DNA from: a virus
Lineage: Duplodnaviria; Caudoviricetes
Virus record (IMG/VR): IMGVR_UViG_2904560550_000001
Location: 32,001-96,000 of that record
Length of the DNA: 64,000 nt
Reading direction: 5' to 3' (one strand)
The notes beneath the pieces were generated by a model, which searched no databases, was not told the origin of the DNA, and worked only from the letters and a program-made list of their open reading frames with translations. The translations under genes and the position numbers were made by a program. Positions within the stretch are counted from its first letter, which is position 1. Each line of letters opens with the position of its first letter. Positions 1 to 64,000 of the stretch are shown here, piece by piece.

Positions 1-645
1 GTTTAACTCAAGGACTACTTCTTCTTGAGATTTTGACATTAAATTATCCTCCTTTTTGTTACTGTTTAATTCAAGTAAAATGGCAGCGTCATCTGCAGGG
101 TCAATACCTAAAATTGCATCACCTGTAAAGTCAAATTTCATAGGTATACGTCCTTGTTCTTTCCAGCCACCTTCATATTCAATTGCATCTGAACCTTCTA
201 CAGCTGCTATCTCAACCGAGGTTTCAGGGAAATCACCATCAAACATTTTTGATTTTAACCATTGAACAAATTTAGGGTAGCGCTGGTTGTATAGGAAGCC
301 TTCAGCTATTAACACTCTTTTTGGCTCACCATTAACATCTATAGTATCAATGTAAGCATTGGTGGTCGTACCAACCACAGCGCTGTTTTCAAAGAGCGGG
401 GTACCGTCCTTGACTTCTGTTAACCCGTGTCCGAATGGCTCACTGTTTTCATCATCCAAGAACTCTGCGCAAATTGGCATTAACTTGATTGATTCAAGGT
501 TAGCGTTTATGTATTTCTCCAGCCAGGTAATGCCATTCTTGTTAAATTGAGTATTGTTTTCATGAATTTCAAGAACGACCCACTTTATGTATGTCTGACC
601 ACTGGTTTTCTTCTGATTGTTAATTTCTAAAATCGTGCTTTTCAA
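1..645 (-). CDS. yonD: Putative prohead protease/scaffold protein, runs off the left edge of the window
   Basis: GGAGGTGA RBS then TTG at 645 (MKSTILEINNQKKTSGQTYIKW...); frame appears open to the edge; directly downstream of the portal. Confidence 0.75.
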   Translation of the reverse strand, partial: MKSTILEINNQKKTSGQTYIKWVVLEIHENNTQFNKNGITWLEKYINANLESIKLMPICAEFLDDENSEPFGHGLTEVKDGTPLFENSAVVGTTTNAYIDTIDVNGEPKRVLIAEGFLYNQRYPKFVQWLKSKMFDGDFPETSVEIAAVEGSDAIEYEGGWKEQGRIPMKFDFTGDAILGIDPADDAAILLELNSNKKEDNLMSKSQEEVVLELN

Positions 646-662
646 ATACTTATCACCTCCTC

Positions 663-2204
663 TCAAGAGCCAGAAGGCGTTCCGTTACTGTTATTTGTCT
701 TCGATTTAATCGTGTTTTCATTTTTCGGATCATCGATCTCAGGTGCGCCGGCTGACTTATCGCTATTCTTACTCATTGTGAAAGAGGTCGCATGAACAGG
801 GAACTTTTCATCAAAACCTTCGTCTTTTTCATATTCCATTAGGGATAAGTAAGCATCAGGATTCCATCCAGTCGCGGCTATCCAAGCAATAAGGCTACCT
901 CGACCACTTGTATAAAGATCTTTCATGTTTTGGACTTTTTCTTTCCTGTTAACGTGAGTAAGAGGGAGGTAATAAACCTCAATATAAGAGCGAGGATCTT
1001 TGATGATATTGGCGTTTATCACCTTGTTAAACTCAATTTGAATTTGTTCTAACCAGGAGAATATTTGGGAAGAAACCATCTCGATATTGGTTTGTTGAGA
1101 AGAGTAGTTACCATCTTGCCCGTTGAGAGCAGAACCGGCAAATCCTAAATTTGTAGTAATTCGCTTAATGAGCTCGTCTTCACCTTTAACCTTCAAGAAA
1201 TCCACATTGGTTTCTAACTTGTCTAATTTTGTTCCCGAAGCCAAGGAGAAGAACTTAACACCTTTAACGCTTCCTTTAGCAACTAATGCTTTTTTTATAT
1301 TCTCATGCTGCTGTTCCTGTTGCTTCTGAGATAATGCAGATTTACCTTTTTGATCACCTTCAGGGAAAGTCTGATAAATTAAAGTGCTGTTGAGCTCATC
1401 TAAAATGTTCCGTTTAGTGTCAACAAAGTATTCATCATAAACCATATCAATAAATGCAGATAAACCGATTGGGCGTCCCCATTGATCTTCAATGTCGCTG
1501 CTTCCTTTAACAGCAATGGTCTTATTGTTATCAAGAACTAGCCATTTTCGATTTTGATCTTTCTTATAAGCCCTATAGCCTTGTCTAATTTCTTCTGGCC
1601 ATCGTCTAAGCTTGAGCGATCTTCCGTTACTTGTGAACTTGTCAAAATAGGAAACATCAAAAGCTAACTGATAAGAGGAGTTTTTCCTGCCTATAATTTT
1701 GCAATAATCGAGAGGAAGGGGGAGAACGGAACAATTAAAGTCGTCAATAGCATTTGATTCAGTTATTGATCCGATCTCATTGTCACTTAGAGTAGTGGGG
1801 AAGGAATCATTCACCACAGAATCAAAATAATAAAAACCAGTGCCATATTTGCTGAGTTTTCCTAATGCATCCCTGACAGCACTTTTGTCGCCGATTTTTC
1901 TTAAAGCCAGGTTGAATCTTTGTTTGTTCGATTTGAAACTATCCACTTTACTTGATCCCAAAATAACTCTGTCTAAAGTAGGAAGGGCAACCATGTAGTC
2001 AATAACGTTTCTATACACGCCATTTGCGTTATAAAGCAATTTAGAGGCATCTCTAATCTGTTTATTATAGGCGTTGTGGTCTTTCAGCCATGATTTAACT
2101 TTGTCGTAAGAAATGCCGTTAAATAAATCATTAAAAAACAATGAATCAAGCGGCGCTAAATTCGTATTAAATTCATATGATGACTGTGGTTCAGGTGTAG
2201 TCAT
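663..2204 (-). CDS. yonE: Portal protein
   Basis: 513 aa, between terminase and protease, GAGGAGGTGA RBS; WGRP motif seen in portals. Confidence 0.85.
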   Translation of the reverse strand: MTTPEPQSSYEFNTNLAPLDSLFFNDLFNGISYDKVKSWLKDHNAYNKQIRDASKLLYNANGVYRNVIDYMVALPTLDRVILGSSKVDSFKSNKQRFNLALRKIGDKSAVRDALGKLSKYGTGFYYFDSVVNDSFPTTLSDNEIGSITESNAIDDFNCSVLPLPLDYCKIIGRKNSSYQLAFDVSYFDKFTSNGRSLKLRRWPEEIRQGYRAYKKDQNRKWLVLDNNKTIAVKGSSDIEDQWGRPIGLSAFIDMVYDEYFVDTKRNILDELNSTLIYQTFPEGDQKGKSALSQKQQEQQHENIKKALVAKGSVKGVKFFSLASGTKLDKLETNVDFLKVKGEDELIKRITTNLGFAGSALNGQDGNYSSQQTNIEMVSSQIFSWLEQIQIEFNKVINANIIKDPRSYIEVYYLPLTHVNRKEKVQNMKDLYTSGRGSLIAWIAATGWNPDAYLSLMEYEKDEGFDEKFPVHATSFTMSKNSDKSAGAPEIDDPKNENTIKSKTNNSNGTPSGS

Positions 2205-2222
2205 TATTCACCTCCTCAATCT

Positions 2223-5200
2223 CTAATTAAAAAAGAATCCAAATGAATACTCATCATCGGATTCTTCCTTTTCTAAAAATAAAGCTATGTAATACAGAGC
2301 ATAAGCAATTGCACTGTACCTATCCTTATCAATTCTTTTTACAACTTGCTCAACAGTGAAAGAATTCTGTGTCTTTTTAATTCGGAGGTTTGCAACTTCA
2401 TCAATGAACAATTGGGTTTGAATACATGCTGCCTCAATCATTACATCATCAGATATGCTTTTTTGGTTCTTGATGTCGTCATAGGACTTAAGCAACTTTA
2501 ATTTTCCGGACTCTACATAATCCAGGAATTGAGTAATAATGTCTTGGTTAATACCTTGGGATTTTAGGTTATAAACGATTTCCGGCGAATTTGGAACATC
2601 TGGCTTTTGATCAGTGTTTATTGTAGCCCAGCACCCAAGTTCTTCATTTGTCTCCGGATCCGTAACGTCCTCTAATAACCGGTCGATTAAACCGCCACCG
2701 ACTCCGTTTCCATCGACAATAACAGCTTTAACTCTTGAGAGGGAAGTATCTTGATTTCCTCCATAGTTTTTGAAAACTCTTTTTACCATGATTGATTGTT
2801 CTTTAAAACTCAATCCGTTTGGCGGCTCTATAATATTGACTACTTGAACTTGCCTAATGAGGTTGTTGCTGTTTCTGATAATCTTCAAAACGACGATAGC
2901 TGTTTTATTGTTTGATTCAGCTGCAGAGCGGGCTACGTCAACACCGATTACATATTCATATAGCAAGAAGTTCTTATTTTTATCTCTCGGGCAAGAAAGT
3001 TCAGGATGGGTAATTGTCCGAGCTTTGATCAATTTACTGATATTAATTAAAGCACCGTCACTTGCACCAATCCAATCACAAAGATAGTTTTGACGGAATC
3101 GAGTTACGTTCCCTTGTCGTGCTTTATTAATAACAGACATTTTTTGACGACCAAAGTGAATAGGAATACGCCAATCAGATCCGAATACAAAGGATCCTTT
3201 AAGGTCACCGGTTTCCTTAACCATCGTAAGGATTTTTTCATATTCATCTGAGTTTTTATATCCTGATGTAGAGAACCGGTTAATCTGACCATTTAATTCA
3301 GCGGGATCAATTTCGCCAGTCATGGTTGTGCGAGGGATGTTAAAAATCGGCTCGATAGCATCATCGTATAAATCTTTATCAATCAAGGCAGATTCTTCTA
3401 AGGAGCCACGTCTTCTACGTAAACCCTTAGAGGATTGGGCGTTTGCCAGGTTATCAATGATCGCCCCATTTTGAAATTCAACCCGACCACTGTCTTTTGA
3501 GAAGTTTTCACTCTTGATTTCATCTTTAATGGAAGGGTAAAACCTTAAAATTTCCTCATGCTTTTCTTTCCATATTTTTACCGCCGATTCCTTTGTGGAA
3601 GCGGTAATGGCTAATGTTACATTAGGGAAACAAATAGCTGTATGGTAAGCAACCATGATCTGGGTAAGCGTATTATGACTAACAAATCCATTACTTATAA
3701 ATGAGTTGGTTAAAGGCATGTATAAATCATAAACGTAGTTCTCTGAGTCTTCTGTTTCAATTACTTTAGTATAATAGTAATTAGAATCATAAAGCTCTAC
3801 TAAATGGTTGAATTCAACGCTATCTTTATTATCAAAACGCTCATTTTCATTTAATAATAGTGATAATTTTTCGTAAGTAAGTTCATTAGATCCTTTTAGA
3901 ACATGATAAAATTTATCTCTAGTTTTACCTTTAGGATAAATCGCTATAATATTATCTTGCTGATAAGGGATGACATCTTTATTTGGATTACGATTTTTGT
4001 TACATATTGAAATAAGCTTTTCTTGCTTTCTTGAACAACTAAATCCAATTTCCCGTAAAAAAAGATCAATATTCTTTGTAGAAATATTGACCTTATAATG
4101 ATAAGTATTAAATTTTTTATTTAGATACTTTTTTCTAAAAGAAATAATATCGAAGTTTAAAAGTAACAATTGAACTTGTTTACTCATTTTTTCTGATGCA
4201 GTGCAAAATTGTACGCTTTTATTTGTCACACATCCATCGGTATCAAAAAGACCTTGTATTGTTTTTGCAACAATATTTTTAGGTGCTTTTAGTATAATTT
4301 TAGGTATTTCCTTGCCAAAAGCATCTTTTTCTTCCAGTCCTAATTGTCTGAAAAATTCTCGAATGAGCTTACCGAATACGATAAAATTGATTCTATCTTT
4401 TTGCTTAACTGCAACACCTAATACGTTGTTAAAATAATCTATGTAATTATTTAATATATCTTCGTCTTCATTTGTAAAAAGTATTGAATTGTTTCTTGTC
4501 AAACAACCATCACCAAGAAGATAGCCAATAATTAATGCTAATTGTTCATCAATGCATTCAGGAATATTAAATTTGTTTCTTTCTACTTGCCATCTTCCTT
4601 GATTACTAAATCCATTTAAGAAATCATCAAAGTTTACATTTAGCTTTGTTTCATTCCCAAATACATTATTGTTTCTTGAAATAGGTAATAAATCCCCAAC
4701 TTTAATTTCACTAGAATTTTTGTATCTTAGTTTTCCATCTTCACACATTACCAATACTGGGTGATTTAAACTTGCTTCCAAGTCATAGCCACCTTGAGTT
4801 TTGATTTTCTTTGTTTTCTTGAAACCACTTGATATACCGCCCATAGAAGTTTCCATTAGGCCATATCTGTTTTTCATTGAAATTTTATGTATTGTTTCAA
4901 CTTCAGATTCTTTTTTTTCGTAATTGAATAGTTCGCCAATTTCTACTAATCCATTTTCAGTGAATAGAATTGTGTCTCCTGCAACACATTTTGATCCGCC
5001 ACGTGGAATGCAGAAGTAATTCTGAGGGAAGCGACTGAGGGTTCTCATCATAACTCTTTGGTATAAATCCAACTCAATTCCGCCGACTTCAGGTTTCAAC
5101 ATATCGTAAAAAATGTCTGGATAAAAACGAATAAATGAGGTGAACTCAGCCCACTTGGAGATATTCTTTCCAATGAGGTTTGAATTGTCATCTGGATTCA

Positions 5201-5288
5201 GAGGAGTTTCAAAAGCTGCGTCGTAAATATCTGTTCTGTTTTTTGTGTGCTTCTTGTTTTTTGAGGTAAAGTTTTTATAACTAGCCAT
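2223..5288 (-). CDS. yonF: Terminase large subunit with intein
   Basis: Walker A PRGGSK/T split by the intein; GLR coupling region; nuclease motifs GVDVA, DGNGVG, KDRYSA; 582 aa after splicing. Confidence 0.92.
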   Translation of the reverse strand: MASYKNFTSKNKKHTKNRTDIYDAAFETPLNPDDNSNLIGKNISKWAEFTSFIRFYPDIFYDMLKPEVGGIELDLYQRVMMRTLSRFPQNYFCIPRGGSKCVAGDTILFTENGLVEIGELFNYEKKESEVETIHKISMKNRYGLMETSMGGISSGFKKTKKIKTQGGYDLEASLNHPVLVMCEDGKLRYKNSSEIKVGDLLPISRNNNVFGNETKLNVNFDDFLNGFSNQGRWQVERNKFNIPECIDEQLALIIGYLLGDGCLTRNNSILFTNEDEDILNNYIDYFNNVLGVAVKQKDRINFIVFGKLIREFFRQLGLEEKDAFGKEIPKIILKAPKNIVAKTIQGLFDTDGCVTNKSVQFCTASEKMSKQVQLLLLNFDIISFRKKYLNKKFNTYHYKVNISTKNIDLFLREIGFSCSRKQEKLISICNKNRNPNKDVIPYQQDNIIAIYPKGKTRDKFYHVLKGSNELTYEKLSLLLNENERFDNKDSVEFNHLVELYDSNYYYTKVIETEDSENYVYDLYMPLTNSFISNGFVSHNTLTQIMVAYHTAICFPNVTLAITASTKESAVKIWKEKHEEILRFYPSIKDEIKSENFSKDSGRVEFQNGAIIDNLANAQSSKGLRRRRGSLEESALIDKDLYDDAIEPIFNIPRTTMTGEIDPAELNGQINRFSTSGYKNSDEYEKILTMVKETGDLKGSFVFGSDWRIPIHFGRQKMSVINKARQGNVTRFRQNYLCDWIGASDGALINISKLIKARTITHPELSCPRDKNKNFLLYEYVIGVDVARSAAESNNKTAIVVLKIIRNSNNLIRQVQVVNIIEPPNGLSFKEQSIMVKRVFKNYGGNQDTSLSRVKAVIVDGNGVGGGLIDRLLEDVTDPETNEELGCWATINTDQKPDVPNSPEIVYNLKSQGINQDIITQFLDYVESGKLKLLKSYDDIKNQKSISDDVMIEAACIQTQLFIDEVANLRIKKTQNSFTVEQVVKRIDKDRYSAIAYALYYIALFLEKEESDDEYSFGFFFN
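3672..4988 (-). mobile_element. Intein (439 aa) with LAGLIDADG homing endonuclease
   Basis: Starts CVAGDT, has block B ASLNHPV, LAGLIDADG-like IIGYLLGDG and IQGLFDTDG, ends VYDL...NGFVSHN followed by Thr+1. Confidence 0.95.
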
Positions 5289-6295
5289 TACTCTTCATCA
5301 CCTGTGTCATAAAGAGGTTCTTTGTACACATTCTCTAAATCTCTGAACACATTGTTACGAGCACTCTTCAGTTTATCAATTTCTTCAGGCGACAATCCTT
5401 TTGATTTGAAGTCCTCTTCGAGCATTTCATCATAAAAGTGGTAAATGTCTTTGTAATCGACTTTTTCCTTATCTTCAAGCCTTCTGTAATAATTTATAAT
5501 CGCCCAAATGATGAGATCAGCGTCATCATATGGTTGAGCTGCTAAACGAGGGAGAAGGGGGATAATGCCCAATTCTGTTTCAACGGCTTCAAATAATTGA
5601 GAAAGTACATCGACACCACCACTGATATCGCTCTTACTTAACTGAGATACATTAATTTTTGCATCTGTAGCTGCTTTTGAAGCTAATGAACCCCATTCTT
5701 TAGCTTCTTTTACATCACCTTTAGCAGTTGCTAATTCCTCTTTTACACGAAAACGAATATATGAAAGCAAGCCTTCGGTATGAAGTGTGGTTTTTTCTCC
5801 GTAATTTCGAATAAGTTTATTGTATTTTCTTTCAAACTGACGGTACTCATCAGGGGTGTAACCAATTCCCCATTTATCAATCAGGTCATCTGAGATTTCA
5901 GGTGGGCTAGCACCAGAATTGTTTGTAGGCGTAGATTCCTCTATAAGTGGATTCTCTGGTTGTCTTTCAAAAACACTGTCTTTATAACCAGTACCGTTAA
6001 ATTGCTTCAATGAATTAGCCATTGTCATATAAGCGCTAAATGTATCTGTTTTTCTCTTTTCAGCTTGTTCCCAATACAACGGATCAAATTTAACATCAAT
6101 CTGTTGTAAGACTGTATATATTGATTCAATATTGTTGTAATCAATGTTTTTCTTCAAGCAAGTCTTGCAAATAGGGACTTTTCCAGTCTTCTCATACAGA
6201 CTGCTTCGTGAATTATAGAACCCTGACTCTTTGTCCTTTTCTTTCTGACAAGCAGCACAGATCAATTTTTCCTTTTCTTTAGCTTTTCTTGGCAT
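5288..6295 (-). CDS. yonG: YonG-like protein, probable terminase small subunit
   Basis: GGAGGTGA RBS before ATG 6295; N-terminal CxxC...CxxC; stop overlaps the terminase start. Confidence 0.7.
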   Translation of the reverse strand: MPRKAKEKEKLICAACQKEKDKESGFYNSRSSLYEKTGKVPICKTCLKKNIDYNNIESIYTVLQQIDVKFDPLYWEQAEKRKTDTFSAYMTMANSLKQFNGTGYKDSVFERQPENPLIEESTPTNNSGASPPEISDDLIDKWGIGYTPDEYRQFERKYNKLIRNYGEKTTLHTEGLLSYIRFRVKEELATAKGDVKEAKEWGSLASKAATDAKINVSQLSKSDISGGVDVLSQLFEAVETELGIIPLLPRLAAQPYDDADLIIWAIINYYRRLEDKEKVDYKDIYHFYDEMLEEDFKSKGLSPEEIDKLKSARNNVFRDLENVYKEPLYDTGDEE

Positions 6296-6488
6296 TGGTT
6301 CACCTCCGAATAATTGGTTCAAAAACACGTTTTATAAAACGCCCAGCAATAGAGCGAAAGAGGGATCGCAATCATCACTAGGCGTTCTAAAAAGGTGCTT
6401 TTAATTCTTCGTAAAATAATTACAAATTTTCTTTGATTTTTCCTTTTGTTATGATGTTAAATATAAATACAGATAAGGAGGAGTCATA

Positions 6489-7211
6489 ATGAAAATAGAA
6501 TTATTCTGTTCAGTTTGCGATAATAACAGCCCTGTAGAAGTAGAGGTTAATGAGACTAATATGTATGAACTAACTTGTAGCAAAGGGCATAAAAGCAAAT
6601 GTTTTGTTCAGGTGCAGAAATTTGAATTACTCTTTGAATTAGGAACCTATGCTTTGCTCGATGGATATACAAGGGAAGCCGTATCGAGTTTTGCCGTGGC
6701 GATAGAGAGATTACACGAATACTGTATTAATATCTTAATGATAAAAAATGGAGCTTCAAAAGAACTCAGAGAACAAACATTTAAAATGGTATCTGTAAAT
6801 TCAGAAAGACAATTAGGCGCTTTTTATTATCTTTATGTAAATGAGTTTCAAGAGCCCCCTGAACAAATTTCAAGGACTAGGGTTACATTTAGAAATGCCG
6901 TTACCCATAAAGGGAAAATACCTACATATGATGAGACAATTGAATATGCTGAGTATGTCTTTGGATATATGATTCGATTGTTGCAAAAACTTAGATCGAT
7001 GGAGAACATCAGTACCCATGAACTCCAACATTACAATGATTATCAGTTACCCCCTTATGACTGTAAGGATACATCTCCGAGTAATATTCCTAGCGGAAAG
7101 GTGGTAATATCAATGATCGGCACCTCAAGTGGAAACAAAGATTACAGTGACAAAGACTTCAAATTGCAATTAGAACAACTAAAACAAAGAGAAAGATGGT
7201 TATATAACTGA
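6489..7211 (+). CDS. Zn-ribbon plus HEPN-like protein, inserted opposite to the late operon
   Basis: AGGAGGAG RBS; CSVC/CSKGH ribbon; RNAVTH (R-x4-H) motif; followed by a terminator. Confidence 0.7.
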   Translation: MKIELFCSVCDNNSPVEVEVNETNMYELTCSKGHKSKCFVQVQKFELLFELGTYALLDGYTREAVSSFAVAIERLHEYCINILMIKNGASKELREQTFKMVSVNSERQLGAFYYLYVNEFQEPPEQISRTRVTFRNAVTHKGKIPTYDETIEYAEYVFGYMIRLLQKLRSMENISTHELQHYNDYQLPPYDCKDTSPSNIPSGKVVISMIGTSSGNKDYSDKDFKLQLEQLKQRERWLYN

Positions 7212-7223
7212 TCTCCCCTTTTA

Positions 7224-7250
7224 GCGACACCTCGGTGTCGTTTAATTTTT
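7224..7250. terminator. Hairpin terminator between convergent genes
   Basis: GCGACACC-TC-GGTGTCGT followed by a T-rich tail. Confidence 0.65.
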
Positions 7251-7275
7251 ATAATGGTTATAAGTAGTCCTCATT

Positions 7276-7407
7276 TCATTCACTACATTCTTTGCAACAG
7301 TAATCATTACAGTCCCGATGGAGGGATCCGCATTCAATACAACACTCGCACCATGACATACCGCAGAGGTCACATATCCAAATTAAGATTTCGTCATCTA
7401 TCCACAT
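7276..7407 (-). CDS. 43-aa cysteine-rich microprotein (absent from the ORF track)
   Basis: AAGGAG RBS 8 nt before ATG; MWIDDEILIWICDLCGMSWCECCIECGSLHRDCNDYCCKECSE has 10 Cys. Confidence 0.65.
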   Translation of the reverse strand: MWIDDEILIWICDLCGMSWCECCIECGSLHRDCNDYCCKECSE

Positions 7408-7447
7408 ATTTTTTTCTCCTTGTAAATGACCATGATGCTTATATGGA

Positions 7448-8665
7448 TTAATTTAATATGTAATCGTATTGAATAGTCCGGCCTTTGCCAGACTCATAAA
7501 TTGATAGGTTTGCTCCAGCTTTTGCACCTGTCATTAAGCTGTCACTGTATTCATCGGAACCCATAACGGAAGGGAGTTGTATAACTTGGATATTATGAGT
7601 GGTTGCTTCACCTACAGTGAGCATATTCCCGTGGTGGAAGTGGGAGATGTACATGTAATCGTAGAATTTTCGTTTCATCTGTGAGATGTCACGAATAGCG
7701 TTCTTTTTGTTTTTAATCTGGTGTCCGTGACAAGCAACAATTTCAAATTCAAGTAATTTAAAATCTACGATTCCTTCGTCGTATAAAGGAACTTCAATAC
7801 GCTCATTGTCTTTGAGTACGTCATGGATATAAGTAGCGATAATACGCTCTACATCTTCTTTAGGCATTTCCGAGCGATTTGTATTATGTAATCTTAGTTC
7901 AGTATGATTTGCAGAAGGGATATGTATGTACTTAATTTTGACGTGCTTAGAAAGCTCTAAAAGCCATTCAGCTTTGTACCTAGAGTATTTAATCACTTGA
8001 TCAATAAAACCGTACTGAAGGGCAGTTAATTGCGATACGCGCAATGCCATACCTTCAACACTATCAGCACCATTTAACACGACCAGCTCATCTAAATTTT
8101 CTTTGTGAATGTACTCAATAGTTTCAGAAAGAATTTGATTCATACGTTGTAGATATATTTGTTCGTTGTATTCATTGTTGTTGCTTTTAAATTGCTTCCC
8201 GAAATGTTCATCTCCAAATCCTAGCACTGCAGCTCTTTTTGTTTCGCTTCTTTTCAATGGATAGAAGGAAGGCGGAGGAAGAGTGCCTACTTTCTCAATT
8301 GCTTCAGTTACATTTTCATATAGAAGCTCTGTTCGTCCTTTGACACGTGTGCTTTTATGTATTTCATGCTTTACAGCTTGAAGCTTCTTTCTCTCTTCCA
8401 TGATTTCAACCTTTTTCATTTCCAGTTCTAGGAGAGAAGAGTTTGATTCAGCTGACATTTCTTTTTGGTATTCAACCCCCTCAATGAAGTTGTTGAACCA
8501 TTTTCTATAAGCTGATTCGCCTTTAGATTCGCCGGTTTCTTTGTTTATTAATTCTTTGATTTCTTCCCAATTAAGATTATAGATGTCTTTATTAGAGCAA
8601 ATTCTAATTTTCCATTCTTTAAGATTTTCATCTGAGTGACGCTTTGTTTGAATAGGATCGATCAT
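7448..8665 (-). CDS. yonJ: Calcineurin-like metallophosphoesterase
   Basis: GDEH, NGAD, ANH, HGH and HFHH motifs; 405 aa. Confidence 0.85.
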   Translation of the reverse strand: MIDPIQTKRHSDENLKEWKIRICSNKDIYNLNWEEIKELINKETGESKGESAYRKWFNNFIEGVEYQKEMSAESNSSLLELEMKKVEIMEERKKLQAVKHEIHKSTRVKGRTELLYENVTEAIEKVGTLPPPSFYPLKRSETKRAAVLGFGDEHFGKQFKSNNNEYNEQIYLQRMNQILSETIEYIHKENLDELVVLNGADSVEGMALRVSQLTALQYGFIDQVIKYSRYKAEWLLELSKHVKIKYIHIPSANHTELRLHNTNRSEMPKEDVERIIATYIHDVLKDNERIEVPLYDEGIVDFKLLEFEIVACHGHQIKNKKNAIRDISQMKRKFYDYMYISHFHHGNMLTVGEATTHNIQVIQLPSVMGSDEYSDSLMTGAKAGANLSIYESGKGRTIQYDYILN

Positions 8666-8677
8666 TTAGTCACCGCC

Positions 8678-8869
8678 TTACTCTACGTCTTTAACAGGAA
8701 GTTCATTTTCTTCTTTTATGGTAATTGAAACATTTTTGCCGTTAAACTCTGAAAGAATTTCTTTGAAATCATATGTATATTCAGCTTCTTTAGTTTGTTC
8801 AGTAACTTCCATTACGTCCATATCAAAATAGCCTTTTACATTAATTTGATGTACTTTTTTGCTTGCCAT
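8678..8869 (-). CDS. yonK: YonK family protein
   Basis: 63 aa, GGAGG RBS, position upstream of yonJ. Confidence 0.85.
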   Translation of the reverse strand: MASKKVHQINVKGYFDMDVMEVTEQTKEAEYTYDFKEILSEFNGKNVSITIKEENELPVKDVE

Positions 8870-8902
8870 TTAAATTCCTCCAATATGTGTTTTATTTACG
8901 TA

Positions 8903-9022
8903 CAATAATCTCCTTCGGAAGCCCGATGATCCGAAGCATCGGTAACGTCCGAAAAGGGGATATAAAGGAGATGAAAAGATAAGTCGGATAGGCGTTGGGG
9001 AAACGCCCGAAGGAGATTATTG
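8903..9022 (-). ncRNA. Predicted four-way-junction structured RNA
   Basis: Perfect 16-bp terminal inverted repeat CAATAATCTCCTTCGG/CCGAAGGAGATTATTG enclosing three hairpins; cUUCGg loop on the minus strand; strand is inferred. Confidence 0.6.
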
Positions 9023-10372
9023 ATAACTTGCGTATCGAAAGGCTCGGAAGCACATTCCGGCTGATCGGTCTTGAAACGCAAGCACAAAAAGACCTTCTAA
9101 CGATTTAGATGGCCTTGTTCTGATTACATTCTAACCCCGTTTCATCTACGTTAGTAGCTCACGTAGGGAACGCAAGCCTTCGGATCGACAGGGATTACGC
9201 TGATTACGGGTTCAGCGATTGAAACCTTTGTAGTCGACAAACTATAAGTAAGTCGAAAATAACAAAAGACGTCATAACGACGTCTTCAGGAACTCCTTGT
9301 ACATCATGGTACATGAGCATAAAAGGCTGGTTATCGCTGTGCGAAATCCAACTGTCTCCTTCTACACATGGCAGATGAGCTATGACAACAAATAATACAC
9401 GCTTTCCGGTATGTGTTTACAGTTCCTATTGCTTTTACATCTTATATATCAAGTTTTTATGTTACTTGCCAACTGCTCATCCCTTAGAGTCTGAGAGTCA
9501 AGAAGAAAATAATTTTAGAAGGAAAGACCCTAATAAGCCTTCTCAATGGCATTTTTTAATGCTCTTGTCGGGTTACACGCCGTATTGAGAAACAAAGCGT
9601 CTCAAACGATCGCCATTTATTTTGCACAGTTTTCTTTGACCCGTGTAAGGAGGTATGTGCATGGGAAAGGTAAGTCTCCATTCAGAACATTGAAGGAGAA
9701 GTAGCGGAGAAGTAGCGAATATGTTACTAAGTGAAATTGAAAAGGCAAGACCGAAAACAATCCTTTCCTGCAAAATGGGAGCGGTGATCAAGCGCCCAAA
9801 AACCATTACGAGGGTATATAATTACAAAAAACCTCGCTAACCGGAAAAAATTTTGATGACCGCATAATAAGCATCAAAGCTTACAAGGGCATTATTTAAA
9901 GGGAAGGGAGACGCATCTACCTTACCTAAGTGCAAGCCGAAGCTATACACCGCAATTAATATTCAGGTTATATGCCACCCATAATAAGGCCCTGATGGGA
10001 TTCAGTCGCAATTTATATTAATGCGTTTAGCCCGATAATAGCCATTTACTAGTCTCCTTAAGATACAGGCATCAGAGTTAACCTCGTAACCCTCATAAAT
10101 GGCCATTATCCGACTAACCACAATGACCAGTTGTAGCTGTAAAGTCGAATTTAATGCTTTTGTTCGTTTGAAAGTGAGAATAGACATGTTTAGAAAAAGC
10201 TTAATCCACGAAGGGGCAATACCCCGCTAATATTCACTTATCCGAAATCCTGGCATTCCAAGTCCTCAAACAAATGAATATTAGCCGAGAACTGATATCC
10301 CACATATCAGTAATCAGCTTATTATTGACGACACCCCCATGCCATCAATAAAAGAACTCTAATTTATCAACC

Positions 10373-10522
10373 TGGAGATGAATGCGGGAGAGGATTTGCA
10401 CCTCTCATGAACGGATTTCAACAACCGTTAGCCAAATCGACTATTATGTAGCCCCGTAGTCTACTTCACAGTACCGTCCTTATGTTCGTCTAAGCGTCTA
10501 CCTGTTCCGCCACCACATTCAT
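10373..10522 (-). ncRNA. tRNA-like RNA with an expanded central domain
   Basis: Leu-type D arm TGGCGGAACAGGTAGACGC; T arm GAGAGG-TGCAAAT-CCTCTC; 10-bp terminal stem ATGAATGTGG/CCGCATTCAT followed by CTCCA; no canonical anticodon arm. Confidence 0.7.
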
Positions 10523-10563
10523 AGGTTAAAGAGGGGAGAGATACCAGTCCTTCACTTATATTA

Positions 10564-10839
10564 TTAAGCTTTTACTGCGTCTTTTAGAGCTTTTGCAGCC
10601 TTGAAGGCAGGTGCCTTTGTAGCTGGAATATCAATTTCCTCACCCGATTGTGGATTTCGCCCTTTACGTGCTGCACGTTCACGAACTTCAAACGTTCCAA
10701 CTCCTGGAATCTTGATTGATTCACCTTTTGCAAGTGTTTCAACGATCACATTAAATACTGCTTCTACTTTAGGCGCAGCTTCTTTCTTAGTAACTCCTAA
10801 TTTCTCTGCAACTTCTCCAACAAATTCTGTTTTGTTCAT
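10564..10839 (-). CDS. yonN: HU-like DNA-binding protein
   Basis: MNKTEF...[24 protein letters not shown] signature. Confidence 0.97.
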
Positions 10840-11097
10840 GTTTTAATTCCTCCTAGTGATATTGTTTATTTTTGTGTTAAAATATAATTACGGTATCGTT
10901 TGTGCTTCTTTTGAAAAAATGGGAGACGTACTCACCCTTATATGTGGAAATTAGCTTTCTTTCTCCCTTATGGCGATTATCTCAAAAGGGGCTTTCAGAC
11001 CAGTCATATCAAGGGTTCAAGGCGATTTTTTTGTTAAACTTTTTCCGGTAAAATCGCTGTACCCCTTGGGGGAGTAAGGCTCAAGGCACTTTCTATT

Positions 11098-13620
11098 TTA
11101 TCGCTTTTTTGCTTTATACTTTTTATCAGCTATTCTTCTTTGCTCCCTTTTGGCATTTTGAGCACACTTTTCGCAATACTTTTTCTTATTGGACTCACTT
11201 CGCAAAATCTTGGAGCATCGAGCACATAATCTAAGTGTGGCTTGGTTTTTAATTAAGTTATTTAAAATAACATTTCCAAAGCACTCCCACAATGTTGATT
11301 TGAATTTACTTTTCTTTTTATATAAATGCTTAACCAAAACATCAGTAACATATTGCTCGTCGCTATGAATCTTCAATAATCTGTCTTTAATGACCTTATA
11401 AACATAAAGTTTTTGTCCAGGCTTAATGTCTTCAACATTCATGAGCCATTTTTTGTTCTGGTCTAATCGTTTGTATTCACTAATAATTGCATCGTCCAAT
11501 TTAATATCCTTGTTCTTAAGAAGGAAACGATAATCGAACTTTCCTGCAACAGCTGCGAAATTAATTCGGTCAGAAGGGATAATGGAGTCTAACTTATTTA
11601 CTGTGCTTTCATTAATTAACTCAACGCTATGTTCTTCTTTATCCTTTGCATTGATGAAGAAGTGGGGGACTTTATTTTTTATGTAATCTTTAATTTTTTC
11701 ATCAACATGATCGGGACGGGTAGGCATGAATAAGGTTTTTGCAAAATCAATAGTGAAGTTATTTTCCATGCATAACCATTTGATCACATCCAGATTTATA
11801 TTGTCGCTGTTCCATATCTTAGTGATGTTGTTGCTGTATTCCCCGATATTGATCCCATAAGCAAGAGTTAGTGCTTCATATATGTTCCTGCTATTAATCT
11901 CTTGTTTTTGTGCTACTGACATTTCATAATACAAAGGAACGATGTTCTCCATATTACGCTTGGCAATATTGACGATTAACTCATCAGAAATAATTAAGGC
12001 CTTATCCCCGTCATTGTCAAACTGCAGCAACTTAGATATCGGATCATGAATGCTTGTGTAAACACCTGGGGTAATAAACCACTTTTCATATTCCTCATCT
12101 TTTTTGTTCCACCTAACACCATGCTCTCTGAATAGGTGAGGGGAGCGGAGGATGTCAATATACCCTTCATCATATAAAGAACAATGGACATCATTTCCTG
12201 AAAGTAGTCCTTTTGGATTCTGGATATTCAGAAATAACTTTTCGCAGAAAGCATACAGATCAGGACATAAATATGTATAACGAGCACCATCCACAAGCAA
12301 TTTTCCTGATTTGGCATCTTTAATCATGCTTTTCTTTTTATTTTTAATAATTTCTTTCGTGTGATCATCATTAAGAAGTTCTGGATATAGAAGTAAAGCG
12401 TCCTGAAGAGCTGTCCGATGTTTCTTTTTCTCCGTAGCTCCAAGAACTCTTAACATGGTCTCTTTATCAGTTCCCAATGTGGTTATCTCTTTTACAGTCT
12501 TTGAGCTCATTTGAATTAATTCTTCATCGGAGATATCTGTAAGTGTCTGGAGCATTTGATAAGTAAGCTTTCCTTCAACAGAAGGATCTTCTGCGTTGAG
12601 TTTTGCCCCTAAGCATCCATATTTTTTATAATTGCCTTGATATTCTTCCCACGATGAATAATACTTCCACATTTTAAACTGACTTTTAGTGAAGATAATT
12701 TGAACATCATCTTTCACCATGTCCCATTCCTTGCCGTATATATCAGTTACTTTAAAAGCTTTGTTTTCCTCAGCAAATTTACGAAAATCAAAAGGGACTA
12801 ATAAACCCTTTACCCATGGGAGTCTGACCATGAAGCTTTTACGACTTAGAATGGGGAGTATCATTCCGCAGCCATCTGTATGTTCAATGGGAATGTTCAT
12901 TGTTTTTCGTGTGATCTCGTAGGTGTCTCGATCAATGTAGTCAACGAGACTCGACACATCAGTTTCTAAGTCGTTAACAACAATCGCTTTATCAATATCA
13001 ATCTCCCAAGGGCTACTGGCACTGTTAGATAAGGCCATATAGCTATTCCATTTGTTAATGCTGCTCCCACCAAGGGAATTAATCTTTTCAATGCTCAAGC
13101 CACAGGTCAAAGCATCCTGATACTTATCGTAAGTGCTTTTTTTTATGAAACATGACTTCTTTGTGCGAATTTGACCCGCACTGCTTGTGAAATAAACGTA
13201 TTTCTCATTGTTATGTAAAAATCCTTTGTCAATAATGTCTTTCAATACCTCAAAATGATAAGTCTGGACAACCATGATTTCTTCAGAAAGGGTGTTTTCT
13301 TTAATCCCGAGGGTTCGAGTTAACACTGAATCAAATAATGAAATCACTTTGTTGTCTCTTAAACTGTCAGTTCGAAGTGTTCTTATGTCATTATGTTCAT
13401 CGAATGCGGAATAGAGGCATTCTTTAAGGTATGTAATTCTTTGCGAAATGTATTTCTTATGTCTATTATGTACACTATCTAATGTCTTAAGATAATCTCT
13501 GTATCTATAAGACTTCAAAATCCTATTATGTAATGAATTTTCTTTGTCATTATAAAATGCTGATGTGTCCACACTGTATATGTGAACTTGCTTAGACAAT
13601 CCATCCTTTTTTCTTTTCAA
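11098..13620 (-). CDS. yonO: Single-subunit RdRP-related DNA-dependent RNA polymerase for late genes
   Basis: 840 aa; TDGCG, RSP and catalytic DNDGD motifs; C-terminal Zn finger. Confidence 0.93.
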
Positions 13621-13660
13621 CCAATCCCCTCCGTATATTTTATTTTTACTCTAAAAGTGC

Positions 13661-13840
13661 TTAATATTCGCTATTAAGATATTGATTTACTAAACTTCGA
13701 TATGTAAAGCTTTGTTTATTAATCTTTCCGTACCATTTGTAATCCTGATAAAGGTATTCTTCTTCGGGTGTTGCTGTCCCATCGACTACTTTTCCCTCAA
13801 TAAACCCCATTAAATGACTAAATAAATACTGCTTTTTCAT
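13661..13840 (-). CDS. yonP: YonP-like small protein (59 aa, absent from the ORF track)
   Basis: GGAGGTG RBS; MKKQYLFSHLMGFIEGKVVDGTATPEEEYLYQDYKWYG...; upstream of yonO. Confidence 0.7.
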   Translation of the reverse strand: MKKQYLFSHLMGFIEGKVVDGTATPEEEYLYQDYKWYGKINKQSFTYRSLVNQYLNSEY

Positions 13841-13959
13841 CTTACACCTCCATACTATTTTATTTTTATTCTTAAAATGATTAAAATAAAGACCACTTCA
13901 TGTGGTTGTGTTTTTATTATATATTTTATTTTTACTCTTGTAAACATAAAAATCCAAAG

Positions 13960-14196
13960 TTAATTGGATTTAATTTCGATTAATTCAAAAAGATCGTCAA
14001 CTTTACAATTTAGAATATGTGCCATCAATAAAAGATTGTATGTACTAGGGAGGACGGTTGCAAATCCCTCGCTGTCATTTTTACACCATCTAGATATACT
14101 TGCTCTTTCAGCTTTTATTTGCTCTGCTAACCAGCCTTTTTCGATACCTTTGCTGCTTAGAAATGAATCCAACTTACTTTTAACCCTATATTCCAT
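13960..14196 (-). CDS. XRE/Cro-type HTH regulator
   Basis: WLAEQIKAERASISRWC...AHILNCKVDDLF; AAAGGA RBS. Confidence 0.8.
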   Translation of the reverse strand: MEYRVKSKLDSFLSSKGIEKGWLAEQIKAERASISRWCKNDSEGFATVLPSTYNLLLMAHILNCKVDDLFELIEIKSN

Positions 14197-14265
14197 TTAA
14201 ATCATCCTTTTGCTGTTTGAATAAATTTTATAAAATGACTGGTTTACATACAAGCAGAGTGTGAT

Positions 14266-14320
14266 TATTTGCATTAAGATACAAAAATATTTGCATTTAA
14301 ATGCAAATAAACAATATAAT
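14266..14320 (+). promoter_or_regulatory. SigA-like promoter overlapping a palindromic operator
   Basis: TTGCAT-18-TATAAT; perfect palindrome TATTTGCATTTAAATGCAAATA at 14288-14309 plus a half-site at 14266. Confidence 0.6.
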
Positions 14321-14374
14321 AATCGTATATCAACCAAGATATTTCAAAATCATCAGATATTAAGGAGGGGTTAC

Positions 14375-14659
14375 ATGGATACTTATTTTGATTCAGTCAT
14401 TGACAACTTAACTCGAAATGATTTGTATATTCTAGGCTTATTAAGCGATGAAGGGGCTGATTTAAAGTTTAAATCAATTAGGAAAAAAACCATTCAAGCT
14501 AAAACTCAACTAACTGATGCTACTTTTAGAAAGAGCATTGATCGTCTGGAAGCCTTGCAGTTTATTAATATAGTGAAAAACAGTAAAGAGCATACAATTT
14601 TTATTACTCAATATGGTCAAGAAGCTTTGAGTTATCAATTAGAAGGGGAGAGGGTTTGA
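14375..14659 (+). CDS. Winged-helix DNA-binding protein, TubR-like
   Basis: AAGGAGG RBS before ATG 14375; wHTH pattern TFRKSIDRLEALQFI...ITQYGQ; stop overlaps the tubZ start. Confidence 0.7.
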   Translation: MDTYFDSVIDNLTRNDLYILGLLSDEGADLKFKSIRKKTIQAKTQLTDATFRKSIDRLEALQFINIVKNSKEHTIFITQYGQEALSYQLEGERV

Positions 14660-15771
14660 TGTTTGGATTTATTGGAGTTGGTCAGGCCGGTGGAAGTGTA
14701 GCAGATGAAGCGATGAAGAGAGGATTTCATTCTGTCGCAATAAATTATTCACGTTCAGACCTTAATTCATTGGTCAATATTCAAGATAAGCTTCATCTGG
14801 TAGGGACAGAAGGAGTAGGTAAAGACAGAAGCGCAGCAGCGAAACATATGAAAAATAACTGGGAGTCCTCAATTGAGTTTATAAAGAATACAATGGAAAA
14901 ACCTTCAGTACAAGTTATTTTTGTTGTTTTCTCTGCAGCTGGTGGAACCGGTTCAGGGGTAGCTCCTATATTATTAGAATTGTTAAACGAATGTCTTACT
15001 CATAAAACAATAGTTGCTGTACCAATCCTTCCTGACAACAATGAAGTATTGGTTAACCAGATGAATTCACTGGAGTTGCTTGATGACTTATCTATGCCAG
15101 AGACATGTGTTTTACCTTTGGATAATCAAATGGTTTTGAGTAAATACGAAGGAAAGATTTCTGAGAGTAGACTATACAAGGAAACAAACAAGAGGTTCCT
15201 TGATTTAATTGAAGTTTTGCTCAATTACACAGACAGAGGATCAAAAATCAGCACTTTAGACAGGAAGGATTTAAATCAGCTTTTTGATACACCAGGAATC
15301 ATTACTATTGCTCAAACAGACCTCACTGAATTTACAAATGAGGGTAAGTATTTTGATAAGCTGCATGAAGATATACAGAAATCATGGAACAATTCGATAT
15401 TCACTCCAGTTGAGTTTACAAATGTGATGAGAGCTGGAGTTATTCTGGATGTTCATGAATTCTTAACAGAGCATATTTCGTATAATGAGCTGTTTAATGT
15501 CTTTGATAACAAGATGCCCCTAGACTTATTTAAAGGACATTATGATAAAGGTAATAGGGCGATAACGATCCTTAGCGGATTAAACTGGATCAATGAGCGG
15601 ATGAAGCGGTTAGATGATTTAATTGAAAATGGGAACACTGAGATTAAAGAAACAACTGTTTATAAAGCTAAGAATCGACGTAGAGAGGATTTATTTAAAC
15701 CGAAGAAACTGGAGAACAGAGAATCGAAAAAGACCTCGTATATGGAGGCACTGAAGAGATTAAAGCGCTAA
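14659..15771 (+). CDS. tubZ: Tubulin/FtsZ-family GTPase (TubZ/RepX-like)
   Basis: GVGQAGG, GVGKD, tubulin signature AAGGTGSG, LDN, T7-like LDRKDL. Confidence 0.88.
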   Translation: MFGFIGVGQAGGSVADEAMKRGFHSVAINYSRSDLNSLVNIQDKLHLVGTEGVGKDRSAAAKHMKNNWESSIEFIKNTMEKPSVQVIFVVFSAAGGTGSGVAPILLELLNECLTHKTIVAVPILPDNNEVLVNQMNSLELLDDLSMPETCVLPLDNQMVLSKYEGKISESRLYKETNKRFLDLIEVLLNYTDRGSKISTLDRKDLNQLFDTPGIITIAQTDLTEFTNEGKYFDKLHEDIQKSWNNSIFTPVEFTNVMRAGVILDVHEFLTEHISYNELFNVFDNKMPLDLFKGHYDKGNRAITILSGLNWINERMKRLDDLIENGNTEIKETTVYKAKNRRREDLFKPKKLENRESKKTSYMEALKRLKR

Positions 15772-15781
15772 TTTTAAAGGA

Positions 15782-15818
15782 GGCTGCCTACTAAGGTGGC
15801 TTTTTTATTTTGGTTTTT
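15782..15818 (+). terminator. Intrinsic terminator after tubZ
   Basis: GGCTGCCT-ACTA-AGGTGGCT followed by a T tract. Confidence 0.7.
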
Positions 15819-16752
15819 AATGACCCCCTTGGTGATCGTGAGCTAAAAAAGTGCTTATCGTAAATGAAGATCGGAAAGGGGTAATTAGTTGAAATAGCAA
15901 TGTTTTAGGGCTGTCAAAGGGGACAGTAGGTGTTTTGTGATCGTAAAACGTAGGAAGGAGAGAGGGAAAGGTGTCGTTCAGTTAAAAATCTGATGAAAAA
16001 GGGGAGAATAAGGGGTGGAAAAACATTGATATTATAGGCTTTTACGATAGCGATTACGATGCGAAAATAGGCTGAAAAATGGGAAAGTGAAAAAATAAGT
16101 TGGGTGTGGAAATGGAAGTGCTAGGGGTACATTTGTTCCTGTTTTTTGGCCTTTAGATGTTAATATACCCCCTATATATTGGTATTAAATTCCCTATATA
16201 AGATACGTTATGTAGGGTTTTTATGATTTGGCTGATAAATTTGCACAACTAACACAATTCCAAATGAAAAACAATATTTATTTTTGAAAAAATAATTAAG
16301 TGGTCAATTTAAAACTGAATACCCATTCATTAAAAATAATCGTGTGTATAACGAAGGGAAATGAATCGAAGTGTTATCTATCCTATACAATTTTTCATCT
16401 AATCCACACACCTATTTTATATTCACTCTAATCATATTCCTTCATCTCATTACATCCACCATTACATATCCTCATCTTGCCTAATCATCTCTATCCGTTT
16501 CCTTCACCACACATCATATATCCATAACACACTAACCATGCATCATCAGAAGCGTTCTAATACACCTATAATCAATTTTAATTTAATCATAGTATCATTG
16601 GTATCCAATCCACATACACGACTTATACAGCCTATAAACACCCATAAATAATGTCCGAAATAATTTAAAAAAATCCGTTTTAAGAGTAAAAATAAAATGA
16701 CTTTGTAGGAAAAATGTGCTATAATAGAGTTATAGGAAAGGAGGTGAAAAGA

Positions 16753-16932
16753 GTGCTTGAGAAAGTGGGTATAACAATTGCTTTCCTTATTCCTATCACG
16801 GTTTTAATCATCAACTGTTTAACGATAGCTGAGAAGATTCAAAACCTGATGAAGAATAAGAAAAGCAAAAAGAAAAAGCGTACACGCAAGCGCCTCCGTA
16901 GCAAGAGACAACGCAAACGTATACGCAGATAA
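16753..16932 (+). CDS. yonT: Type I toxin YonT
   Basis: AAAGGAGGTG RBS, GTG start; 59 aa with N-terminal TM helix and very basic tail. Confidence 0.9.
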   Translation: MLEKVGITIAFLIPITVLIINCLTIAEKIQNLMKNKKSKKKKRTRKRLRSKRQRKRIRR

Positions 16933-16966
16933 CACGCTAAAGGGGATTAATTCCCCTTTAGTCACT
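16860..16966 (-). ncRNA. SR6-like antisense antitoxin RNA (ends approximate)
   Basis: Minus-strand TTTACA-16-TATAAT at 17000-16973; hairpin 16937-16960; antisense to the yonT 3' end as in SPbeta. Confidence 0.6.
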
Positions 16967-16980
16967 ACCCATATTATAAC

Positions 16981-17196
16981 ATGGACAAGCACTTTGTAAA
17001 CATGAAACGATTCTCATTGTGGTTTACGAACATTACATTTGTTGTTTTATTCTTGTTGTTTCTGTTCATCAAAGATTATTTCAGCAGCGGAATACAGTCG
17101 CTTATTATGATTGTTTTTATTGTAACATGTAGTATTATTATTTTGTTATGGATCATTTACTTTGCTTTACGCAAGAAGATAAACAAATGTAACTAA
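16981..17196 (+). CDS. yoyJ: YoyJ-like two-TM membrane protein
   Basis: Two hydrophobic segments; directly downstream of yonT. Confidence 0.7.
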   Translation: MDKHFVNMKRFSLWFTNITFVVLFLLFLFIKDYFSSGIQSLIMIVFIVTCSIIILLWIIYFALRKKINKCN

Positions 17197-17228
17197 CAAA
17201 AATGTGTAAAAGAAAGGAAGACCATCAA

Positions 17229-17435
17229 ATGAACATGAAAAATGTAGATCAAAATACAGAAGTCACTTTTACACTGTCAATTGGTTATGCAGGAGCAACT
17301 AGAGAAGAGACATTTACACTCGAACACTTGGGATGGAATGGGGAAACGGGATCTGACTTAGTAAGGTTCCTCGATGACGCTCATGATGCTTGGCAGATAA
17401 ACTATGTGGATGCTGGATGGTACATTGAGGAATAA
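17229..17435 (+). CDS. Hypothetical acidic protein
   Basis: AAAGGA RBS before ATG. Confidence 0.65.
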   Translation: MNMKNVDQNTEVTFTLSIGYAGATREETFTLEHLGWNGETGSDLVRFLDDAHDAWQINYVDAGWYIEE

Positions 17436-17627
17436 TAAATTTTACCTTCAGTAATCTCGCATTTACAATGGTGTTAAACATATTTTAATGACAAGGACAA
17501 TTCATGAAGACGTTTAGTAATCAAATGAAGAAAGAATCAATAATTGAATTTCATATATGAGAAGGAGCGGTAAAACATTTATCCGTTCCTTTATTTTTAA
17601 TATTAAAGGGGGAAGTCTGTATTTATT

Positions 17628-18860
17628 ATGAATAAAATTAAAATAATTGATTCCATAATGGGGTCGGGTAAGACAAGTTACATGATTCTAAAGATGAATG
17701 AAGCACCCAAAGAGGATAAGTTTATTTTTATTACACCTTATCTTGATGAAGTAAAGAGGATAAAGGAAGCGTGTCCAGAAAAGAAGTTTATTGAACCTAA
17801 GATACACAGCGTTAACGGAGAAACATTTTATAAGCTGGATTCATTGCATAAACACCTTTCAGATAATAAGAATATAGCAACTACACATGCACTCTTTAAG
17901 ATGGCAAATGAGACAACAAAAGAACTCATCTATTCAGGTAATTATACTTTGATACTGGATGAAGCAATAGAGGTTGTAAAGCAGTTAAATATATCTGCAG
18001 ATGACCTGGATATGTTATTTAAAAATAACTGGATAATAAATAAAGACGACCGAATAATTTGGAACATGGAACAAGAAAAGAATATGCAAAGGGAATATGA
18101 TGGAGAGTTTAAACACTTGAAACAGCTTGCATTAAATAACAATTTAATATTACATAATGATTCAGTCATACTCTGGAACTTTCCTGCTGACATATTCAAA
18201 TTGTTTAAAGAAGTATACAACTTAACATATCTGTTCGATGGGCAGTTACAGAAGCATTATTATGATTTAAACAATATTCCTTATGAGAAATATATGATTA
18301 AAAAAGATAAGGGAAAATATAAGTGTGTGCCCTATGATTCAGCAGCAGATAAGCACATTAAGGATAAAATTAAAATGAATATAAATGTATATGATGGTGA
18401 TCTTAACAAAATCGGTGAAGACAAATACTCTTTATCAAAAGGATGGTACAGAAATAAAAGGGTTTTACATAAAAGACTGCAGAATAATATCCTGAATTAC
18501 TTTCAGAACATATGTAAGTCTAAATCAAACTTTAATATGTGGACAACGTTTATTGATTATAAACCAAGGCTTTCGGGCAAGGGATATACTAAGGGGTTCA
18601 TACCATGTAATATCCGGTCTACAAATGAACATAGTCATAAAAATACACTGGTTTATGCTATTAACCGTTATTGTAATCCATTATTAGTTGAATATTTTAG
18701 CTCTAAGGGTGTTAAAGTTGATGAGACTTATTTTGCCCTTTCAGAAATGATTCAATGGATATGGAGAAGCAGCATTAGAAATAATGATTCGATTTCAATT
18801 TACATTCCATCAAGAAGAATGAGGTCAATGTTTATTAATTGGTTAAATAATGATTTATAA
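17628..18860 (+). CDS. yonV: SF2 helicase-like protein
   Basis: Walker A DSIMGSGKTS, Walker B LDEA, motif VI-like QWIWRS; 410 aa. Confidence 0.8.
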   Translation: MNKIKIIDSIMGSGKTSYMILKMNEAPKEDKFIFITPYLDEVKRIKEACPEKKFIEPKIHSVNGETFYKLDSLHKHLSDNKNIATTHALFKMANETTKELIYSGNYTLILDEAIEVVKQLNISADDLDMLFKNNWIINKDDRIIWNMEQEKNMQREYDGEFKHLKQLALNNNLILHNDSVILWNFPADIFKLFKEVYNLTYLFDGQLQKHYYDLNNIPYEKYMIKKDKGKYKCVPYDSAADKHIKDKIKMNINVYDGDLNKIGEDKYSLSKGWYRNKRVLHKRLQNNILNYFQNICKSKSNFNMWTTFIDYKPRLSGKGYTKGFIPCNIRSTNEHSHKNTLVYAINRYCNPLLVEYFSSKGVKVDETYFALSEMIQWIWRSSIRNNDSISIYIPSRRMRSMFINWLNNDL

Positions 18861-19050
18861 CCCTTATTGCAAATAAAGCAATAAATCATAAAAAAAAGTC
18901 AACTGTCCCAAGGGTTTGAGGGGTGTGTCCCTTAAAGGGGAAGAGGGGTAATAATTAAATAAAAAAATAATAAAATCGTCCGTAAAGAAAGTGCCTTTAC
19001 GGCCGTCTCGTTTCAGCAAGCTGAACCTCGATAATATGTTTTTCTTTTTT

Positions 19051-19101
19051 TAGAATAAAAATAAAATAAGTATTGAGTATTTAAAGTGATCATGTTAAAA
19101 T
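19051..19101 (+). promoter_or_regulatory. SPBRE plus SigA promoter with a palindromic spacer
   Basis: TAGAATAAAAATAAAATA followed by TTGAGT-17-TAAAAT. Confidence 0.7.
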
Positions 19102-19157
19102 TAAATCAAGTCAAAGGATTACATACTTTCAGAGTAAAAATAAAATTGTAATAAAGA

Positions 19158-21044
19158 ATGGAGAGGTTGAAAATGACAGCTGTTTTAAGAATTAACGAAG
19201 AGTTAAACGGGATTGAACTTTATTTTGATAGTAAACCAAAACAAGAGGTTTTAACTCATCTTAAATCAAACGGTTTTCGATACTCTGGATTCAAAAAATG
19301 TTGGTGGAGCAAACGGACAGAAAAATCAATGCAGGTCGCTAATGGTGTCACTAAACAAGAAATCTCATCTTCTAATACAATCACAAAAACCAAAAAGAAA
19401 GCTAAAGGTGTAAAAATGAATCTGTGGGATGCAACACAATGGAGTGAAGTAGAAGTAAATAAGGAACAAGAAGTAAAAGAAATGGCAAAGGAAATAAGAA
19501 AGCATTTAAGACAACGTTTCCCACAATGCAAATTCTCTGTTACTACTGGGGGAAGCTATTTACATAGCACTATTAACATCACAATCAAATCAAGTCCTTA
19601 TGAAAAAGGCTCAGCTTATTTGACTGCGATTTATGATTATTGCAACAGTCTTTTAAACAATTATCGCCATTGCTACAGCCCAGCAGATCCATACACTGAT
19701 TACGCAGGTAGCTACAATTTCTATGGTCGTGTTTCATTAGATTGGGAATACACAGTGACAGAACAAACAGAAGAAATTAAAGAAGATATGACACTGTTTG
19801 ATTCAAAGATGGAAGAATTCGACAGAGCCGAGAAAGCGAGAAAAGAAAAAGAACTTCAGGAATATTTTAAAGAACAAGAAATCAAAAATGCTGAATATAA
19901 GAGACAGCAACAAGAAGAAAAGAAACAAATTGAAAATATCTATAGCAGAATTGTAGTAAAACAATTGAACGAAGAACAACAGTATTTTGTTATTGATTCA
20001 CAGTTCGCAAACTTAAATAAGAATAGCACACTTGATCAATATAAAGATGAGGTTACCAAAGGAGATTTTACTCTCGAAAATGTAAAAATTACAAAAGAAG
20101 TGCATTTCAATACTGAAGAAGCTTTAAACAACTTTTCTAACATGCTTTTAAATGATTTTGATTTTCTTGCGGAAACCGGTGGAAGCTTTACGGAGGACAA
20201 CAGAATCAACTCAATGATTGATTATTACATTATGGACGATCTAGAAAAGAACACAGTCAAATGGAATTTATATGGCGTAGGAGTGTACTACGGCGGGAAA
20301 TTGCAGTTTGTTATAGACGCTCAAGGCTATTCTTATGCGAGATATGTTGGCTTAGTGGATAATGCCAAAATTGAAAAGTCGATTTCTCATAAACAAGCGG
20401 TAAAAGATGAAGAATTGCAGGAGTTAAAACATCAAGCGGGAAAAATAGAAGATCTTTCTAGCTCAGTCATTGAAGAATTAAATATATTTGCAACCTGGAA
20501 TAATGAAGACTGGGACAAATATAAAGCTTTACTCAAAGAAAAATTGAAATTGAATAATTTAAAATTGAGTAAAAATGTTATCCAACAAGCAGATACAGAA
20601 AAATTAAAAACTGCTTTATACAGAATTCTCCATGAAGTTGACAGTATACAAGAACAATTTAAAAATGCTGATTTTGAAAAAGGTGAAAAATATACTCTGT
20701 TTTACATATCTGATCTTGGATCTTTAATTACTGAAAGAATAACGTATGACAGTTGCCAGTCAACTAAATATGCTCAATATGATAATGCAGTGAAGTTGAC
20801 ATACCGGCCTGAAAATAAAAGAAATTTATATTACCGACACTTCTATTCAGAATTATTGATGTTCAAAGGATGGCACTCGCTGCCCGAAACAGTGTTGAAT
20901 AATGTAGAGGTTAAACCAGATGGAACTAAAATAATTCACAGTAAGTACTACTCGTGTGACAAAAGACAATTTGACGAGGTTTTAAATTACTTAAATCATA
21001 AAAGCTTCAAACCTTTAATCAATACTTATAAGTCTAATCTATGA
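19158..21044 (+). CDS. Large hypothetical protein with an LPD29-like domain
   Basis: 628 aa; AKEIRKHLRQRFPQCKFSV resembles LPD29; N-terminal GFRY...KCWW motif. Confidence 0.65.
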   Translation: MERLKMTAVLRINEELNGIELYFDSKPKQEVLTHLKSNGFRYSGFKKCWWSKRTEKSMQVANGVTKQEISSSNTITKTKKKAKGVKMNLWDATQWSEVEVNKEQEVKEMAKEIRKHLRQRFPQCKFSVTTGGSYLHSTINITIKSSPYEKGSAYLTAIYDYCNSLLNNYRHCYSPADPYTDYAGSYNFYGRVSLDWEYTVTEQTEEIKEDMTLFDSKMEEFDRAEKARKEKELQEYFKEQEIKNAEYKRQQQEEKKQIENIYSRIVVKQLNEEQQYFVIDSQFANLNKNSTLDQYKDEVTKGDFTLENVKITKEVHFNTEEALNNFSNMLLNDFDFLAETGGSFTEDNRINSMIDYYIMDDLEKNTVKWNLYGVGVYYGGKLQFVIDAQGYSYARYVGLVDNAKIEKSISHKQAVKDEELQELKHQAGKIEDLSSSVIEELNIFATWNNEDWDKYKALLKEKLKLNNLKLSKNVIQQADTEKLKTALYRILHEVDSIQEQFKNADFEKGEKYTLFYISDLGSLITERITYDSCQSTKYAQYDNAVKLTYRPENKRNLYYRHFYSELLMFKGWHSLPETVLNNVEVKPDGTKIIHSKYYSCDKRQFDEVLNYLNHKSFKPLINTYKSNL

Positions 21045-21096
21045 AATAAGAGGGGATGGGAAAGCATCTCATTCCCTAAAAAGGGGAGAACAAAAA

Positions 21097-22698
21097 ATGT
21101 TTAAAGATAATCCGGATTTTTATCCAACACCACCACGGTTAATCCGAAAAATGACATCTAAAGTAGAATGGAAGTACATAAACTCTGTTCTGGAGCCGTC
21201 AGCAGGCAAAGGGAACGTAGTAGAAGCCATTTACACTCAATTTAAAAACACCAACAACTATAGAAGGAATTCGAAATATGACATTGATACAATTGAACAA
21301 GATGAAAACTTACGGCACATACTTAGAGGCAAAGATTACAGAGTGATAGCAGATGACTTTTTAACGTTTAACACTTACAAGAAGTATGATTTGATTTTTA
21401 TGAATCCACCTTTTAGTAGCGGTGTTAAACATTTATTAAAGGCGATTGAATTAATTGAAAAGCAACAAAGATCTGGCCAAATTGTTTGCTTACTAAATGC
21501 CGAAACATTAAAAAATCCGTATTCAAATGACAGGAAATTTCTTATACGTAAGCTAGAGGAAATAAATGCAGAAGTTGAATACATTCAAAACGCTTTTTCG
21601 AACTCTGAGCGAAGCACAGAAGTTGAAACGGCGTTAATATACATAAGCATTGAAAAACAAGAATATAACAGCGTTCTAATAGAAGAATTGAAAAAAGATG
21701 AGTCCCATAAAATTAGTGCCGATTATAAAGCAACACAGTTAGTGAATGCAGACTTTATAAAAGGAATTGTAGAACAGTTCAATTATGAAATCAAAGCGGG
21801 TTTAAAATTAATCAATGAATATAACAGTTTAAAACCATTAATGCTGCATAGTTTCAATGATGACAGTACTCCAATATTGATGCTGCTAATTGATAAGAAT
21901 ACCGAAGAAAATGACATAGAGAATGCATATATAAAACAAATTAGGGCGAAGTATTGGAATACGTTATTTAACAATGATCAATTTATGGGGCTCTTCACAA
22001 GCAACCTGAAACAAAAGTACTTGCAGCACGTTGAGGAATTAAAAGATTATGACTTTTCTTTGTTCAATATCTATACATTAAGAATTCAGATGAGCAAAGA
22101 GATGACGCAGGGCGTAGAAGATACAATACTTAATCTTTTTGAAGAATTTAGCCACAAGCATTACTATGATGAATCATCAAAAAATGTGCACTTATATAAT
22201 GGGTGGAAAACAAATAAATCATATAAAATTAATAAAAAAATAATTATTCCATTGAACGTGTATAGCTGGCTAGATGGTCGGTATAATCCAACAGATTATA
22301 AGGTCTTAGAAAAGTTGAAAGATATCGAAAAAGTTTTCAATTATCTTGACAATGGATTGACAGAAGATATAAATATTGTTGAAACTTTAAAATTAGCTGA
22401 GCATTATGGGGAGACGAAAAAAATAGAGTTAAAGTACTTCTATGTAACTTTTTATAAAAAAGGGACATGTCACATCGAGTTTAAAGATACGGAAATTCTG
22501 AAGAAATTTAATATCTTTGGCAGTCAAAAGAAAAATTGGCTTCCTCCTTCATATGGCAAAGTGAAATATCAGGATATGACAGCAGAAGAAAAAGACGTAA
22601 TCAATGATTTTGAGGGTGTGCAATCTTACAGCGAAACGGTAAATAACGCTTCTTATTATATCCTGGATACATCGAAGTTTCTCATGCTAACATCATAA
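21097..22698 (+). CDS. N6-adenine methyltransferase with a DUF4942-like C terminus
   Basis: FYPTP, VLEPSAGKG (motif I), NPPF (motif IV), YKKGTCH. Confidence 0.85.
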   Translation: MFKDNPDFYPTPPRLIRKMTSKVEWKYINSVLEPSAGKGNVVEAIYTQFKNTNNYRRNSKYDIDTIEQDENLRHILRGKDYRVIADDFLTFNTYKKYDLIFMNPPFSSGVKHLLKAIELIEKQQRSGQIVCLLNAETLKNPYSNDRKFLIRKLEEINAEVEYIQNAFSNSERSTEVETALIYISIEKQEYNSVLIEELKKDESHKISADYKATQLVNADFIKGIVEQFNYEIKAGLKLINEYNSLKPLMLHSFNDDSTPILMLLIDKNTEENDIENAYIKQIRAKYWNTLFNNDQFMGLFTSNLKQKYLQHVEELKDYDFSLFNIYTLRIQMSKEMTQGVEDTILNLFEEFSHKHYYDESSKNVHLYNGWKTNKSYKINKKIIIPLNVYSWLDGRYNPTDYKVLEKLKDIEKVFNYLDNGLTEDINIVETLKLAEHYGETKKIELKYFYVTFYKKGTCHIEFKDTEILKKFNIFGSQKKNWLPPSYGKVKYQDMTAEEKDVINDFEGVQSYSETVNNASYYILDTSKFLMLTS

Positions 22699-22708
22699 TA
22701 CGCACTTT

Positions 22709-22759
22709 TAGAATAAAAATAAAATAATTATTGATTATTTAAAATAGTCATGATATACT
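22709..22759 (+). promoter_or_regulatory. SPBRE plus SigA promoter with a palindromic spacer
   Basis: TAGAATAAAAATAAAATA then TTGATT-17-TATACT. Confidence 0.7.
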
Positions 22760-22840
22760 TAAATCAAGTTAAAACAACAGCGTAACATACATATTTTAAG
22801 AATAAAAATAAAATATTTAATATTAAAAGGAGAGATTAAA

Positions 22841-23374
22841 ATGTTTGAAATTCCTTGTAAAAAGTGTGGCGGTAGAGGGGTAATCCCTTACTACAGACAT
22901 ATAAACGGTGGCGAATGCTTTGACTGTAGTGGGTCAGGAATCGAGGAAGTATCGAAAGAAGAATATGACGCATATTTAGAGAACGAGAAGTTCAAAAAAA
23001 GGGTGAAGGAAAAGGGAACTTTTGTTGTCTTCAATAAAACAACAGATGAATTTGAATATTTCAACTCGTTGAAAGAAGTGATTGGAAAATATGGAAACTT
23101 GTATAGTTTTGCAAGAAAATACGCAGGTTATACAGCATATTTCTGTAATAGTCACGAGGATTTGGTAATTAAAAAGTACTACGGTGACAATAGTTTTATA
23201 CAAGATTTTAGAAAACAAGTGATAATTGATAAGAAAGACAAGCTGAAAAAATGGATCGAAATGTTAAATGAATGGTTAAAAAAGGCGTTTGAAAACAAAA
23301 AATTTGCCGATGAAATTCCCGAATTGAAAAGCATGATTAAAGAAGCTGAACAAGAGTTAAAAGCGATAAGTTAA
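22841..23374 (+). CDS. Hypothetical protein with a DnaJ-like Zn finger
   Basis: CKKCGGRG...CFDCSGSG; AAAGGAG RBS. Confidence 0.75.
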   Translation: MFEIPCKKCGGRGVIPYYRHINGGECFDCSGSGIEEVSKEEYDAYLENEKFKKRVKEKGTFVVFNKTTDEFEYFNSLKEVIGKYGNLYSFARKYAGYTAYFCNSHEDLVIKKYYGDNSFIQDFRKQVIIDKKDKLKKWIEMLNEWLKKAFENKKFADEIPELKSMIKEAEQELKAIS

Positions 23375-23497
23375 AGTCGTTTGGGCAAATAAATCAACTT
23401 AGCTATACAGTGCCCTTTGCCGTCAAAGCAGGGGGCTGCTTTTTAACACAATATACTTTATGAAATGCATATTTTAAACAGAATGGGGATATTTAAA

Positions 23498-23929
23498 ATG
23501 AAAACAACACTTAAAAAATTGTCTCAAAAAGAACTTCATAATCTAATTGGAAGTACTGTTATATTAACAGAAAATCACACAACGATTTCTGGGGACAGAG
23601 TTTTAAAGAAAAAAGGATCTCAAGGGATACTGGTTGATTATCAAATGTTTTGGGGCGAGGCCACCATCCAATTTGGCAAAAGAAATTACAAAGTTGGCAT
23701 GGACATTGTTCAGCTTTTAGAGCAATCAGGGGAAATCGAACAAAAGAGCAGCGATGTATCCAAAAAAGCAGAAACAGAAAAAGCTACTGAAAAGGAGTGT
23801 ATTTTCAAAGAGACAAGAACAGTAGACCAAATTCTTGATGAACATAATGATTATATGACTTTGTATAGAATCTTTAATGATGATGCTTACTTAGAAAAAT
23901 CAAGACAAACGCTACAGCAACTGAAATAG
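23498..23929 (+). CDS. Hypothetical protein
   Basis: ORF with a GGGGA RBS before ATG 23498. Confidence 0.65.
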   Translation: MKTTLKKLSQKELHNLIGSTVILTENHTTISGDRVLKKKGSQGILVDYQMFWGEATIQFGKRNYKVGMDIVQLLEQSGEIEQKSSDVSKKAETEKATEKECIFKETRTVDQILDEHNDYMTLYRIFNDDAYLEKSRQTLQQLK

Positions 23930-23979
23930 TTATAAGTGAATCAAAATAAAACAGCAGTTTAATAGGGAAGGGGAATTAT

Positions 23980-24216
23980 ATGCGTGAATTAGAGTTATTG
24001 CTCTTAGTGATGTGGGCAGAAAATGGTGTTAACGAAGTTTATAAGTATAAAAATAGAATCAAGGCATTTCGTGAACCGTTGGTTAATATCGAGTTGATTA
24101 ATGACTTGAGTTGCGGAGGTATGTTTGCGGACATTGACGACGTTGCAAATCACAAGAACGCTTCGTCAGTAGATTATAAAGTAAGTATCGCAACCTTAGT
24201 TGAAAATAGGAGATAA
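23980..24216 (+). CDS. Hypothetical protein, possibly truncated (same frame resumes after TAATAA and runs to 24315)
   Basis: GGAAGGGG RBS; in-frame continuation DWDFTGRQDCL... Confidence 0.55.
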   Translation: MRELELLLLVMWAENGVNEVYKYKNRIKAFREPLVNIELINDLSCGGMFADIDDVANHKNASSVDYKVSIATLVENRR

Positions 24217-24352
24217 TAAGATTGGGACTTTACTGGTAGGCAGGATTGTTTGGCACTGGAAGGTCAACAGCAGTTTTTTGAATATGTAAAAGAAATTAAG
24301 CCATTAATTAGTTAGGCAACTGAGTAGTTAAAGAGAGGGGAAATATAAATCC

Positions 24353-24517
24353 ATGAAGGTAAAACAATTGATTGATTCATTGCAAACCATGTTGGAGAAA
24401 GGTGAAATAAAGGAGGATACAACTGTGCTGCTCAATACGTATGACGACTGCATGTACGAAGTAGCATGTGTTGAGCCACTGGGAGAGTTTATACAAATTG
24501 AAGCCGAGATTAAATAG
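24353..24517 (+). CDS. Hypothetical 54-aa protein
   Basis: GAGGGG RBS; MKVKQLIDSLQ... start typical of phage small proteins. Confidence 0.6.
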   Translation: MKVKQLIDSLQTMLEKGEIKEDTTVLLNTYDDCMYEVACVEPLGEFIQIEAEIK

Positions 24518-24561
24518 AACAACTTATTAAAAAGATCATAAACAATGAAAGGAGTGCTCAA

Positions 24562-24711
24562 ATGGACATTGAAGTCAAGAAAACAAAAGGTGCATTAGAT
24601 AGTGTCGTACTTGAAATTATAGATAAATCAAAGGAAGAAAGTGATTCGGAGGTAATTGCAGTTCACCAATCTTTTTTTCTGGAACCTCTTCCTCTTGGGT
24701 ACATTGATTAA
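24562..24711 (+). CDS. Hypothetical 49-aa protein
   Basis: AAAGGAG RBS; MDIEVKKTKGALDSV... Confidence 0.55.
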   Translation: MDIEVKKTKGALDSVVLEIIDKSKEESDSEVIAVHQSFFLEPLPLGYID

Positions 24712-24745
24712 TAAAAAAATGAATGTTAAAAGAAAGGTGATTAAC

Positions 24746-24943
24746 ATGAAGAAATGGATTAAATTTGACTACGATGATGGAGCGGAAGTTTTTTATAATA
24801 TAAATAACCCTGACCCCAACGGAGAGATCACTATTGATTTTAAGGTGAAACACTCAGAAGAAGATGTAAAAGAGTTTCAATTATACGATGATGAATTAGA
24901 GCAAGTGTACAATCAATTACAAGAAATGAAAAAGGAGTTGTAA
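24746..24943 (+). CDS. Hypothetical acidic protein
   Basis: AAAGGTGA RBS before ATG 24746. Confidence 0.6.
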   Translation: MKKWIKFDYDDGAEVFYNINNPDPNGEITIDFKVKHSEEDVKEFQLYDDELEQVYNQLQEMKKEL

Positions 24944-25125
24944 TGGGATATAGCAAAGATTTTGCAATCAATCTTGCAAATGAGAGAGCAAACAAACTTG
25001 GGTTTAAGCATTATGTCATTCATAATCCTAAAGATTATAGAGAAATTTTTAATAATACAGGTTTTGTTGTGGCACAGACGGTAAAAGAAAATGAAAAGTC
25101 ATCTATTGTTTACGAAACAGAATGA
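24943..25125 (+). CDS. Hypothetical protein
   Basis: AAGGAG RBS; start overlaps the previous stop. Confidence 0.6.
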   Translation: MGYSKDFAINLANERANKLGFKHYVIHNPKDYREIFNNTGFVVAQTVKENEKSSIVYETE

Positions 25126-25338
25126 AAAGGGGAGATAAAATTGATGAGCTGCTAATCAAGTGTGAAATGCGGGTATAAATGGAATGGCGATGACTTTGAT
25201 GAAAACTGTCCATCATGTGAAAGCGAAAATATCAAAGTTATTGGATGAAACGTTAGTATTCCAAAGCCTATTTTAAATAAAAACACCATTTCATGCTAAA
25301 CAGGATTCGGGCTGCCTACATAAGAACAGCCCTTGCAG

Positions 25339-26431
25339 TTAGCTCGCAATCCTTGTTTTGACTGGTTTGTTTTTCTTGATATTACGTAATTTAAGAGCGG
25401 GTTTTTCCACTATTCTGTACGAAAGAAATGCGATTGCAGCAGTGACAACAATTAGAACTATAATCAGCGGGTAATCTGATAGTGACTTATAAATTCCGGT
25501 GTACAAGAAGATGTTGATAATCACCATATGCCATATGAAAATTCCCATGCTGATATCGTCTAACCTGTTTAGCTGCCACAATATCTTCGGCCCATTGTAT
25601 CCGAACCAGACGATCGCATAGCTCAAAGGGATAAACCATAAAAAACTCCATAGTGTACTGTTTATTGAACTGAGATGTAAAAGGTCAATTTTAAAGAATA
25701 AAAATAAAGTAACAGAAGAAAAAAAATAAAACGATATGCTGCGGCGACTTATTCCATGCCTTTGCCCAGAAGATTCCCAACGTGAAATAAAACATTTGCG
25801 GCAGGAAAGAATGTAAGTATAGGTTACCGATAAGATTCCCAGGCAAGAACTTTAAAGTTACGAAAGAAACCAAAACACTTAAAGCGGAAACAGCAAAAGA
25901 ACAAAGAATCATTTTCTTAAATCCGAAACGTTTAAATAACCAATAAATAGCTGGTAACACTAAGTAAAAGCTAATTTGAACAGGAATTGTCCAAAGTGAA
26001 TCGTTAAGGCGACCTGTGCCAATATGATGGAATATGTCAGGGAAGTATTGAGGGTATAGCACAAGATTGCTCAGAAGCCATATCCAGTAATCTTTTGTAG
26101 TGAATACTGTTAATGAAAGAGCTCCTAGAACAATTAACAGTACCGTGGAGGTAATAGCATAGGTGTATATTGCGGGTGCGATCCTGATAATTCGGCTCCA
26201 ATAAAAATCGGTTATATTGTTTCCTTTAAGCTTGGATCTCTCATAAGAAGTGAAAAGGAAAAATGCGCTTAGAAAAAAGAAGATTGATATACCGGTGTGA
26301 AACATTGCTTTACTCTCTGGAGTATAACCAAAGACAGAAATGTTTAGATCTCTTGTAGCATGACCAACTAACACACATAGAGCAGCAAACAGCCTGATAA
26401 CAAAGAAACAGTTAGAATGCTTTACGTTCAT
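25339..26431 (-). pseudogene. Acyltransferase-3 (OafA/OatA-like) membrane O-acyltransferase, frameshifted in a T8 tract
   Basis: IRLFAA..H, FFFLSAF, SRIIRIAP, SLWTIPVQ and DISMGIFIWH motifs; deleting one base of the tract at 25719-25726 fuses the two ORFs. Confidence 0.8.
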
Positions 26432-26804
26432 TTTAAAGAACCTCTTTCCTATACCGTATGGCGAATAAGCAGTAAGGCTGCCTATAAGCAGTGATGATTA
26501 TATCATAAAAATGGAAGAAATGTTCTTTAAAATGAATATTTTTGTTCTTTATATAATTTTTTGTGTGGTTTATGATGATATTGATATATATAGACACACA
26601 TAGATACTCATAGATACATGTATATCTTGCTGTATCACGGTGAACACAGATAAAGAAGGAGTTTCATTTCCTAGGCTAAGTACCGATATAAATCATGGAA
26701 AAGAAGCAGGAAGGAAAATACAGAAAATTATGAGGTAGGTTTGGAGATGTGAATATTTTAATTTTACCCAGGAGGAGATCTTATTAAATTTATGGCTGAA
26801 AAAT

Positions 26805-26856
26805 AAGAATAAATATAAAATAAATTATTGACTATTTTAAGTAGTCGTTGTATACT
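26805..26856 (+). promoter_or_regulatory. SPBRE-like element plus SigA promoter with a palindromic spacer
   Basis: AAGAATAAATATAAAATA then TTGACT-17-TATACT. Confidence 0.65.
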
Positions 26857-26901
26857 TAATTTACAAGATGAAAATAAAATTATCGAATGGGAGAGGTCAA
26901 C

Positions 26902-27174
26902 ATGACAAAATATAAACTTTTCTATGGCGTGGGCGGTTCAATAAACGATATCACAAGAGATGAAGAAGCTTTTGATTTTGATAGTTATGACGAGGCTATT
27001 AATATTGCTAGGCAGCAAGCCTTTGAAGCGTTTGAAGATTACGAAGTGATTTGTAGAGTATTAAGTGTTGAAGAAAGAATGCAACAAGAAGGTTTAACAG
27101 AAGAAGAGGCCATTGCTGAGTACGAAGAAGATGTCGAATCTTTTATTGAATATGGCGCAGAAGAAGTAAAATAA
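26902..27174 (+). CDS. Hypothetical acidic protein
   Basis: GGGAGAGG RBS before ATG 26902. Confidence 0.65.
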   Translation: MTKYKLFYGVGGSINDITRDEEAFDFDSYDEAINIARQQAFEAFEDYEVICRVLSVEERMQQEGLTEEEAIAEYEEDVESFIEYGAEEVK

Positions 27175-27253
27175 AAAGTCTCTGTGATGACATCCTATTA
27201 TAGACCACCCCCTTTTTTAAATGTAGTATAATTTGGAAGAAGGGGGTGGGGAA

Positions 27254-27691
27254 ATGAAAAAGTTAGGTTTGAGCATTGCTGCTGTGTCTTTAACTTGGTG
27301 TTTGAGTAGCGGAAGTACTTTGGCCAAGATTACAAAAGATGAACATAAGGTCAGCTTTAAAATGACTGAGAATGAAACGGGCTTTTTTATGGCTGATGAC
27401 ACCAATCTCGAGTATTGGCCAACTAAGTTGGGATACAGGTTCACCATTTACAATGCTGAAGGTTGTACATTAAATTTTAAACTCCAAAGAATTACACTGG
27501 CAGGTTATGATTTTACTCTAAGTGAAAAGAATTTCACGGGAAATCATTTGAACTTGAGCGCAGAGGATAAGGTGAATGGTGATGCAAACAGGAATCATTA
27601 CTTAAGTATCACAAAAGGAACCGGCTGCGGTGACGTCTGGATTAAAGGCTTTTATGGATTCGAACATGATGAGCCGGATGATGATTGGTAA
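27254..27691 (+). CDS. Secreted hypothetical protein
   Basis: Signal peptide MKKLGLSIAAVSLTWCLSSGSTLA; own TATAAT upstream and terminator downstream. Confidence 0.7.
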   Translation: MKKLGLSIAAVSLTWCLSSGSTLAKITKDEHKVSFKMTENETGFFMADDTNLEYWPTKLGYRFTIYNAEGCTLNFKLQRITLAGYDFTLSEKNFTGNHLNLSAEDKVNGDANRNHYLSITKGTGCGDVWIKGFYGFEHDEPDDDW

Positions 27692-27784
27692 GTTTAATAC
27701 ATAGTCAAGGTATATCCTTGACCTTTTTTATGGATATAATGATAATTTAAAGTGATCATACATAATGAATGTGGGGTAGTTAAA

Positions 27785-28018
27785 TTGATTAAATCAAATT
27801 TAAAGCCGATATTAGACGAAAGGAATATCAGTATTCGAAAGCTGTCCAATGATATTGACCATGGTTTTAACACAGTTAGAAAGCTTTATCATGATGAAAT
27901 GGAGCGGTATCCAAGAGACCTCTTAGATAAAGTCTGTTCCTATTTAGATATTGAGCTACATGAGCTGTTGATTTATAAAAAAGATGAAAAAGATATTGAT
28001 CACTTAAAGTGGTCATGA
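27785..28018 (+). CDS. yopB: Cro/C1-type HTH regulator (YopB-like)
   Basis: [20 protein letters not shown]...[16 protein letters not shown]. Confidence 0.65.
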
Positions 28019-28103
28019 TATACTAAAGTTACAAAAAAAGTAAGGAAATAAAATTTCCAGATGTAATTTAAAGCGCACATTACAATAAAAGGAGAGAGAA
28101 TAT

Positions 28104-28295
28104 ATGAAAGATTATTCAGTGAAATTTTACGATCAGGACTATATGCTATTATCTGAAATAATTAAAGCCGAAAGTTTAGAAGACCTAAAAATGAGCGCGG
28201 ATAGCAAAGCGAAAACCTTGATGGAAGAGAATGGAGTTAATGAGATCACTTGGACAGCAAGTGACGTTGTACTTGAAGGAAAGGTTATAGAGTAG
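28104..28295 (+). CDS. Hypothetical protein
   Basis: AAAGGAG RBS; promoter TTGATC-17-TATACT upstream. Confidence 0.65.
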   Translation: MKDYSVKFYDQDYMLLSEIIKAESLEDLKMSADSKAKTLMEENGVNEITWTASDVVLEGKVIE

Positions 28296-28326
28296 GAACA
28301 CAAACTTAATTAGAGGAGGAAAGGCA

Positions 28327-28704
28327 ATGATAAAACAAGAAGAAATCATCTTAATGGAAGCACTTCTAAGAGATGTAAGAGGTAACTGGTCAGATGAAAT
28401 TATATCCAGGTTGACAGAGGCAAACCGGATTGCCAAGAGTCACAATTTTGAAGCAATAGAGAAAAAAACTCGTGGAATTATAGACGCAGAAATGACAGGA
28501 AACAATAAGAATTTTGACGGGAGATGTTTTAGATCAGACTACAAATCAGGCGGTTATGAAGGCTTGAGCGAATTTTATGGTGGAGATGGCAATTTTAAAT
28601 TGAAAGCCAGATCAAAAGAATTTTTGCAAAAAGTGGACGAGCTGATGACAAATGACTGGCTTATCTTTCCGGATTTTGACGAATACAATCAATGCAATGT
28701 TTAA
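28327..28704 (+). CDS. Hypothetical protein
   Basis: GAGGAGG RBS. Confidence 0.65.
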   Translation: MIKQEEIILMEALLRDVRGNWSDEIISRLTEANRIAKSHNFEAIEKKTRGIIDAEMTGNNKNFDGRCFRSDYKSGGYEGLSEFYGGDGNFKLKARSKEFLQKVDELMTNDWLIFPDFDEYNQCNV

Positions 28705-28741
28705 ATAAAATCGTACTTTCATAGGGAAAAGAGGAAAAGAA

Positions 28742-29056
28742 ATGTTGCCAACTTCTTTAAAAGCAAAAGTTCAGCGAATTTTATTAAAAGGTAGCTTTAA
28801 AAAATCTGAGAGCTCTAAAAGCGGAGTAAAAGGACTAAGCAATATTTCTGCGGGTTTTACTTTTGCCAAGACGTTTGACGACGATTACTGCCTCTATTAT
28901 ACAGCTGGTAATATGGCCTTCCGGGGAATGCCCAACGAAGAAAAGGATAATCAAACAGAAAAAATGTATCAGTTCTTATTGGATCAGGGCCTTCAAAAAA
29001 ACATTGAACTGATAGAGTTTAGAAATCAAAAAGCAATTTTGTTGAAAGTGGAGTAA
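28742..29056 (+). CDS. Hypothetical protein
   Basis: GAGG RBS; flanked by two junction motifs. Confidence 0.6.
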   Translation: MLPTSLKAKVQRILLKGSFKKSESSKSGVKGLSNISAGFTFAKTFDDDYCLYYTAGNMAFRGMPNEEKDNQTEKMYQFLLDQGLQKNIELIEFRNQKAILLKVE

Positions 29057-29120
29057 TTTCGCAGCACTTTGAGAAACAGCATAAAATCATTCTTTTATAA
29101 AAATAGAAAGGGTTAAATTT

Positions 29121-29666
29121 ATGAACTATAAAGGCAATATAAATACTGATTTCTTATTGGCATTAAATGAATGTATTAACTTTCTTCCAGATGATCACAA
29201 CAACTTAAATTGGACTATTGTGTTTTATGATCTACAGAACTTCATTAAGGATCATAAAGATAATAAAGTGTATCCAATAGAACACTTTAATAAAATACTA
29301 GATATAAATTCACCTGCTTCAGGATCTACAGTGAGTCAAATTAAACAAATCCATCTGTTCCTGTTTAAATATGAATTTAATCAAGGTGAATTAATTAAGT
29401 TAATCGGAAACATTTATCATGAAATAAGACATGCATGGCAATACTCCAATAATATTTATGAAATTGAAAACGAAATCTCTCCTCACGAGGATTTTGAAGC
29501 TTATATTAAACAGCCTTGGGAATTAGATGCATATAAGTTTCAGTTGAAATATATGAGAGAACATTATAACAAGATCTTAGAAATTTTTAATCTGAAAGAC
29601 TATGTTGTCCCTGTTTACAATTTTCACGAAAATATAATGAAATTAATTGACGAGGAAATAATCTAA
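29121..29666 (+). CDS. Zincin-like metallopeptidase domain protein
   Basis: YHEIRHAWQ (HExxH) and Y..QPWELDA. Confidence 0.65.
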   Translation: MNYKGNINTDFLLALNECINFLPDDHNNLNWTIVFYDLQNFIKDHKDNKVYPIEHFNKILDINSPASGSTVSQIKQIHLFLFKYEFNQGELIKLIGNIYHEIRHAWQYSNNIYEIENEISPHEDFEAYIKQPWELDAYKFQLKYMREHYNKILEIFNLKDYVVPVYNFHENIMKLIDEEII

Positions 29667-29684
29667 CTGAAAAAGAGCATTAAA

Positions 29685-29867
29685 CTAAATGCTCTTCTTC
29701 ATACCACATCTACGACACTCACGTAAAAACACACCACTTTTCACTGAACTCTTGAATAAAGTGTAATCGCAGTTGTCACAGCGACCATATTTAACATCGG
29801 GATGCTCCTTATAATCATACACAACTGTTACATCGTAGCCGTTAGTCTCTAAATCTTTCTCTTCCAT
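29685..29867 (-). CDS. Small Zn-ribbon protein
   Basis: CDNC/CRRC; AGGTGA RBS and TATAAT-like box upstream. Confidence 0.65.
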   Translation of the reverse strand: MEEKDLETNGYDVTVVYDYKEHPDVKYGRCDNCDYTLFKSSVKSGVFLRECRRCGMKKSI

Positions 29868-29937
29868 TAAATTTCACCTACACAAAGTATTTAACACTAC
29901 TATAATACCAGACGATGTATATAAGGAGGGTTTTAAT

Positions 29938-30189
29938 TTGATTGGAATAGCATATTTCTTAATACTCTGGCTGGGTGTTGGCTTTCTAACGGGATTTAAG
30001 GCCTTATTTGTTGATCAGGTTTATGATGAAGAGTTTAAGCAGGAATTGATTGATTCATTTTCACCAGGTATGGAGCAGAATATGATTGAACTGTTCTTTA
30101 AGAATAAAATAAATATCATGGTGTTTTACATATTAATTGGATTGCTGCCACTGACCATAAAAATTGCTGGTCTGCTGAAGAGGCGTTAG
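29938..30189 (+). CDS. yopE: Two-TM membrane protein (YopE-like)
   Basis: 83 aa, AAGGAGG RBS; 83/71/43-aa gene trio as in SPbeta. Confidence 0.6.
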   Translation: MIGIAYFLILWLGVGFLTGFKALFVDQVYDEEFKQELIDSFSPGMEQNMIELFFKNKINIMVFYILIGLLPLTIKIAGLLKRR

Positions 30190-30191
30190 CT

Positions 30192-30407
30192 ATGCCGGTT
30201 ATCGATACCTTTTTTGTTATTCAATTTGAAAATGATGATTACTTCAAGTCATTTAAATTAGATGGAAGTGGTTATAAGACATCTAAGGGGCTTCATGGAG
30301 CTTCTAAATTCACTACAATGTCAGAAGCTTTAGCGATCGCAAATGAGCTGCATACGGAGTTTAAAGCCACTTCTGCCATAAGACAAATTGAAGTTATTAC
30401 TAGGTGA
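30192..30407 (+). CDS. yopF: YopF-like hypothetical protein
   Basis: 71 aa; synteny. Confidence 0.55.
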   Translation: MPVIDTFFVIQFENDDYFKSFKLDGSGYKTSKGLHGASKFTTMSEALAIANELHTEFKATSAIRQIEVITR

Positions 30408-30418
30408 GGAGTGTTCAG

Positions 30419-30550
30419 GTGTACTGGATTGAATGGATTGAGGATGGGGAGAAGAAAAGTATTGTTGCGGATGGCTGGGTTGAATGGGCCACAATCCTTG
30501 AAGACCTTTATCAACAGAGATTTGAGTATGTTGATTGGAAACAGCTTTAA
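30419..30550 (+). CDS. yopG: YopG-like 43-aa protein (absent from the ORF track)
   Basis: GAGGAG RBS, GTG start; MYWIEWIEDGEKKSIVADGWVEWATILEDLYQQRFEYVDWKQL. Confidence 0.6.
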   Translation: MYWIEWIEDGEKKSIVADGWVEWATILEDLYQQRFEYVDWKQL

Positions 30551-30768
30551 ATAAATAGTGAGATCATGAAATAATCATCTTATAGACGTATTGAAAAGTT
30601 TATGGATTTACTTAATTGGGCCTAGATTGGTGAATAGTAAAACAGGTCATATAAAATATATAGTAAGGTAAAGTATGTGCTCGAGATCAAGAATTTTGCT
30701 GAGGAAATTACCCCCTATTTAAAGAGATCGCTTATGGCCCTGTAATTTTTTATACAAGAACTTTTAGG

Positions 30769-32547
30769 ATGGAGAGCTTAATGACAAATTTTATTGATGA
30801 ATTAAAACTAACAGAATCAAATATTGAAGAATTTAAATGGGATCTCTCAGCCCCTTTTTTTAAATTGAAGTCAAAATTAGAAGAACAGGATGTGGATAGA
30901 AAAAGCATAGCTGATATAGAAAAGGACATATTGGTATTAGACCTAGAAACAGACCGGGAAACCAAAGGATTTTTTACGCATAGGTATGTCATTACAGAAG
31001 AACAAGGGGGACATAATGTATACCCTAATATTGAAGAACAATTTACAGAAGAAATTAAAACATATTTGATAAGACGAACAATGGAAGTAAGAAACCCCAT
31101 ATTAAAAGCTAGATATAATGATGTCCTATGGTCAATTTATAAAAGTTTTCCTAACACAAAAGATGCAATAGAAGGATATTTAGAGTGTTCACGGATTTTT
31201 TATGATAAAGAATGGATCTGGCAAATTTCGAAGACAATCGATAGAGCATTGCAAATTGCAATCGGTATAAAGGACAGCGAAAAAGTATTATTGGTTATCG
31301 AGGTATATAAAGATATTTTAACAAGGGCACATGAAGAAAATAAGTTAATAATATGTATTGACTTAGCTAATTCATTGATGAATTATCATAAGGCATTAAA
31401 AAATTATGGTTTTAATTTCGTCGAATGTGTAATTCCTTTTTTATTGGTTAGTGAGGATCATTCCGCAGATAAAAGTGAATTTGAATTGAAAAGAAAAGCA
31501 CTAAGTGTAATTGTTTCAATTTATAATGCTGAAAAGAATAGAGAATTGGAAGAAGAGCATTTAATTGAAATAGCAAAATCATATGAGAGTGAGGGTGATT
31601 GGAATTCAGTATATGAGGAAAACTATATTATCGCAAGTGAAAATTATGAAGAGAGTATGAATATACTCTTACATTTAGGAAACCAAAAAACTAAGGTAGA
31701 TGCATTAAAAGTTAAGATACAGGAAAGCAATAAAAAGGGTATCTCGAATTTTCTGAAATTTGAACAGGAAATTAAAATCCCTACAGCAGTTCTTGAACCG
31801 TACTTTAAAATTTATAATGAGATTTCTGATTCAGAAACATTCTTAGCTAACTTGAGTATTGATTCAAATTTATTGCCTGATTGGCAAAAAAGCATAGAGT
31901 TTGCACGATCTATGGAAAATGAAAACCCCCTCTTGCATTTAATGCCAAAAAAAATTTTCAGTGGAAATATTGCGATTAAAGAAGTAAAGAGTGATCAAGA
32001 AAAGCTCAACTATGAAGCAATTAGGAGTTTTACCTTAAGATATCAAACAAGTGCTAATATTTTCATAATAAAACTTTTCGAAATTTTCAAGTGTAAATTT
32101 CAATACCCGGATAAAGAAATTATTGACTTTCTTTATCAGAGTGAATTAATTGAAAAAAGAATACCTATTATTGGTCTCGGAATTAAAAGATATTTTGAAG
32201 AAGACTATATTGGCGCGTGCCATTTGCTTATATTTCAAATAGAAGGCATTCTAAGAGAAATGTTAGGGTTATTAAAGTTGCCTACGTTTTCATATAGAAA
32301 CAACGAAATGAAAGAACGGATGCTTAGCGATTGCTTAGATACTTTGAAAAATAAAGGAATAGAAAAGAATTTCATAAAATTCCTCCAAATTTTTCTTTGT
32401 GAAAATATCGGTGATAATTTGCGAAATGAATTTGCTCATGGCATTGCAGATATTGCTAAAATGAACCAAGTCAATGCTTCTTTATTATTATTGACATACC
32501 TAAAGCTTTCACAATATAGGTTGACAGAAGTTAAACCCATGGAGTGA
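30769..32547 (+). CDS. DUF4209-like protein with a C-terminal HEPN-like motif
   Basis: QIEGILR...GDNLRNEFAHG (R-x4-H); AT-rich. Confidence 0.7.
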   Translation: MESLMTNFIDELKLTESNIEEFKWDLSAPFFKLKSKLEEQDVDRKSIADIEKDILVLDLETDRETKGFFTHRYVITEEQGGHNVYPNIEEQFTEEIKTYLIRRTMEVRNPILKARYNDVLWSIYKSFPNTKDAIEGYLECSRIFYDKEWIWQISKTIDRALQIAIGIKDSEKVLLVIEVYKDILTRAHEENKLIICIDLANSLMNYHKALKNYGFNFVECVIPFLLVSEDHSADKSEFELKRKALSVIVSIYNAEKNRELEEEHLIEIAKSYESEGDWNSVYEENYIIASENYEESMNILLHLGNQKTKVDALKVKIQESNKKGISNFLKFEQEIKIPTAVLEPYFKIYNEISDSETFLANLSIDSNLLPDWQKSIEFARSMENENPLLHLMPKKIFSGNIAIKEVKSDQEKLNYEAIRSFTLRYQTSANIFIIKLFEIFKCKFQYPDKEIIDFLYQSELIEKRIPIIGLGIKRYFEEDYIGACHLLIFQIEGILREMLGLLKLPTFSYRNNEMKERMLSDCLDTLKNKGIEKNFIKFLQIFLCENIGDNLRNEFAHGIADIAKMNQVNASLLLLTYLKLSQYRLTEVKPME

Positions 32548-33140
32548 GATATGTGGAAGATTTCTTTAATTTTAAATTAAAAATAAATGCTAAACCAAGT
32601 ATGTTTCACGGCAAGACAATTAGAAAGAATCTAACCGATACTCTTTGGCGTGAAAAAATAAGAGTTGCAATACTTGAGAGAAAAAATTATAGCTGTATGA
32701 TTTGTAATTACATGCCCCCTAAGTGATTTAAGCAGACTTCATGTACATGAAGTAGAAGAATATGATTCTGAAAACATAGATCTAAACTTGATATGCGTAA
32801 ACTGCCATTCTTTTCATCACTTCAAACGATCTCAATTGGTTCTAACTAAAGATCAATTAGCTAATCTAGCCAAACATTTTTGTAATGTGAACAATTGTAC
32901 GATGGAGGATTATGAACAGTATAAGCAATTCCTAAAAGAAAAACGTTTAAAAGAGATGAAGGAAGTAATCAATCGAGAATTGCAACTTAAAAAGCCGTTA
33001 GGGAAAAGCGCAACACTGAAATAAAGTTTGCTATCTTAGGTGATATACCTTATAAAGATTTAGTTATTGAGCGCTTAAAGAAAAAAAGCGTATATTACGA
33101 GTACGACAATTTACAAAATAAAGACAAGGGTTTATCCTAA
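32544..33140 (+). pseudogene. Degenerate HNH-like nuclease gene (several frameshifts; 3' end approximate)
   Basis: Fragments CMIC, LHVHE and LICVNCHSFHH are split across frames. Confidence 0.6.
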
Positions 33141-33291
33141 AAACCTTGTCTTTATAAAATACGAATTTTAATCAGATAAGGATCCTTCAAAAAATAATTA
33201 GAATAAAAATAAAATAAATACTTGTAATTCTGACAACTCTAATGTATATTATAAACAAGGGAACATTAGTTGGGAAGGGGTGGAGTAACCA

Positions 33292-34431
33292 ATGAATCTT
33301 AAGCAGAAGATTAAGAATGAATGTGAAAAAGACAACCAGCTCGCAGCGAAACTCTCAAAAATAGCAGGGTACGAAAAGGTTAATGGTTTTTACAAATTCA
33401 TCAACACCCCAGAGAAAGAAATGGACAACTTAGGCGGTTTAATTAAGATTGTTAAAAACTTGTTTCCTGATAATGAAGAGCAGCTTCTAAGTGATTACTT
33501 CTTAACATTGGATCCCAACAAAAAATGTGCTAGACAATCTGTTGAATACTCTGATATAAATCAATGGGATTCATTAACTGACAAGATTATTTTAAATTTA
33601 AGTAACTCAAAAAACACAACAAGTCAAGAATGGGGCAACATCTACAACATACATAGAAAGCTATATAAAAACCAAATCTCAATACCAGAAGCAATAAGAG
33701 AGTGTGGAAGATGTAAAGCTCCAGAAATGTCATTTTTCTCAGATGCAATGCTAATGTACAAATACTTGAATATTGGTGAGTTTGGATTGATGAAAAGCAC
33801 TTTAACACTTTTAGATTTTAGAAGCTTGCCAGAAGGATTTATAAAGGATTCGTACAAAAGTAGAGTGTCAATGTTACAAGCGAATATAAGCTTAAATGAA
33901 AATAATTTAATCGAAGCAAGAAAACATTCAAATATTGCAATAATGCAGTCCAATGTGAACCGAATATGTTTCTTTGCGCATCTGACAATAGGGAACACCC
34001 TAATTTTTGAAAACTATGAAGAAGCTATGCTAGCGTATGTTGAGGCAAAGAAGTATGTTCTTAATGATATTCATAAAGAAATGCTAAATGGTGCTCTTTG
34101 CTTCTTGGCTAACGTATGGAACAAGGAAAATTTATGGGTTAACTATGAATCGAATGATATCAAATATCAGCAGCTTAGGGCTTTTTATTACATAAAAAAT
34201 AATAATCTCGACAAGGCAAACGAATTATTGGAAAGCTTATCAAATAGGGATCAAGATGAAAATGAATTAGGATTTTATTTTTATTATAAAGGTTTGATAT
34301 CAAAACAAAAATCTGATTTTTATAAATCAATAACATATTTCAAAAAATCAGATGATAAATATTTTATCCAATTGACAATAATGGAGCTCGAAAAATTAGG
34401 CTGTGATCCGGAGCTGCTAAATTTAATTTAG
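33292..34431 (+). CDS. aimR: Arbitrium peptide receptor AimR (RRNPP family)
   Basis: 379 aa; N-terminal HTH-like region and TPR-like helices; ARQSVEYSD, EWGNIY, LTIGNT; upstream of aimP. Confidence 0.95.
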   Translation: MNLKQKIKNECEKDNQLAAKLSKIAGYEKVNGFYKFINTPEKEMDNLGGLIKIVKNLFPDNEEQLLSDYFLTLDPNKKCARQSVEYSDINQWDSLTDKIILNLSNSKNTTSQEWGNIYNIHRKLYKNQISIPEAIRECGRCKAPEMSFFSDAMLMYKYLNIGEFGLMKSTLTLLDFRSLPEGFIKDSYKSRVSMLQANISLNENNLIEARKHSNIAIMQSNVNRICFFAHLTIGNTLIFENYEEAMLAYVEAKKYVLNDIHKEMLNGALCFLANVWNKENLWVNYESNDIKYQQLRAFYYIKNNNLDKANELLESLSNRDQDENELGFYFYYKGLISKQKSDFYKSITYFKKSDDKYFIQLTIMELEKLGCDPELLNLI

Positions 34432-34460
34432 AATTTAACACTTGAAAGGAGGTGAATTTA

Positions 34461-34592
34461 ATGAAGAAATTTATTTTCGGCACAGCCATTTTAGCAGCTT
34501 TAGCAATTTCATTCATTGCAGGTCAACATTCAGTTAATACGGCATCAGCTTCTGATGAGATCTCTGTAGCAAGTGCAATTCGGGGAGCTTAA
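34461..34592 (+). CDS. aimP: Arbitrium propeptide AimP, mature hexapeptide SAIRGA (absent from the ORF track)
   Basis: AAAGGAGGTG RBS; MKKFIFGTAILAALAISFIAGQHSVNTASASDEISVASAIRGA. Confidence 0.96.
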   Translation: MKKFIFGTAILAALAISFIAGQHSVNTASASDEISVASAIRGA

Positions 34593-34624
34593 TACTACAA
34601 CAGGATACTACATAATCAATGGTT

Positions 34625-34657
34625 AGACGTTTGATCCAGTGGATCAGGCGTCTTTTC
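34625..34657 (+). terminator. Terminator between aimP and aimX
   Basis: AGACGTTTGATCC-AGT-GGATCAGGCGTCT followed by T residues. Confidence 0.8.
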
Positions 34658-34670
34658 TAATTTTAAGAGA

Positions 34671-34707
34671 ATGTTCCAGAAATTCATAATATAAAAAACA
34701 AGAACAT
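34671..34707 (+). promoter_or_regulatory. AimR operator
   Basis: ATGTTC-N25-GAACAT inverted repeat, the 6-25-6 geometry known for AimR sites. Confidence 0.85.
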
Positions 34708-34719
34708 GGGGGAATTAAA

Positions 34720-34875
34720 ATGAAAAAGCATTTCGGACAAGCACTTTCTTATGAGGATATGGCCAAAGGTTACGAAGAAATGGCAGCTATTAATCTTGTA
34801 ATTTCCCAGGAAGACAATCATCTTGAAAATGAAGCAGAAATGGTTAGATCAAAATATAAAGCAAAGGTATCCTAA
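34720..34875 (+). CDS. aimX: AimX, MazE-like 51-aa protein (absent from the ORF track)
   Basis: MKKHFGQALSYEDMAKGYEEMAAINLVISQEDNHLENEAEMVRSKYKAKVS; directly after the AimR operator. Confidence 0.88.
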   Translation: MKKHFGQALSYEDMAKGYEEMAAINLVISQEDNHLENEAEMVRSKYKAKVS

Positions 34876-35024
34876 TGAAGATTAAAGACAAATCAGCAGA
34901 CATTTTAACACATACATAGGGGATGTGTTATTTGTCGTGAATAAAAATAAAATAAATCATTGCATATTATTATGGTAACATATATAATGAAGTTACAAGA
35001 TGAACGTTGTTGGGAGATGAAACA

Positions 35025-35237
35025 ATGGAAACTACCAGTGCCACTCAAAAAGAAGAGTTGAAGATTACATCATTAAGACAATATCAATACATAAAACAAC
35101 TAAAGAACTTCACACGAGTCAATCTCCACCTAGAGGATCCAGATGTGTTTACACCTAATAATGTAACTACAATGAGAAAAAATCATAAAGAATATAACCT
35201 CATTAAAGAACAAAAGAATTCTATAAAATGCATTTAA
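35025..35237 (+). CDS. First gene of the sro operon (SroA position)
   Basis: GGGAG RBS; SPBRE and TTGCAT..TATAAT promoter upstream. Confidence 0.65.
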   Translation: METTSATQKEELKITSLRQYQYIKQLKNFTRVNLHLEDPDVFTPNNVTTMRKNHKEYNLIKEQKNSIKCI

Positions 35238-35251
35238 GGAGTAAAATTAAA

Positions 35252-35482
35252 ATGAATAATAAATATTACACAGAAGAAAACAAGGCTAAAGTTTGGAAAA
35301 AGCATATGATCGTTTTAAAATTTCTAGAGCAGCCTGAGATAGCAGTTGCTTATAATGAGTTCTTACGAAGAGAAGCAACAAGTGATGAATGGGTTGGGTT
35401 CGAAGAGGAGCTTTATGAGGAATTGACGGGGATGCCAATTATAAACGTCTGTAAGGACGAGAGGGTAAATGTCCTAAACTGA
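35252..35482 (+). CDS. phi3T_93/SroB-like protein (reported MazE binder)
   Basis: AAGGAG RBS; second gene of the operon; assignment rests on position and recalled similarity. Confidence 0.6.
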   Translation: MNNKYYTEENKAKVWKKHMIVLKFLEQPEIAVAYNEFLRREATSDEWVGFEEELYEELTGMPIINVCKDERVNVLN

Positions 35483-35520
35483 ATTTTATTATAGGATAAA
35501 AATAAATTAGGTGTGATAAA

Positions 35521-35685
35521 ATGAATACAGACATCTTAATTAACGCTCTTAAAGAATACGACATGTTAAAGCAAATGGAAATCTGTAACGCCAATATAAT
35601 GCTGCTGAGTAATATTCAAGGTGAAAATGAATGGATTGTTGCGTGGAAAGAATTTGATCAATACTTAATGAAAAAAATGATATGA
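35521..35685 (+). CDS. 54-aa protein at the SroC position (absent from the ORF track)
   Basis: AGGTG RBS; MNTDILINALKEYDMLKQ... Confidence 0.6.
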   Translation: MNTDILINALKEYDMLKQMEICNANIMLLSNIQGENEWIVAWKEFDQYLMKKMI

Positions 35686-35694
35686 GGTGTCATT

Positions 35695-36753
35695 ATGGAA
35701 GCTCAAAAGAAAGCGTCAACACTAAGGGATTATTCAATATTCAACAACATAAATAGGTGGTTTGATGAATTAGATTTAAGAAACAGGGATCAAAAAACTG
35801 GAGAAATTGAAAAGTCTAATACTAGAGCCACGTATGAAAGGCATATAAGAGAGTTTTTCAACCACTATGCTGCCAAGGATATTGAATATTTAACTGAGAG
35901 TGACCTGGCGATCAAGAAGAGTGACCTGTATGATTATCGAAGCCATTTGGCTAAAAATAAAAGTAACTCCAATTCAACAATTAACAACAAGATTGCCGCA
36001 CTGAAAAGTATGATTAAGTATCTTGAATCTGAACATGAGTGTGATGCATCTGTATTTAATTTTAGGCCTCTTCCAACAGAAAAGAACCCAGCAGGCTCTT
36101 TTGAAGGAATATCTGAAGCTGATGAATTTGCTGAGGCAGCGTATGTTACTGAGCGGCAGAACAGATTAATGAAAAAGATGTTTATTTTGTTTAGTGCACG
36201 CACTGGAGGGCGTAAATCAGAGGTGCTTAGAGTTGGGTGGGATGATATTACTTATTCAGAAAAGCATCAATGCTATCTCGTCAACTTTAAAAAAACCAAG
36301 CAAAAAAAGGCTAGACCAGTTGGAATTTCCACAGCTTTTTATGAAGAGTTGTTGCTGTTAAAGCAAGAGTATGGGGAGCATGAACTGTTATTTCATAAGT
36401 TAACAGTTGATTCAATACAGGATATGTGGAATCGCGTATGTAGAGTTATGGGCATTCCAAAAGAAAGAAAGATAACTCCGCATAGTTTACGCAATACTGC
36501 AACAAACTTTTCTTACAGCGTTAATGGTGATATTAAAAAAGTTGCAGCGTTCTCTGGTCACAGCAATATCAATGTTTTGAATGATCATTATTTAAACAAT
36601 GAAAGGGATTATTCTCAAGATCCAGGGGTTTTGGTTGATCAAAAAGAAGACATGTCCTTTTTAGATGATGTTACCTTAGAGCAATATAAAGAATTCTTTT
36701 TAAAATCAGACATGTATATACAGAGTAAACTTAAAATGTTTTTGAACAAGTGA
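35695..36753 (+). CDS. yopP: Tyrosine recombinase family protein
   Basis: SAM-like N-terminal domain; TGGRKSE, HSLR, SGH and HY catalytic set present. Confidence 0.88.
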   Translation: MEAQKKASTLRDYSIFNNINRWFDELDLRNRDQKTGEIEKSNTRATYERHIREFFNHYAAKDIEYLTESDLAIKKSDLYDYRSHLAKNKSNSNSTINNKIAALKSMIKYLESEHECDASVFNFRPLPTEKNPAGSFEGISEADEFAEAAYVTERQNRLMKKMFILFSARTGGRKSEVLRVGWDDITYSEKHQCYLVNFKKTKQKKARPVGISTAFYEELLLLKQEYGEHELLFHKLTVDSIQDMWNRVCRVMGIPKERKITPHSLRNTATNFSYSVNGDIKKVAAFSGHSNINVLNDHYLNNERDYSQDPGVLVDQKEDMSFLDDVTLEQYKEFFLKSDMYIQSKLKMFLNK

Positions 36754-36829
36754 TACAAATAATCATATAAAAGCTTTACTTGCTTATGAAAATAATGATA
36801 AATTTAATATGATTATGTGAGGTGATAAT

Positions 36830-38179
36830 GTGTCTGAAGTTTTGTTGACAACGGATAAACTTTATAAGTTAAAAACTGAAATAGAGGGAAGGATTATTGA
36901 TATTAAAGATGATTCCAATATGGTGAAGGAATTAAAAGCTACGATGGCGGAAAAATACAAGGCCCTCCCTGGTTATATCCAAGAAATTTTAAATAATAAT
37001 GATAATAACGTACAGCGTTTAAACGAAAAAGAAGTGTACATTGTTTCAAAAGAGATGTATTCAATTCTCGGGGCGCCAGCTTTAGATCCGTCAAATTATT
37101 TTCCAACCAGATTGGCAAAAGAGCTTGAAGGTGGGAGAGTATTCGCCGGTGAAGAAGTAGTTAAGCTCCCATACAAGTTTAAAAATGTGATTAAAATCAA
37201 AGAGGATAACTATGTCACTTCCATTACTGCCAAAGAACTTAGTGAGTTATATAATAGCTCCATCCTGCAGTACAATTACAACACTCAGCGTGAAGGAAAG
37301 TATATTAAAGGCAGTCTTATTCCTGTCCCTAAAACAAACCCTAAATCAGTTGATGAGATCAAAGAATTGTTTATCAAAGGTGATTTAATTGTATCAATGT
37401 TAACTTTTAACGCTCGTCTTGGAACATCTGATGGTGATGAAGAAGTTGAATATGATCCAAGCACTCAAACCCTCACTGTAACACGCGGAACCTTATTAGA
37501 TGCTCTAGATGGATACCATCGAATTTCAGGTATTGTTAAGGCCATTGCTGAAGTCCCTGAATTGGATCAACCATTCATTTTAAATGTACTCAATTACGAT
37601 GAAGAAAAGGCTAAGGTTCACTTTGCTCAAATGAACACAATAAACCCAGTTGAAAAATCCAGAATTGAAGAATTAGGGCAAAAACGGTATTCTTCAACAG
37701 TTGTCGAGCAGCTGAAATTTAAAAGTGAACTTAAAAATAAAATAAGCCCACAAAGTGAAATTGGTATCGATAGCAATTTTCTTGTGACATATTATACTTT
37801 ATCCGAAGCTATAGACGATGCATTTGAGTTGAAATCTCGAAAAGATGCGTTGAAAATTGCGAAATACCTGGTCGACTTTTTTGATAACCTTTTTTATGCC
37901 TTCCCAGATGAATTTCTTGAAGATGATTTATCGTCCATTAGAAAGCAATCATACATTAATCATAACGTAATGTTTTACGGTTATGTTTATTTGGCCAAGA
38001 AGATGAAGGAAAACAATGTAGAACTAAACAAGCTTGAAAGTATCCTTAATACAATTGACTTTAGTAAGAGCGGAAGAGTGTTTGAAGAATTAGGAAGACG
38101 AAATAATGAAAATCAACTGAAGACTGCTATGAAGAAGAAACTAAAGAGAATATTTTATGATGAAATTGCTGTTGTTTAA
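36830..38179 (+). CDS. yopQ: ParB/DndB-like protein
   Basis: TQRE and LDGYHR motifs; between yopP and yopR. Confidence 0.8.
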
Positions 38180-38199
38180 AGCTTAAAGGAGAATTTAAT

Positions 38200-39183
38200 A
38201 TGAGTGAAATGTATAATGCTGAATTGAAGGAAAAGTTTTTAGAGAAATACGAAAGTGAAGCAACAAGAAACCATTATTGGCTAAGGCTAAGGGATTTCTC
38301 AGCTACAGAAAAAATACTTCAAAAAGACATATTTAATTTTTCTTTGGAAGAGCTGCGTACGTTATTTTTAGATTTAGATAGCAAATCTATAGATTCACTA
38401 AGAGGAGCAAGAGCTGTAATTGGACAATACACAACATGGGCAATGGAAAATGGCTTGGCAAACAGTAATATTAACAAAGTGTATCAGATACAGGATGGTG
38501 ACCTAAAGCAGTTTATAGATAAAAACAAAAAAACACTATTCACCAATAAAGAAGTAGAAGAGTATGTTGATTTTATGGTTAATTATCAGGATAAGGCCAT
38601 GATACAGGCTATTTATGAAGGTATAGATGGTTATCAGCATTCTGAGTTACTGAATTTAACAGGTGATGATTTACTCGATGATAACAAGGTGAAGCTGGTA
38701 GATGATAAACATGGTATAAGAATAATTACTGTAAGTGATAAATGTTATGAGTTGCTTAAGCGTGCTAATGACCAAAGAACATATCATCTTAGCAATGGTT
38801 CTCCAGATAGTGGCCTTAAAAACAAATTTGCCACATTAGTTAAAAGCGAAAATATTTTTAGGCTAAAATATAAGAGTTCTAATCAGAGTATGAAAGCTGA
38901 CAAATTTTTAGTTCACCGTTCTTTTAGTCAGTTTCAAAAATTTTTAGAAGAACCTTTCTTTACACCTAAAAATCTTATCAACTCAGGAAAGCTCAACATG
39001 GCGTATGAGATATATAAAGAGAAGGGTGAATTAAAAGTACCTGATTATAAAAAAATAACTCGACAATATGGATTCCTGAATGAAGACGCGGAGTTTAATT
39101 CACAATCACTGAGGAAAGTAGTGAATATGGAGAACTTAGAAAAATATTGTATCAAGTCTGAAGTAATTGAGGCTAATTCTTAA
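38200..39183 (+). CDS. yopR: Master repressor MrpR/SroF (recombinase fold lacking catalytic motifs)
   Basis: 327 aa; integrase-like pattern EGI...SEL with no HxxR; synteny. Confidence 0.85.
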
Positions 39184-39201
39184 TCCCTGTTACAGGGATT
39201 A
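39181..39201. terminator. Hairpin after yopR
   Basis: TAATCCCTGT-T-ACAGGGATTA. Confidence 0.55.
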
Positions 39202-39403
39202 ACTTTACATAACTTTTAGAGTAAAAATAAAAACAATGTGAATTAACTCGTGATATTTTTAGAAAAATATCAGGATTTTGTTCATATTTTTCAGAATTCG
39301 ACAAAGTTAGACAGAGACAAATTTGTACATATGCAGTAAAATAGTTCTATACCCTGAAAAGGGTACAAGGAGGTTCGCTAGGCCAAACTCCCTAGCGTTT
39401 AAG

Positions 39404-39625
39404 TCAATGTTTGATTTTCCATTCATAGAGATCTTCAATCGAACAGTTAAGTGCAATAGCAATGATTTTAGCCGTTTTTATATTCATGGAAGGTCTAAAG
39501 CCGTTTGCATAGTCACTTAATCTTTGCGTACTAATGCCTGTTCGCTTTGAAAGTTCTCCTAAGGACATTCCTCTACTTTCAAGGAGAATGGATATCAAAC
39601 ATTGTCCGATTTCAACCTCAAGCAT
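39404..39625 (-). CDS. yopS: XRE HTH regulator
   Basis: AGGAGG RBS; ELSKRTGISTQRLSDY...ALNCSIEDLY. Confidence 0.8.
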   Translation of the reverse strand: MLEVEIGQCLISILLESRGMSLGELSKRTGISTQRLSDYANGFRPSMNIKTAKIIAIALNCSIEDLYEWKIKH

Positions 39626-39790
39626 CGGACAACCTCCTGTTATAGTATTGCTTATCATACTATATCAATTCTTTCCAAGTTTTTAAATGAAAGAAAAAAG
39701 ATTTGCCACTAACTAGGTAAAAGGTTATAATTAAGTCAACAAAAAAGGGAACGTAAGTTCGGTTAATTACTACCAGAGAGAGGGAAACGT

Positions 39791-40090
39791 ATGTCAGAAA
39801 AGGATTATTTTATTCAAGGGGAGCTGTGCATTCCTTTTTTCGGCAGAATAAAAGCCAAGAATGAAGAGGAAGCACTTTTGTTCGCATATCAATCAATTAA
39901 AAAGAAATTAAGAAATAAAACAGGAAAAATGGGGTTTCTTCAAAAAGATCAAGAAAAATATGAGGCACTATTTGATGTAGACATCATGTGTACAGAGGAT
40001 GCTGAAATAACAACCTCTTATGCCGAAGAAATAGACGATTCGTTTGAAAATGAAGGCTATAAATCTTCTCAGCTGTTATCAATAAAATAA
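39791..40090 (+). CDS. Hypothetical protein
   Basis: GAGAGGG RBS; TTGCCA..TATAAT upstream. Confidence 0.65.
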   Translation: MSEKDYFIQGELCIPFFGRIKAKNEEEALLFAYQSIKKKLRNKTGKMGFLQKDQEKYEALFDVDIMCTEDAEITTSYAEEIDDSFENEGYKSSQLLSIK

Positions 40091-40164
40091 ATGCACATAC
40101 ACATCTTGTCAGTCATCATGAGACATAAAAAATTGGTGACTTTTTAGTCAGACTGGAGCATACA

Positions 40165-40410
40165 ATGGATTTTAATCTTGAAATTGACTTGAAAGACATT
40201 ATGAGATCAGTTTCCATGAGTGTTGGTTCTAAGAACATACAAAGTGGAGATTACTACATAGAGATTATTTTTAAAAACAATGGGGATTGTTTGAGGATTA
40301 GAATGGATCATGCTTCAGTTTTAGAATTTAGAGACAAAATAAATGAAACTCTTTGGAAACTGGACGGCATGAAGACGTTTATGAAGACAGCAGCTTTACA
40401 GTATGAGTAA
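40165..40410 (+). CDS. Hypothetical protein
   Basis: GGAG RBS. Confidence 0.55.
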   Translation: MDFNLEIDLKDIMRSVSMSVGSKNIQSGDYYIEIIFKNNGDCLRIRMDHASVLEFRDKINETLWKLDGMKTFMKTAALQYE

Positions 40411-40518
40411 AGCTGATTTTTTTAAAATTATTTAGAGTAAAAATAAAATAAGTATTTACAACATTTGGTTAAGGTTATATAATCGAATTAGAATAAGGAA
40501 AGGAGATAGCTTTAATTA

Positions 40519-40743
40519 TTGATTAATGAACCAACTAATAATCAAATAAGAACAATGGTTTTAAGGAAATATGCAAAGCTCTTAGCATCATGTGAAAGGT
40601 CTTTACGCAGCATAGATAATGGTGAAATCAGAATGGCAATTGGAGACTTGGATTTTGTTAAAGACAATTTAGAGGAAATACAATACATACTTCGTGATGT
40701 TGTGAATCAGCATGAATATATTGAGGGTAAAAATAAAATGTAA
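40519..40743 (+). CDS. Hypothetical protein
   Basis: AAAGGAG RBS; SPBRE and TTTACA..TATAAT upstream. Confidence 0.6.
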   Translation: MINEPTNNQIRTMVLRKYAKLLASCERSLRSIDNGEIRMAIGDLDFVKDNLEEIQYILRDVVNQHEYIEGKNKM

Positions 40744-40775
40744 GTTTTATCAAGAAAGGTAAAGGGGGAAGAACA

Positions 40776-41051
40776 ATGAAATTCTATGAAATCAATGATC
40801 CATATTACGCGCTTATCAAAGCGAAAGACGAGGTGGATGCTGAAAGGATTTACAACGAGCAGATTGCTGACACGGACGATTACGACAATTTTCAAGACGA
40901 TGAAATCCGAGAAGTGGAACGAGACTATGCGCTCATTATGTATTCACAAACGAAGGGTGAAGATGGGGAGTTTATGTCTTACACCTATATTTCAGGAACT
41001 TTCAACAATCCGGACATTGAAGTCCTTATCATGGACGGTTCGCTCCTATGA
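40776..41051 (+). CDS. Hypothetical acidic phage protein
   Basis: AAGGGGG RBS. Confidence 0.7.
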   Translation: MKFYEINDPYYALIKAKDEVDAERIYNEQIADTDDYDNFQDDEIREVERDYALIMYSQTKGEDGEFMSYTYISGTFNNPDIEVLIMDGSLL

Positions 41052-41470
41052 ACACCGCATACAGAGTGTGGGACGGCGAGAAGATGCATTATTGGGATGA
41101 TGGTGAGCTGAGTCTTATTATCTCGGGTAGAGAATGGAGGGTGTATCGCAATATCGTTGGAGCTCTTTGTCCCATCCGTATTGCGTCTAGTACTCAAAAA
41201 AATACGTCTCTCATGTGGGGCACAGGTCTAAAGGACAAGAAAGGGAAGGATATATACCAGAAGGATATCACTGAGGAATCGTATGTGAATCCTTTACTCA
41301 AAGAAAATGTTATTGACCGTTATGTTATTGAGAGACGGAAAGGTATCGACAGAATGAACCATGTCAGCAAAAAGAGCCAATTGGATAGGTTCTTATGGTA
41401 TCGACTTGATGAAATCGAGGTTGTCGGAAACATTTTTGAAACTCCTGAGTTATTGGAGGACGCGGAGTGA
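41048..41470 (+). CDS. yopX: YopX family protein
   Basis: YRVWD...TGLKDKKGKDIYQKDI...EVVGNIFE signature. Confidence 0.85.
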   Translation: MNTAYRVWDGEKMHYWDDGELSLIISGREWRVYRNIVGALCPIRIASSTQKNTSLMWGTGLKDKKGKDIYQKDITEESYVNPLLKENVIDRYVIERRKGIDRMNHVSKKSQLDRFLWYRLDEIEVVGNIFETPELLEDAE

Positions 41471-41637
41471 TGAAGACAAAAAAGAATCCGGCACGTGTTG
41501 TTGATACTAGAAATAATGCCACATTGTTCACAGGGACAGAATGGGAATGCATGGAGTTCGCATTAAAGAATTATCCTCATGAAGAATTTCCCCATGTCTT
41601 GGTTGGTTTAAATGATGATGAGGAGGGCGTGCAGTGA
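41470..41637 (+). CDS. Hypothetical 55-aa protein
   Basis: GGAGG RBS; start overlaps the previous stop. Confidence 0.55.
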   Translation: MKTKKNPARVVDTRNNATLFTGTEWECMEFALKNYPHEEFPHVLVGLNDDEEGVQ

Positions 41638-41653
41638 TGCGGGAGGAAGAAGA

Positions 41654-41836
41654 ATGACAGAAAACGAAGAGCTACAAGCAAGATGCATCGAATTGGAAAC
41701 GCGTAACGAAGATTTAGCGCGGACGATTCAGGAACAAAACAAAATGATCCGGGGGCAAAACTGGCGAATCATGTTTTTCGCCCTCTCTTGGGTCCTATAT
41801 GGCGCTGTGAGTGCTGTGAATTACTTTTGGGGGTGA
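41654..41836 (+). CDS. Coiled-coil protein with a C-terminal TM segment
   Basis: GGGAGG RBS before ATG 41654. Confidence 0.6.
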   Translation: MTENEELQARCIELETRNEDLARTIQEQNKMIRGQNWRIMFFALSWVLYGAVSAVNYFWG

Positions 41837-41840
41837 CGGA

Positions 41841-42029
41841 ATGAACGAATACACCGAATGCCCGGAATGCGGGAACGACCAGATTATTGATTATGGGGAA
41901 ATGGCGGTTGAGTATGAAATGTCATTTAAAACAGGGAAGCTGCTGAAACGTAATAAAGAAGGGGAGTCTATATGGTGCGCGCAAAAGTGCCGTTGCGGCT
42001 GGGATAGTTATTCAGAAAAATATGAGTGA
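41841..42029 (+). CDS. Zn-ribbon protein
   Basis: CPECG...CRCGW. Confidence 0.65.
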   Translation: MNEYTECPECGNDQIIDYGEMAVEYEMSFKTGKLLKRNKEGESIWCAQKCRCGWDSYSEKYE

Positions 42030-42131
42030 GGTGTGCGCGGAGTGAACGACGGAATAATTGGCATTGTAGTATTAATACTCCTGTTGTGGGCGGTTATAGT
42101 TTGGTGGAGAAATTACTAAGGGAGGCGCGGA

Positions 42132-42335
42132 ATGAGCATTAATGCACGTACAATGGCATTCACTTATCATAGGGCACATCAAGAATGGAAGACGCTTGAA
42201 GATGCTATGATGATCGTTAATGATCCTGATACAAAAAAGGGCATCGCTAAAGAAATTGAAAAAAGAAGACAGAACGCAAGTAAAATCGGGGAAAAGCTTG
42301 AACAATTTGAGGTTGATGTGGAGGATGGACGATAG
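42132..42335 (+). CDS. Hypothetical protein
   Basis: GGGAGG RBS. Confidence 0.6.
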   Translation: MSINARTMAFTYHRAHQEWKTLEDAMMIVNDPDTKKGIAKEIEKRRQNASKIGEKLEQFEVDVEDGR

Positions 42336-42462
42336 AAAGGGAGGGGAATAAATTGACGAAAAGTGAAGGATGAAAAGTGACTATTGAGCTGTCTCATAAA
42401 ATTAATCGAACCAAATAAAAGATGCATTTCATATTAAATGAGAATAGGGGGAGTAGTTAATA

Positions 42463-42699
42463 ATGGAGACAAAACACGGATTAAGTCAAGGACGGTTAAA
42501 TGCAGCGAAAGATTATACTCGGAGTTTTGTGGAAAGGATCAATAAAATTGAGTTGATGTATCAGCTTTCTGTAAACAAAATGGTGGATGGAGAAAAAGCT
42601 GAGAATTTTATTTCAGGAAATATTAAAGAAATCGAGCGTGATTGGGAATGCTTTAAGAGCTATATTGCACAAAGAGGCGATATGAGAGAATTAGATTAA
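42463..42699 (+). CDS. Hypothetical protein
   Basis: GGGGGAG RBS; bounded by junction motifs. Confidence 0.65.
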   Translation: METKHGLSQGRLNAAKDYTRSFVERINKIELMYQLSVNKMVDGEKAENFISGNIKEIERDWECFKSYIAQRGDMRELD

Positions 42700-42732
42700 A
42701 AGTAAAATTTAAAAGAGAAAGGGAGTTTAAAT

Positions 42733-43329
42733 ATGCCAACAGGATATACAAGCGAAATTTATCAGGGAGAAGAGGTATCCCCTAAGGACTTTTTATTGAC
42801 ATGTTCACGGGCTTTTGGTGCAACCATTTCAATGAGGGAAGAACCTTTAAATGCTGAAATACCTGAGTTTGAACCGAGTAGCTACTATAAAGATGCTTTA
42901 ACCAAGGAGTTATCAGAGTTAGACAGGTATACAAATATGTCACTAAAAGAAGCGGAGATGGCTGTAGACGCCCTGTATCAAAATCAATTAAATGAATATA
43001 AGAAAATCTCTGATAACCAAAAGCAACTCCTAAAACGGTATACGAAATTATTAGAATGTATCAAAGAATGGGAGCCACCTACAAGTGAGCACATAAGTCT
43101 TAAAGAGTTTGCAATTGAGCAGTTAAAAGGCAGTATTAAAACTGATTGTAATCCCAGTCTCATTAGAGAGGTCGTACGACATGATCCTGAAGAATGGTTG
43201 AAAATGAAAATTGAGAAGACAAGGGATAATATCGAATGGTATAAACAAATGCATCAGGAAGAAGTTGAGAGAGTAAACAGACGAAACGAATGGATAAAGA
43301 ATCTAAGGGAAAGTATGATTGGGATTTAA
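42733..43329 (+). CDS. Hypothetical phage protein (MPTGYT family)
   Basis: AAGGGAG RBS; MPTGYT...CSRAFGA; bounded by junction motifs. Confidence 0.75.
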   Translation: MPTGYTSEIYQGEEVSPKDFLLTCSRAFGATISMREEPLNAEIPEFEPSSYYKDALTKELSELDRYTNMSLKEAEMAVDALYQNQLNEYKKISDNQKQLLKRYTKLLECIKEWEPPTSEHISLKEFAIEQLKGSIKTDCNPSLIREVVRHDPEEWLKMKIEKTRDNIEWYKQMHQEEVERVNRRNEWIKNLRESMIGI

Positions 43330-43408
43330 TAAAAAGACTGTTTTAAAGAAAGGATGAGAACCGATAGTCAATTTCAAAAAACTTAGTGATCCTGAATATA
43401 TTAAGCAG

Positions 43409-44035
43409 ATGGAAATTGAGAGAAATGAACGTGAGCGGATATATCAAGAAAAGGAGACTATAAGAAAGAAAACGGTGTGCTTCACTGGTCATAGGCCGAA
43501 CAAATTGGGTGGATACGATATGAAAAATCCAACAATGCTTAAACTCAAAGATAAGCTACTTGAAGTCATTGAAGAATTAATCACTAAGGAAAACAAGTCC
43601 AGGTTCATAACTGGTGGAGCGTTAGGAACTGATCAGGCTGCTTGCTGGTGTGTACATATTCTAAAGAAGAAAAACCCACATATCAAAAACATAATTGCTG
43701 TACCTTTCAAAGAACAAGATAAAGTGTGGTCTGAAGAACAAAAAATGTGGTACAAACGAATGCTTGAAGTTGCAGATGAGATTGTTAATGTTGAAGAATT
43801 GGAGAAATATAAAGTTAGTGGAGTTGTACCAGGTGAGTTTTCACCGGCTAAAATGCAAAAACGAAATGAATACATGATTGACCACAGTGAAGTGGTAGTA
43901 GCCGTTTATGATGGTAGTAAAAGTGGGACAAGGAACTGTCTGAATTACGCTAGGAAAACATACTTAGGCCATCAAATTTGGAGGCTGCATCCGAAATGTG
44001 ATTTTGAATTGGATATAAGCTATACGCCTGGATGA
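43409..44035 (+). CDS. yoqJ: SLOG/DUF1273 (YspA-like) protein
   Basis: CFTGHRP, GGALGTD, QKRNEYMID, GSKSGT. Confidence 0.8.
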   Translation: MEIERNERERIYQEKETIRKKTVCFTGHRPNKLGGYDMKNPTMLKLKDKLLEVIEELITKENKSRFITGGALGTDQAACWCVHILKKKNPHIKNIIAVPFKEQDKVWSEEQKMWYKRMLEVADEIVNVEELEKYKVSGVVPGEFSPAKMQKRNEYMIDHSEVVVAVYDGSKSGTRNCLNYARKTYLGHQIWRLHPKCDFELDISYTPG

Positions 44036-44048
44036 GGAGGAATATAAC

Positions 44049-44273
44049 ATGAATGAGTTTAAAATTGTGAATTTAGATGGAGTTAATTGGGGATCGCATA
44101 ATGACGAAACTTTAGGTTTCAAAGAATTGATTACAGGAAGAACGACCGCAGCTGGCGATGTTGTTAATGTTGAAAGACGCGACGATTGTCCACTTCCTCT
44201 AAGGAAGAACCAATTTTGCATAACATTTACCAAAGAAATTGAGTTGTTTCTTGGAGAACCATTCACCCAATAA
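44049..44273 (+). CDS. Hypothetical protein
   Basis: GAGGAGG RBS. Confidence 0.5.
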   Translation: MNEFKIVNLDGVNWGSHNDETLGFKELITGRTTAAGDVVNVERRDDCPLPLRKNQFCITFTKEIELFLGEPFTQ

Positions 44274-44509
44274 GAATGCAAATCATTATTCGGATCAGAT
44301 TTTAGCTGCAAAACATTAAAATAAAAGGATTATTTCATTGTAAGGAGGAAGGCACATAGGTTATTTAAAGCACATAATTGATACAGCCTGGTTTAACTTA
44401 GTTTGGTTTAGATGGCATCTTGGAGCGGACATAAGCGTATTTGACGGCTGCGGATGGTATACATATAAATATTTAAAGAGTAAAAATAAAATAAATGGAG
44501 GTTATAAGG

Positions 44510-44725
44510 GTGATAAAGAGGAATCTGCTTAGTAACCACGTTGATGAGATTATTGGTGAATATTACGCTGCTAAAGGATATTCAGTCCAGAAAATTGACC
44601 GTCAGGAGAATGGCCAACTCATTGTTATTACGGAGCGAGCAGCTAAAGAACAGAAACAAGAAAAAGTCGATATTGCATTTGATTTTGTACATAGAAGACA
44701 GCATAAAAAGAAATGCCTTTCTTAA
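44510..44725 (+). CDS. Hypothetical protein
   Basis: GGAGG RBS before GTG 44510; SPBRE upstream. Confidence 0.6.
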   Translation: MIKRNLLSNHVDEIIGEYYAAKGYSVQKIDRQENGQLIVITERAAKEQKQEKVDIAFDFVHRRQHKKKCLS

Positions 44726-44764
44726 AACAAGAAAAAAGGAGCTAAAAAGCCCCTACCTTTAAGC

Positions 44765-45025
44765 TTAAACAACTTTTGTATAAATAGCCGTATAAAACTG
44801 AATTGAGTAATCGAAATAATATCTTGTAAGAGTATAAGTATATCCGTTGTATTCAATAGAAGGCTTGAAGTTTGGTATTGGGCTAATCTGATATATGGTG
44901 TCATAATCATATTCATCACTTTTTACTACCACTTCAGACGAAGAACTTGTTGCCAAGGCAGGAACAGCGGATGTTAGCATGCCAAATGTTAAAGCAGAAC
45001 TCAATAAAATTTTTCGAGGGTTCAA
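44765..45025 (-). CDS. Secreted LCI-fold antimicrobial-peptide-like protein (YoqM-like)
   Basis: Signal peptide ending ALA; mature region SPIPNFKPSIEYNGYTYTL..YFD....YTAIY resembles LCI. Confidence 0.6.
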   Translation of the reverse strand: MNPRKILLSSALTFGMLTSAVPALATSSSSEVVVKSDEYDYDTIYQISPIPNFKPSIEYNGYTYTLTRYYFDYSIQFYTAIYTKVV

Positions 45026-45149
45026 TTATATCAACTCCATTAACATTTTATACATTAATTATGAGGTAAATGGAAGATGCTTCGGAAGTGAATAATGGAT
45101 CATAAATAGTTAAAATCGTGATTTTAAACAGAATAGGAGGCCTTGATAC

Positions 45150-45554
45150 ATGGGCTTATATGTAACACACGGAGCATTCGATGGGGCATACTCGTCATTC
45201 AATAATCTTAGAAGATTTTTATTAAAATCAATTGGAGGTAGTTGGCCACCTCATGATAACCAAAAATTTAAGGACGGCTATTGGTACTTTGGTAAAGGCT
45301 ATTCAACAATAACCCATAAGGGACTAACAGAGTTTTTCGGTCATTCAGATTGTGATGGTGTAATTACACCTGGAATGTGTAAAGTTGTTGCTGATGAATT
45401 GGAAGCCATTTTGCCACAAGTAGAGGAATTAGCTAAATCAGAACCATCATATGGTCATATATTGCGTGATGGCGGATGGGTAGCGGTTACAAAGCAGTTT
45501 ATTGAAGGATGTAGACTGGCACATGAAAGAAATGAACCATTAGAGTTTAGATAA
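45150..45554 (+). CDS. Hypothetical phage protein
   Basis: AGGAGG RBS; MGL...HSDCDG; bounded by junction motifs. Confidence 0.75.
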   Translation: MGLYVTHGAFDGAYSSFNNLRRFLLKSIGGSWPPHDNQKFKDGYWYFGKGYSTITHKGLTEFFGHSDCDGVITPGMCKVVADELEAILPQVEELAKSEPSYGHILRDGGWVAVTKQFIEGCRLAHERNEPLEFR

Positions 45555-45586
45555 AATCTTGTTTTTAAACAGATAGGAGGAAACGG

Positions 45587-46102
45587 ATGAATCAAGATAT
45601 TCAGTTTTTAAAAGAGCTTCAGCAAGAGTTGAAAGATCAAGACAACGACTGTCAAGCTGCACCACGTTTCTGGACAGTTGGTGATTATGAATGGGTCGAA
45701 GCTCGAGAGGAAAATGCAGAACGGTATTCTGTATACCTACCATATATTGCTGAAGCATATGTTTTAGATGATTATTTAGAAGATTTAAAAGAAAGTAGTG
45801 AGCTCTCTAAGGAAGCTTTAACAGAGCTGAAAAAGGACGACTTTGACGATCCTATTGAGTGGATTCAAAAATACATTGATGAAGAAGCAGAATTAATTCC
45901 AGAAAGAAAGGTTCACATTGTACGACCGGATACAATGTTTTTGACCAAAGAAGAAGCGAAGAGACACATCAAATTGAATAAGCATCATTACACTTCTGAA
46001 GCACATACTTACGCAATGACAGCTTGGAGAGCACCGAAAGTTGAGCGGTTGCTTAACATACTTGAATCCTTTGATTGGAAATCAATAGAGACTTCTAAAT
46101 AA
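45587..46102 (+). CDS. Hypothetical phage protein
   Basis: AGGAGG RBS; bounded by junction motifs. Confidence 0.75.
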   Translation: MNQDIQFLKELQQELKDQDNDCQAAPRFWTVGDYEWVEAREENAERYSVYLPYIAEAYVLDDYLEDLKESSELSKEALTELKKDDFDDPIEWIQKYIDEEAELIPERKVHIVRPDTMFLTKEEAKRHIKLNKHHYTSEAHTYAMTAWRAPKVERLLNILESFDWKSIETSK

Positions 46103-46424
46103 AAGATAGTTATTATTCAAATACTCAAGGCAGAGCCTACCGCACCTACAATGCCAGCAAAATCAACTAGTGTTGTTACGTTGCTCATAAAGTCAAAAGA
46201 ATTGTTTATTAAAAACATAAAATCAGCCCCTGTAAAAAAATTTAATACTAAGATAAAAAATAATAAGAAGGAGTATTTTATCGCTGGCTTGTTTTTGGTG
46301 TAGGAGCAGCCTTGAATATTCGAATGTATTACTAATATAGCATAATTTTTACAAATAATCCAATTCTGTCTTACGATCGGAGAGTAAAAATAAAATAGTT
46401 ATTTTATAGAAGGAGAGGGTGTAG

Positions 46425-46838
46425 ATGGCATCAGGAGAGCAATTGAAAAGAATGAACGACATAAACGATTTGATTAAGCTTATCGCAAGCATTGATAGAT
46501 GTACTTTCTTCTGTAAGTCAATGAATCGCATAGCGTATTTCAGGTTTAAGAAGAAACTGTTTTTCGTTGATGATTACACGGGAGCTGACGTTTACCCATA
46601 TGAAATGGGATACGGTAGTCCAAACGGCTTTTCACATGGAGGCAACATGTGGCAACTGGTCAACAGTTTTAGAAAGTTCATCATAACAGGGAAATTCGGT
46701 GAGCTGAGGGATTATAAAGAAATATGGGCTTACAGCTATGAAGGATGTATGAAAATCCGTCAGAAGGCAAAAGAAATAGGGTTTATACAGACTGTTGATT
46801 ATCCTTATAGCTTCGATGAATGGATGGAAACTAATTGA
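46425..46838 (+). CDS. Hypothetical phage protein
   Basis: AAGGAGAGG RBS; GFSHGG motif. Confidence 0.7.
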   Translation: MASGEQLKRMNDINDLIKLIASIDRCTFFCKSMNRIAYFRFKKKLFFVDDYTGADVYPYEMGYGSPNGFSHGGNMWQLVNSFRKFIITGKFGELRDYKEIWAYSYEGCMKIRQKAKEIGFIQTVDYPYSFDEWMETN

Positions 46839-46903
46839 TCCATGTACTAAATTTTCATTAAGCTTTAAAGGGCTTGGCATTAAGGAGTTATGTACAGGAG
46901 AGA

Positions 46904-47715
46904 TTATACTCTCCAGGATACGAAGGAAGGTATGCGGAGTTTGCCATGCTTAGTCTTAAATCTGTGCTTAACCTTACATAAGATAGGTTCGATAAATACA
47001 TATTCATCAGATTCAGACTTTACATGTTTCATAGAGTGCAACTTACTTCGTTCCGCGTTCGGCATGAATTCCATAAATCCAGCTGCAGTTCCATCAGGAT
47101 AAGACAGAAGGAATTTAATATCCTTCTTCGTGTAGCCGGTTATGAGAACTTCAGTGTAATCATAATTAATCACTTTAAGCCAATTATGCGAACGTTTATT
47201 GATCTCATAAGGGGAGTTAGCTTTCTTGATTACGATTCCCTCTAAATTCTTTTCTTTGGCCAGGTTGAAGTAAGCAAGACCGTTACCTTGAATTCCTTCG
47301 ATAACACAAACATTTGGATGTTCAGTTCAAGTGAGTTCAGAACTGTCTTACGCTCAGTGAGCGGCTTAGCTGCTATTGACTGACCGTCTTTGTAAATAAC
47401 ATCAAAGACACAGTAAACGATCTTATGGGCTGATTTTTTGGACATGAAACGTTCCATTACAGCTTCAAAGTCAGGAGCACCGCCCGGGGCAGCTACAATA
47501 ACTTCACCATCGAGTACTGTTCCATCTGGGATATCTAAATCCAGGAGTTCAGGAAACTTGCTTGTTACTTCATTATTGTGACGAGTATATAGCTTAATCT
47601 GATTATCAAATTTAGAAAGGATCAGTCTGATTCCATCAAATTTGAGCTCAGTGATATAGTTCTCGTCGTCAAAAGGCTCTTTGATTGAATGCAAAAGCAT
47701 TGGCGATAAAAACAA
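46904..47715 (-). pseudogene. ligB: ATP-dependent DNA ligase, frameshifted near 47325
   Basis: ELKFDGIR motif I, LDGE and VFD in the first ORF; C-terminal OB region with LRIP in the second; one missing base rejoins them. Confidence 0.85.
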
Positions 47716-47784
47716 AATATCACCTCCTACTTAGAACATATTAGCTAAGCGAAGGTGATATATAAAGCGATATGGCAGTGGTAC

Positions 47785-48459
47785 TTAATGGGATTGAATG
47801 AGCTCAGGTGAATTGTTTTTAGGTGAATTCACTAAAGATGAAACCTGGTATGCTTCCATGTCATCAGCATCATAAGGCTGCAGTAAGCTTTGTAGATAAT
47901 CAGGATCAGTATTTTTAGGGTTGAGCCATTCCTTTTCGTTCTCATCAGTAAGGATAACTGGCATCCGATCATGAATGCCTTCCATAAGCTCATTAGGCTT
48001 TGTTGTGATGATTGTGCAAGTGTACAAAGGATTGCCTTGTGGTGTGTTCCACTTTTCATATAATCCGGCAAAAGCAAAGAGATTGGATGATTTAAGCTTA
48101 ATCCGCATAGGAATCTTAGTCTTTGGATCAAGGCGTTTCCATTCATAAAAACTGTCAGCTGGGATGATACAACGTTTGCTTACGAGTGGCTTTCGAAAGC
48201 TGGGTTTCTCGGCCAATGTTTCAGCACGAGCATTAATCATTTTATAGCCGATCTTTTCGTCTTTAGCCCATGGAGGGATAAGACCCCATCTAAGTTTGCC
48301 CAGACGGTTATTAGATCCATCGTTGATGATTGTCAGGATGTTTTGTGAAGGAGCGACATTATAGCTAGGGTGATACTCACCTTCAGGTAAGAATTGATCT
48401 ATGTTGAATTGCTCAATAATGTCATCAAACTCAGAAAATAAAGTGAACCTGCCACACAT
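47785..48459 (-). CDS. yoqW: SRAP family abasic-site processing protein
   Basis: MCGRF N terminus, NARAET, FYEW, HDRMP. Confidence 0.93.
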   Translation of the reverse strand: MCGRFTLFSEFDDIIEQFNIDQFLPEGEYHPSYNVAPSQNILTIINDGSNNRLGKLRWGLIPPWAKDEKIGYKMINARAETLAEKPSFRKPLVSKRCIIPADSFYEWKRLDPKTKIPMRIKLKSSNLFAFAGLYEKWNTPQGNPLYTCTIITTKPNELMEGIHDRMPVILTDENEKEWLNPKNTDPDYLQSLLQPYDADDMEAYQVSSLVNSPKNNSPELIQSH

Positions 48460-48529
48460 GTTCATCATCCTTTAGGGTTTTTGAATATTGTACAGGCTTG
48501 ATACACGAAAATCAAAAAGGAGGAATGTG

Positions 48530-48751
48530 ATGCAGCAGCCAACAGTTGAGGTTAAAGAAGTAGAAGTGTTGATCAGGGGAGTCTGGAGAAAGAAAAAGTT
48601 CACTGACATTCAAAAGGGGCAAACCTTTAAGATTGAGGAGAACGGGAATACAAAGAAGTTCATAGCAAGAACAGATCCTTATTGGGATGATATGTATGAG
48701 ACTTACATAATTGATTTGTTGGATAAAAATAAAATTAGAAGAAGTAAGTGA
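48530..48751 (+). CDS. yoqX: YoqX-like hypothetical protein
   Basis: AAGGAGG RBS; divergent from yoqW. Confidence 0.6.
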
Positions 48752-48810
48752 ACAGAAATCTAGATAAAACAGAGATTTTATAAAAATAAAATTAAAAAAG
48801 GGGAATTTTG

Positions 48811-50004
48811 ATGAGTTATCAATTTGAAAAGAATAAACTGTACGCATATTTAGGTGAAGAGTTAGTTGAAGCACTTAAAAGGAATGAAGCTATTATTGCA
48901 GGTGGGATAATTACAAGTCTATTTAATAATAAAGAGATAAATGATGTGGATATCTATTTTAGAAGTGATAAAAAAGCATGTTCATTCTTAGAAGAGTGTT
49001 GGAATAGCAATGTCTATGTAACTTCACACACTAAAAAAGCCACGCTGTTTATCAAAAAAGGACTAAAGCTACAAATGATCCACTTTAAATTTTTCTCTGA
49101 TGCTGAGTCAATTTTCAATACATTTGATTTTACAGTCTGCATGGGAGCTTTTGATTTTAAGACAGAAGCTTTTACTCTACATGAAGATTTTTTGAAACAT
49201 AACTCGCAGAGAATTTTAAAGTTTAATAGCCAAACTGCTTTTCCAATTGTCTCATTGTTAAGAGTGCAAAAATACACAGATAAAGAATACACAATTTCTA
49301 AGCCAGAATTCATTCGTATTGTGTTAACATGCATGGACTTAACCATTAATACATATGAAGAATTGAAAGATCAAATGGGAGGTATGTATGGGATAAACTA
49401 TGACAAATTGTTCGAAGACGAAAAAGAAGAAGACTTTAACCTACAAGAAGCTGTAGACAAAATTGCGGACATGGTTTTAGACGAAGATTACTTTAAAGAG
49501 CCGGTTAATTTAGAGTTTAATGACTTAGACGATCTTTTAAATGACATTAATAAGAGTCCAGTTATGACGTTGAAGATTAATGGTGATCAGTACAGAATTG
49601 GTCTTGATGGATTTCTAAAAGAATGTGTATCAGCGCCATGTACTGAAATTAAGTTAGATACAAAGGATTTTTTTGATAAAACTAATTTCTATAAATTTGT
49701 AAGAAAACAGAACGGAAAATTGACGAGCTTCTATGACAAGAACTTTGAGTATGTGATTGGAGAAGAAGCTAAAGCGGAAGGAGTTATAAATAGTTGGTCG
49801 AACAGCGGAAGGTTATTTTTTAATGAAAAGGCAGCGATCGGACAATCAACTTACTATGGAAAGGAAGACGGAGTACTTATTGAAGTAAATATTAACGAGA
49901 AGGATTTTGTAGATGTGAAAGATGGTAGAGTTGAGGCCACATCATGTCACGTAATTAGAGAAGTTCCAAAAGAAGAATGGAAACGATACATAAGAGCCAG
50001 TTAA
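48811..50004 (+). CDS. Pol-beta superfamily nucleotidyltransferase (class II CCA/poly(A) polymerase-like head)
   Basis: IIAGG...INDVDIYF and FDFTVC motifs. Confidence 0.7.
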   Translation: MSYQFEKNKLYAYLGEELVEALKRNEAIIAGGIITSLFNNKEINDVDIYFRSDKKACSFLEECWNSNVYVTSHTKKATLFIKKGLKLQMIHFKFFSDAESIFNTFDFTVCMGAFDFKTEAFTLHEDFLKHNSQRILKFNSQTAFPIVSLLRVQKYTDKEYTISKPEFIRIVLTCMDLTINTYEELKDQMGGMYGINYDKLFEDEKEEDFNLQEAVDKIADMVLDEDYFKEPVNLEFNDLDDLLNDINKSPVMTLKINGDQYRIGLDGFLKECVSAPCTEIKLDTKDFFDKTNFYKFVRKQNGKLTSFYDKNFEYVIGEEAKAEGVINSWSNSGRLFFNEKAAIGQSTYYGKEDGVLIEVNINEKDFVDVKDGRVEATSCHVIREVPKEEWKRYIRAS

Positions 50005-50059
50005 ATCTAAAAAAAGGTTTTATAAGGATAAAAATAAAATTAAAAAAAGGGGAATTTTC

Positions 50060-50947
50060 ATGAAACTGATTGGTATTAAAACAAATAACTGTTTTTTGGT
50101 GTCTGACAACATTCAAGGCAGCAGCTATTTCCATAGTCAATTAGAGGGATTGCTTTTCGATGGGAAACGAGCAACTGCAACGTATAAATCAGACTGGTTT
50201 AAGCTAGAAAAGGAACCAAGTGTTATTGAAAAGCAAATGCCACCTATAAAAATTAACCATAGATATGAATTAAAAGAAGGATTCCAGGAATCTGAATTAA
50301 CTCCAAAAGTAATTAATGCTTCTTACATAGGTGAAGAAAGTGAATACTATGAAGTGAAGGGTTTATATGATTTGAAATTTGAAGAAGTCCCACAACAGAA
50401 TCAAAAAATTGAGTTTGAAATGAATGTAATTGAAGAAATTGACGGAGAACTTAAGCTACAAAGTCATAATTTTAACTTGAATTATAACTTACTGGATAGA
50501 ATTCAAACTCATCCAATGCTTCTTGAAACAAAGCCGTGTTACTTGTCCCATGAAGAAAGCTATAAGATTATCAGAAACCATATAAAAGCCAATATAAACC
50601 CTAAATTTGCAAGAATCACGAGTGATTATGATTTCTGTTTTACTGTGGTCAAGGTTCTGGAGCTTTACAAACCTCACGAGTATGTAGTTGATCTTAATGC
50701 AATGTACAAACGGAGAAAGCCTAAACTTGAGAAAAGATTTCAAACAAAGCGGGAAGTTGAAATTTACAATGTTGCACCTAAAGCCTATCAGAGATACCCA
50801 ATTGTAGAGCCTTTTAGTGGTAAAGACGTTGAGGATTTGAAGAGTAATATTAAGAAATTTTTATATGATCTGATGGCTAAAATCAACGAGCCTTTAGTCG
50901 AATGTAAATGCTGCAAAGGAAGAGGGGTTATTTTAAATGAAAATTAA
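50060..50947 (+). CDS. Hypothetical phage protein
   Basis: 295 aa; ITSDYDFCF; C-terminal CKCCKGRG. Confidence 0.75.
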   Translation: MKLIGIKTNNCFLVSDNIQGSSYFHSQLEGLLFDGKRATATYKSDWFKLEKEPSVIEKQMPPIKINHRYELKEGFQESELTPKVINASYIGEESEYYEVKGLYDLKFEEVPQQNQKIEFEMNVIEEIDGELKLQSHNFNLNYNLLDRIQTHPMLLETKPCYLSHEESYKIIRNHIKANINPKFARITSDYDFCFTVVKVLELYKPHEYVVDLNAMYKRRKPKLEKRFQTKREVEIYNVAPKAYQRYPIVEPFSGKDVEDLKSNIKKFLYDLMAKINEPLVECKCCKGRGVILNEN

Positions 50948-51209
50948 ATTGGACAAAGATTACATGGTAAATGAATTGGGACTGCCGGAATCCTCAATTT
51001 TAGAAGAAATCGCTGACACGTCTAGGTGGAGCATTCACTATAGAATTGTGTTCTCATATCAGGGTCGCTTTTTTGAAACTTTCTATAGCAAAGTCGCAAC
51101 TGAAAACCAGTATGAAAGCCCTTGGGAATTTGAAGATCAAGTGGATTGTTATGAAGTGGAGTTAAAAGAAGTGAAGGTTAGAAAATGGATAAGAAAAGAA
51201 TCTCAATAA
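50937..51209 (+). CDS. Hypothetical protein
   Basis: GAGGGG RBS. Confidence 0.7.
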   Translation: MKIKLDKDYMVNELGLPESSILEEIADTSRWSIHYRIVFSYQGRFFETFYSKVATENQYESPWEFEDQVDCYEVELKEVKVRKWIRKESQ

Positions 51210-51242
51210 AAACGATATTTTACAGAAAGAGGAGGAGTGAAA

Positions 51243-51386
51243 ATGTTTACCTGCTTCTGCAACGAATGTGAAAAAGTAATCGAAAAAGATGAAGTTGATT
51301 ATGAGGTTGACGTGGTAGAAGGGCCTTGGGAAGGAGATTGGGAACACGTGCATTTAGAATGCGGTAGTATTGTGTCTTGGATTTAA
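51243..51386 (+). CDS. 47-aa Zn-ribbon-like protein (absent from the ORF track)
   Basis: GAGGAGGAG RBS; CNEC...HLECG; bounded by junction motifs. Confidence 0.6.
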   Translation: MFTCFCNECEKVIEKDEVDYEVDVVEGPWEGDWEHVHLECGSIVSWI

Positions 51387-51499
51387 CTTGTATGTCTAAA
51401 TAAAATCAATTTTTTATTTAAGGGGGTGATAACAATGTGAGTTACCTATGTGATTTGAGTTTTAAGAATAAAACAAAAATAAAAAGGAGTGGTTATTAA

Positions 51500-52324
51500 T
51501 TGTTGAGGATTAAAAACAGAATAGAGGAAATGTTAAAAAAGATTGATGAGGCAGAGAGGGTTTGCTATGACGGGCGCTCCCAACTCTGCATGCATCGTAT
51601 CACTACGAAGCTATTAAAGTGTATCACAGTTAAGAAGACTTTTCCAGTCCTGGTGACTGCTCTGGTTTCATTCCTTAATCCAGTGAGTATTTTAGCAGCG
51701 GACAAGTATCGGAACTTTGAAGAGCTTAAAGCGAATGAATCACCGTTCAATTTCAGCGTATTCTCAAAAGAGCAAGACACTGATGTATTAATTCTTGCTC
51801 CCCATGGAGGTGGTATAGAAGGGGGAACAAGCGAGCTTGCAAAGGAATTAAGCGAAACATACTCTACATATCTTTTTGAAGCTTTAAAGACACCAGGAGC
51901 ATTTGATTTACATTTAACCAGTACGAATTTTGATGAACCACAAGCACTTGAAATGTTGAAGGAACATGAGTTCACATTGTCACTTCACGGTTATGCAAGT
52001 AATGACCAACATGTTTTAGTTGGAGGCACAGATCGGGACAAAGCTGAAGCGATAACAAACACATTAAATAATGCCGGTTACTCTGCAGAGCTTCTTGATG
52101 CAGGAACAAGGTTATCAGGTAGTAGCCCGAATAATGTTGCCAATAAAAATAAAACAGGAAAGAGTATTCAACTTGAGTTAAGCACTGGATTACGTAAATC
52201 AATGTTTAACACCTTTTCTCTAAAAGGACGCTCAGGCACAAGAAATGAGAACTTTTATAACTTCATTGACACTCTGTCACGGTTTATCAATGGGAATGTA
52301 GAAGGGAAGGGTTTGGCAACATGA
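51500..52324 (+). CDS. yoqZ: Poly-gamma-glutamate hydrolase (PghP/DUF867 family)
   Basis: APHGGGIEGGT, HLTSTNFDEP, SLHG, QLELS. Confidence 0.9.
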   Translation: MLRIKNRIEEMLKKIDEAERVCYDGRSQLCMHRITTKLLKCITVKKTFPVLVTALVSFLNPVSILAADKYRNFEELKANESPFNFSVFSKEQDTDVLILAPHGGGIEGGTSELAKELSETYSTYLFEALKTPGAFDLHLTSTNFDEPQALEMLKEHEFTLSLHGYASNDQHVLVGGTDRDKAEAITNTLNNAGYSAELLDAGTRLSGSSPNNVANKNKTGKSIQLELSTGLRKSMFNTFSLKGRSGTRNENFYNFIDTLSRFINGNVEGKGLAT

Positions 52325-54063
52325 ACATGCAGCAGCCCTTATACTATTCTGTTGATGCTCTGGATTGGGGAATTGATGATAAAGGGTCAAATGCTATTGA
52401 AACGACAGAAGGGATAAACCGAGCTTTAAAGTACGCAAGCTCAAAATCATTCTATAAAGTACATATACCAAAAGGTACCTATCTAATTGATGCTGTGAAT
52501 ACATCAAGGCGGCTGCCTGAATTCGGCGGAGGTATTAATATTCCTTCGAATATTGAGTTAATACTTCATCCAGAGGCTGTATTTAAAGTGCAGCCTAATG
52601 ATTCTCAAGGCTATTCCTGTTTCTATATCGGTCAAGCGAGTAATGTAACGATTCGAGGCGGTCAAATTATAGGGGATCGATATGAGCACGATTATTCAAA
52701 GATCGAATCAGTTAAGAAGACACATGAATGGGGATATGGAATTCATGTTCATGGTAGCAGTAATGTGTTAATTGAAAATGTACAGGTCTCTGACTGTATT
52801 GGAGATAACATTTGGATTGCAGCTGATGGGATGATGAACACTTCAGGAACATATACGCCTTCAAAGAATGTAACCGTTCGAAAGTGCACTCTCTTAAGAG
52901 GGAGAAGAAATAACCTAGCTACCAATGGTTGTGAAGGTCTTCTTGTAGACGACTGTGATATAGAGGAAGCTGGGGGAGATACAATTGGGCCGCAATTAGG
53001 AATTGATTTAGAGGGTTTTGGAGAAAACGGAATTAAATACGATCACCCGTATAAATTAACTGTGCGAAACTGCAGGTTTAAAAACAACGGACGTGGATCG
53101 GTTACAGCTCACACAAGTGGTAAGGTAATCATTGAGGGAAACTACAGCGACAATGTTATTTCTTACGGATTCAGCACTGATGTCAGTATTAAAAACAACA
53201 AGATTATCAATGATGCAGAGACTAAGAAATACGGAATTGACTCGGTTGGTGTATCAAGTACGGAATCCGGAAACAGAGTTCAAATTGAGGGCAATACGGT
53301 AAGAGGGTTTGAAATAGGAATTTGCGCAAGAGGAAAAGGCGTGTCGATATCAAATAATACTCTAGAAGGGATAAAGGCATGTCCAATTGCAACACATCAG
53401 GCAGAAGATGTATTAATCACAGATAACAGAATAGAGAACAGTGACTGCATTCAAGTCCAGGTTAGAAACTCAAATGATGTAAGGGTTGTGAACAACAAAG
53501 GGAAAGGAACAATCTCAGCATATGCTGTAAAGATAATGGACTCTACCCGGATCAGTCTAATTAATAATGAATTTGTAAATGTGTACGGAGGAATTTATTG
53601 CGAAAGGTCTCAGTCAGTTCGTTTAAAGGGGAATGACTTATTGTTAAACGGAAGTGGATACGGCATCTTCTGGGATAAGGACTCTTCTGTCTCGCTGCAA
53701 CGAAATGAAATTCATGAGCCTAGAAACGTTGCAATTAAAGGTACTCCTGAGAAGTACAGTTGTCAAATTAGTGAGAATCAGATTTATTTCTGTAAAGCAT
53801 TAATCGCTATTCAACTGACTGGTGGATCAGAACACATGCTGAAGGATAATGAGATTATGTTTAATCGTTCAACAGACCAGGGATATGGAGTGTATTTGGA
53901 GAATACGGACAAAGTACGGCTTGTAAGAAACGATGTGCGGGGAATTGGAGGCAAGTTATTATCTCACCCTTATTGCACAGATAAAGCAAAGAATACAACG
54001 TTAATTCATAACACATATGATAGTGGAACGCTGAAGACAGCAGAAGGAGATATTGTAGTCTAA
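52321..54063 (+). CDS. yorA: Right-handed beta-helix (pectate-lyase-like) protein
   Basis: IPKGTYLI and repeated beta-helix coils; after yoqZ. Confidence 0.8.
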   Translation: MNMQQPLYYSVDALDWGIDDKGSNAIETTEGINRALKYASSKSFYKVHIPKGTYLIDAVNTSRRLPEFGGGINIPSNIELILHPEAVFKVQPNDSQGYSCFYIGQASNVTIRGGQIIGDRYEHDYSKIESVKKTHEWGYGIHVHGSSNVLIENVQVSDCIGDNIWIAADGMMNTSGTYTPSKNVTVRKCTLLRGRRNNLATNGCEGLLVDDCDIEEAGGDTIGPQLGIDLEGFGENGIKYDHPYKLTVRNCRFKNNGRGSVTAHTSGKVIIEGNYSDNVISYGFSTDVSIKNNKIINDAETKKYGIDSVGVSSTESGNRVQIEGNTVRGFEIGICARGKGVSISNNTLEGIKACPIATHQAEDVLITDNRIENSDCIQVQVRNSNDVRVVNNKGKGTISAYAVKIMDSTRISLINNEFVNVYGGIYCERSQSVRLKGNDLLLNGSGYGIFWDKDSSVSLQRNEIHEPRNVAIKGTPEKYSCQISENQIYFCKALIAIQLTGGSEHMLKDNEIMFNRSTDQGYGVYLENTDKVRLVRNDVRGIGGKLLSHPYCTDKAKNTTLIHNTYDSGTLKTAEGDIVV

Positions 54064-54086
54064 ATAAAATTGTAGTTTTAACAAGA

Positions 54087-54818
54087 TTGGGAGATGGTTT
54101 ATTGAAGTATGAAACAACATTTGCTGTAAGCGATATTCATGGCGAGTATGAAAAGTTTATTGAGTTACTGGGACATTGGGATCCTGATTCAATGAATCTA
54201 ATTATTATGGGTGATTTAATTGATAGGGGTAACGATTCACTCAAGGTTGTTCAGAAAGCCATGCAGCTTAAGCAAGATTATAGTGAGCAAGTAGTTGTTT
54301 TAAAAGGTAACCATGAAGATATGTTAATGATGTTTTTAAAAGAACGTGATTATGGGACAGGCTCCTGGTATTTCAATAATGGTGGGAATAAAACATACGA
54401 AAGCTTTATTGAAGAAGCTGACACGTATTTTCACAGTTATGAAGTTAAAGCACATAAAATGTCTCTTAAAACAAATGAGATTGAATTTATTAAAGACTTA
54501 CCCTTGTTTCAAGAAGTCGGGAATGTCCTTTTTGTTCATGCTGGTATCAATCCTTTCATGTCCGATTGGAAACAAGGAGGTGCAAAAGATTTTCTTTGGA
54601 CAAGAGGCCATTGGAATCACAAAAATGAAACAAATAAACACATTGTGTTTGGACATACTCCTACTCAATTTATGCATAACAGTCAAACAAATAATAATGT
54701 TTGGATCAGTAATTGTGGAACGAACATAGCAATTGATGGTGGAGCTGTTTTTGGCGGTCAATTAAATGGTCTTGTTATAGATAAAAACGGAAAAATTCTA
54801 AACACAATTAGTGTATAG
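54087..54818 (+). CDS. Ser/Thr protein phosphatase (PPP/lambda-PP family)
   Basis: DIHG, GDLIDRG, GNHE, HAG, FGHT, IDGG. Confidence 0.88.
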   Translation: MGDGLLKYETTFAVSDIHGEYEKFIELLGHWDPDSMNLIIMGDLIDRGNDSLKVVQKAMQLKQDYSEQVVVLKGNHEDMLMMFLKERDYGTGSWYFNNGGNKTYESFIEEADTYFHSYEVKAHKMSLKTNEIEFIKDLPLFQEVGNVLFVHAGINPFMSDWKQGGAKDFLWTRGHWNHKNETNKHIVFGHTPTQFMHNSQTNNNVWISNCGTNIAIDGGAVFGGQLNGLVIDKNGKILNTISV

Positions 54819-54840
54819 TCTGAACAATGGAGATGGATAT

Positions 54841-55218
54841 ATGACCAATATTTTAAGCAAAGATCAAGATGAAGCAATCCGGTATTTCAAGAACAAGCTG
54901 AACATATCTGAAAAACTGTACATATCCCTAATTAATTTTAATCTGCTTAGAGATAAACACGAAAACTTTGGTAATAGACTATATGAGCTTTATAAAACAG
55001 ATCCTTATCTGTATATCAAAGCGCTCAAAGAAGGTTACGTGGTTGATCAGCCAATTGAATTTAATGAAGCAATTGTGCGGTTCTATGATGGTGAAGAACT
55101 TGCTGTAATTCATAAGACCACTGGGAAAAGATATAATGTGAATGTAAAAATGAAAGAGCTTCCTGACGGTTTTACGCTGCAAACAATGAACATGTGGTCA
55201 TGGAGTGAAGTTGTTTAA
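54841..55218 (+). CDS. yorC: YorC-like hypothetical protein
   Basis: 125 aa from ATG 54841; synteny. Confidence 0.55.
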   Translation: MTNILSKDQDEAIRYFKNKLNISEKLYISLINFNLLRDKHENFGNRLYELYKTDPYLYIKALKEGYVVDQPIEFNEAIVRFYDGEELAVIHKTTGKRYNVNVKMKELPDGFTLQTMNMWSWSEVV

Positions 55219-55658
55219 TTTTATGAATTTTCACTTGTTTTGATTTGTCATGTTGCTAAGTGGGTACAATTAAGGATGAGAAGGGAAAGGTTCTCTCATA
55301 ATAATGTTAAGGGGTGTTTAATGTGTTGGTATATGAATATGGCAGAACGAAGCAAGAAGCTCTGTCTAACCTATGTAGAAAAATGATCCGTGAGTACCCA
55401 GATGAAACTTTCACAACGGACTTTGCAAAAGTTTCTGATTACGGTAATGAAGGATCAGATAAGAGATACGTAGCTGAATTTCGGGTATAGGATAGTTTGT
55501 TATACAGAAGCGCCTAAGCAAAGGTGCTTCTTAACTCTCGATATGATTTTATAAAATTACGCTGTTGGGGGTGGAAACAAGAAAATCATTCTTCAGATGC
55601 AGTCTGTACCCCAATTGATAAAGATACTCAGCAGAAGAGAGAACTTTTTAAAACCTTT

Positions 55659-55709
55659 TAGAATAAAAATAAAATAGTTATTGACCATCCCTTTTTAATG
55701 ATGTAAGAT
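55659..55709 (+). promoter_or_regulatory. SPBRE plus SigA promoter of the replication operon
   Basis: TAGAATAAAAATAAAATA then TTGACC-17-TAAGAT. Confidence 0.7.
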
Positions 55710-55742
55710 TAAGTTATCCCAAAGAGAGAAAGGAGGAAAGAG

Positions 55743-56117
55743 ATGAAAAAGGAATTAAAGATACTGAAAGTATCTGCTGAAGCTTTACATACCTACAAAA
55801 ACGATGTAAAAAGGAATTACAACATTGACGAAGACCAAGCAAGAAGAAAATTAACCAGGAATGTAATGTTGGTTAAGGAATTTAAACCAAGAGGAATTAA
55901 AAGAGGTCTTTTTTCTAAAACATATTCATATGGAAACTTAAAGATCACAATCCGGCATGGAACAGTAATAAGGATTGAAAATGTAAAAGGTGATCCTGAA
56001 CCTTGGGACTTTCCAAAAAAGAGATACATAGAATTAAACAAGCTACTTGGTATTAGGGATTGTAAGTTTAGTAGCAAGTCTCATTATAGACATTTTAAGA
56101 ATAAAAATAAAATATAA
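55743..56117 (+). CDS. yorE: YorE-like protein
   Basis: AAAGGAGG RBS; first gene of the replication operon. Confidence 0.65.
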   Translation: MKKELKILKVSAEALHTYKNDVKRNYNIDEDQARRKLTRNVMLVKEFKPRGIKRGLFSKTYSYGNLKITIRHGTVIRIENVKGDPEPWDFPKKRYIELNKLLGIRDCKFSSKSHYRHFKNKNKI

Positions 56118-56136
56118 AATTAACGGAGGCGTTATA

Positions 56137-57378
56137 TTGAGCAAACTTTATAATACATTTGAATTTATTGGTAACCTATTTATTTCAAATAATAAAGAGA
56201 AATTCCATGAAATTAAGGAATATGACAGCGGATGGGTTAAGGAACGGTTAAGCTTCGCAGTTCAAGAGTCAAAAACAAACAGTGTTTTTGTTGAGATTGA
56301 AGGTGGTTACTCAAAAAGTAAACAAAATAAAGTGTTTTCATTTAGCAAGGGTACAGAAAATGAAAAAGGATCAAGACTCGAAATTCCATGGGAAGATCGG
56401 TTGAAAGAAGAAACAGTAAACATGGTTGCTGATTTTTCTAAGATCCTAATTAACTTAAACGATGAGTCAACAAAAGCCAAATTAAATGAATTGAAATTTA
56501 AAATTAGAGGGTTGGAAATGAAAGGCTCTCTTACTGAAGAAGAAAATAAAACTTTATCTACTCTCAAGGGAGAATATAAACAATTAAACGTAAACGGTGC
56601 AGAATTCATTCATGAATATGATGCTATTCAGTACTTGTCCCAAAACCTCGAAAAGCATAAAGACAATAAATTTAAAATCACAGGCAATATTGAATACAAT
56701 TCATGGAATGGACGGAATTTTAGAAAGTTCAAAATCAAAACCATTGAAATTGTAAGTAGTGATACACCATCTCAACTAAGAGCCACCATGGATGTATTTT
56801 TCACAAGTGAATCTTTAGATGAATCGTCATTTGAGGAAGAAAAAAGGTTCTTTGTTGATGCGTACGTACTTAGCTATGATAATCAGGCAAAAAAAGATCG
56901 ATTTTTTCCTCAGCAATTAGTCATCAATGCACAAAAATTGGACTTTGAAAATGAATTACATATGAAACGGTTAGATCTCTTGAAAAACTTCTTTAAAGTT
57001 GAAAATGATGAAGTATTTCACCTTCAATGGGTTGTGAATATTTTCAGGGGTGCTGATGAGATTGAGTTTACCGAAGAGGAACTCACGGAAAGTCAAAAGG
57101 AAATGATTGCTTTAGGTTTAAACACAATGGATGACTTTAAACCTAAAGGAGGGTTATTGGGAGAAAATCGTGAAGAAAATAGACTTTTAAAACCTATTTT
57201 AAAAAAGATTAATGATTCTAATGATTTTACAGAAGGTGCCGCAACATCTACATATGAAATTGAAGATCTTACATATATTCCACAACAGATTCAAAATTCT
57301 ACACCACCCGTAGAAAAAGAAGAACCTAAAGTGACTGAAGAAGAAAAAGATAATGCATTTGATGGGTTATTTGCTTGA
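56137..57378 (+). CDS. yorF: Probable ssDNA-binding protein (YorF position)
   Basis: GGAGG RBS before TTG 56137; acidic C-terminal tail ending DNAFDGLFA. Confidence 0.55.
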   Translation: MSKLYNTFEFIGNLFISNNKEKFHEIKEYDSGWVKERLSFAVQESKTNSVFVEIEGGYSKSKQNKVFSFSKGTENEKGSRLEIPWEDRLKEETVNMVADFSKILINLNDESTKAKLNELKFKIRGLEMKGSLTEEENKTLSTLKGEYKQLNVNGAEFIHEYDAIQYLSQNLEKHKDNKFKITGNIEYNSWNGRNFRKFKIKTIEIVSSDTPSQLRATMDVFFTSESLDESSFEEEKRFFVDAYVLSYDNQAKKDRFFPQQLVINAQKLDFENELHMKRLDLLKNFFKVENDEVFHLQWVVNIFRGADEIEFTEEELTESQKEMIALGLNTMDDFKPKGGLLGENREENRLLKPILKKINDSNDFTEGAATSTYEIEDLTYIPQQIQNSTPPVEKEEPKVTEEEKDNAFDGLFA

Positions 57379-57432
57379 TTTGAAAAACCTAACTAACATT
57401 TATTTAAAAACAATAAGGAGATGTTTATCCAT

Positions 57433-58548
57433 ATGGCAAGAAAATTTGGTAAAAAGAATAAAATTAAAGTTAATCCTCTCGATTATAACACTGGAATTAT
57501 TGGTGAATCGGGGATCGGTAAAACAACTCTAGCTAAAGAAGTTTGCGAAAAATTAGTCGGAGAAGACGGGTATATAATCTTGAATATTGGTAAAGAGGAT
57601 GGTATTGATGCCATCCCCAATGCCTCTTATGAAGATGTTCCTGATTGGACAACCTTTGATGAAATTACTAAAGATATTATTAAAAACAGAACAACAGATT
57701 ATGCTGATTTAAAGGTTTTAGTATATGACACATTTGATGAGTTGATTAAAATTACAGAACCAGAAGTTATTAGACTACACAATAAAGCAAATCCTGAAAA
57801 AAGAGTGAATACCATTAAAGCAGCATTCGGTGGTTTCCAGGCAGGAGAAGACAAGGTAATTGAGTTAATTCTTGAAAAGATGTGGAAACTTAAAAAGGTC
57901 GGTATTAGCATGTTTATTTTAGGTCATACGAAGAAAAGAACAATGACAGACGTAGTTACTGGTTTGGAATATGACATGCTGACAACCAATATGACACATA
58001 AATACTTCAATGCGATTAAAACCAAGCTCCACGTCTTAGGAGTAGCATCTATTAATCGGTCGATTGAAAAGAAAACAGTAAAACAAAAAATTGGGCCTGA
58101 TAAAACAGTGGGAACAGTTGTTGACGAATCAAGAATCATCACTTTTAGAGATGACAACTTTAATATTGATTCAAAGTCGAGGTTCTCAGATATCACACCG
58201 TCTATTCCATTAGATCCGAATGAATTTATTAAAGCAATTGAACAAGCTATCCATGAGGCTTTTGATAAACAAAAAAATAACACAAATAACATTGAAGAAG
58301 AAAGAAAAGAACAAGAGCAAATTAAAGAAATTCAAATTCACAACGAAGTTATCAACTCCTCTTTTATTGATAAAGAAGAGAATGAAAGATTAGCAGAAGA
58401 GATTAAGACACTATTCCCTAATGCAACTAATCAAGCTAAGGGTGAAATGAAGAAAATTATGGATCAATTTAATATGAAAGATTTTAAAGGGGTAGACATT
58501 GTACCAACTACAGCATTCGAAAAGATAGTCGAAGCATTATCTAACTGA
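57433..58548 (+). CDS. yorG: AAA_24/Sak4-like ATPase
   Basis: GESGIGKTT Walker A, VYDT Walker B, LGH, KSR. Confidence 0.8.
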   Translation: MARKFGKKNKIKVNPLDYNTGIIGESGIGKTTLAKEVCEKLVGEDGYIILNIGKEDGIDAIPNASYEDVPDWTTFDEITKDIIKNRTTDYADLKVLVYDTFDELIKITEPEVIRLHNKANPEKRVNTIKAAFGGFQAGEDKVIELILEKMWKLKKVGISMFILGHTKKRTMTDVVTGLEYDMLTTNMTHKYFNAIKTKLHVLGVASINRSIEKKTVKQKIGPDKTVGTVVDESRIITFRDDNFNIDSKSRFSDITPSIPLDPNEFIKAIEQAIHEAFDKQKNNTNNIEEERKEQEQIKEIQIHNEVINSSFIDKEENERLAEEIKTLFPNATNQAKGEMKKIMDQFNMKDFKGVDIVPTTAFEKIVEALSN

Positions 58549-58596
58549 AGGAAAAGAGGGGGAGACTCTCCCCCTTATTAATAGGAGAGGGTATTC

Positions 58597-59148
58597 TTGG
58601 CCAGAAGATGTGTATGTCAAATATGTAAAGCTAATGGAACTGTCGATACTTTTTTCAGGGTTTCTGACGATAAGGGGAAAAATAAATACTACTGTTCTAT
58701 GGATGAATATGAAAACTATATCAAGGATAAGGCGAAACGAAAAAACCTCTTAAATTACATAGCGAAAGATGTCTTGAATTATAGCGAGGGTCAAGTCATT
58801 CCTCCAATTTTTCTAAAAAAGATAGCCGAACTAAAAAGTTTTTATGATTATGAAGTGATACAAATTTGCTTTGAGAAGAACCAACAAACAATTCAATATT
58901 GGTTAACTAATAAAGAGTTTTACAACGAGTATGGAATGATTAGCTATATTTTTAAGATTGTTGAAAGTAACATCAATGATGTTTATAAGGAATGGCTGCA
59001 TGAACAAAATCAGAGAATGATTGAAAAAAATCATCATCTAGATATTGCAATCGTAAATCAAACTAATATCGTTGATTCCACATCTTTAAAACAAAACAAT
59101 TCACCAAAAAATATAACAGAGTTTCTGGATGGGGAGGACGAGTATTGA
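58597..59148 (+). CDS. yorH: YorH-like protein, possible helicase loader
   Basis: CQIC...YYC; upstream of the helicase. Confidence 0.6.
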   Translation: MARRCVCQICKANGTVDTFFRVSDDKGKNKYYCSMDEYENYIKDKAKRKNLLNYIAKDVLNYSEGQVIPPIFLKKIAELKSFYDYEVIQICFEKNQQTIQYWLTNKEFYNEYGMISYIFKIVESNINDVYKEWLHEQNQRMIEKNHHLDIAIVNQTNIVDSTSLKQNNSPKNITEFLDGEDEY

Positions 59149-60626
59149 ACAACTTAGATTCTTATCCAAAGGAATTAGTTGAAAACAGGGGACAAATTGA
59201 AGGAAGCTTTATATTCTGTTTATGGAAAAACCCTGATTTGTATGAGGATTATAAAGACCACGTGAGGGCGGATAGAGATTTTCTAACAGAAGACGGGAAA
59301 TTTTATTACTCTCTAGGTTTAGAACTGAGCAACATGAATTATAAGAGCTTTGATGATGCGAGTGTTTTCAGCTACATAGAAGGTAAAGAAACATTAAAAA
59401 ATGGTTTTATTCGGCGAGGTGGAATGAAAACCATTGATGAACTCAAGCACGTATTAAACGATGAAAACGTTGATACATACTATGATGAGCTAATTAAATT
59501 TAACATGATACTTAAACTTCATGATAAGGGATTTAATGTTACGAACGAGCTTGATAAATTCAAAAAAATGACGAGTCAGCAATTGTACAGTTACTTTGAA
59601 TTTCAATTAGATAATGTTTTTCTAGGTCGAGGTTCAGGAGTTAAAATTGAAGATCTGGATTTGAATGAAGAGTTTGTCGAATCAATTGAAAACGGGGAAG
59701 AAATGGGATTAAGCTATTCAGCTGCATGTCCATTATTAAATTATCACACACTTGGACTTCATAAATCTAATGTTCAAATTTTTGCTGGATTTAGTGGGAC
59801 AGGAAAAACAAGTTTTTGTGTTTCTTCTTATATCATGTCAATTTTGGATCAGGGTGAAAAGGTAACAATTATCGCCAATGAAATGAATAAAAGGGCTTGG
59901 CAACATATTTTTATGGCAACAATTTTAAGTCATAAACTTGGTTATTATGGTTTGCCAAGAAAGAAACAAAAAATGGGCAACCTAAAGCATGAGCAAAAAG
60001 AAATGTTACAAAAGGCAATTGAATATTATGAGAAGCATTACAAGGGGCGTATCAAATTTGCCAAGATATACGATTACAGCATTAATGACGTAAAGAGAAT
60101 AATGAGAAGAATGGCAAAACAAGGCTTCGGTTATATGCTTTACGATACATTTAAAGCTGAAGATTCTGCTTCAACTAATGTAACAGGTGAGCTAATTGAA
60201 GCTTCAAAACAGTTATTACAAGTTGCGGAAAAAGAGGATATTTGTATCATCATTACAATGCAATTAGCCATCTATATGGAGAATACAAGATATCTAACAG
60301 CGTCTTGTTTATCAAATGCCAAAGCAGTTAAGGAGATTGTTTCCGAGTTAGTTCTAACAAGACCTTTATGGGAAGATGAATTCCCAGGAGGAAAATTCGA
60401 TGTTAAACCCTATAGATTCAAAAAAGACTCGTCGGGAAAATTTACAAACATTAAAGAAGAAATTCAGTTAGACCCAAATAAGAAGTATAGATTATTCTTT
60501 TTGAATAAGACACGGAATGACGAAGGCGATACAGTGTTGCTATACCAATTTGACGGTGCATGGAATAAATGGATTGAGCTCGGTTATTGTACTCCTAAAC
60601 ATCAGAGAACTACAGAGCGGACATGA
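59145..60626 (+). CDS. yorI: DnaB-like replicative helicase
   Basis: GFSGTGKT, NEM, YDT, MQL, KTRN. Confidence 0.88.
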   Translation: MNNLDSYPKELVENRGQIEGSFIFCLWKNPDLYEDYKDHVRADRDFLTEDGKFYYSLGLELSNMNYKSFDDASVFSYIEGKETLKNGFIRRGGMKTIDELKHVLNDENVDTYYDELIKFNMILKLHDKGFNVTNELDKFKKMTSQQLYSYFEFQLDNVFLGRGSGVKIEDLDLNEEFVESIENGEEMGLSYSAACPLLNYHTLGLHKSNVQIFAGFSGTGKTSFCVSSYIMSILDQGEKVTIIANEMNKRAWQHIFMATILSHKLGYYGLPRKKQKMGNLKHEQKEMLQKAIEYYEKHYKGRIKFAKIYDYSINDVKRIMRRMAKQGFGYMLYDTFKAEDSASTNVTGELIEASKQLLQVAEKEDICIIITMQLAIYMENTRYLTASCLSNAKAVKEIVSELVLTRPLWEDEFPGGKFDVKPYRFKKDSSGKFTNIKEEIQLDPNKKYRLFFLNKTRNDEGDTVLLYQFDGAWNKWIELGYCTPKHQRTTERT

Positions 60627-60647
60627 TTACCAAGGGACGGTGAAATC

Positions 60648-61664
60648 ATGGACGTATATGATCTTAAGAATCACATTATTGAAAAGCCAGATTACATAGA
60701 ACTTATTTTAGAAAAGACGGGGTTTTACAACGTTGATGAACGCGGAAATGAGTATAGATGTGCAAGAAAAAAAGGAAGAAATCCGACATCAGTAAAAGTA
60801 AATAAAACCACTTTAGGTGCAACCTGTTTTTCAACCAACTTAAAAGGTGACTTGATAACACTTGTTCAAAATAAATTGGGTTTATCTTTTCCCAAAACAA
60901 TCAAAAGGATATCTGAAATAGTTGATTATAAAAGTGAAGAAGAATATAAACCACCTGAGTTACCATTCGGAGGTTTTTATAAGAAGATAAGAAAACTAAG
61001 TAATCCAATGGATTTGGATCTAGAAACGTATTCCGATGACATTTTAGATCAATTTGAATCTGTTCCAAATAAGCTGTTTTATGAGGATGGAATATTACCT
61101 ATAACCCAATCTTTGTTCCAGGTTGGTTACGATAGTGTTTCCGGAAGAATAACGGTTCCATGGAAATCTCTTAGTGGTGAATTGTGTGGTGTAATGGGGC
61201 GTCTTAATAAGAAGGAAGTTAATGATGAGGAAACAAAATGGCTGCCTATTATTTCATTTCCTAAGTCCAAAACGCTATACGGGTTTGTTGAAAATTACGG
61301 TTCAATTAGAGAAAAGAGCATTGTTATGATCGGGGAATCGGAAAAACATTCAATGGCCTTAGCAAGTAAGGGATTGAATGTTGGAGTTTCTTTAGGCGGT
61401 AGCTTTTTAAGTGAAATTCAAGCAAATCACATAAAATCAATGTTTCCGAAAAAGTCATTAGTCATGATGGATGAAGGATTAGGTGAAGAACATAGCGTAG
61501 AAATTGCCAACAGCCTAAAGTTTGAAAATTTCTTTGAAAATGAAGTTGGGTACATATTTGATCGTGAAAACAAGTATCTGCCTAAGGGATCAAAAATGGC
61601 ACCAGCAGACCTTGATAAAAGCACTCTACACTGTCTAATTAGAGACTGTACAGTTTGGATATGA
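60648..61664 (+). CDS. yorJ: DNA primase (TOPRIM)
   Basis: GESE and MDEG TOPRIM-like motifs; follows the helicase. Confidence 0.75.
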   Translation: MDVYDLKNHIIEKPDYIELILEKTGFYNVDERGNEYRCARKKGRNPTSVKVNKTTLGATCFSTNLKGDLITLVQNKLGLSFPKTIKRISEIVDYKSEEEYKPPELPFGGFYKKIRKLSNPMDLDLETYSDDILDQFESVPNKLFYEDGILPITQSLFQVGYDSVSGRITVPWKSLSGELCGVMGRLNKKEVNDEETKWLPIISFPKSKTLYGFVENYGSIREKSIVMIGESEKHSMALASKGLNVGVSLGGSFLSEIQANHIKSMFPKKSLVMMDEGLGEEHSVEIANSLKFENFFENEVGYIFDRENKYLPKGSKMAPADLDKSTLHCLIRDCTVWI

Positions 61665-61679
61665 AAAGGAGATGATTGA

Positions 61680-62747
61680 TTGAAAGAAAAATTAAATGAA
61701 TTGAGACAACAAGGGAAAAACATTTATTCCTTTTCAAAGCTCGGAACCTTTAATAACTGTGAATATGAATACTACAATACATACGTTTTGAAAAAGAAAG
61801 GCATAGATAATATTTACACCCTTATGGGTTCTGAATTACATAACGGGATTGAACAGATTTATAAAAATGAATTAAACATTGGAGAATTTAAAAAGGGATT
61901 TGAAAATAGATTAATTGAATTAGAGCTGAATGGAGTCAACTTTCCGAGTGACTCAATCGGGGACAGCTGGAAAGCAGACATTGGTCATTTCCTAAACAAT
62001 TTTAATAAAATTGACAGCAAAATGGTTTTAGAGAAGCTGCTTGTATTTGAAATATCAGATGGAATATATCTTCAAGGATATGTAGATGCAATCCTGCCCA
62101 GTGAAAAAGGAAAACCGTACGTTAGTATTTATGACTGGAAGACATCAAGTAAGTTTGCCGGCAAGAAATTAAATGAAGCAGGAAGACAGTTATTGATGTA
62201 CAAGCTTGCGTTGGAGCAAACAACTGACTTAAAAGTAGATAAAATCCTATGGTTCATGGTGAAATACGTTTATGTATGTACCCAAGGAAAAACCAAAGTG
62301 AAAAAGAAAATGTGTAACAGGGGTAAGTGGGTAAAGGAAATACGAATGCAGCTAGAAAAAGAGATGCGCACTCTGGAATATGATGATTTCGAAATTGACC
62401 TGTTGTTAGATAATGCAGTAAAAGAAAATAGCATAGACTGCTTACCTGAAGAGATTAAAAATAAGTATTGGCTTGAAGATTGTTTAGTTGAATACGAAGT
62501 TACTGAAGAGAAAATTAATGAACTGAAAGAATATATTACTGATACTGTTAAAAAGATTGAAAATAAAGACCGCGAAGATGAAACCCAATGGGAACCAGTG
62601 AAAATAGATAAATACAATTCCTTTTATTGTAGTGTCTTATGTGGTCACCGAAAAACATGCAAGTTTTATAAGGATTTTTTAAATAAATCATCAAATAAAT
62701 TTAAGAAAAAGGATAAGACTGATTTGTTTGATAACCTATTTTCTTAG
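61680..62747 (+). CDS. PD-(D/E)XK nuclease, Cas4/AddB-like with Fe-S cysteines
   Basis: SFSK...C, GYVD, YDWKT, QLLMY, C-terminal C..LC..C. Confidence 0.8.
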   Translation: MKEKLNELRQQGKNIYSFSKLGTFNNCEYEYYNTYVLKKKGIDNIYTLMGSELHNGIEQIYKNELNIGEFKKGFENRLIELELNGVNFPSDSIGDSWKADIGHFLNNFNKIDSKMVLEKLLVFEISDGIYLQGYVDAILPSEKGKPYVSIYDWKTSSKFAGKKLNEAGRQLLMYKLALEQTTDLKVDKILWFMVKYVYVCTQGKTKVKKKMCNRGKWVKEIRMQLEKEMRTLEYDDFEIDLLLDNAVKENSIDCLPEEIKNKYWLEDCLVEYEVTEEKINELKEYITDTVKKIENKDREDETQWEPVKIDKYNSFYCSVLCGHRKTCKFYKDFLNKSSNKFKKKDKTDLFDNLFS

Positions 62748-62753
62748 GGGGTA

Positions 62754-64000
62754 ATGATGAGGAAGATATTCTATGACTTTGAAGTTTTTAAACATAACTG
62801 GATGGTTGTACTGATCGATTACGATACTAAAAAGGGTAAGGTTATTGTAGATGATGTTGATGAACTGAAACGATTCTATAAGATGTTTAAAGATGATATT
62901 TGGATTGGTTACAACTCTAGAATGTACGACCAATACATTTTAAAAGGAATTTTATTGGGAATGAACCCATATTTCATTAGTTCGAGAATCATTAATGATA
63001 ATGTAAAGGGATTTAATGTTGTTGGAAAAGGTTATAAAATCCCACTGAATAACTTTGACATAACAACCGGTTTCCATAGCTTAAAGCAGCTAGAAGGCTT
63101 TATGGGTTCAAGGATTAAAGAGTCATCAGTACCATTTGATATCTCAAGAGCATTAACAGAAAAAGAAATTAAGGAAGTAGTTGAGTACTGTATTCACGAT
63201 GTGAAACAAACAATTGAAGTGTTTGATAATAAAAAAGAGGAATTCGAAAGCCAATTGGCCCTAATTGAAGCCTTTGATTTGGAAATGTCTATGTTTACAA
63301 AGACAAAAGCCCAATTATCTGCATTTATCTTGGGGGCCGAAAAGCAAGGAAACAGGGGAGATGAGTTTGAACTTAGATTTCCTAATACATTAAAAATTGA
63401 AAAATACAAACACATTGTTGATTGGTATAGAAATCCTGAAAATCTAGATTATAAAAAAAATTTAAAGGTTGATGTTGCAGGTGTACCTCATATTTTTGCC
63501 TGGGGAGGCTTACATGGTGCATTACCAAAGTATAAAGATGAAGGGATAATTTTATGTTGTGATGTTGCATCTCTATACCCTTCAATCATGATTGAATATG
63601 ATTACATCAGTCGTAACGTGAAAAATCCTTTAAAATATACTGAAATCAGAGATACACGGTTAGAACTCAAACGGAAAAAAGATCCTAAACAAGCCCCCTA
63701 TAAGATCGTCCTAAACTCAACGTATGGAGCAATGAAAGATCAGTATAATCCACTTTACGACCCGTTAATGGCCAATAACGTATGTTTAGCCGGACAGCTG
63801 CTGTTATTAGATTTGATCGAGAAAATTGAACCGTATTGCAAACTGATTCAGTCAAATACTGATGGGTTGTTTATGAAAGTTGAAAAGGAATCTGATATTG
63901 ATTTAATTAAGGAAGTGGCAAAGGAGTGGGAAATCAGAACACGATTAGATTTAGAGTGGGATGTTTATGAGAAGATTTATCAGAAGGATGTAAACAACTA
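62754..64000 (+). CDS. Family B DNA polymerase, runs off the right edge of the window
   Basis: Exonuclease motifs YDFE, GYN...YD, YCIHDV; polymerase motifs DVASLYPS, KIVLNSTYG, NTDG. Confidence 0.9.
   Translation, partial: MMRKIFYDFEVFKHNWMVVLIDYDTKKGKVIVDDVDELKRFYKMFKDDIWIGYNSRMYDQYILKGILLGMNPYFISSRIINDNVKGFNVVGKGYKIPLNNFDITTGFHSLKQLEGFMGSRIKESSVPFDISRALTEKEIKEVVEYCIHDVKQTIEVFDNKKEEFESQLALIEAFDLEMSMFTKTKAQLSAFILGAEKQGNRGDEFELRFPNTLKIEKYKHIVDWYRNPENLDYKKNLKVDVAGVPHIFAWGGLHGALPKYKDEGIILCCDVASLYPSIMIEYDYISRNVKNPLKYTEIRDTRLELKRKKDPKQAPYKIVLNSTYGAMKDQYNPLYDPLMANNVCLAGQLLLLDLIEKIEPYCKLIQSNTDGLFMKVEKESDIDLIKEVAKEWEIRTRLDLEWDVYEKIYQKDVNN

Follow-up and report, generated by a model that had tools for sequence, protein, structure and literature searches.

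The DNA analysed here, a stretch of 64,000 nucleotides (the window), comes from an SPβ-like phage and contains repeated copies of a short motif, TAAAA-N6-TTTTA, together with a gene for a YopP-like tyrosine recombinase. The sites are listed below without strand. The 6-bp spacer is given as the address of each site, followed by the number of sites with this address and the number of gene families found upstream × downstream of it in 58 loci from 45 contigs, the present phage and SPBc2.

6388..6403, exact site; late region (minus strand), beyond the range covered by the initial annotation
23461..23476, one-mismatch site TGAAA tgcata TTTTA, address TGCATA; 3 sites, 3 × 2 families; exact counterpart at SPBc2 69424
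23947..23962, one-mismatch site TAAAA cagcag TTTAA, address CAGCAG; 10 sites, 8 × 5 families
25678..25693, exact site, spacer ggtcaa, the only site with this address; AGAATAAAAATAAAGT element next
28706..28721, one-mismatch site TAAAA tcgtac TTTCA, address TCGTAC; 32 sites, 6 × 14 families, 1 cycle
29082..29097, exact site, address TCATTC; 24 sites, 8 × 12 families, 2 cycles
33155..33170, exact site, address TACGAA; 20 sites, 11 × 1 families; hinge upstream of an aimR-like gene (33292-34431)
35695..36753, + strand, gene for a YopP-like Xer-type tyrosine recombinase, 352 aa; Pfam Phage_integrase (5.7e-14) and SAM-like N-terminal domain
40734..40749, exact site, address TGTAAG; 46 sites, 1 × 11 families
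42416..42431, one-mismatch site TAAAA gatgca TTTCA, address GATGCA; 46 sites, 8 × 11 families, 19 combinations, 3 cycles
42697..42712, one-mismatch site TAAAA gtaaaa TTTAA, address GTAAAA; 42 sites, 12 × 12 families, 3 cycles; TAA terminates ORF 42463-42699
43330..43345, exact site, address AGACTG; 49 sites, 11 × 5 families, 24 combinations, 9 independent cycles
44322..44337, one-mismatch site TAAAA ggatta TTTCA, address GGATTA; 25 sites, 8 × 7 families; TTTCA arm retained in 24/25
45111..45126, exact site, address TCGTGA; 12 sites, 6 × 5 families
45552..45567, exact site, address TCTTGT; 4 sites, 1 × 1 families; TAA terminates ORF 45150-45554
46100..46115, one-mismatch site TAAAA gatagt TATTA, address GATAGT; 7 sites, 4 × 4 families; exact at SPBc2 92394; TAA terminates the YoqJ-like ORF 45587-46102
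46391..46406, exact site, address TAGTTA; 12 sites, 5 × 8 families
48765..48780, exact site, address CAGAGA; 5 sites, 2 × 4 families
51207..51222, exact site, address ACGATA; 8 sites, 4 × 5 families; TAA terminates ORF 50937-51209; also at SPBc2 95129 with different neighbours
51401..51416, exact site, spacer tcaatt; an HSP against SPBc2 begins 7 nt before it
54065..54080, exact site, address TTGTAG; 4 sites, 2 × 4 families

Exact matches to the motif numbered 13 in the window, compared to 1.20 expected from 100 dinucleotide-preserving shuffles (sd 1.15, maximum 5), in line with the enrichment expected in the initial annotation of this DNA. All except the one at 6388 were located within 23461-54080. 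Together with the seven one-mismatch junction sites, these 12 make up the "about 19 sites" counted previously; all 15 positions named at that time were found to carry the motif, while two exact sites, at 25678 and 46391, had been missed. The insistence on a spacer of exactly 6 bp was upheld by a scan of N0 to N20, in which N6 gave 13 matches in the window and every other length, N5 and N7 included, gave 0-4. The same excess was seen for the whole phage (25 exact N6 sites vs. 0-4 for other spacers), for SPBc2 (34 vs. 0-4) and for 23 IMG/VR loci (137 vs. 2-12), and five distant YopP-bearing phage records contained 14-48 sites (0-3 for the reversed-pattern control). Four non-SPβ controls contained 0, 0, 0, and 2 sites (reversed-pattern control 0-3), with none in small non-SPβ proviruses. 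The excess at N6 alone was present in every SPβ-like genome examined and was not found in other Bacillus proviruses of similar composition. One could suppose an artefact of base composition in AT-rich DNA between genes, in which a TAA stop codon running into A residues and a T-run before the ribosome-binding site mimic the motif; the GC content of 0.31-0.39 and the abundance of both words in the window (366 copies of TAAAA and 275 of TTTTA) would allow for this, but it is already refuted by the spacer scan, the compositionally similar proviruses also speak against it, and its probability is negligible.

One-mismatch matches were not enriched as a class (31 at N6 vs. 21-32 at N2-N11 in the window); the seven listed have orthologues in other phages that match the motif exactly. 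The sequence logo was palindromic, TYT-N3-TAAAA-N6-TTTTA-N3-ARA, with strong conservation confined to 5 bp per arm and weaker, mirror-symmetric conservation beyond the 16-bp core, to approximately 11 bp per arm. No exact site was found in 14001-23460 or, as remarked previously for the replication genes, in 54081-64000.

Most sites were found at gene junctions, as had been described, namely 21/25 in the whole phage and 27/34 in SPBc2, while by the same rule only 18-19% of either genome counts as junctional. The core occupies the interval from the upstream stop codon to the next ribosome-binding site, 2 to 23 nt and more from the Shine-Dalgarno sequence. The TAA of the motif is itself the upstream stop codon in 16 of the 47 sites for which an upstream ORF could be scored, including the four already reported for the window at 42697, 45552, 46100, and 51207 (ORF ends 42699, 45554, 46102, and 51209), and the six single genes previously named as bracketed each lie between two sites. 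Count, exact spacing and junctional position confirm that the motif is real. We found no published description of these sites.

The 6-bp spacer is a position-specific address, unique within a genome and the same at the equivalent position across phages. No address was repeated within one sequence (0/536), so the earlier statement that the spacer differs at every copy is correct within a genome, but not across genomes, which share it; the spacers of one genome were not significantly more dissimilar than expected by chance (P = 0.15 and 0.08). Address order was collinear in 190/190 address pairs, and most gene families stay with a single address or with its point variants. Spacer identity across 106 orthologous junction types was 0.863, compared to 0.79-0.80 at adjacent positions and 0.73 in the flanking sequence. 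Among 26,462 site pairs in which both neighbours differed, 648 shared the spacer (21.4 expected). When sites were grouped by identical spacer, a grouping in which exchanges between unlike spacers are invisible, one 16-mer was found between up to 12 upstream and 14 downstream gene families, and 23 of the 35 addresses with at least four sites had at least two families on both sides.

Such combinations of families at one 16-bp site require repeated recombination inside the site. Pairwise comparison of sites with the same address showed that flank identity drops to random level (~0.3) at positions -1/0 and 17/18, by which crossovers are shown to be confined to the core. Besides, junctions with a site were more variable than junctions lacking one, both for more than one downstream neighbour (47/52 vs. 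47/74; OR 5.4, p = 7e-4) and for more than one upstream neighbour (43/51 vs. 42/67; p = 0.013). The sites are thus crossover points for in-register module exchange between related phages. This part of the initial interpretation, crossover sites at gene junctions, stands; the integron-like cassette system attached to it does not, as discussed below.

Whether breakpoints among relatives coincide with the motif had been suggested as a check, and homology does end at site edges. HSPs against SPBc2 start or stop at sites, in the case of block 46387-48780 at both ends; this 2.4-kb block (93% identity with SPBc2) extends from the TAGTTA site (46391) on the left to the CAGAGA site (48765) on the right. 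In three public runs, each belonging to a different study (X4, X7, and X11), pieces of contigs also end at sites and break at the TGTAAG site at 40734. However, in whole-genome comparisons most mosaic junctions lacked an exact site, namely 25/33 broken junctions between SPBc2 and phi3Ts and 39/47 between the present phage and phi3Ts, and the family analysis likewise showed variation at 47/74 junctions lacking one. In phi3Ts/SPβ laboratory hybrids, parent switches fall in long identical tracts, and four switch intervals of 41-89 nt contained no site; the authors of the hybrid study report 15/16 recombination sites in regions of homology. This shows that ordinary homologous recombination works without the sites.

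The palindromic logo and the Xer-like recombinase gene in the window both agree with the previously noted resemblance to tyrosine-recombinase core sites. The YopP family profile matched XerC-like, XerA, XerH, and XerD structures (4.6e-14 to 3.3e-9), and the alignment contained the R, K, HxxR, H, and Y motifs of the catalytic signature. SPβ YopP has a Lys in place of the second catalytic Arg (Arg-II) and is 33% identical to YopP of the present phage, though the arms of the sites are the same. Judged from these sequence features, YopP is a candidate reader of the sites.

We consider it probable (roughly 0.65) that the motif marks junctions ("hinges") specific to one slot each, at which SPβ-like Bacillus phages exchange genes in register. 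The arms common to all sites are probably an element recognized by a protein. Related genomes would meet as infecting phage and prophage or during co-infection, and exchange inside the identical core would then join the left side of an address to the right side of the same address from another phage, with gene order and the arrangement of genes to their ribosome-binding sites kept. Identity of the spacer would restrict exchange to the same slot. A presumed recombinase step at the sites could be performed by an Xer-like tyrosine recombinase, possibly YopP, acting on sites with identical spacers; otherwise, annealing or homologous recombination functions of phage and host might use the 16-28 bp of identity. 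The address-coded sites point to a built-in means of swapping genes in register.

An operator motif had been mentioned in the initial annotation, and another explanation is that the sites are operators or "stoperator"-like roadblocks for a dimeric phage DNA-binding protein controlling early accessory genes, with recombination as a by-product of the sites being the only conserved sequence between unrelated genes. Palindromic arms, fixed spacing and a copy number of some 25-48 per genome, with short intergenic regions holding nearly all of the copies, would suit an operator, and so would the many junctions that exchange without a site. SPβ already employs a protein of tyrosine-recombinase fold, MrpR, as repressor, according to Kohm et al. 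(2023; PMC10516654); by analogy, the protein could be a non-catalytic Xer-like YopP, with which the Lys at Arg-II in SPβ YopP is compatible. An operator gives no reason, however, why a spacer with no consensus should be better conserved than the adjacent positions, and leaves unexplained its retention through many replacements of both neighbours. In the same study, MrpR ChAP-seq gave ten peaks at promoters carrying its operator SPBRE and not at the 34 sites. We regard the operator explanation as rather unlikely. The sites were also considered as the SPBRE/MrpR operator itself, which was rejected on its different sequence and the location of these peaks, and as a YonO promoter, which was likewise rejected.

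The integron-like system of the initial annotation, in which promoterless units of ribosome-binding site and ORF, each with its own site, would enter and leave as circles between any two sites, could account for the single genes flanked by two sites, for the three-gene stretch between 48765 and 51207, where SPBc2 has one site, and for the tyrosine recombinase gene. It is contradicted by the address being tied to position and not to gene family (AGACTG 11 × 5, TGTAAG 1 × 11, TACGAA 11 × 1), by the invariant address order and by most families staying with one address or its point variants; the sites are thus positional and not cassette-borne. Both an attI-like platform and a foldable attC-like structure are absent. 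Differing spacers disfavour recombination between sites by tyrosine recombinases, and the spacers of one genome differ. An integron-like system is very improbable, and we judge the same of a motif acting in RNA between cistrons, whether as a small hairpin, as a signal for translation or as the RNA-processing motif that had been mentioned as an alternative. The fixed place between stop codon and ribosome-binding site, the frequent use of the TAA as stop and a stem-loop annotation in the record on two of the 34 SPBc2 sites might suggest such a motif, but all eight predicted folds tested were weak (-0.1 to -4.4 kcal/mol), six were no better than shuffles, and in three the minimum-energy fold left the arms unpaired with each other; a stable RNA hairpin was rejected on the weak folds. 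No covariation was detected beyond the arms (Watson-Crick counts equal to expectation at 11/11 position pairs), the arm variants TTTCA and TTTAA, both common, each disrupt one pair, spacing to the Shine-Dalgarno sequence is not constant, and the address property would be left unexplained.

Among known systems, the promoter-early stem-loops (PeSLs) of T4-type phages (Arbiol et al., 2010, PMC2839356; see also PMC4122927) are similar in being short conserved intergenic elements among non-essential, variable genes, at which recombination shuffles modules between related phages. PeSLs are repeated regulatory cassettes with a σ70-like promoter and a terminator stem-loop, whereas the SPβ-type sites have neither and measure 16-28 bp. 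PeSLs are also described as recombining with one another within a genome, yielding mini-circles; no SPβ-type spacer recurs in the genome that carries it, so exchange appears limited to the corresponding slot of a second genome.

The inverted arms, the asymmetric 6-bp spacer and the footprint of approximately 28 bp resemble Xer/dif and lox/FRT sites, as do exchange between partners with identical spacers, the coexistence of unlike-spacer sites without genome rearrangement and, for Xer, the recombinase gene encoded nearby. The Xer/dif core has an 11-6-11 geometry, and heterospecific lox/FRT variants serve cassette exchange. In contrast, only 5 bp per arm are strongly conserved in the SPβ-type sites, and the candidate enzyme has diverged to 33% identity between phage types with the same arms; dif is a single site per chromosome, compared to 25-48 different natural sites per SPβ-type genome. 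Integron attC/attI sites likewise mark gene junctions of promoterless ORFs with a tyrosine recombinase encoded nearby, but attC travels with its cassette and recombines as a folded single strand, whereas the SPβ-type sites are positional and non-folding.

Mycobacteriophages L5 and Bxb1 carry stoperators, which are likewise short sites present in dozens of copies throughout the genome in short stretches between genes. Stoperators differ in being asymmetric 13-bp binding sites of a repressor, aligned with the direction of transcription, and the SPβ master repressor MrpR maps, according to Kohm et al., to SPBRE and not to the sites described here. SPBRE also recurs between genes in this phage family, and three promoters (aimR, yorE, and yosX) have a site within 11-92 bp of an SPBRE; its sequence, approximately ACAAAWAATATGTATA as derived here, is different, and its approximately ten promoter-associated copies are identical to each other. 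Finally, the modular theory of phage evolution of Susskind and Botstein reportedly included "linker" or boundary sequences, as in lambdoid phages. The SPβ-type sites are similar to these as short conserved junction sequences guiding in-register exchange between related phages, but differ in sharing a palindromic frame with a slot-specific code, which makes them enumerable and statistically testable.

The record that holds the window (121,624 bp) is that of an SPβ-like Bacillus phage, and the best DNA matches of an 8-kb query were BUCT082, the SPbetaL series, SPBc2 and phi3T, with 85–93% identity and a mosaic coverage of 15–40%. The early and accessory region consists of plus-strand genes from about 14 kb of the window onward. 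The arbitrium/sro genes at about 33–39 kb include a YopP-like tyrosine recombinase (35695–36753), a DndB-domain YopQ-like protein and an MrpR-like protein. The YopQ-like protein (36830–38179), flanked by the Xer-like YopP and the MrpR-like repressor, matched Pfam DndB (DNA-sulfur modification-associated) with E = 2.7e-16. In SPβ, the site-rich region described below includes the arbitrium genes (aimR/yopK and aimP/yopL) and the abortive-infection suppressor yopM.

The exact 16-bp sequence TAAAA-N6-TTTTA (the site) was found 13 times in the window, whereas 100 dinucleotide-preserving shuffles averaged 1.20 and never exceeded 5. When the spacer was varied from N0 to N20, 13 matches were obtained at N6 and 0–4 at each other length; the observation of the initial annotation was confirmed, and the excess is confined to the 6-bp spacer. 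Twelve of the 13 exact sites lie inside the range 23461–54080 in which about 19 sites had been proposed, and every coordinate proposed there carries a site, seven of them with one arm mismatch. As a class, one-mismatch matches showed no enrichment in the window (31 at N6, 21–32 at other spacers), but in other phages the orthologues of the seven are exact sites. The earlier observations that the TAA of the motif can serve as the upstream stop codon and that single genes are bracketed by two sites were consistent with the ORF table. At 50008–50022, the two arms flank a 5-bp spacer (AAAGG), and this variant is succeeded by the leader that other phages have after their CAGAGA site; the variant resembles a site from which one spacer base has been lost.

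The whole phage contains 25 exact sites and SPBc2, an SPβ-like comparison genome, contains 34, in both cases against 0–4 at other spacers; 30 were found in phi3Ts, a second such genome. Among 23 IMG/VR loci retrieved via the YoqJ-like protein, 137 sites were present at N6 and 2–12 at other spacers. Among 52 loci retrieved via the YopP family, N6 was dominant in L027–L063, L065, L067–L069 and L071, while L070 had only two sites. L064 and L066, which have a YopP-like gene, showed no site within ±10 kb, and their whole records hold 14 and 19. Five distant large phage records contained 14, 48, 19, 16, and 24 sites compared to 1, 3, 1, 1, and 0 for a reversed-pattern control. Six loci of 35–44-kb proviruses that share merely the YoqJ-like gene had 0–1 sites; the whole records of three such proviruses had none, and a fourth, unrelated record had two against three for the control. 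The motif is a property of the SPβ-like phage family. Most sites are junctional (21 of 25 in the whole phage, 27 of 34 in SPBc2), by a rule under which 18–19% of each genome is junctional. The 48 sites were found in the distant phage of locus L065 (virus record G002; GC 0.29), and within the 20-kb locus itself the arms are lengthened to ATAAAA-N6-TTTTAT in 12 of 14 sites.

The sites of 58 IMG/VR loci (45 distinct contigs), the window's phage and SPBc2 were compared by ORF calling, clustering of proteins into families and a tally of the families that flank each 6-bp spacer. Many phages shared an identical 16-mer in the same relative position, with the genes of both sides replaced in many combinations.

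Spacers with their position in the window, number of sites and flanking gene families. Site counts include overlapping loci of one contig; family and combination counts exclude such overlap.
43330: AGACTG, 49 sites, 11 upstream and 5 downstream families (24 combinations, 9 independent cycles in the bipartite graph)
42416: GATGCA, 46 sites, 8 upstream and 11 downstream families
42697: GTAAAA, 42 sites, 12 upstream and 12 downstream families
28706: TCGTAC, 32 sites, 6 upstream and 14 downstream families
29082: TCATTC, 24 sites, 8 upstream and 12 downstream families
40734: TGTAAG, 46 sites, 1 upstream and 11 downstream families
33155: TACGAA, 20 sites, 11 upstream families and 1 downstream family (aimR)

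At least two families were present on both sides at 23 of the 35 spacers that had at least four sites. Pairwise comparison of distinct combinations of spacer, upstream and downstream family gave 26,462 pairs with both neighbours different, of which 648 shared the spacer compared to 21.4 predicted from spacer composition; every exchange deduced thus pairs sites of one spacer, in a test that groups by spacer and is blind to exchanges between unlike spacers. The order of the spacers was constant in all 190 pairs that co-occur in at least three loci, and repeats inside one sequence were 0 of 536. In 106 orthologous junction types picked regardless of spacer, spacer identity was 0.863, compared to 0.79–0.80 at adjacent positions and 0.73 in the flanks; identity of the arms was higher still, but these had been selected for. 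These comparisons indicate that the spacer acts as a position address, an element that is new relative to the initial annotation. Where gene families seemed to have moved between slots, the cause was either the merging of paralogues or point variation of a single address.

For pairs of sites with the same address and both neighbours different, identity was random (about 0.3) as far as position -8 and again from +30 onward, and raised identity was confined to positions of the general consensus. Pairs sharing only the upstream family showed a break of identity at positions 17/18 and those sharing only the downstream family at 0/-1, which places the crossovers inside the 16-bp core (positions 1–16). 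The earlier suggestion that the motif is a crossover site is therefore supported by comparative evidence, both from the address flanks and from these breaks. Sites were found at the borders of variable genes and coincided with replacement breakpoints. The downstream neighbour was variable at 47 of 52 junctions with a site and 47 of 74 without (OR 5.4, p = 7e-4), and the upstream neighbour at 43 of 51 and 42 of 67, respectively (p = 0.013). Compared to SPBc2, a 2.4-kb block of 93% identity extends from 4 nt before the 46391 site to the last base of the 48765 site, and further HSPs begin 1–7 nt from the sites 43330 and 51401 and from one past the end of the window (genome position 110168). At the SPBc2 site 116415, homology of many phage records to SPBc2 stops exactly at the last base of the site. 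Besides, relatives' contigs from three studies (public runs X4, X7, and X11) break at the sites 40734, 42697, 44322, 45111, 46391, and 48765; the 24 public runs, all available as contigs, were used for such break positions only. The SPBc2 site (116415–116430; 16415–16430 in the SPBc2 locus L002) has the address TATTCC and follows yorZ in SPβ, and in phi3Ts it is found at 107397 after a different gene. In the window, three ORFs (48808–50004, 50060–50947, and 50937–51209) were present between the CAGAGA and ACGATA sites (48781–51206), and at the corresponding point of SPBc2, yoqX and yoqY flank a single ACGATA site. The TCGTGA/TCTTGT cassette difference upstream of the YoqJ-like gene may reflect short-homology crossovers in the leader, but would be accounted for equally well by a one-base leader polymorphism.

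Sites are not the sole places of exchange. An exact site was absent from 25 of 33 broken junctions between SPBc2 and phi3Ts and from 39 of 47 between the window's phage and phi3Ts, and enrichment of sites at whole-genome broken junctions was modest, being significant in two of six directed comparisons. In laboratory hybrids of phi3Ts and SPβ, the parent switches within tracts of parental identity. Four ends of identical tracts fall on sites (hybrid coordinates 29375, 104632, 106012, and 119045), and four switches narrowed to 41–89 nt had no site inside; the hybrid crossovers are not assignable to sites, as the parents are identical over long tracts. According to the accessible part of the preprint by Dragoš et al., 15 of 16 recombination sites in these hybrids lie within homologous regions, and one non-homologous joint is described as "following yosA". 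This joint is located near the SPBc2 116415 site and could bear on the claim that same-address sites are crossover points. The hybrid switches and the broken junctions without sites show that general homologous recombination works without the sites.

Other junction sequences were also detected. A screen for 14-mers at junctions, classed by eye, gave three classes: pieces of the site, an element containing TAAAAATAAAAT, and SPBRE, which is the operator bound by MrpR, the master repressor. Classing by regular expression labelled 37 + 25 of 314 such words and was too narrow for class counts. The second element, (T)TTAGA-R-TAAAAATAAAAT, has 17 plus-strand and four minus-strand copies in the window, and 27 and four, respectively, in the whole phage.

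Copies of (T)TTAGA-R-TAAAAATAAAAT in the window.
Plus strand: 16686, 19055, 19134, 22713, 22802, 25698, 33203, 34941, 40437, 40727, 44480, 46384, 48723, 48780, 50028, 55663, 56101
Minus strand: 13649, 13869, 13935, 34284

Several copies are located directly 5′ of a σA-like -35/-10 pair, e.g., 33203 ahead of the aimR-like gene and 34941 ahead of the sro operon, others abut an RBS on its upstream side, and those at 40727 and 46384 overlap the left arm of a site. The element may be an UP-element-like or operator sequence. In several loci, overlapping 14-mers formed longer runs at junctions with at least three different neighbours per side; two words from these runs gave no match in the window. 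Another repeat and diverged genes dominated a screen for orphan exact matches between genomes, which was set aside.

A logo of 47 sites reads T-Y-T-R-R-A TAAAA (T/G)NNNN(A) TTTTA W-W-C-A-R-A. The TYT at -5 to -3 mirrors the ARA at +20 to +22, which gives an 11-6-11 outline of about 28 bp. The near-invariant part of each arm comprises 5 bp only; the outer three arm positions are conserved at 57–87%, and the three intervening positions are asymmetric. No covariation was found in the flanks, the Watson-Crick counts at each of the 11 position pairs examined being those expected under independence (e.g., pair -4/+21, 25 observed and 25.2 expected). Predicted RNA hairpins at the sites had marginal energies (-0.1 to -4.4 kcal/mol), which shuffled sequences mostly equalled or bettered, and the SPBc2 record annotates two of its 34 sites as stem-loops. 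An RNA hairpin was rejected on the basis of these weak folds and the zero covariation, and a fixed spacing to the RBS because the next Shine-Dalgarno sequence lies between 2 and 23 nt, or further, from the site. At 16 of the 47 scorable sites, the upstream ORF terminates at the TAA of the motif. The anatomy of the site fits a symmetric protein that recognises double-stranded DNA, not an RNA structure.

The comparative data show repeated exchange inside the core, and the core, spacer included, is kept. A tyrosine recombinase may exchange the sites by site-specific recombination. In its full form this reading holds that the 25–48 sites of a genome would be natural heterospecific tyrosine-recombinase sites with common arms and slot-specific overlaps, and that YopP would join only same-address sites of another phage or prophage; we consider it tentative, with a probability of about one in four. 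The 11-6-11 outline is that of Xer/dif, with inverted arms exactly 6 bp apart. Tyrosine recombinases require identical overlap sequences, which would explain both the slot-constant spacers and the lack of recombination among the sites of one genome. An Xer-like YopP with Pfam Phage_integrase and SAM-like N-terminal domains is encoded in the window; the family profile matches XerC-like, XerA, XerH, and XerD structures, and aligned to Xer structures the window's YopP has all of the R, K, HxxR, H, and Y motifs, the roles of which we take to be those in XerD and Cre. However, the second Arg is Lys in SPβ's own YopP, strong conservation covers just 5 bp per arm, and dissimilarity of spacers between sites of one genome was not significant. 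Also, two YopP types that are 33% identical occur in phages with the same arms, so that co-variation of YopP type and arms was rejected. A YomM-like protein was not a better candidate, showing only a weak N-terminal SAM-like match and being present in three of the five distant records.

Short-homology recombination by phage or host functions, acting on 16–28 bp of identity, would fit the exchanges as well, the primary job of the motif then being elsewhere, e.g., in regulator binding. Sixteen bp is, however, very short for homologous exchange, and such a process demands neither a common palindromic frame nor the conservation of a spacer that has no consensus. If the recombinase reading is true, the sites would form a built-in recombinase-mediated cassette exchange, in which accessory genes for defence and counter-defence are shuffled in register and the genome stays unscrambled. 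If the sites are read by an enzyme, nature would be using heterospecific recombination sites in a new way, and a ready toolbox of orthogonal sites would be available; the fast turnover of accessory regions in these phages would also be explained.

It has long been asked how phage genomes remain collinear despite swaps of unrelated genes at gene boundaries, and the modular theory of phage evolution proposed "linkers" at the junctions as its answer. The SPβ-type junction elements can be enumerated, with a common frame and a position code, in the tractable Bacillus subtilis phage SPβ, and this makes the linker hypothesis of phage mosaicism directly testable.

The accessible text of the literature searched, which did not extend to the 1999 SPβ genome paper, contained no description of the motif or of the address property. 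Stoperators are asymmetric, oriented with transcription and bound by the lysogeny repressor, whereas the SPβ-type core is palindromic, and the MrpR peaks mapped by ChAP-seq correspond to ten promoters with SPBRE, a different sequence (Kohm et al., 2023; PMC10516654, in the part accessible). The sequence common to nine of the ten MrpR-bound SPBc2 promoters, derived here as about ACAAAAAATATGTATA, does not contain the site, and identity of the site with the 15-bp SPBRE was rejected. Matches to SPBRE in its SPβ form (AAAATATGTATA core, up to one mismatch) numbered only four in the whole window, scattered and none of them at promoters; the MrpR-like repressor of this phage therefore probably has a different operator. 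A YonO promoter was likewise rejected: as far as the accessible text of Forrest et al. (2017) describes it, YonO initiates a single late operon from one start site upstream of yonK, compared to about 30 mostly early sites, and YonO is therefore not the reader of the sites.

Xer/dif and lox/FRT core sites have two inverted arms and a spacer of 6–8 bp, and the SPβ-type sites share this structure. In integron cassettes the site moves with its gene, whereas the SPβ-type addresses are independent of both neighbours (11 × 5, 1 × 11, and 11 × 1 families) and their order is fixed (190/190). Integron attC sites fold single-stranded, whereas SPβ-type sites have neither a stable fold nor covariation beyond the arms, and the YopP family profile gave a partial match to IntI4 (9e-9 over 62 residues). 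The integron-like cassette system proposed in the initial annotation is thus not upheld, as the sites are neither cassette-borne nor folded. In function, the closest counterparts are the PeSLs of T4-type phages, described as mediators of modular shuffling in the accessible part of PMC2839356, and the linkers of the modular theory. Like PeSLs, the SPβ-type sites are found at borders of variable, non-essential genes and at replacement breakpoints. PeSLs are near-identical repeats with a promoter and a terminator stem-loop, whereas SPβ-type spacers are unique within a genome (0/536), form no stable stem-loop and have no promoter hexamers in the 16-bp core by eye. Compared to PeSLs, the slot-specific code therefore favours exchange between genomes over exchange within one genome.
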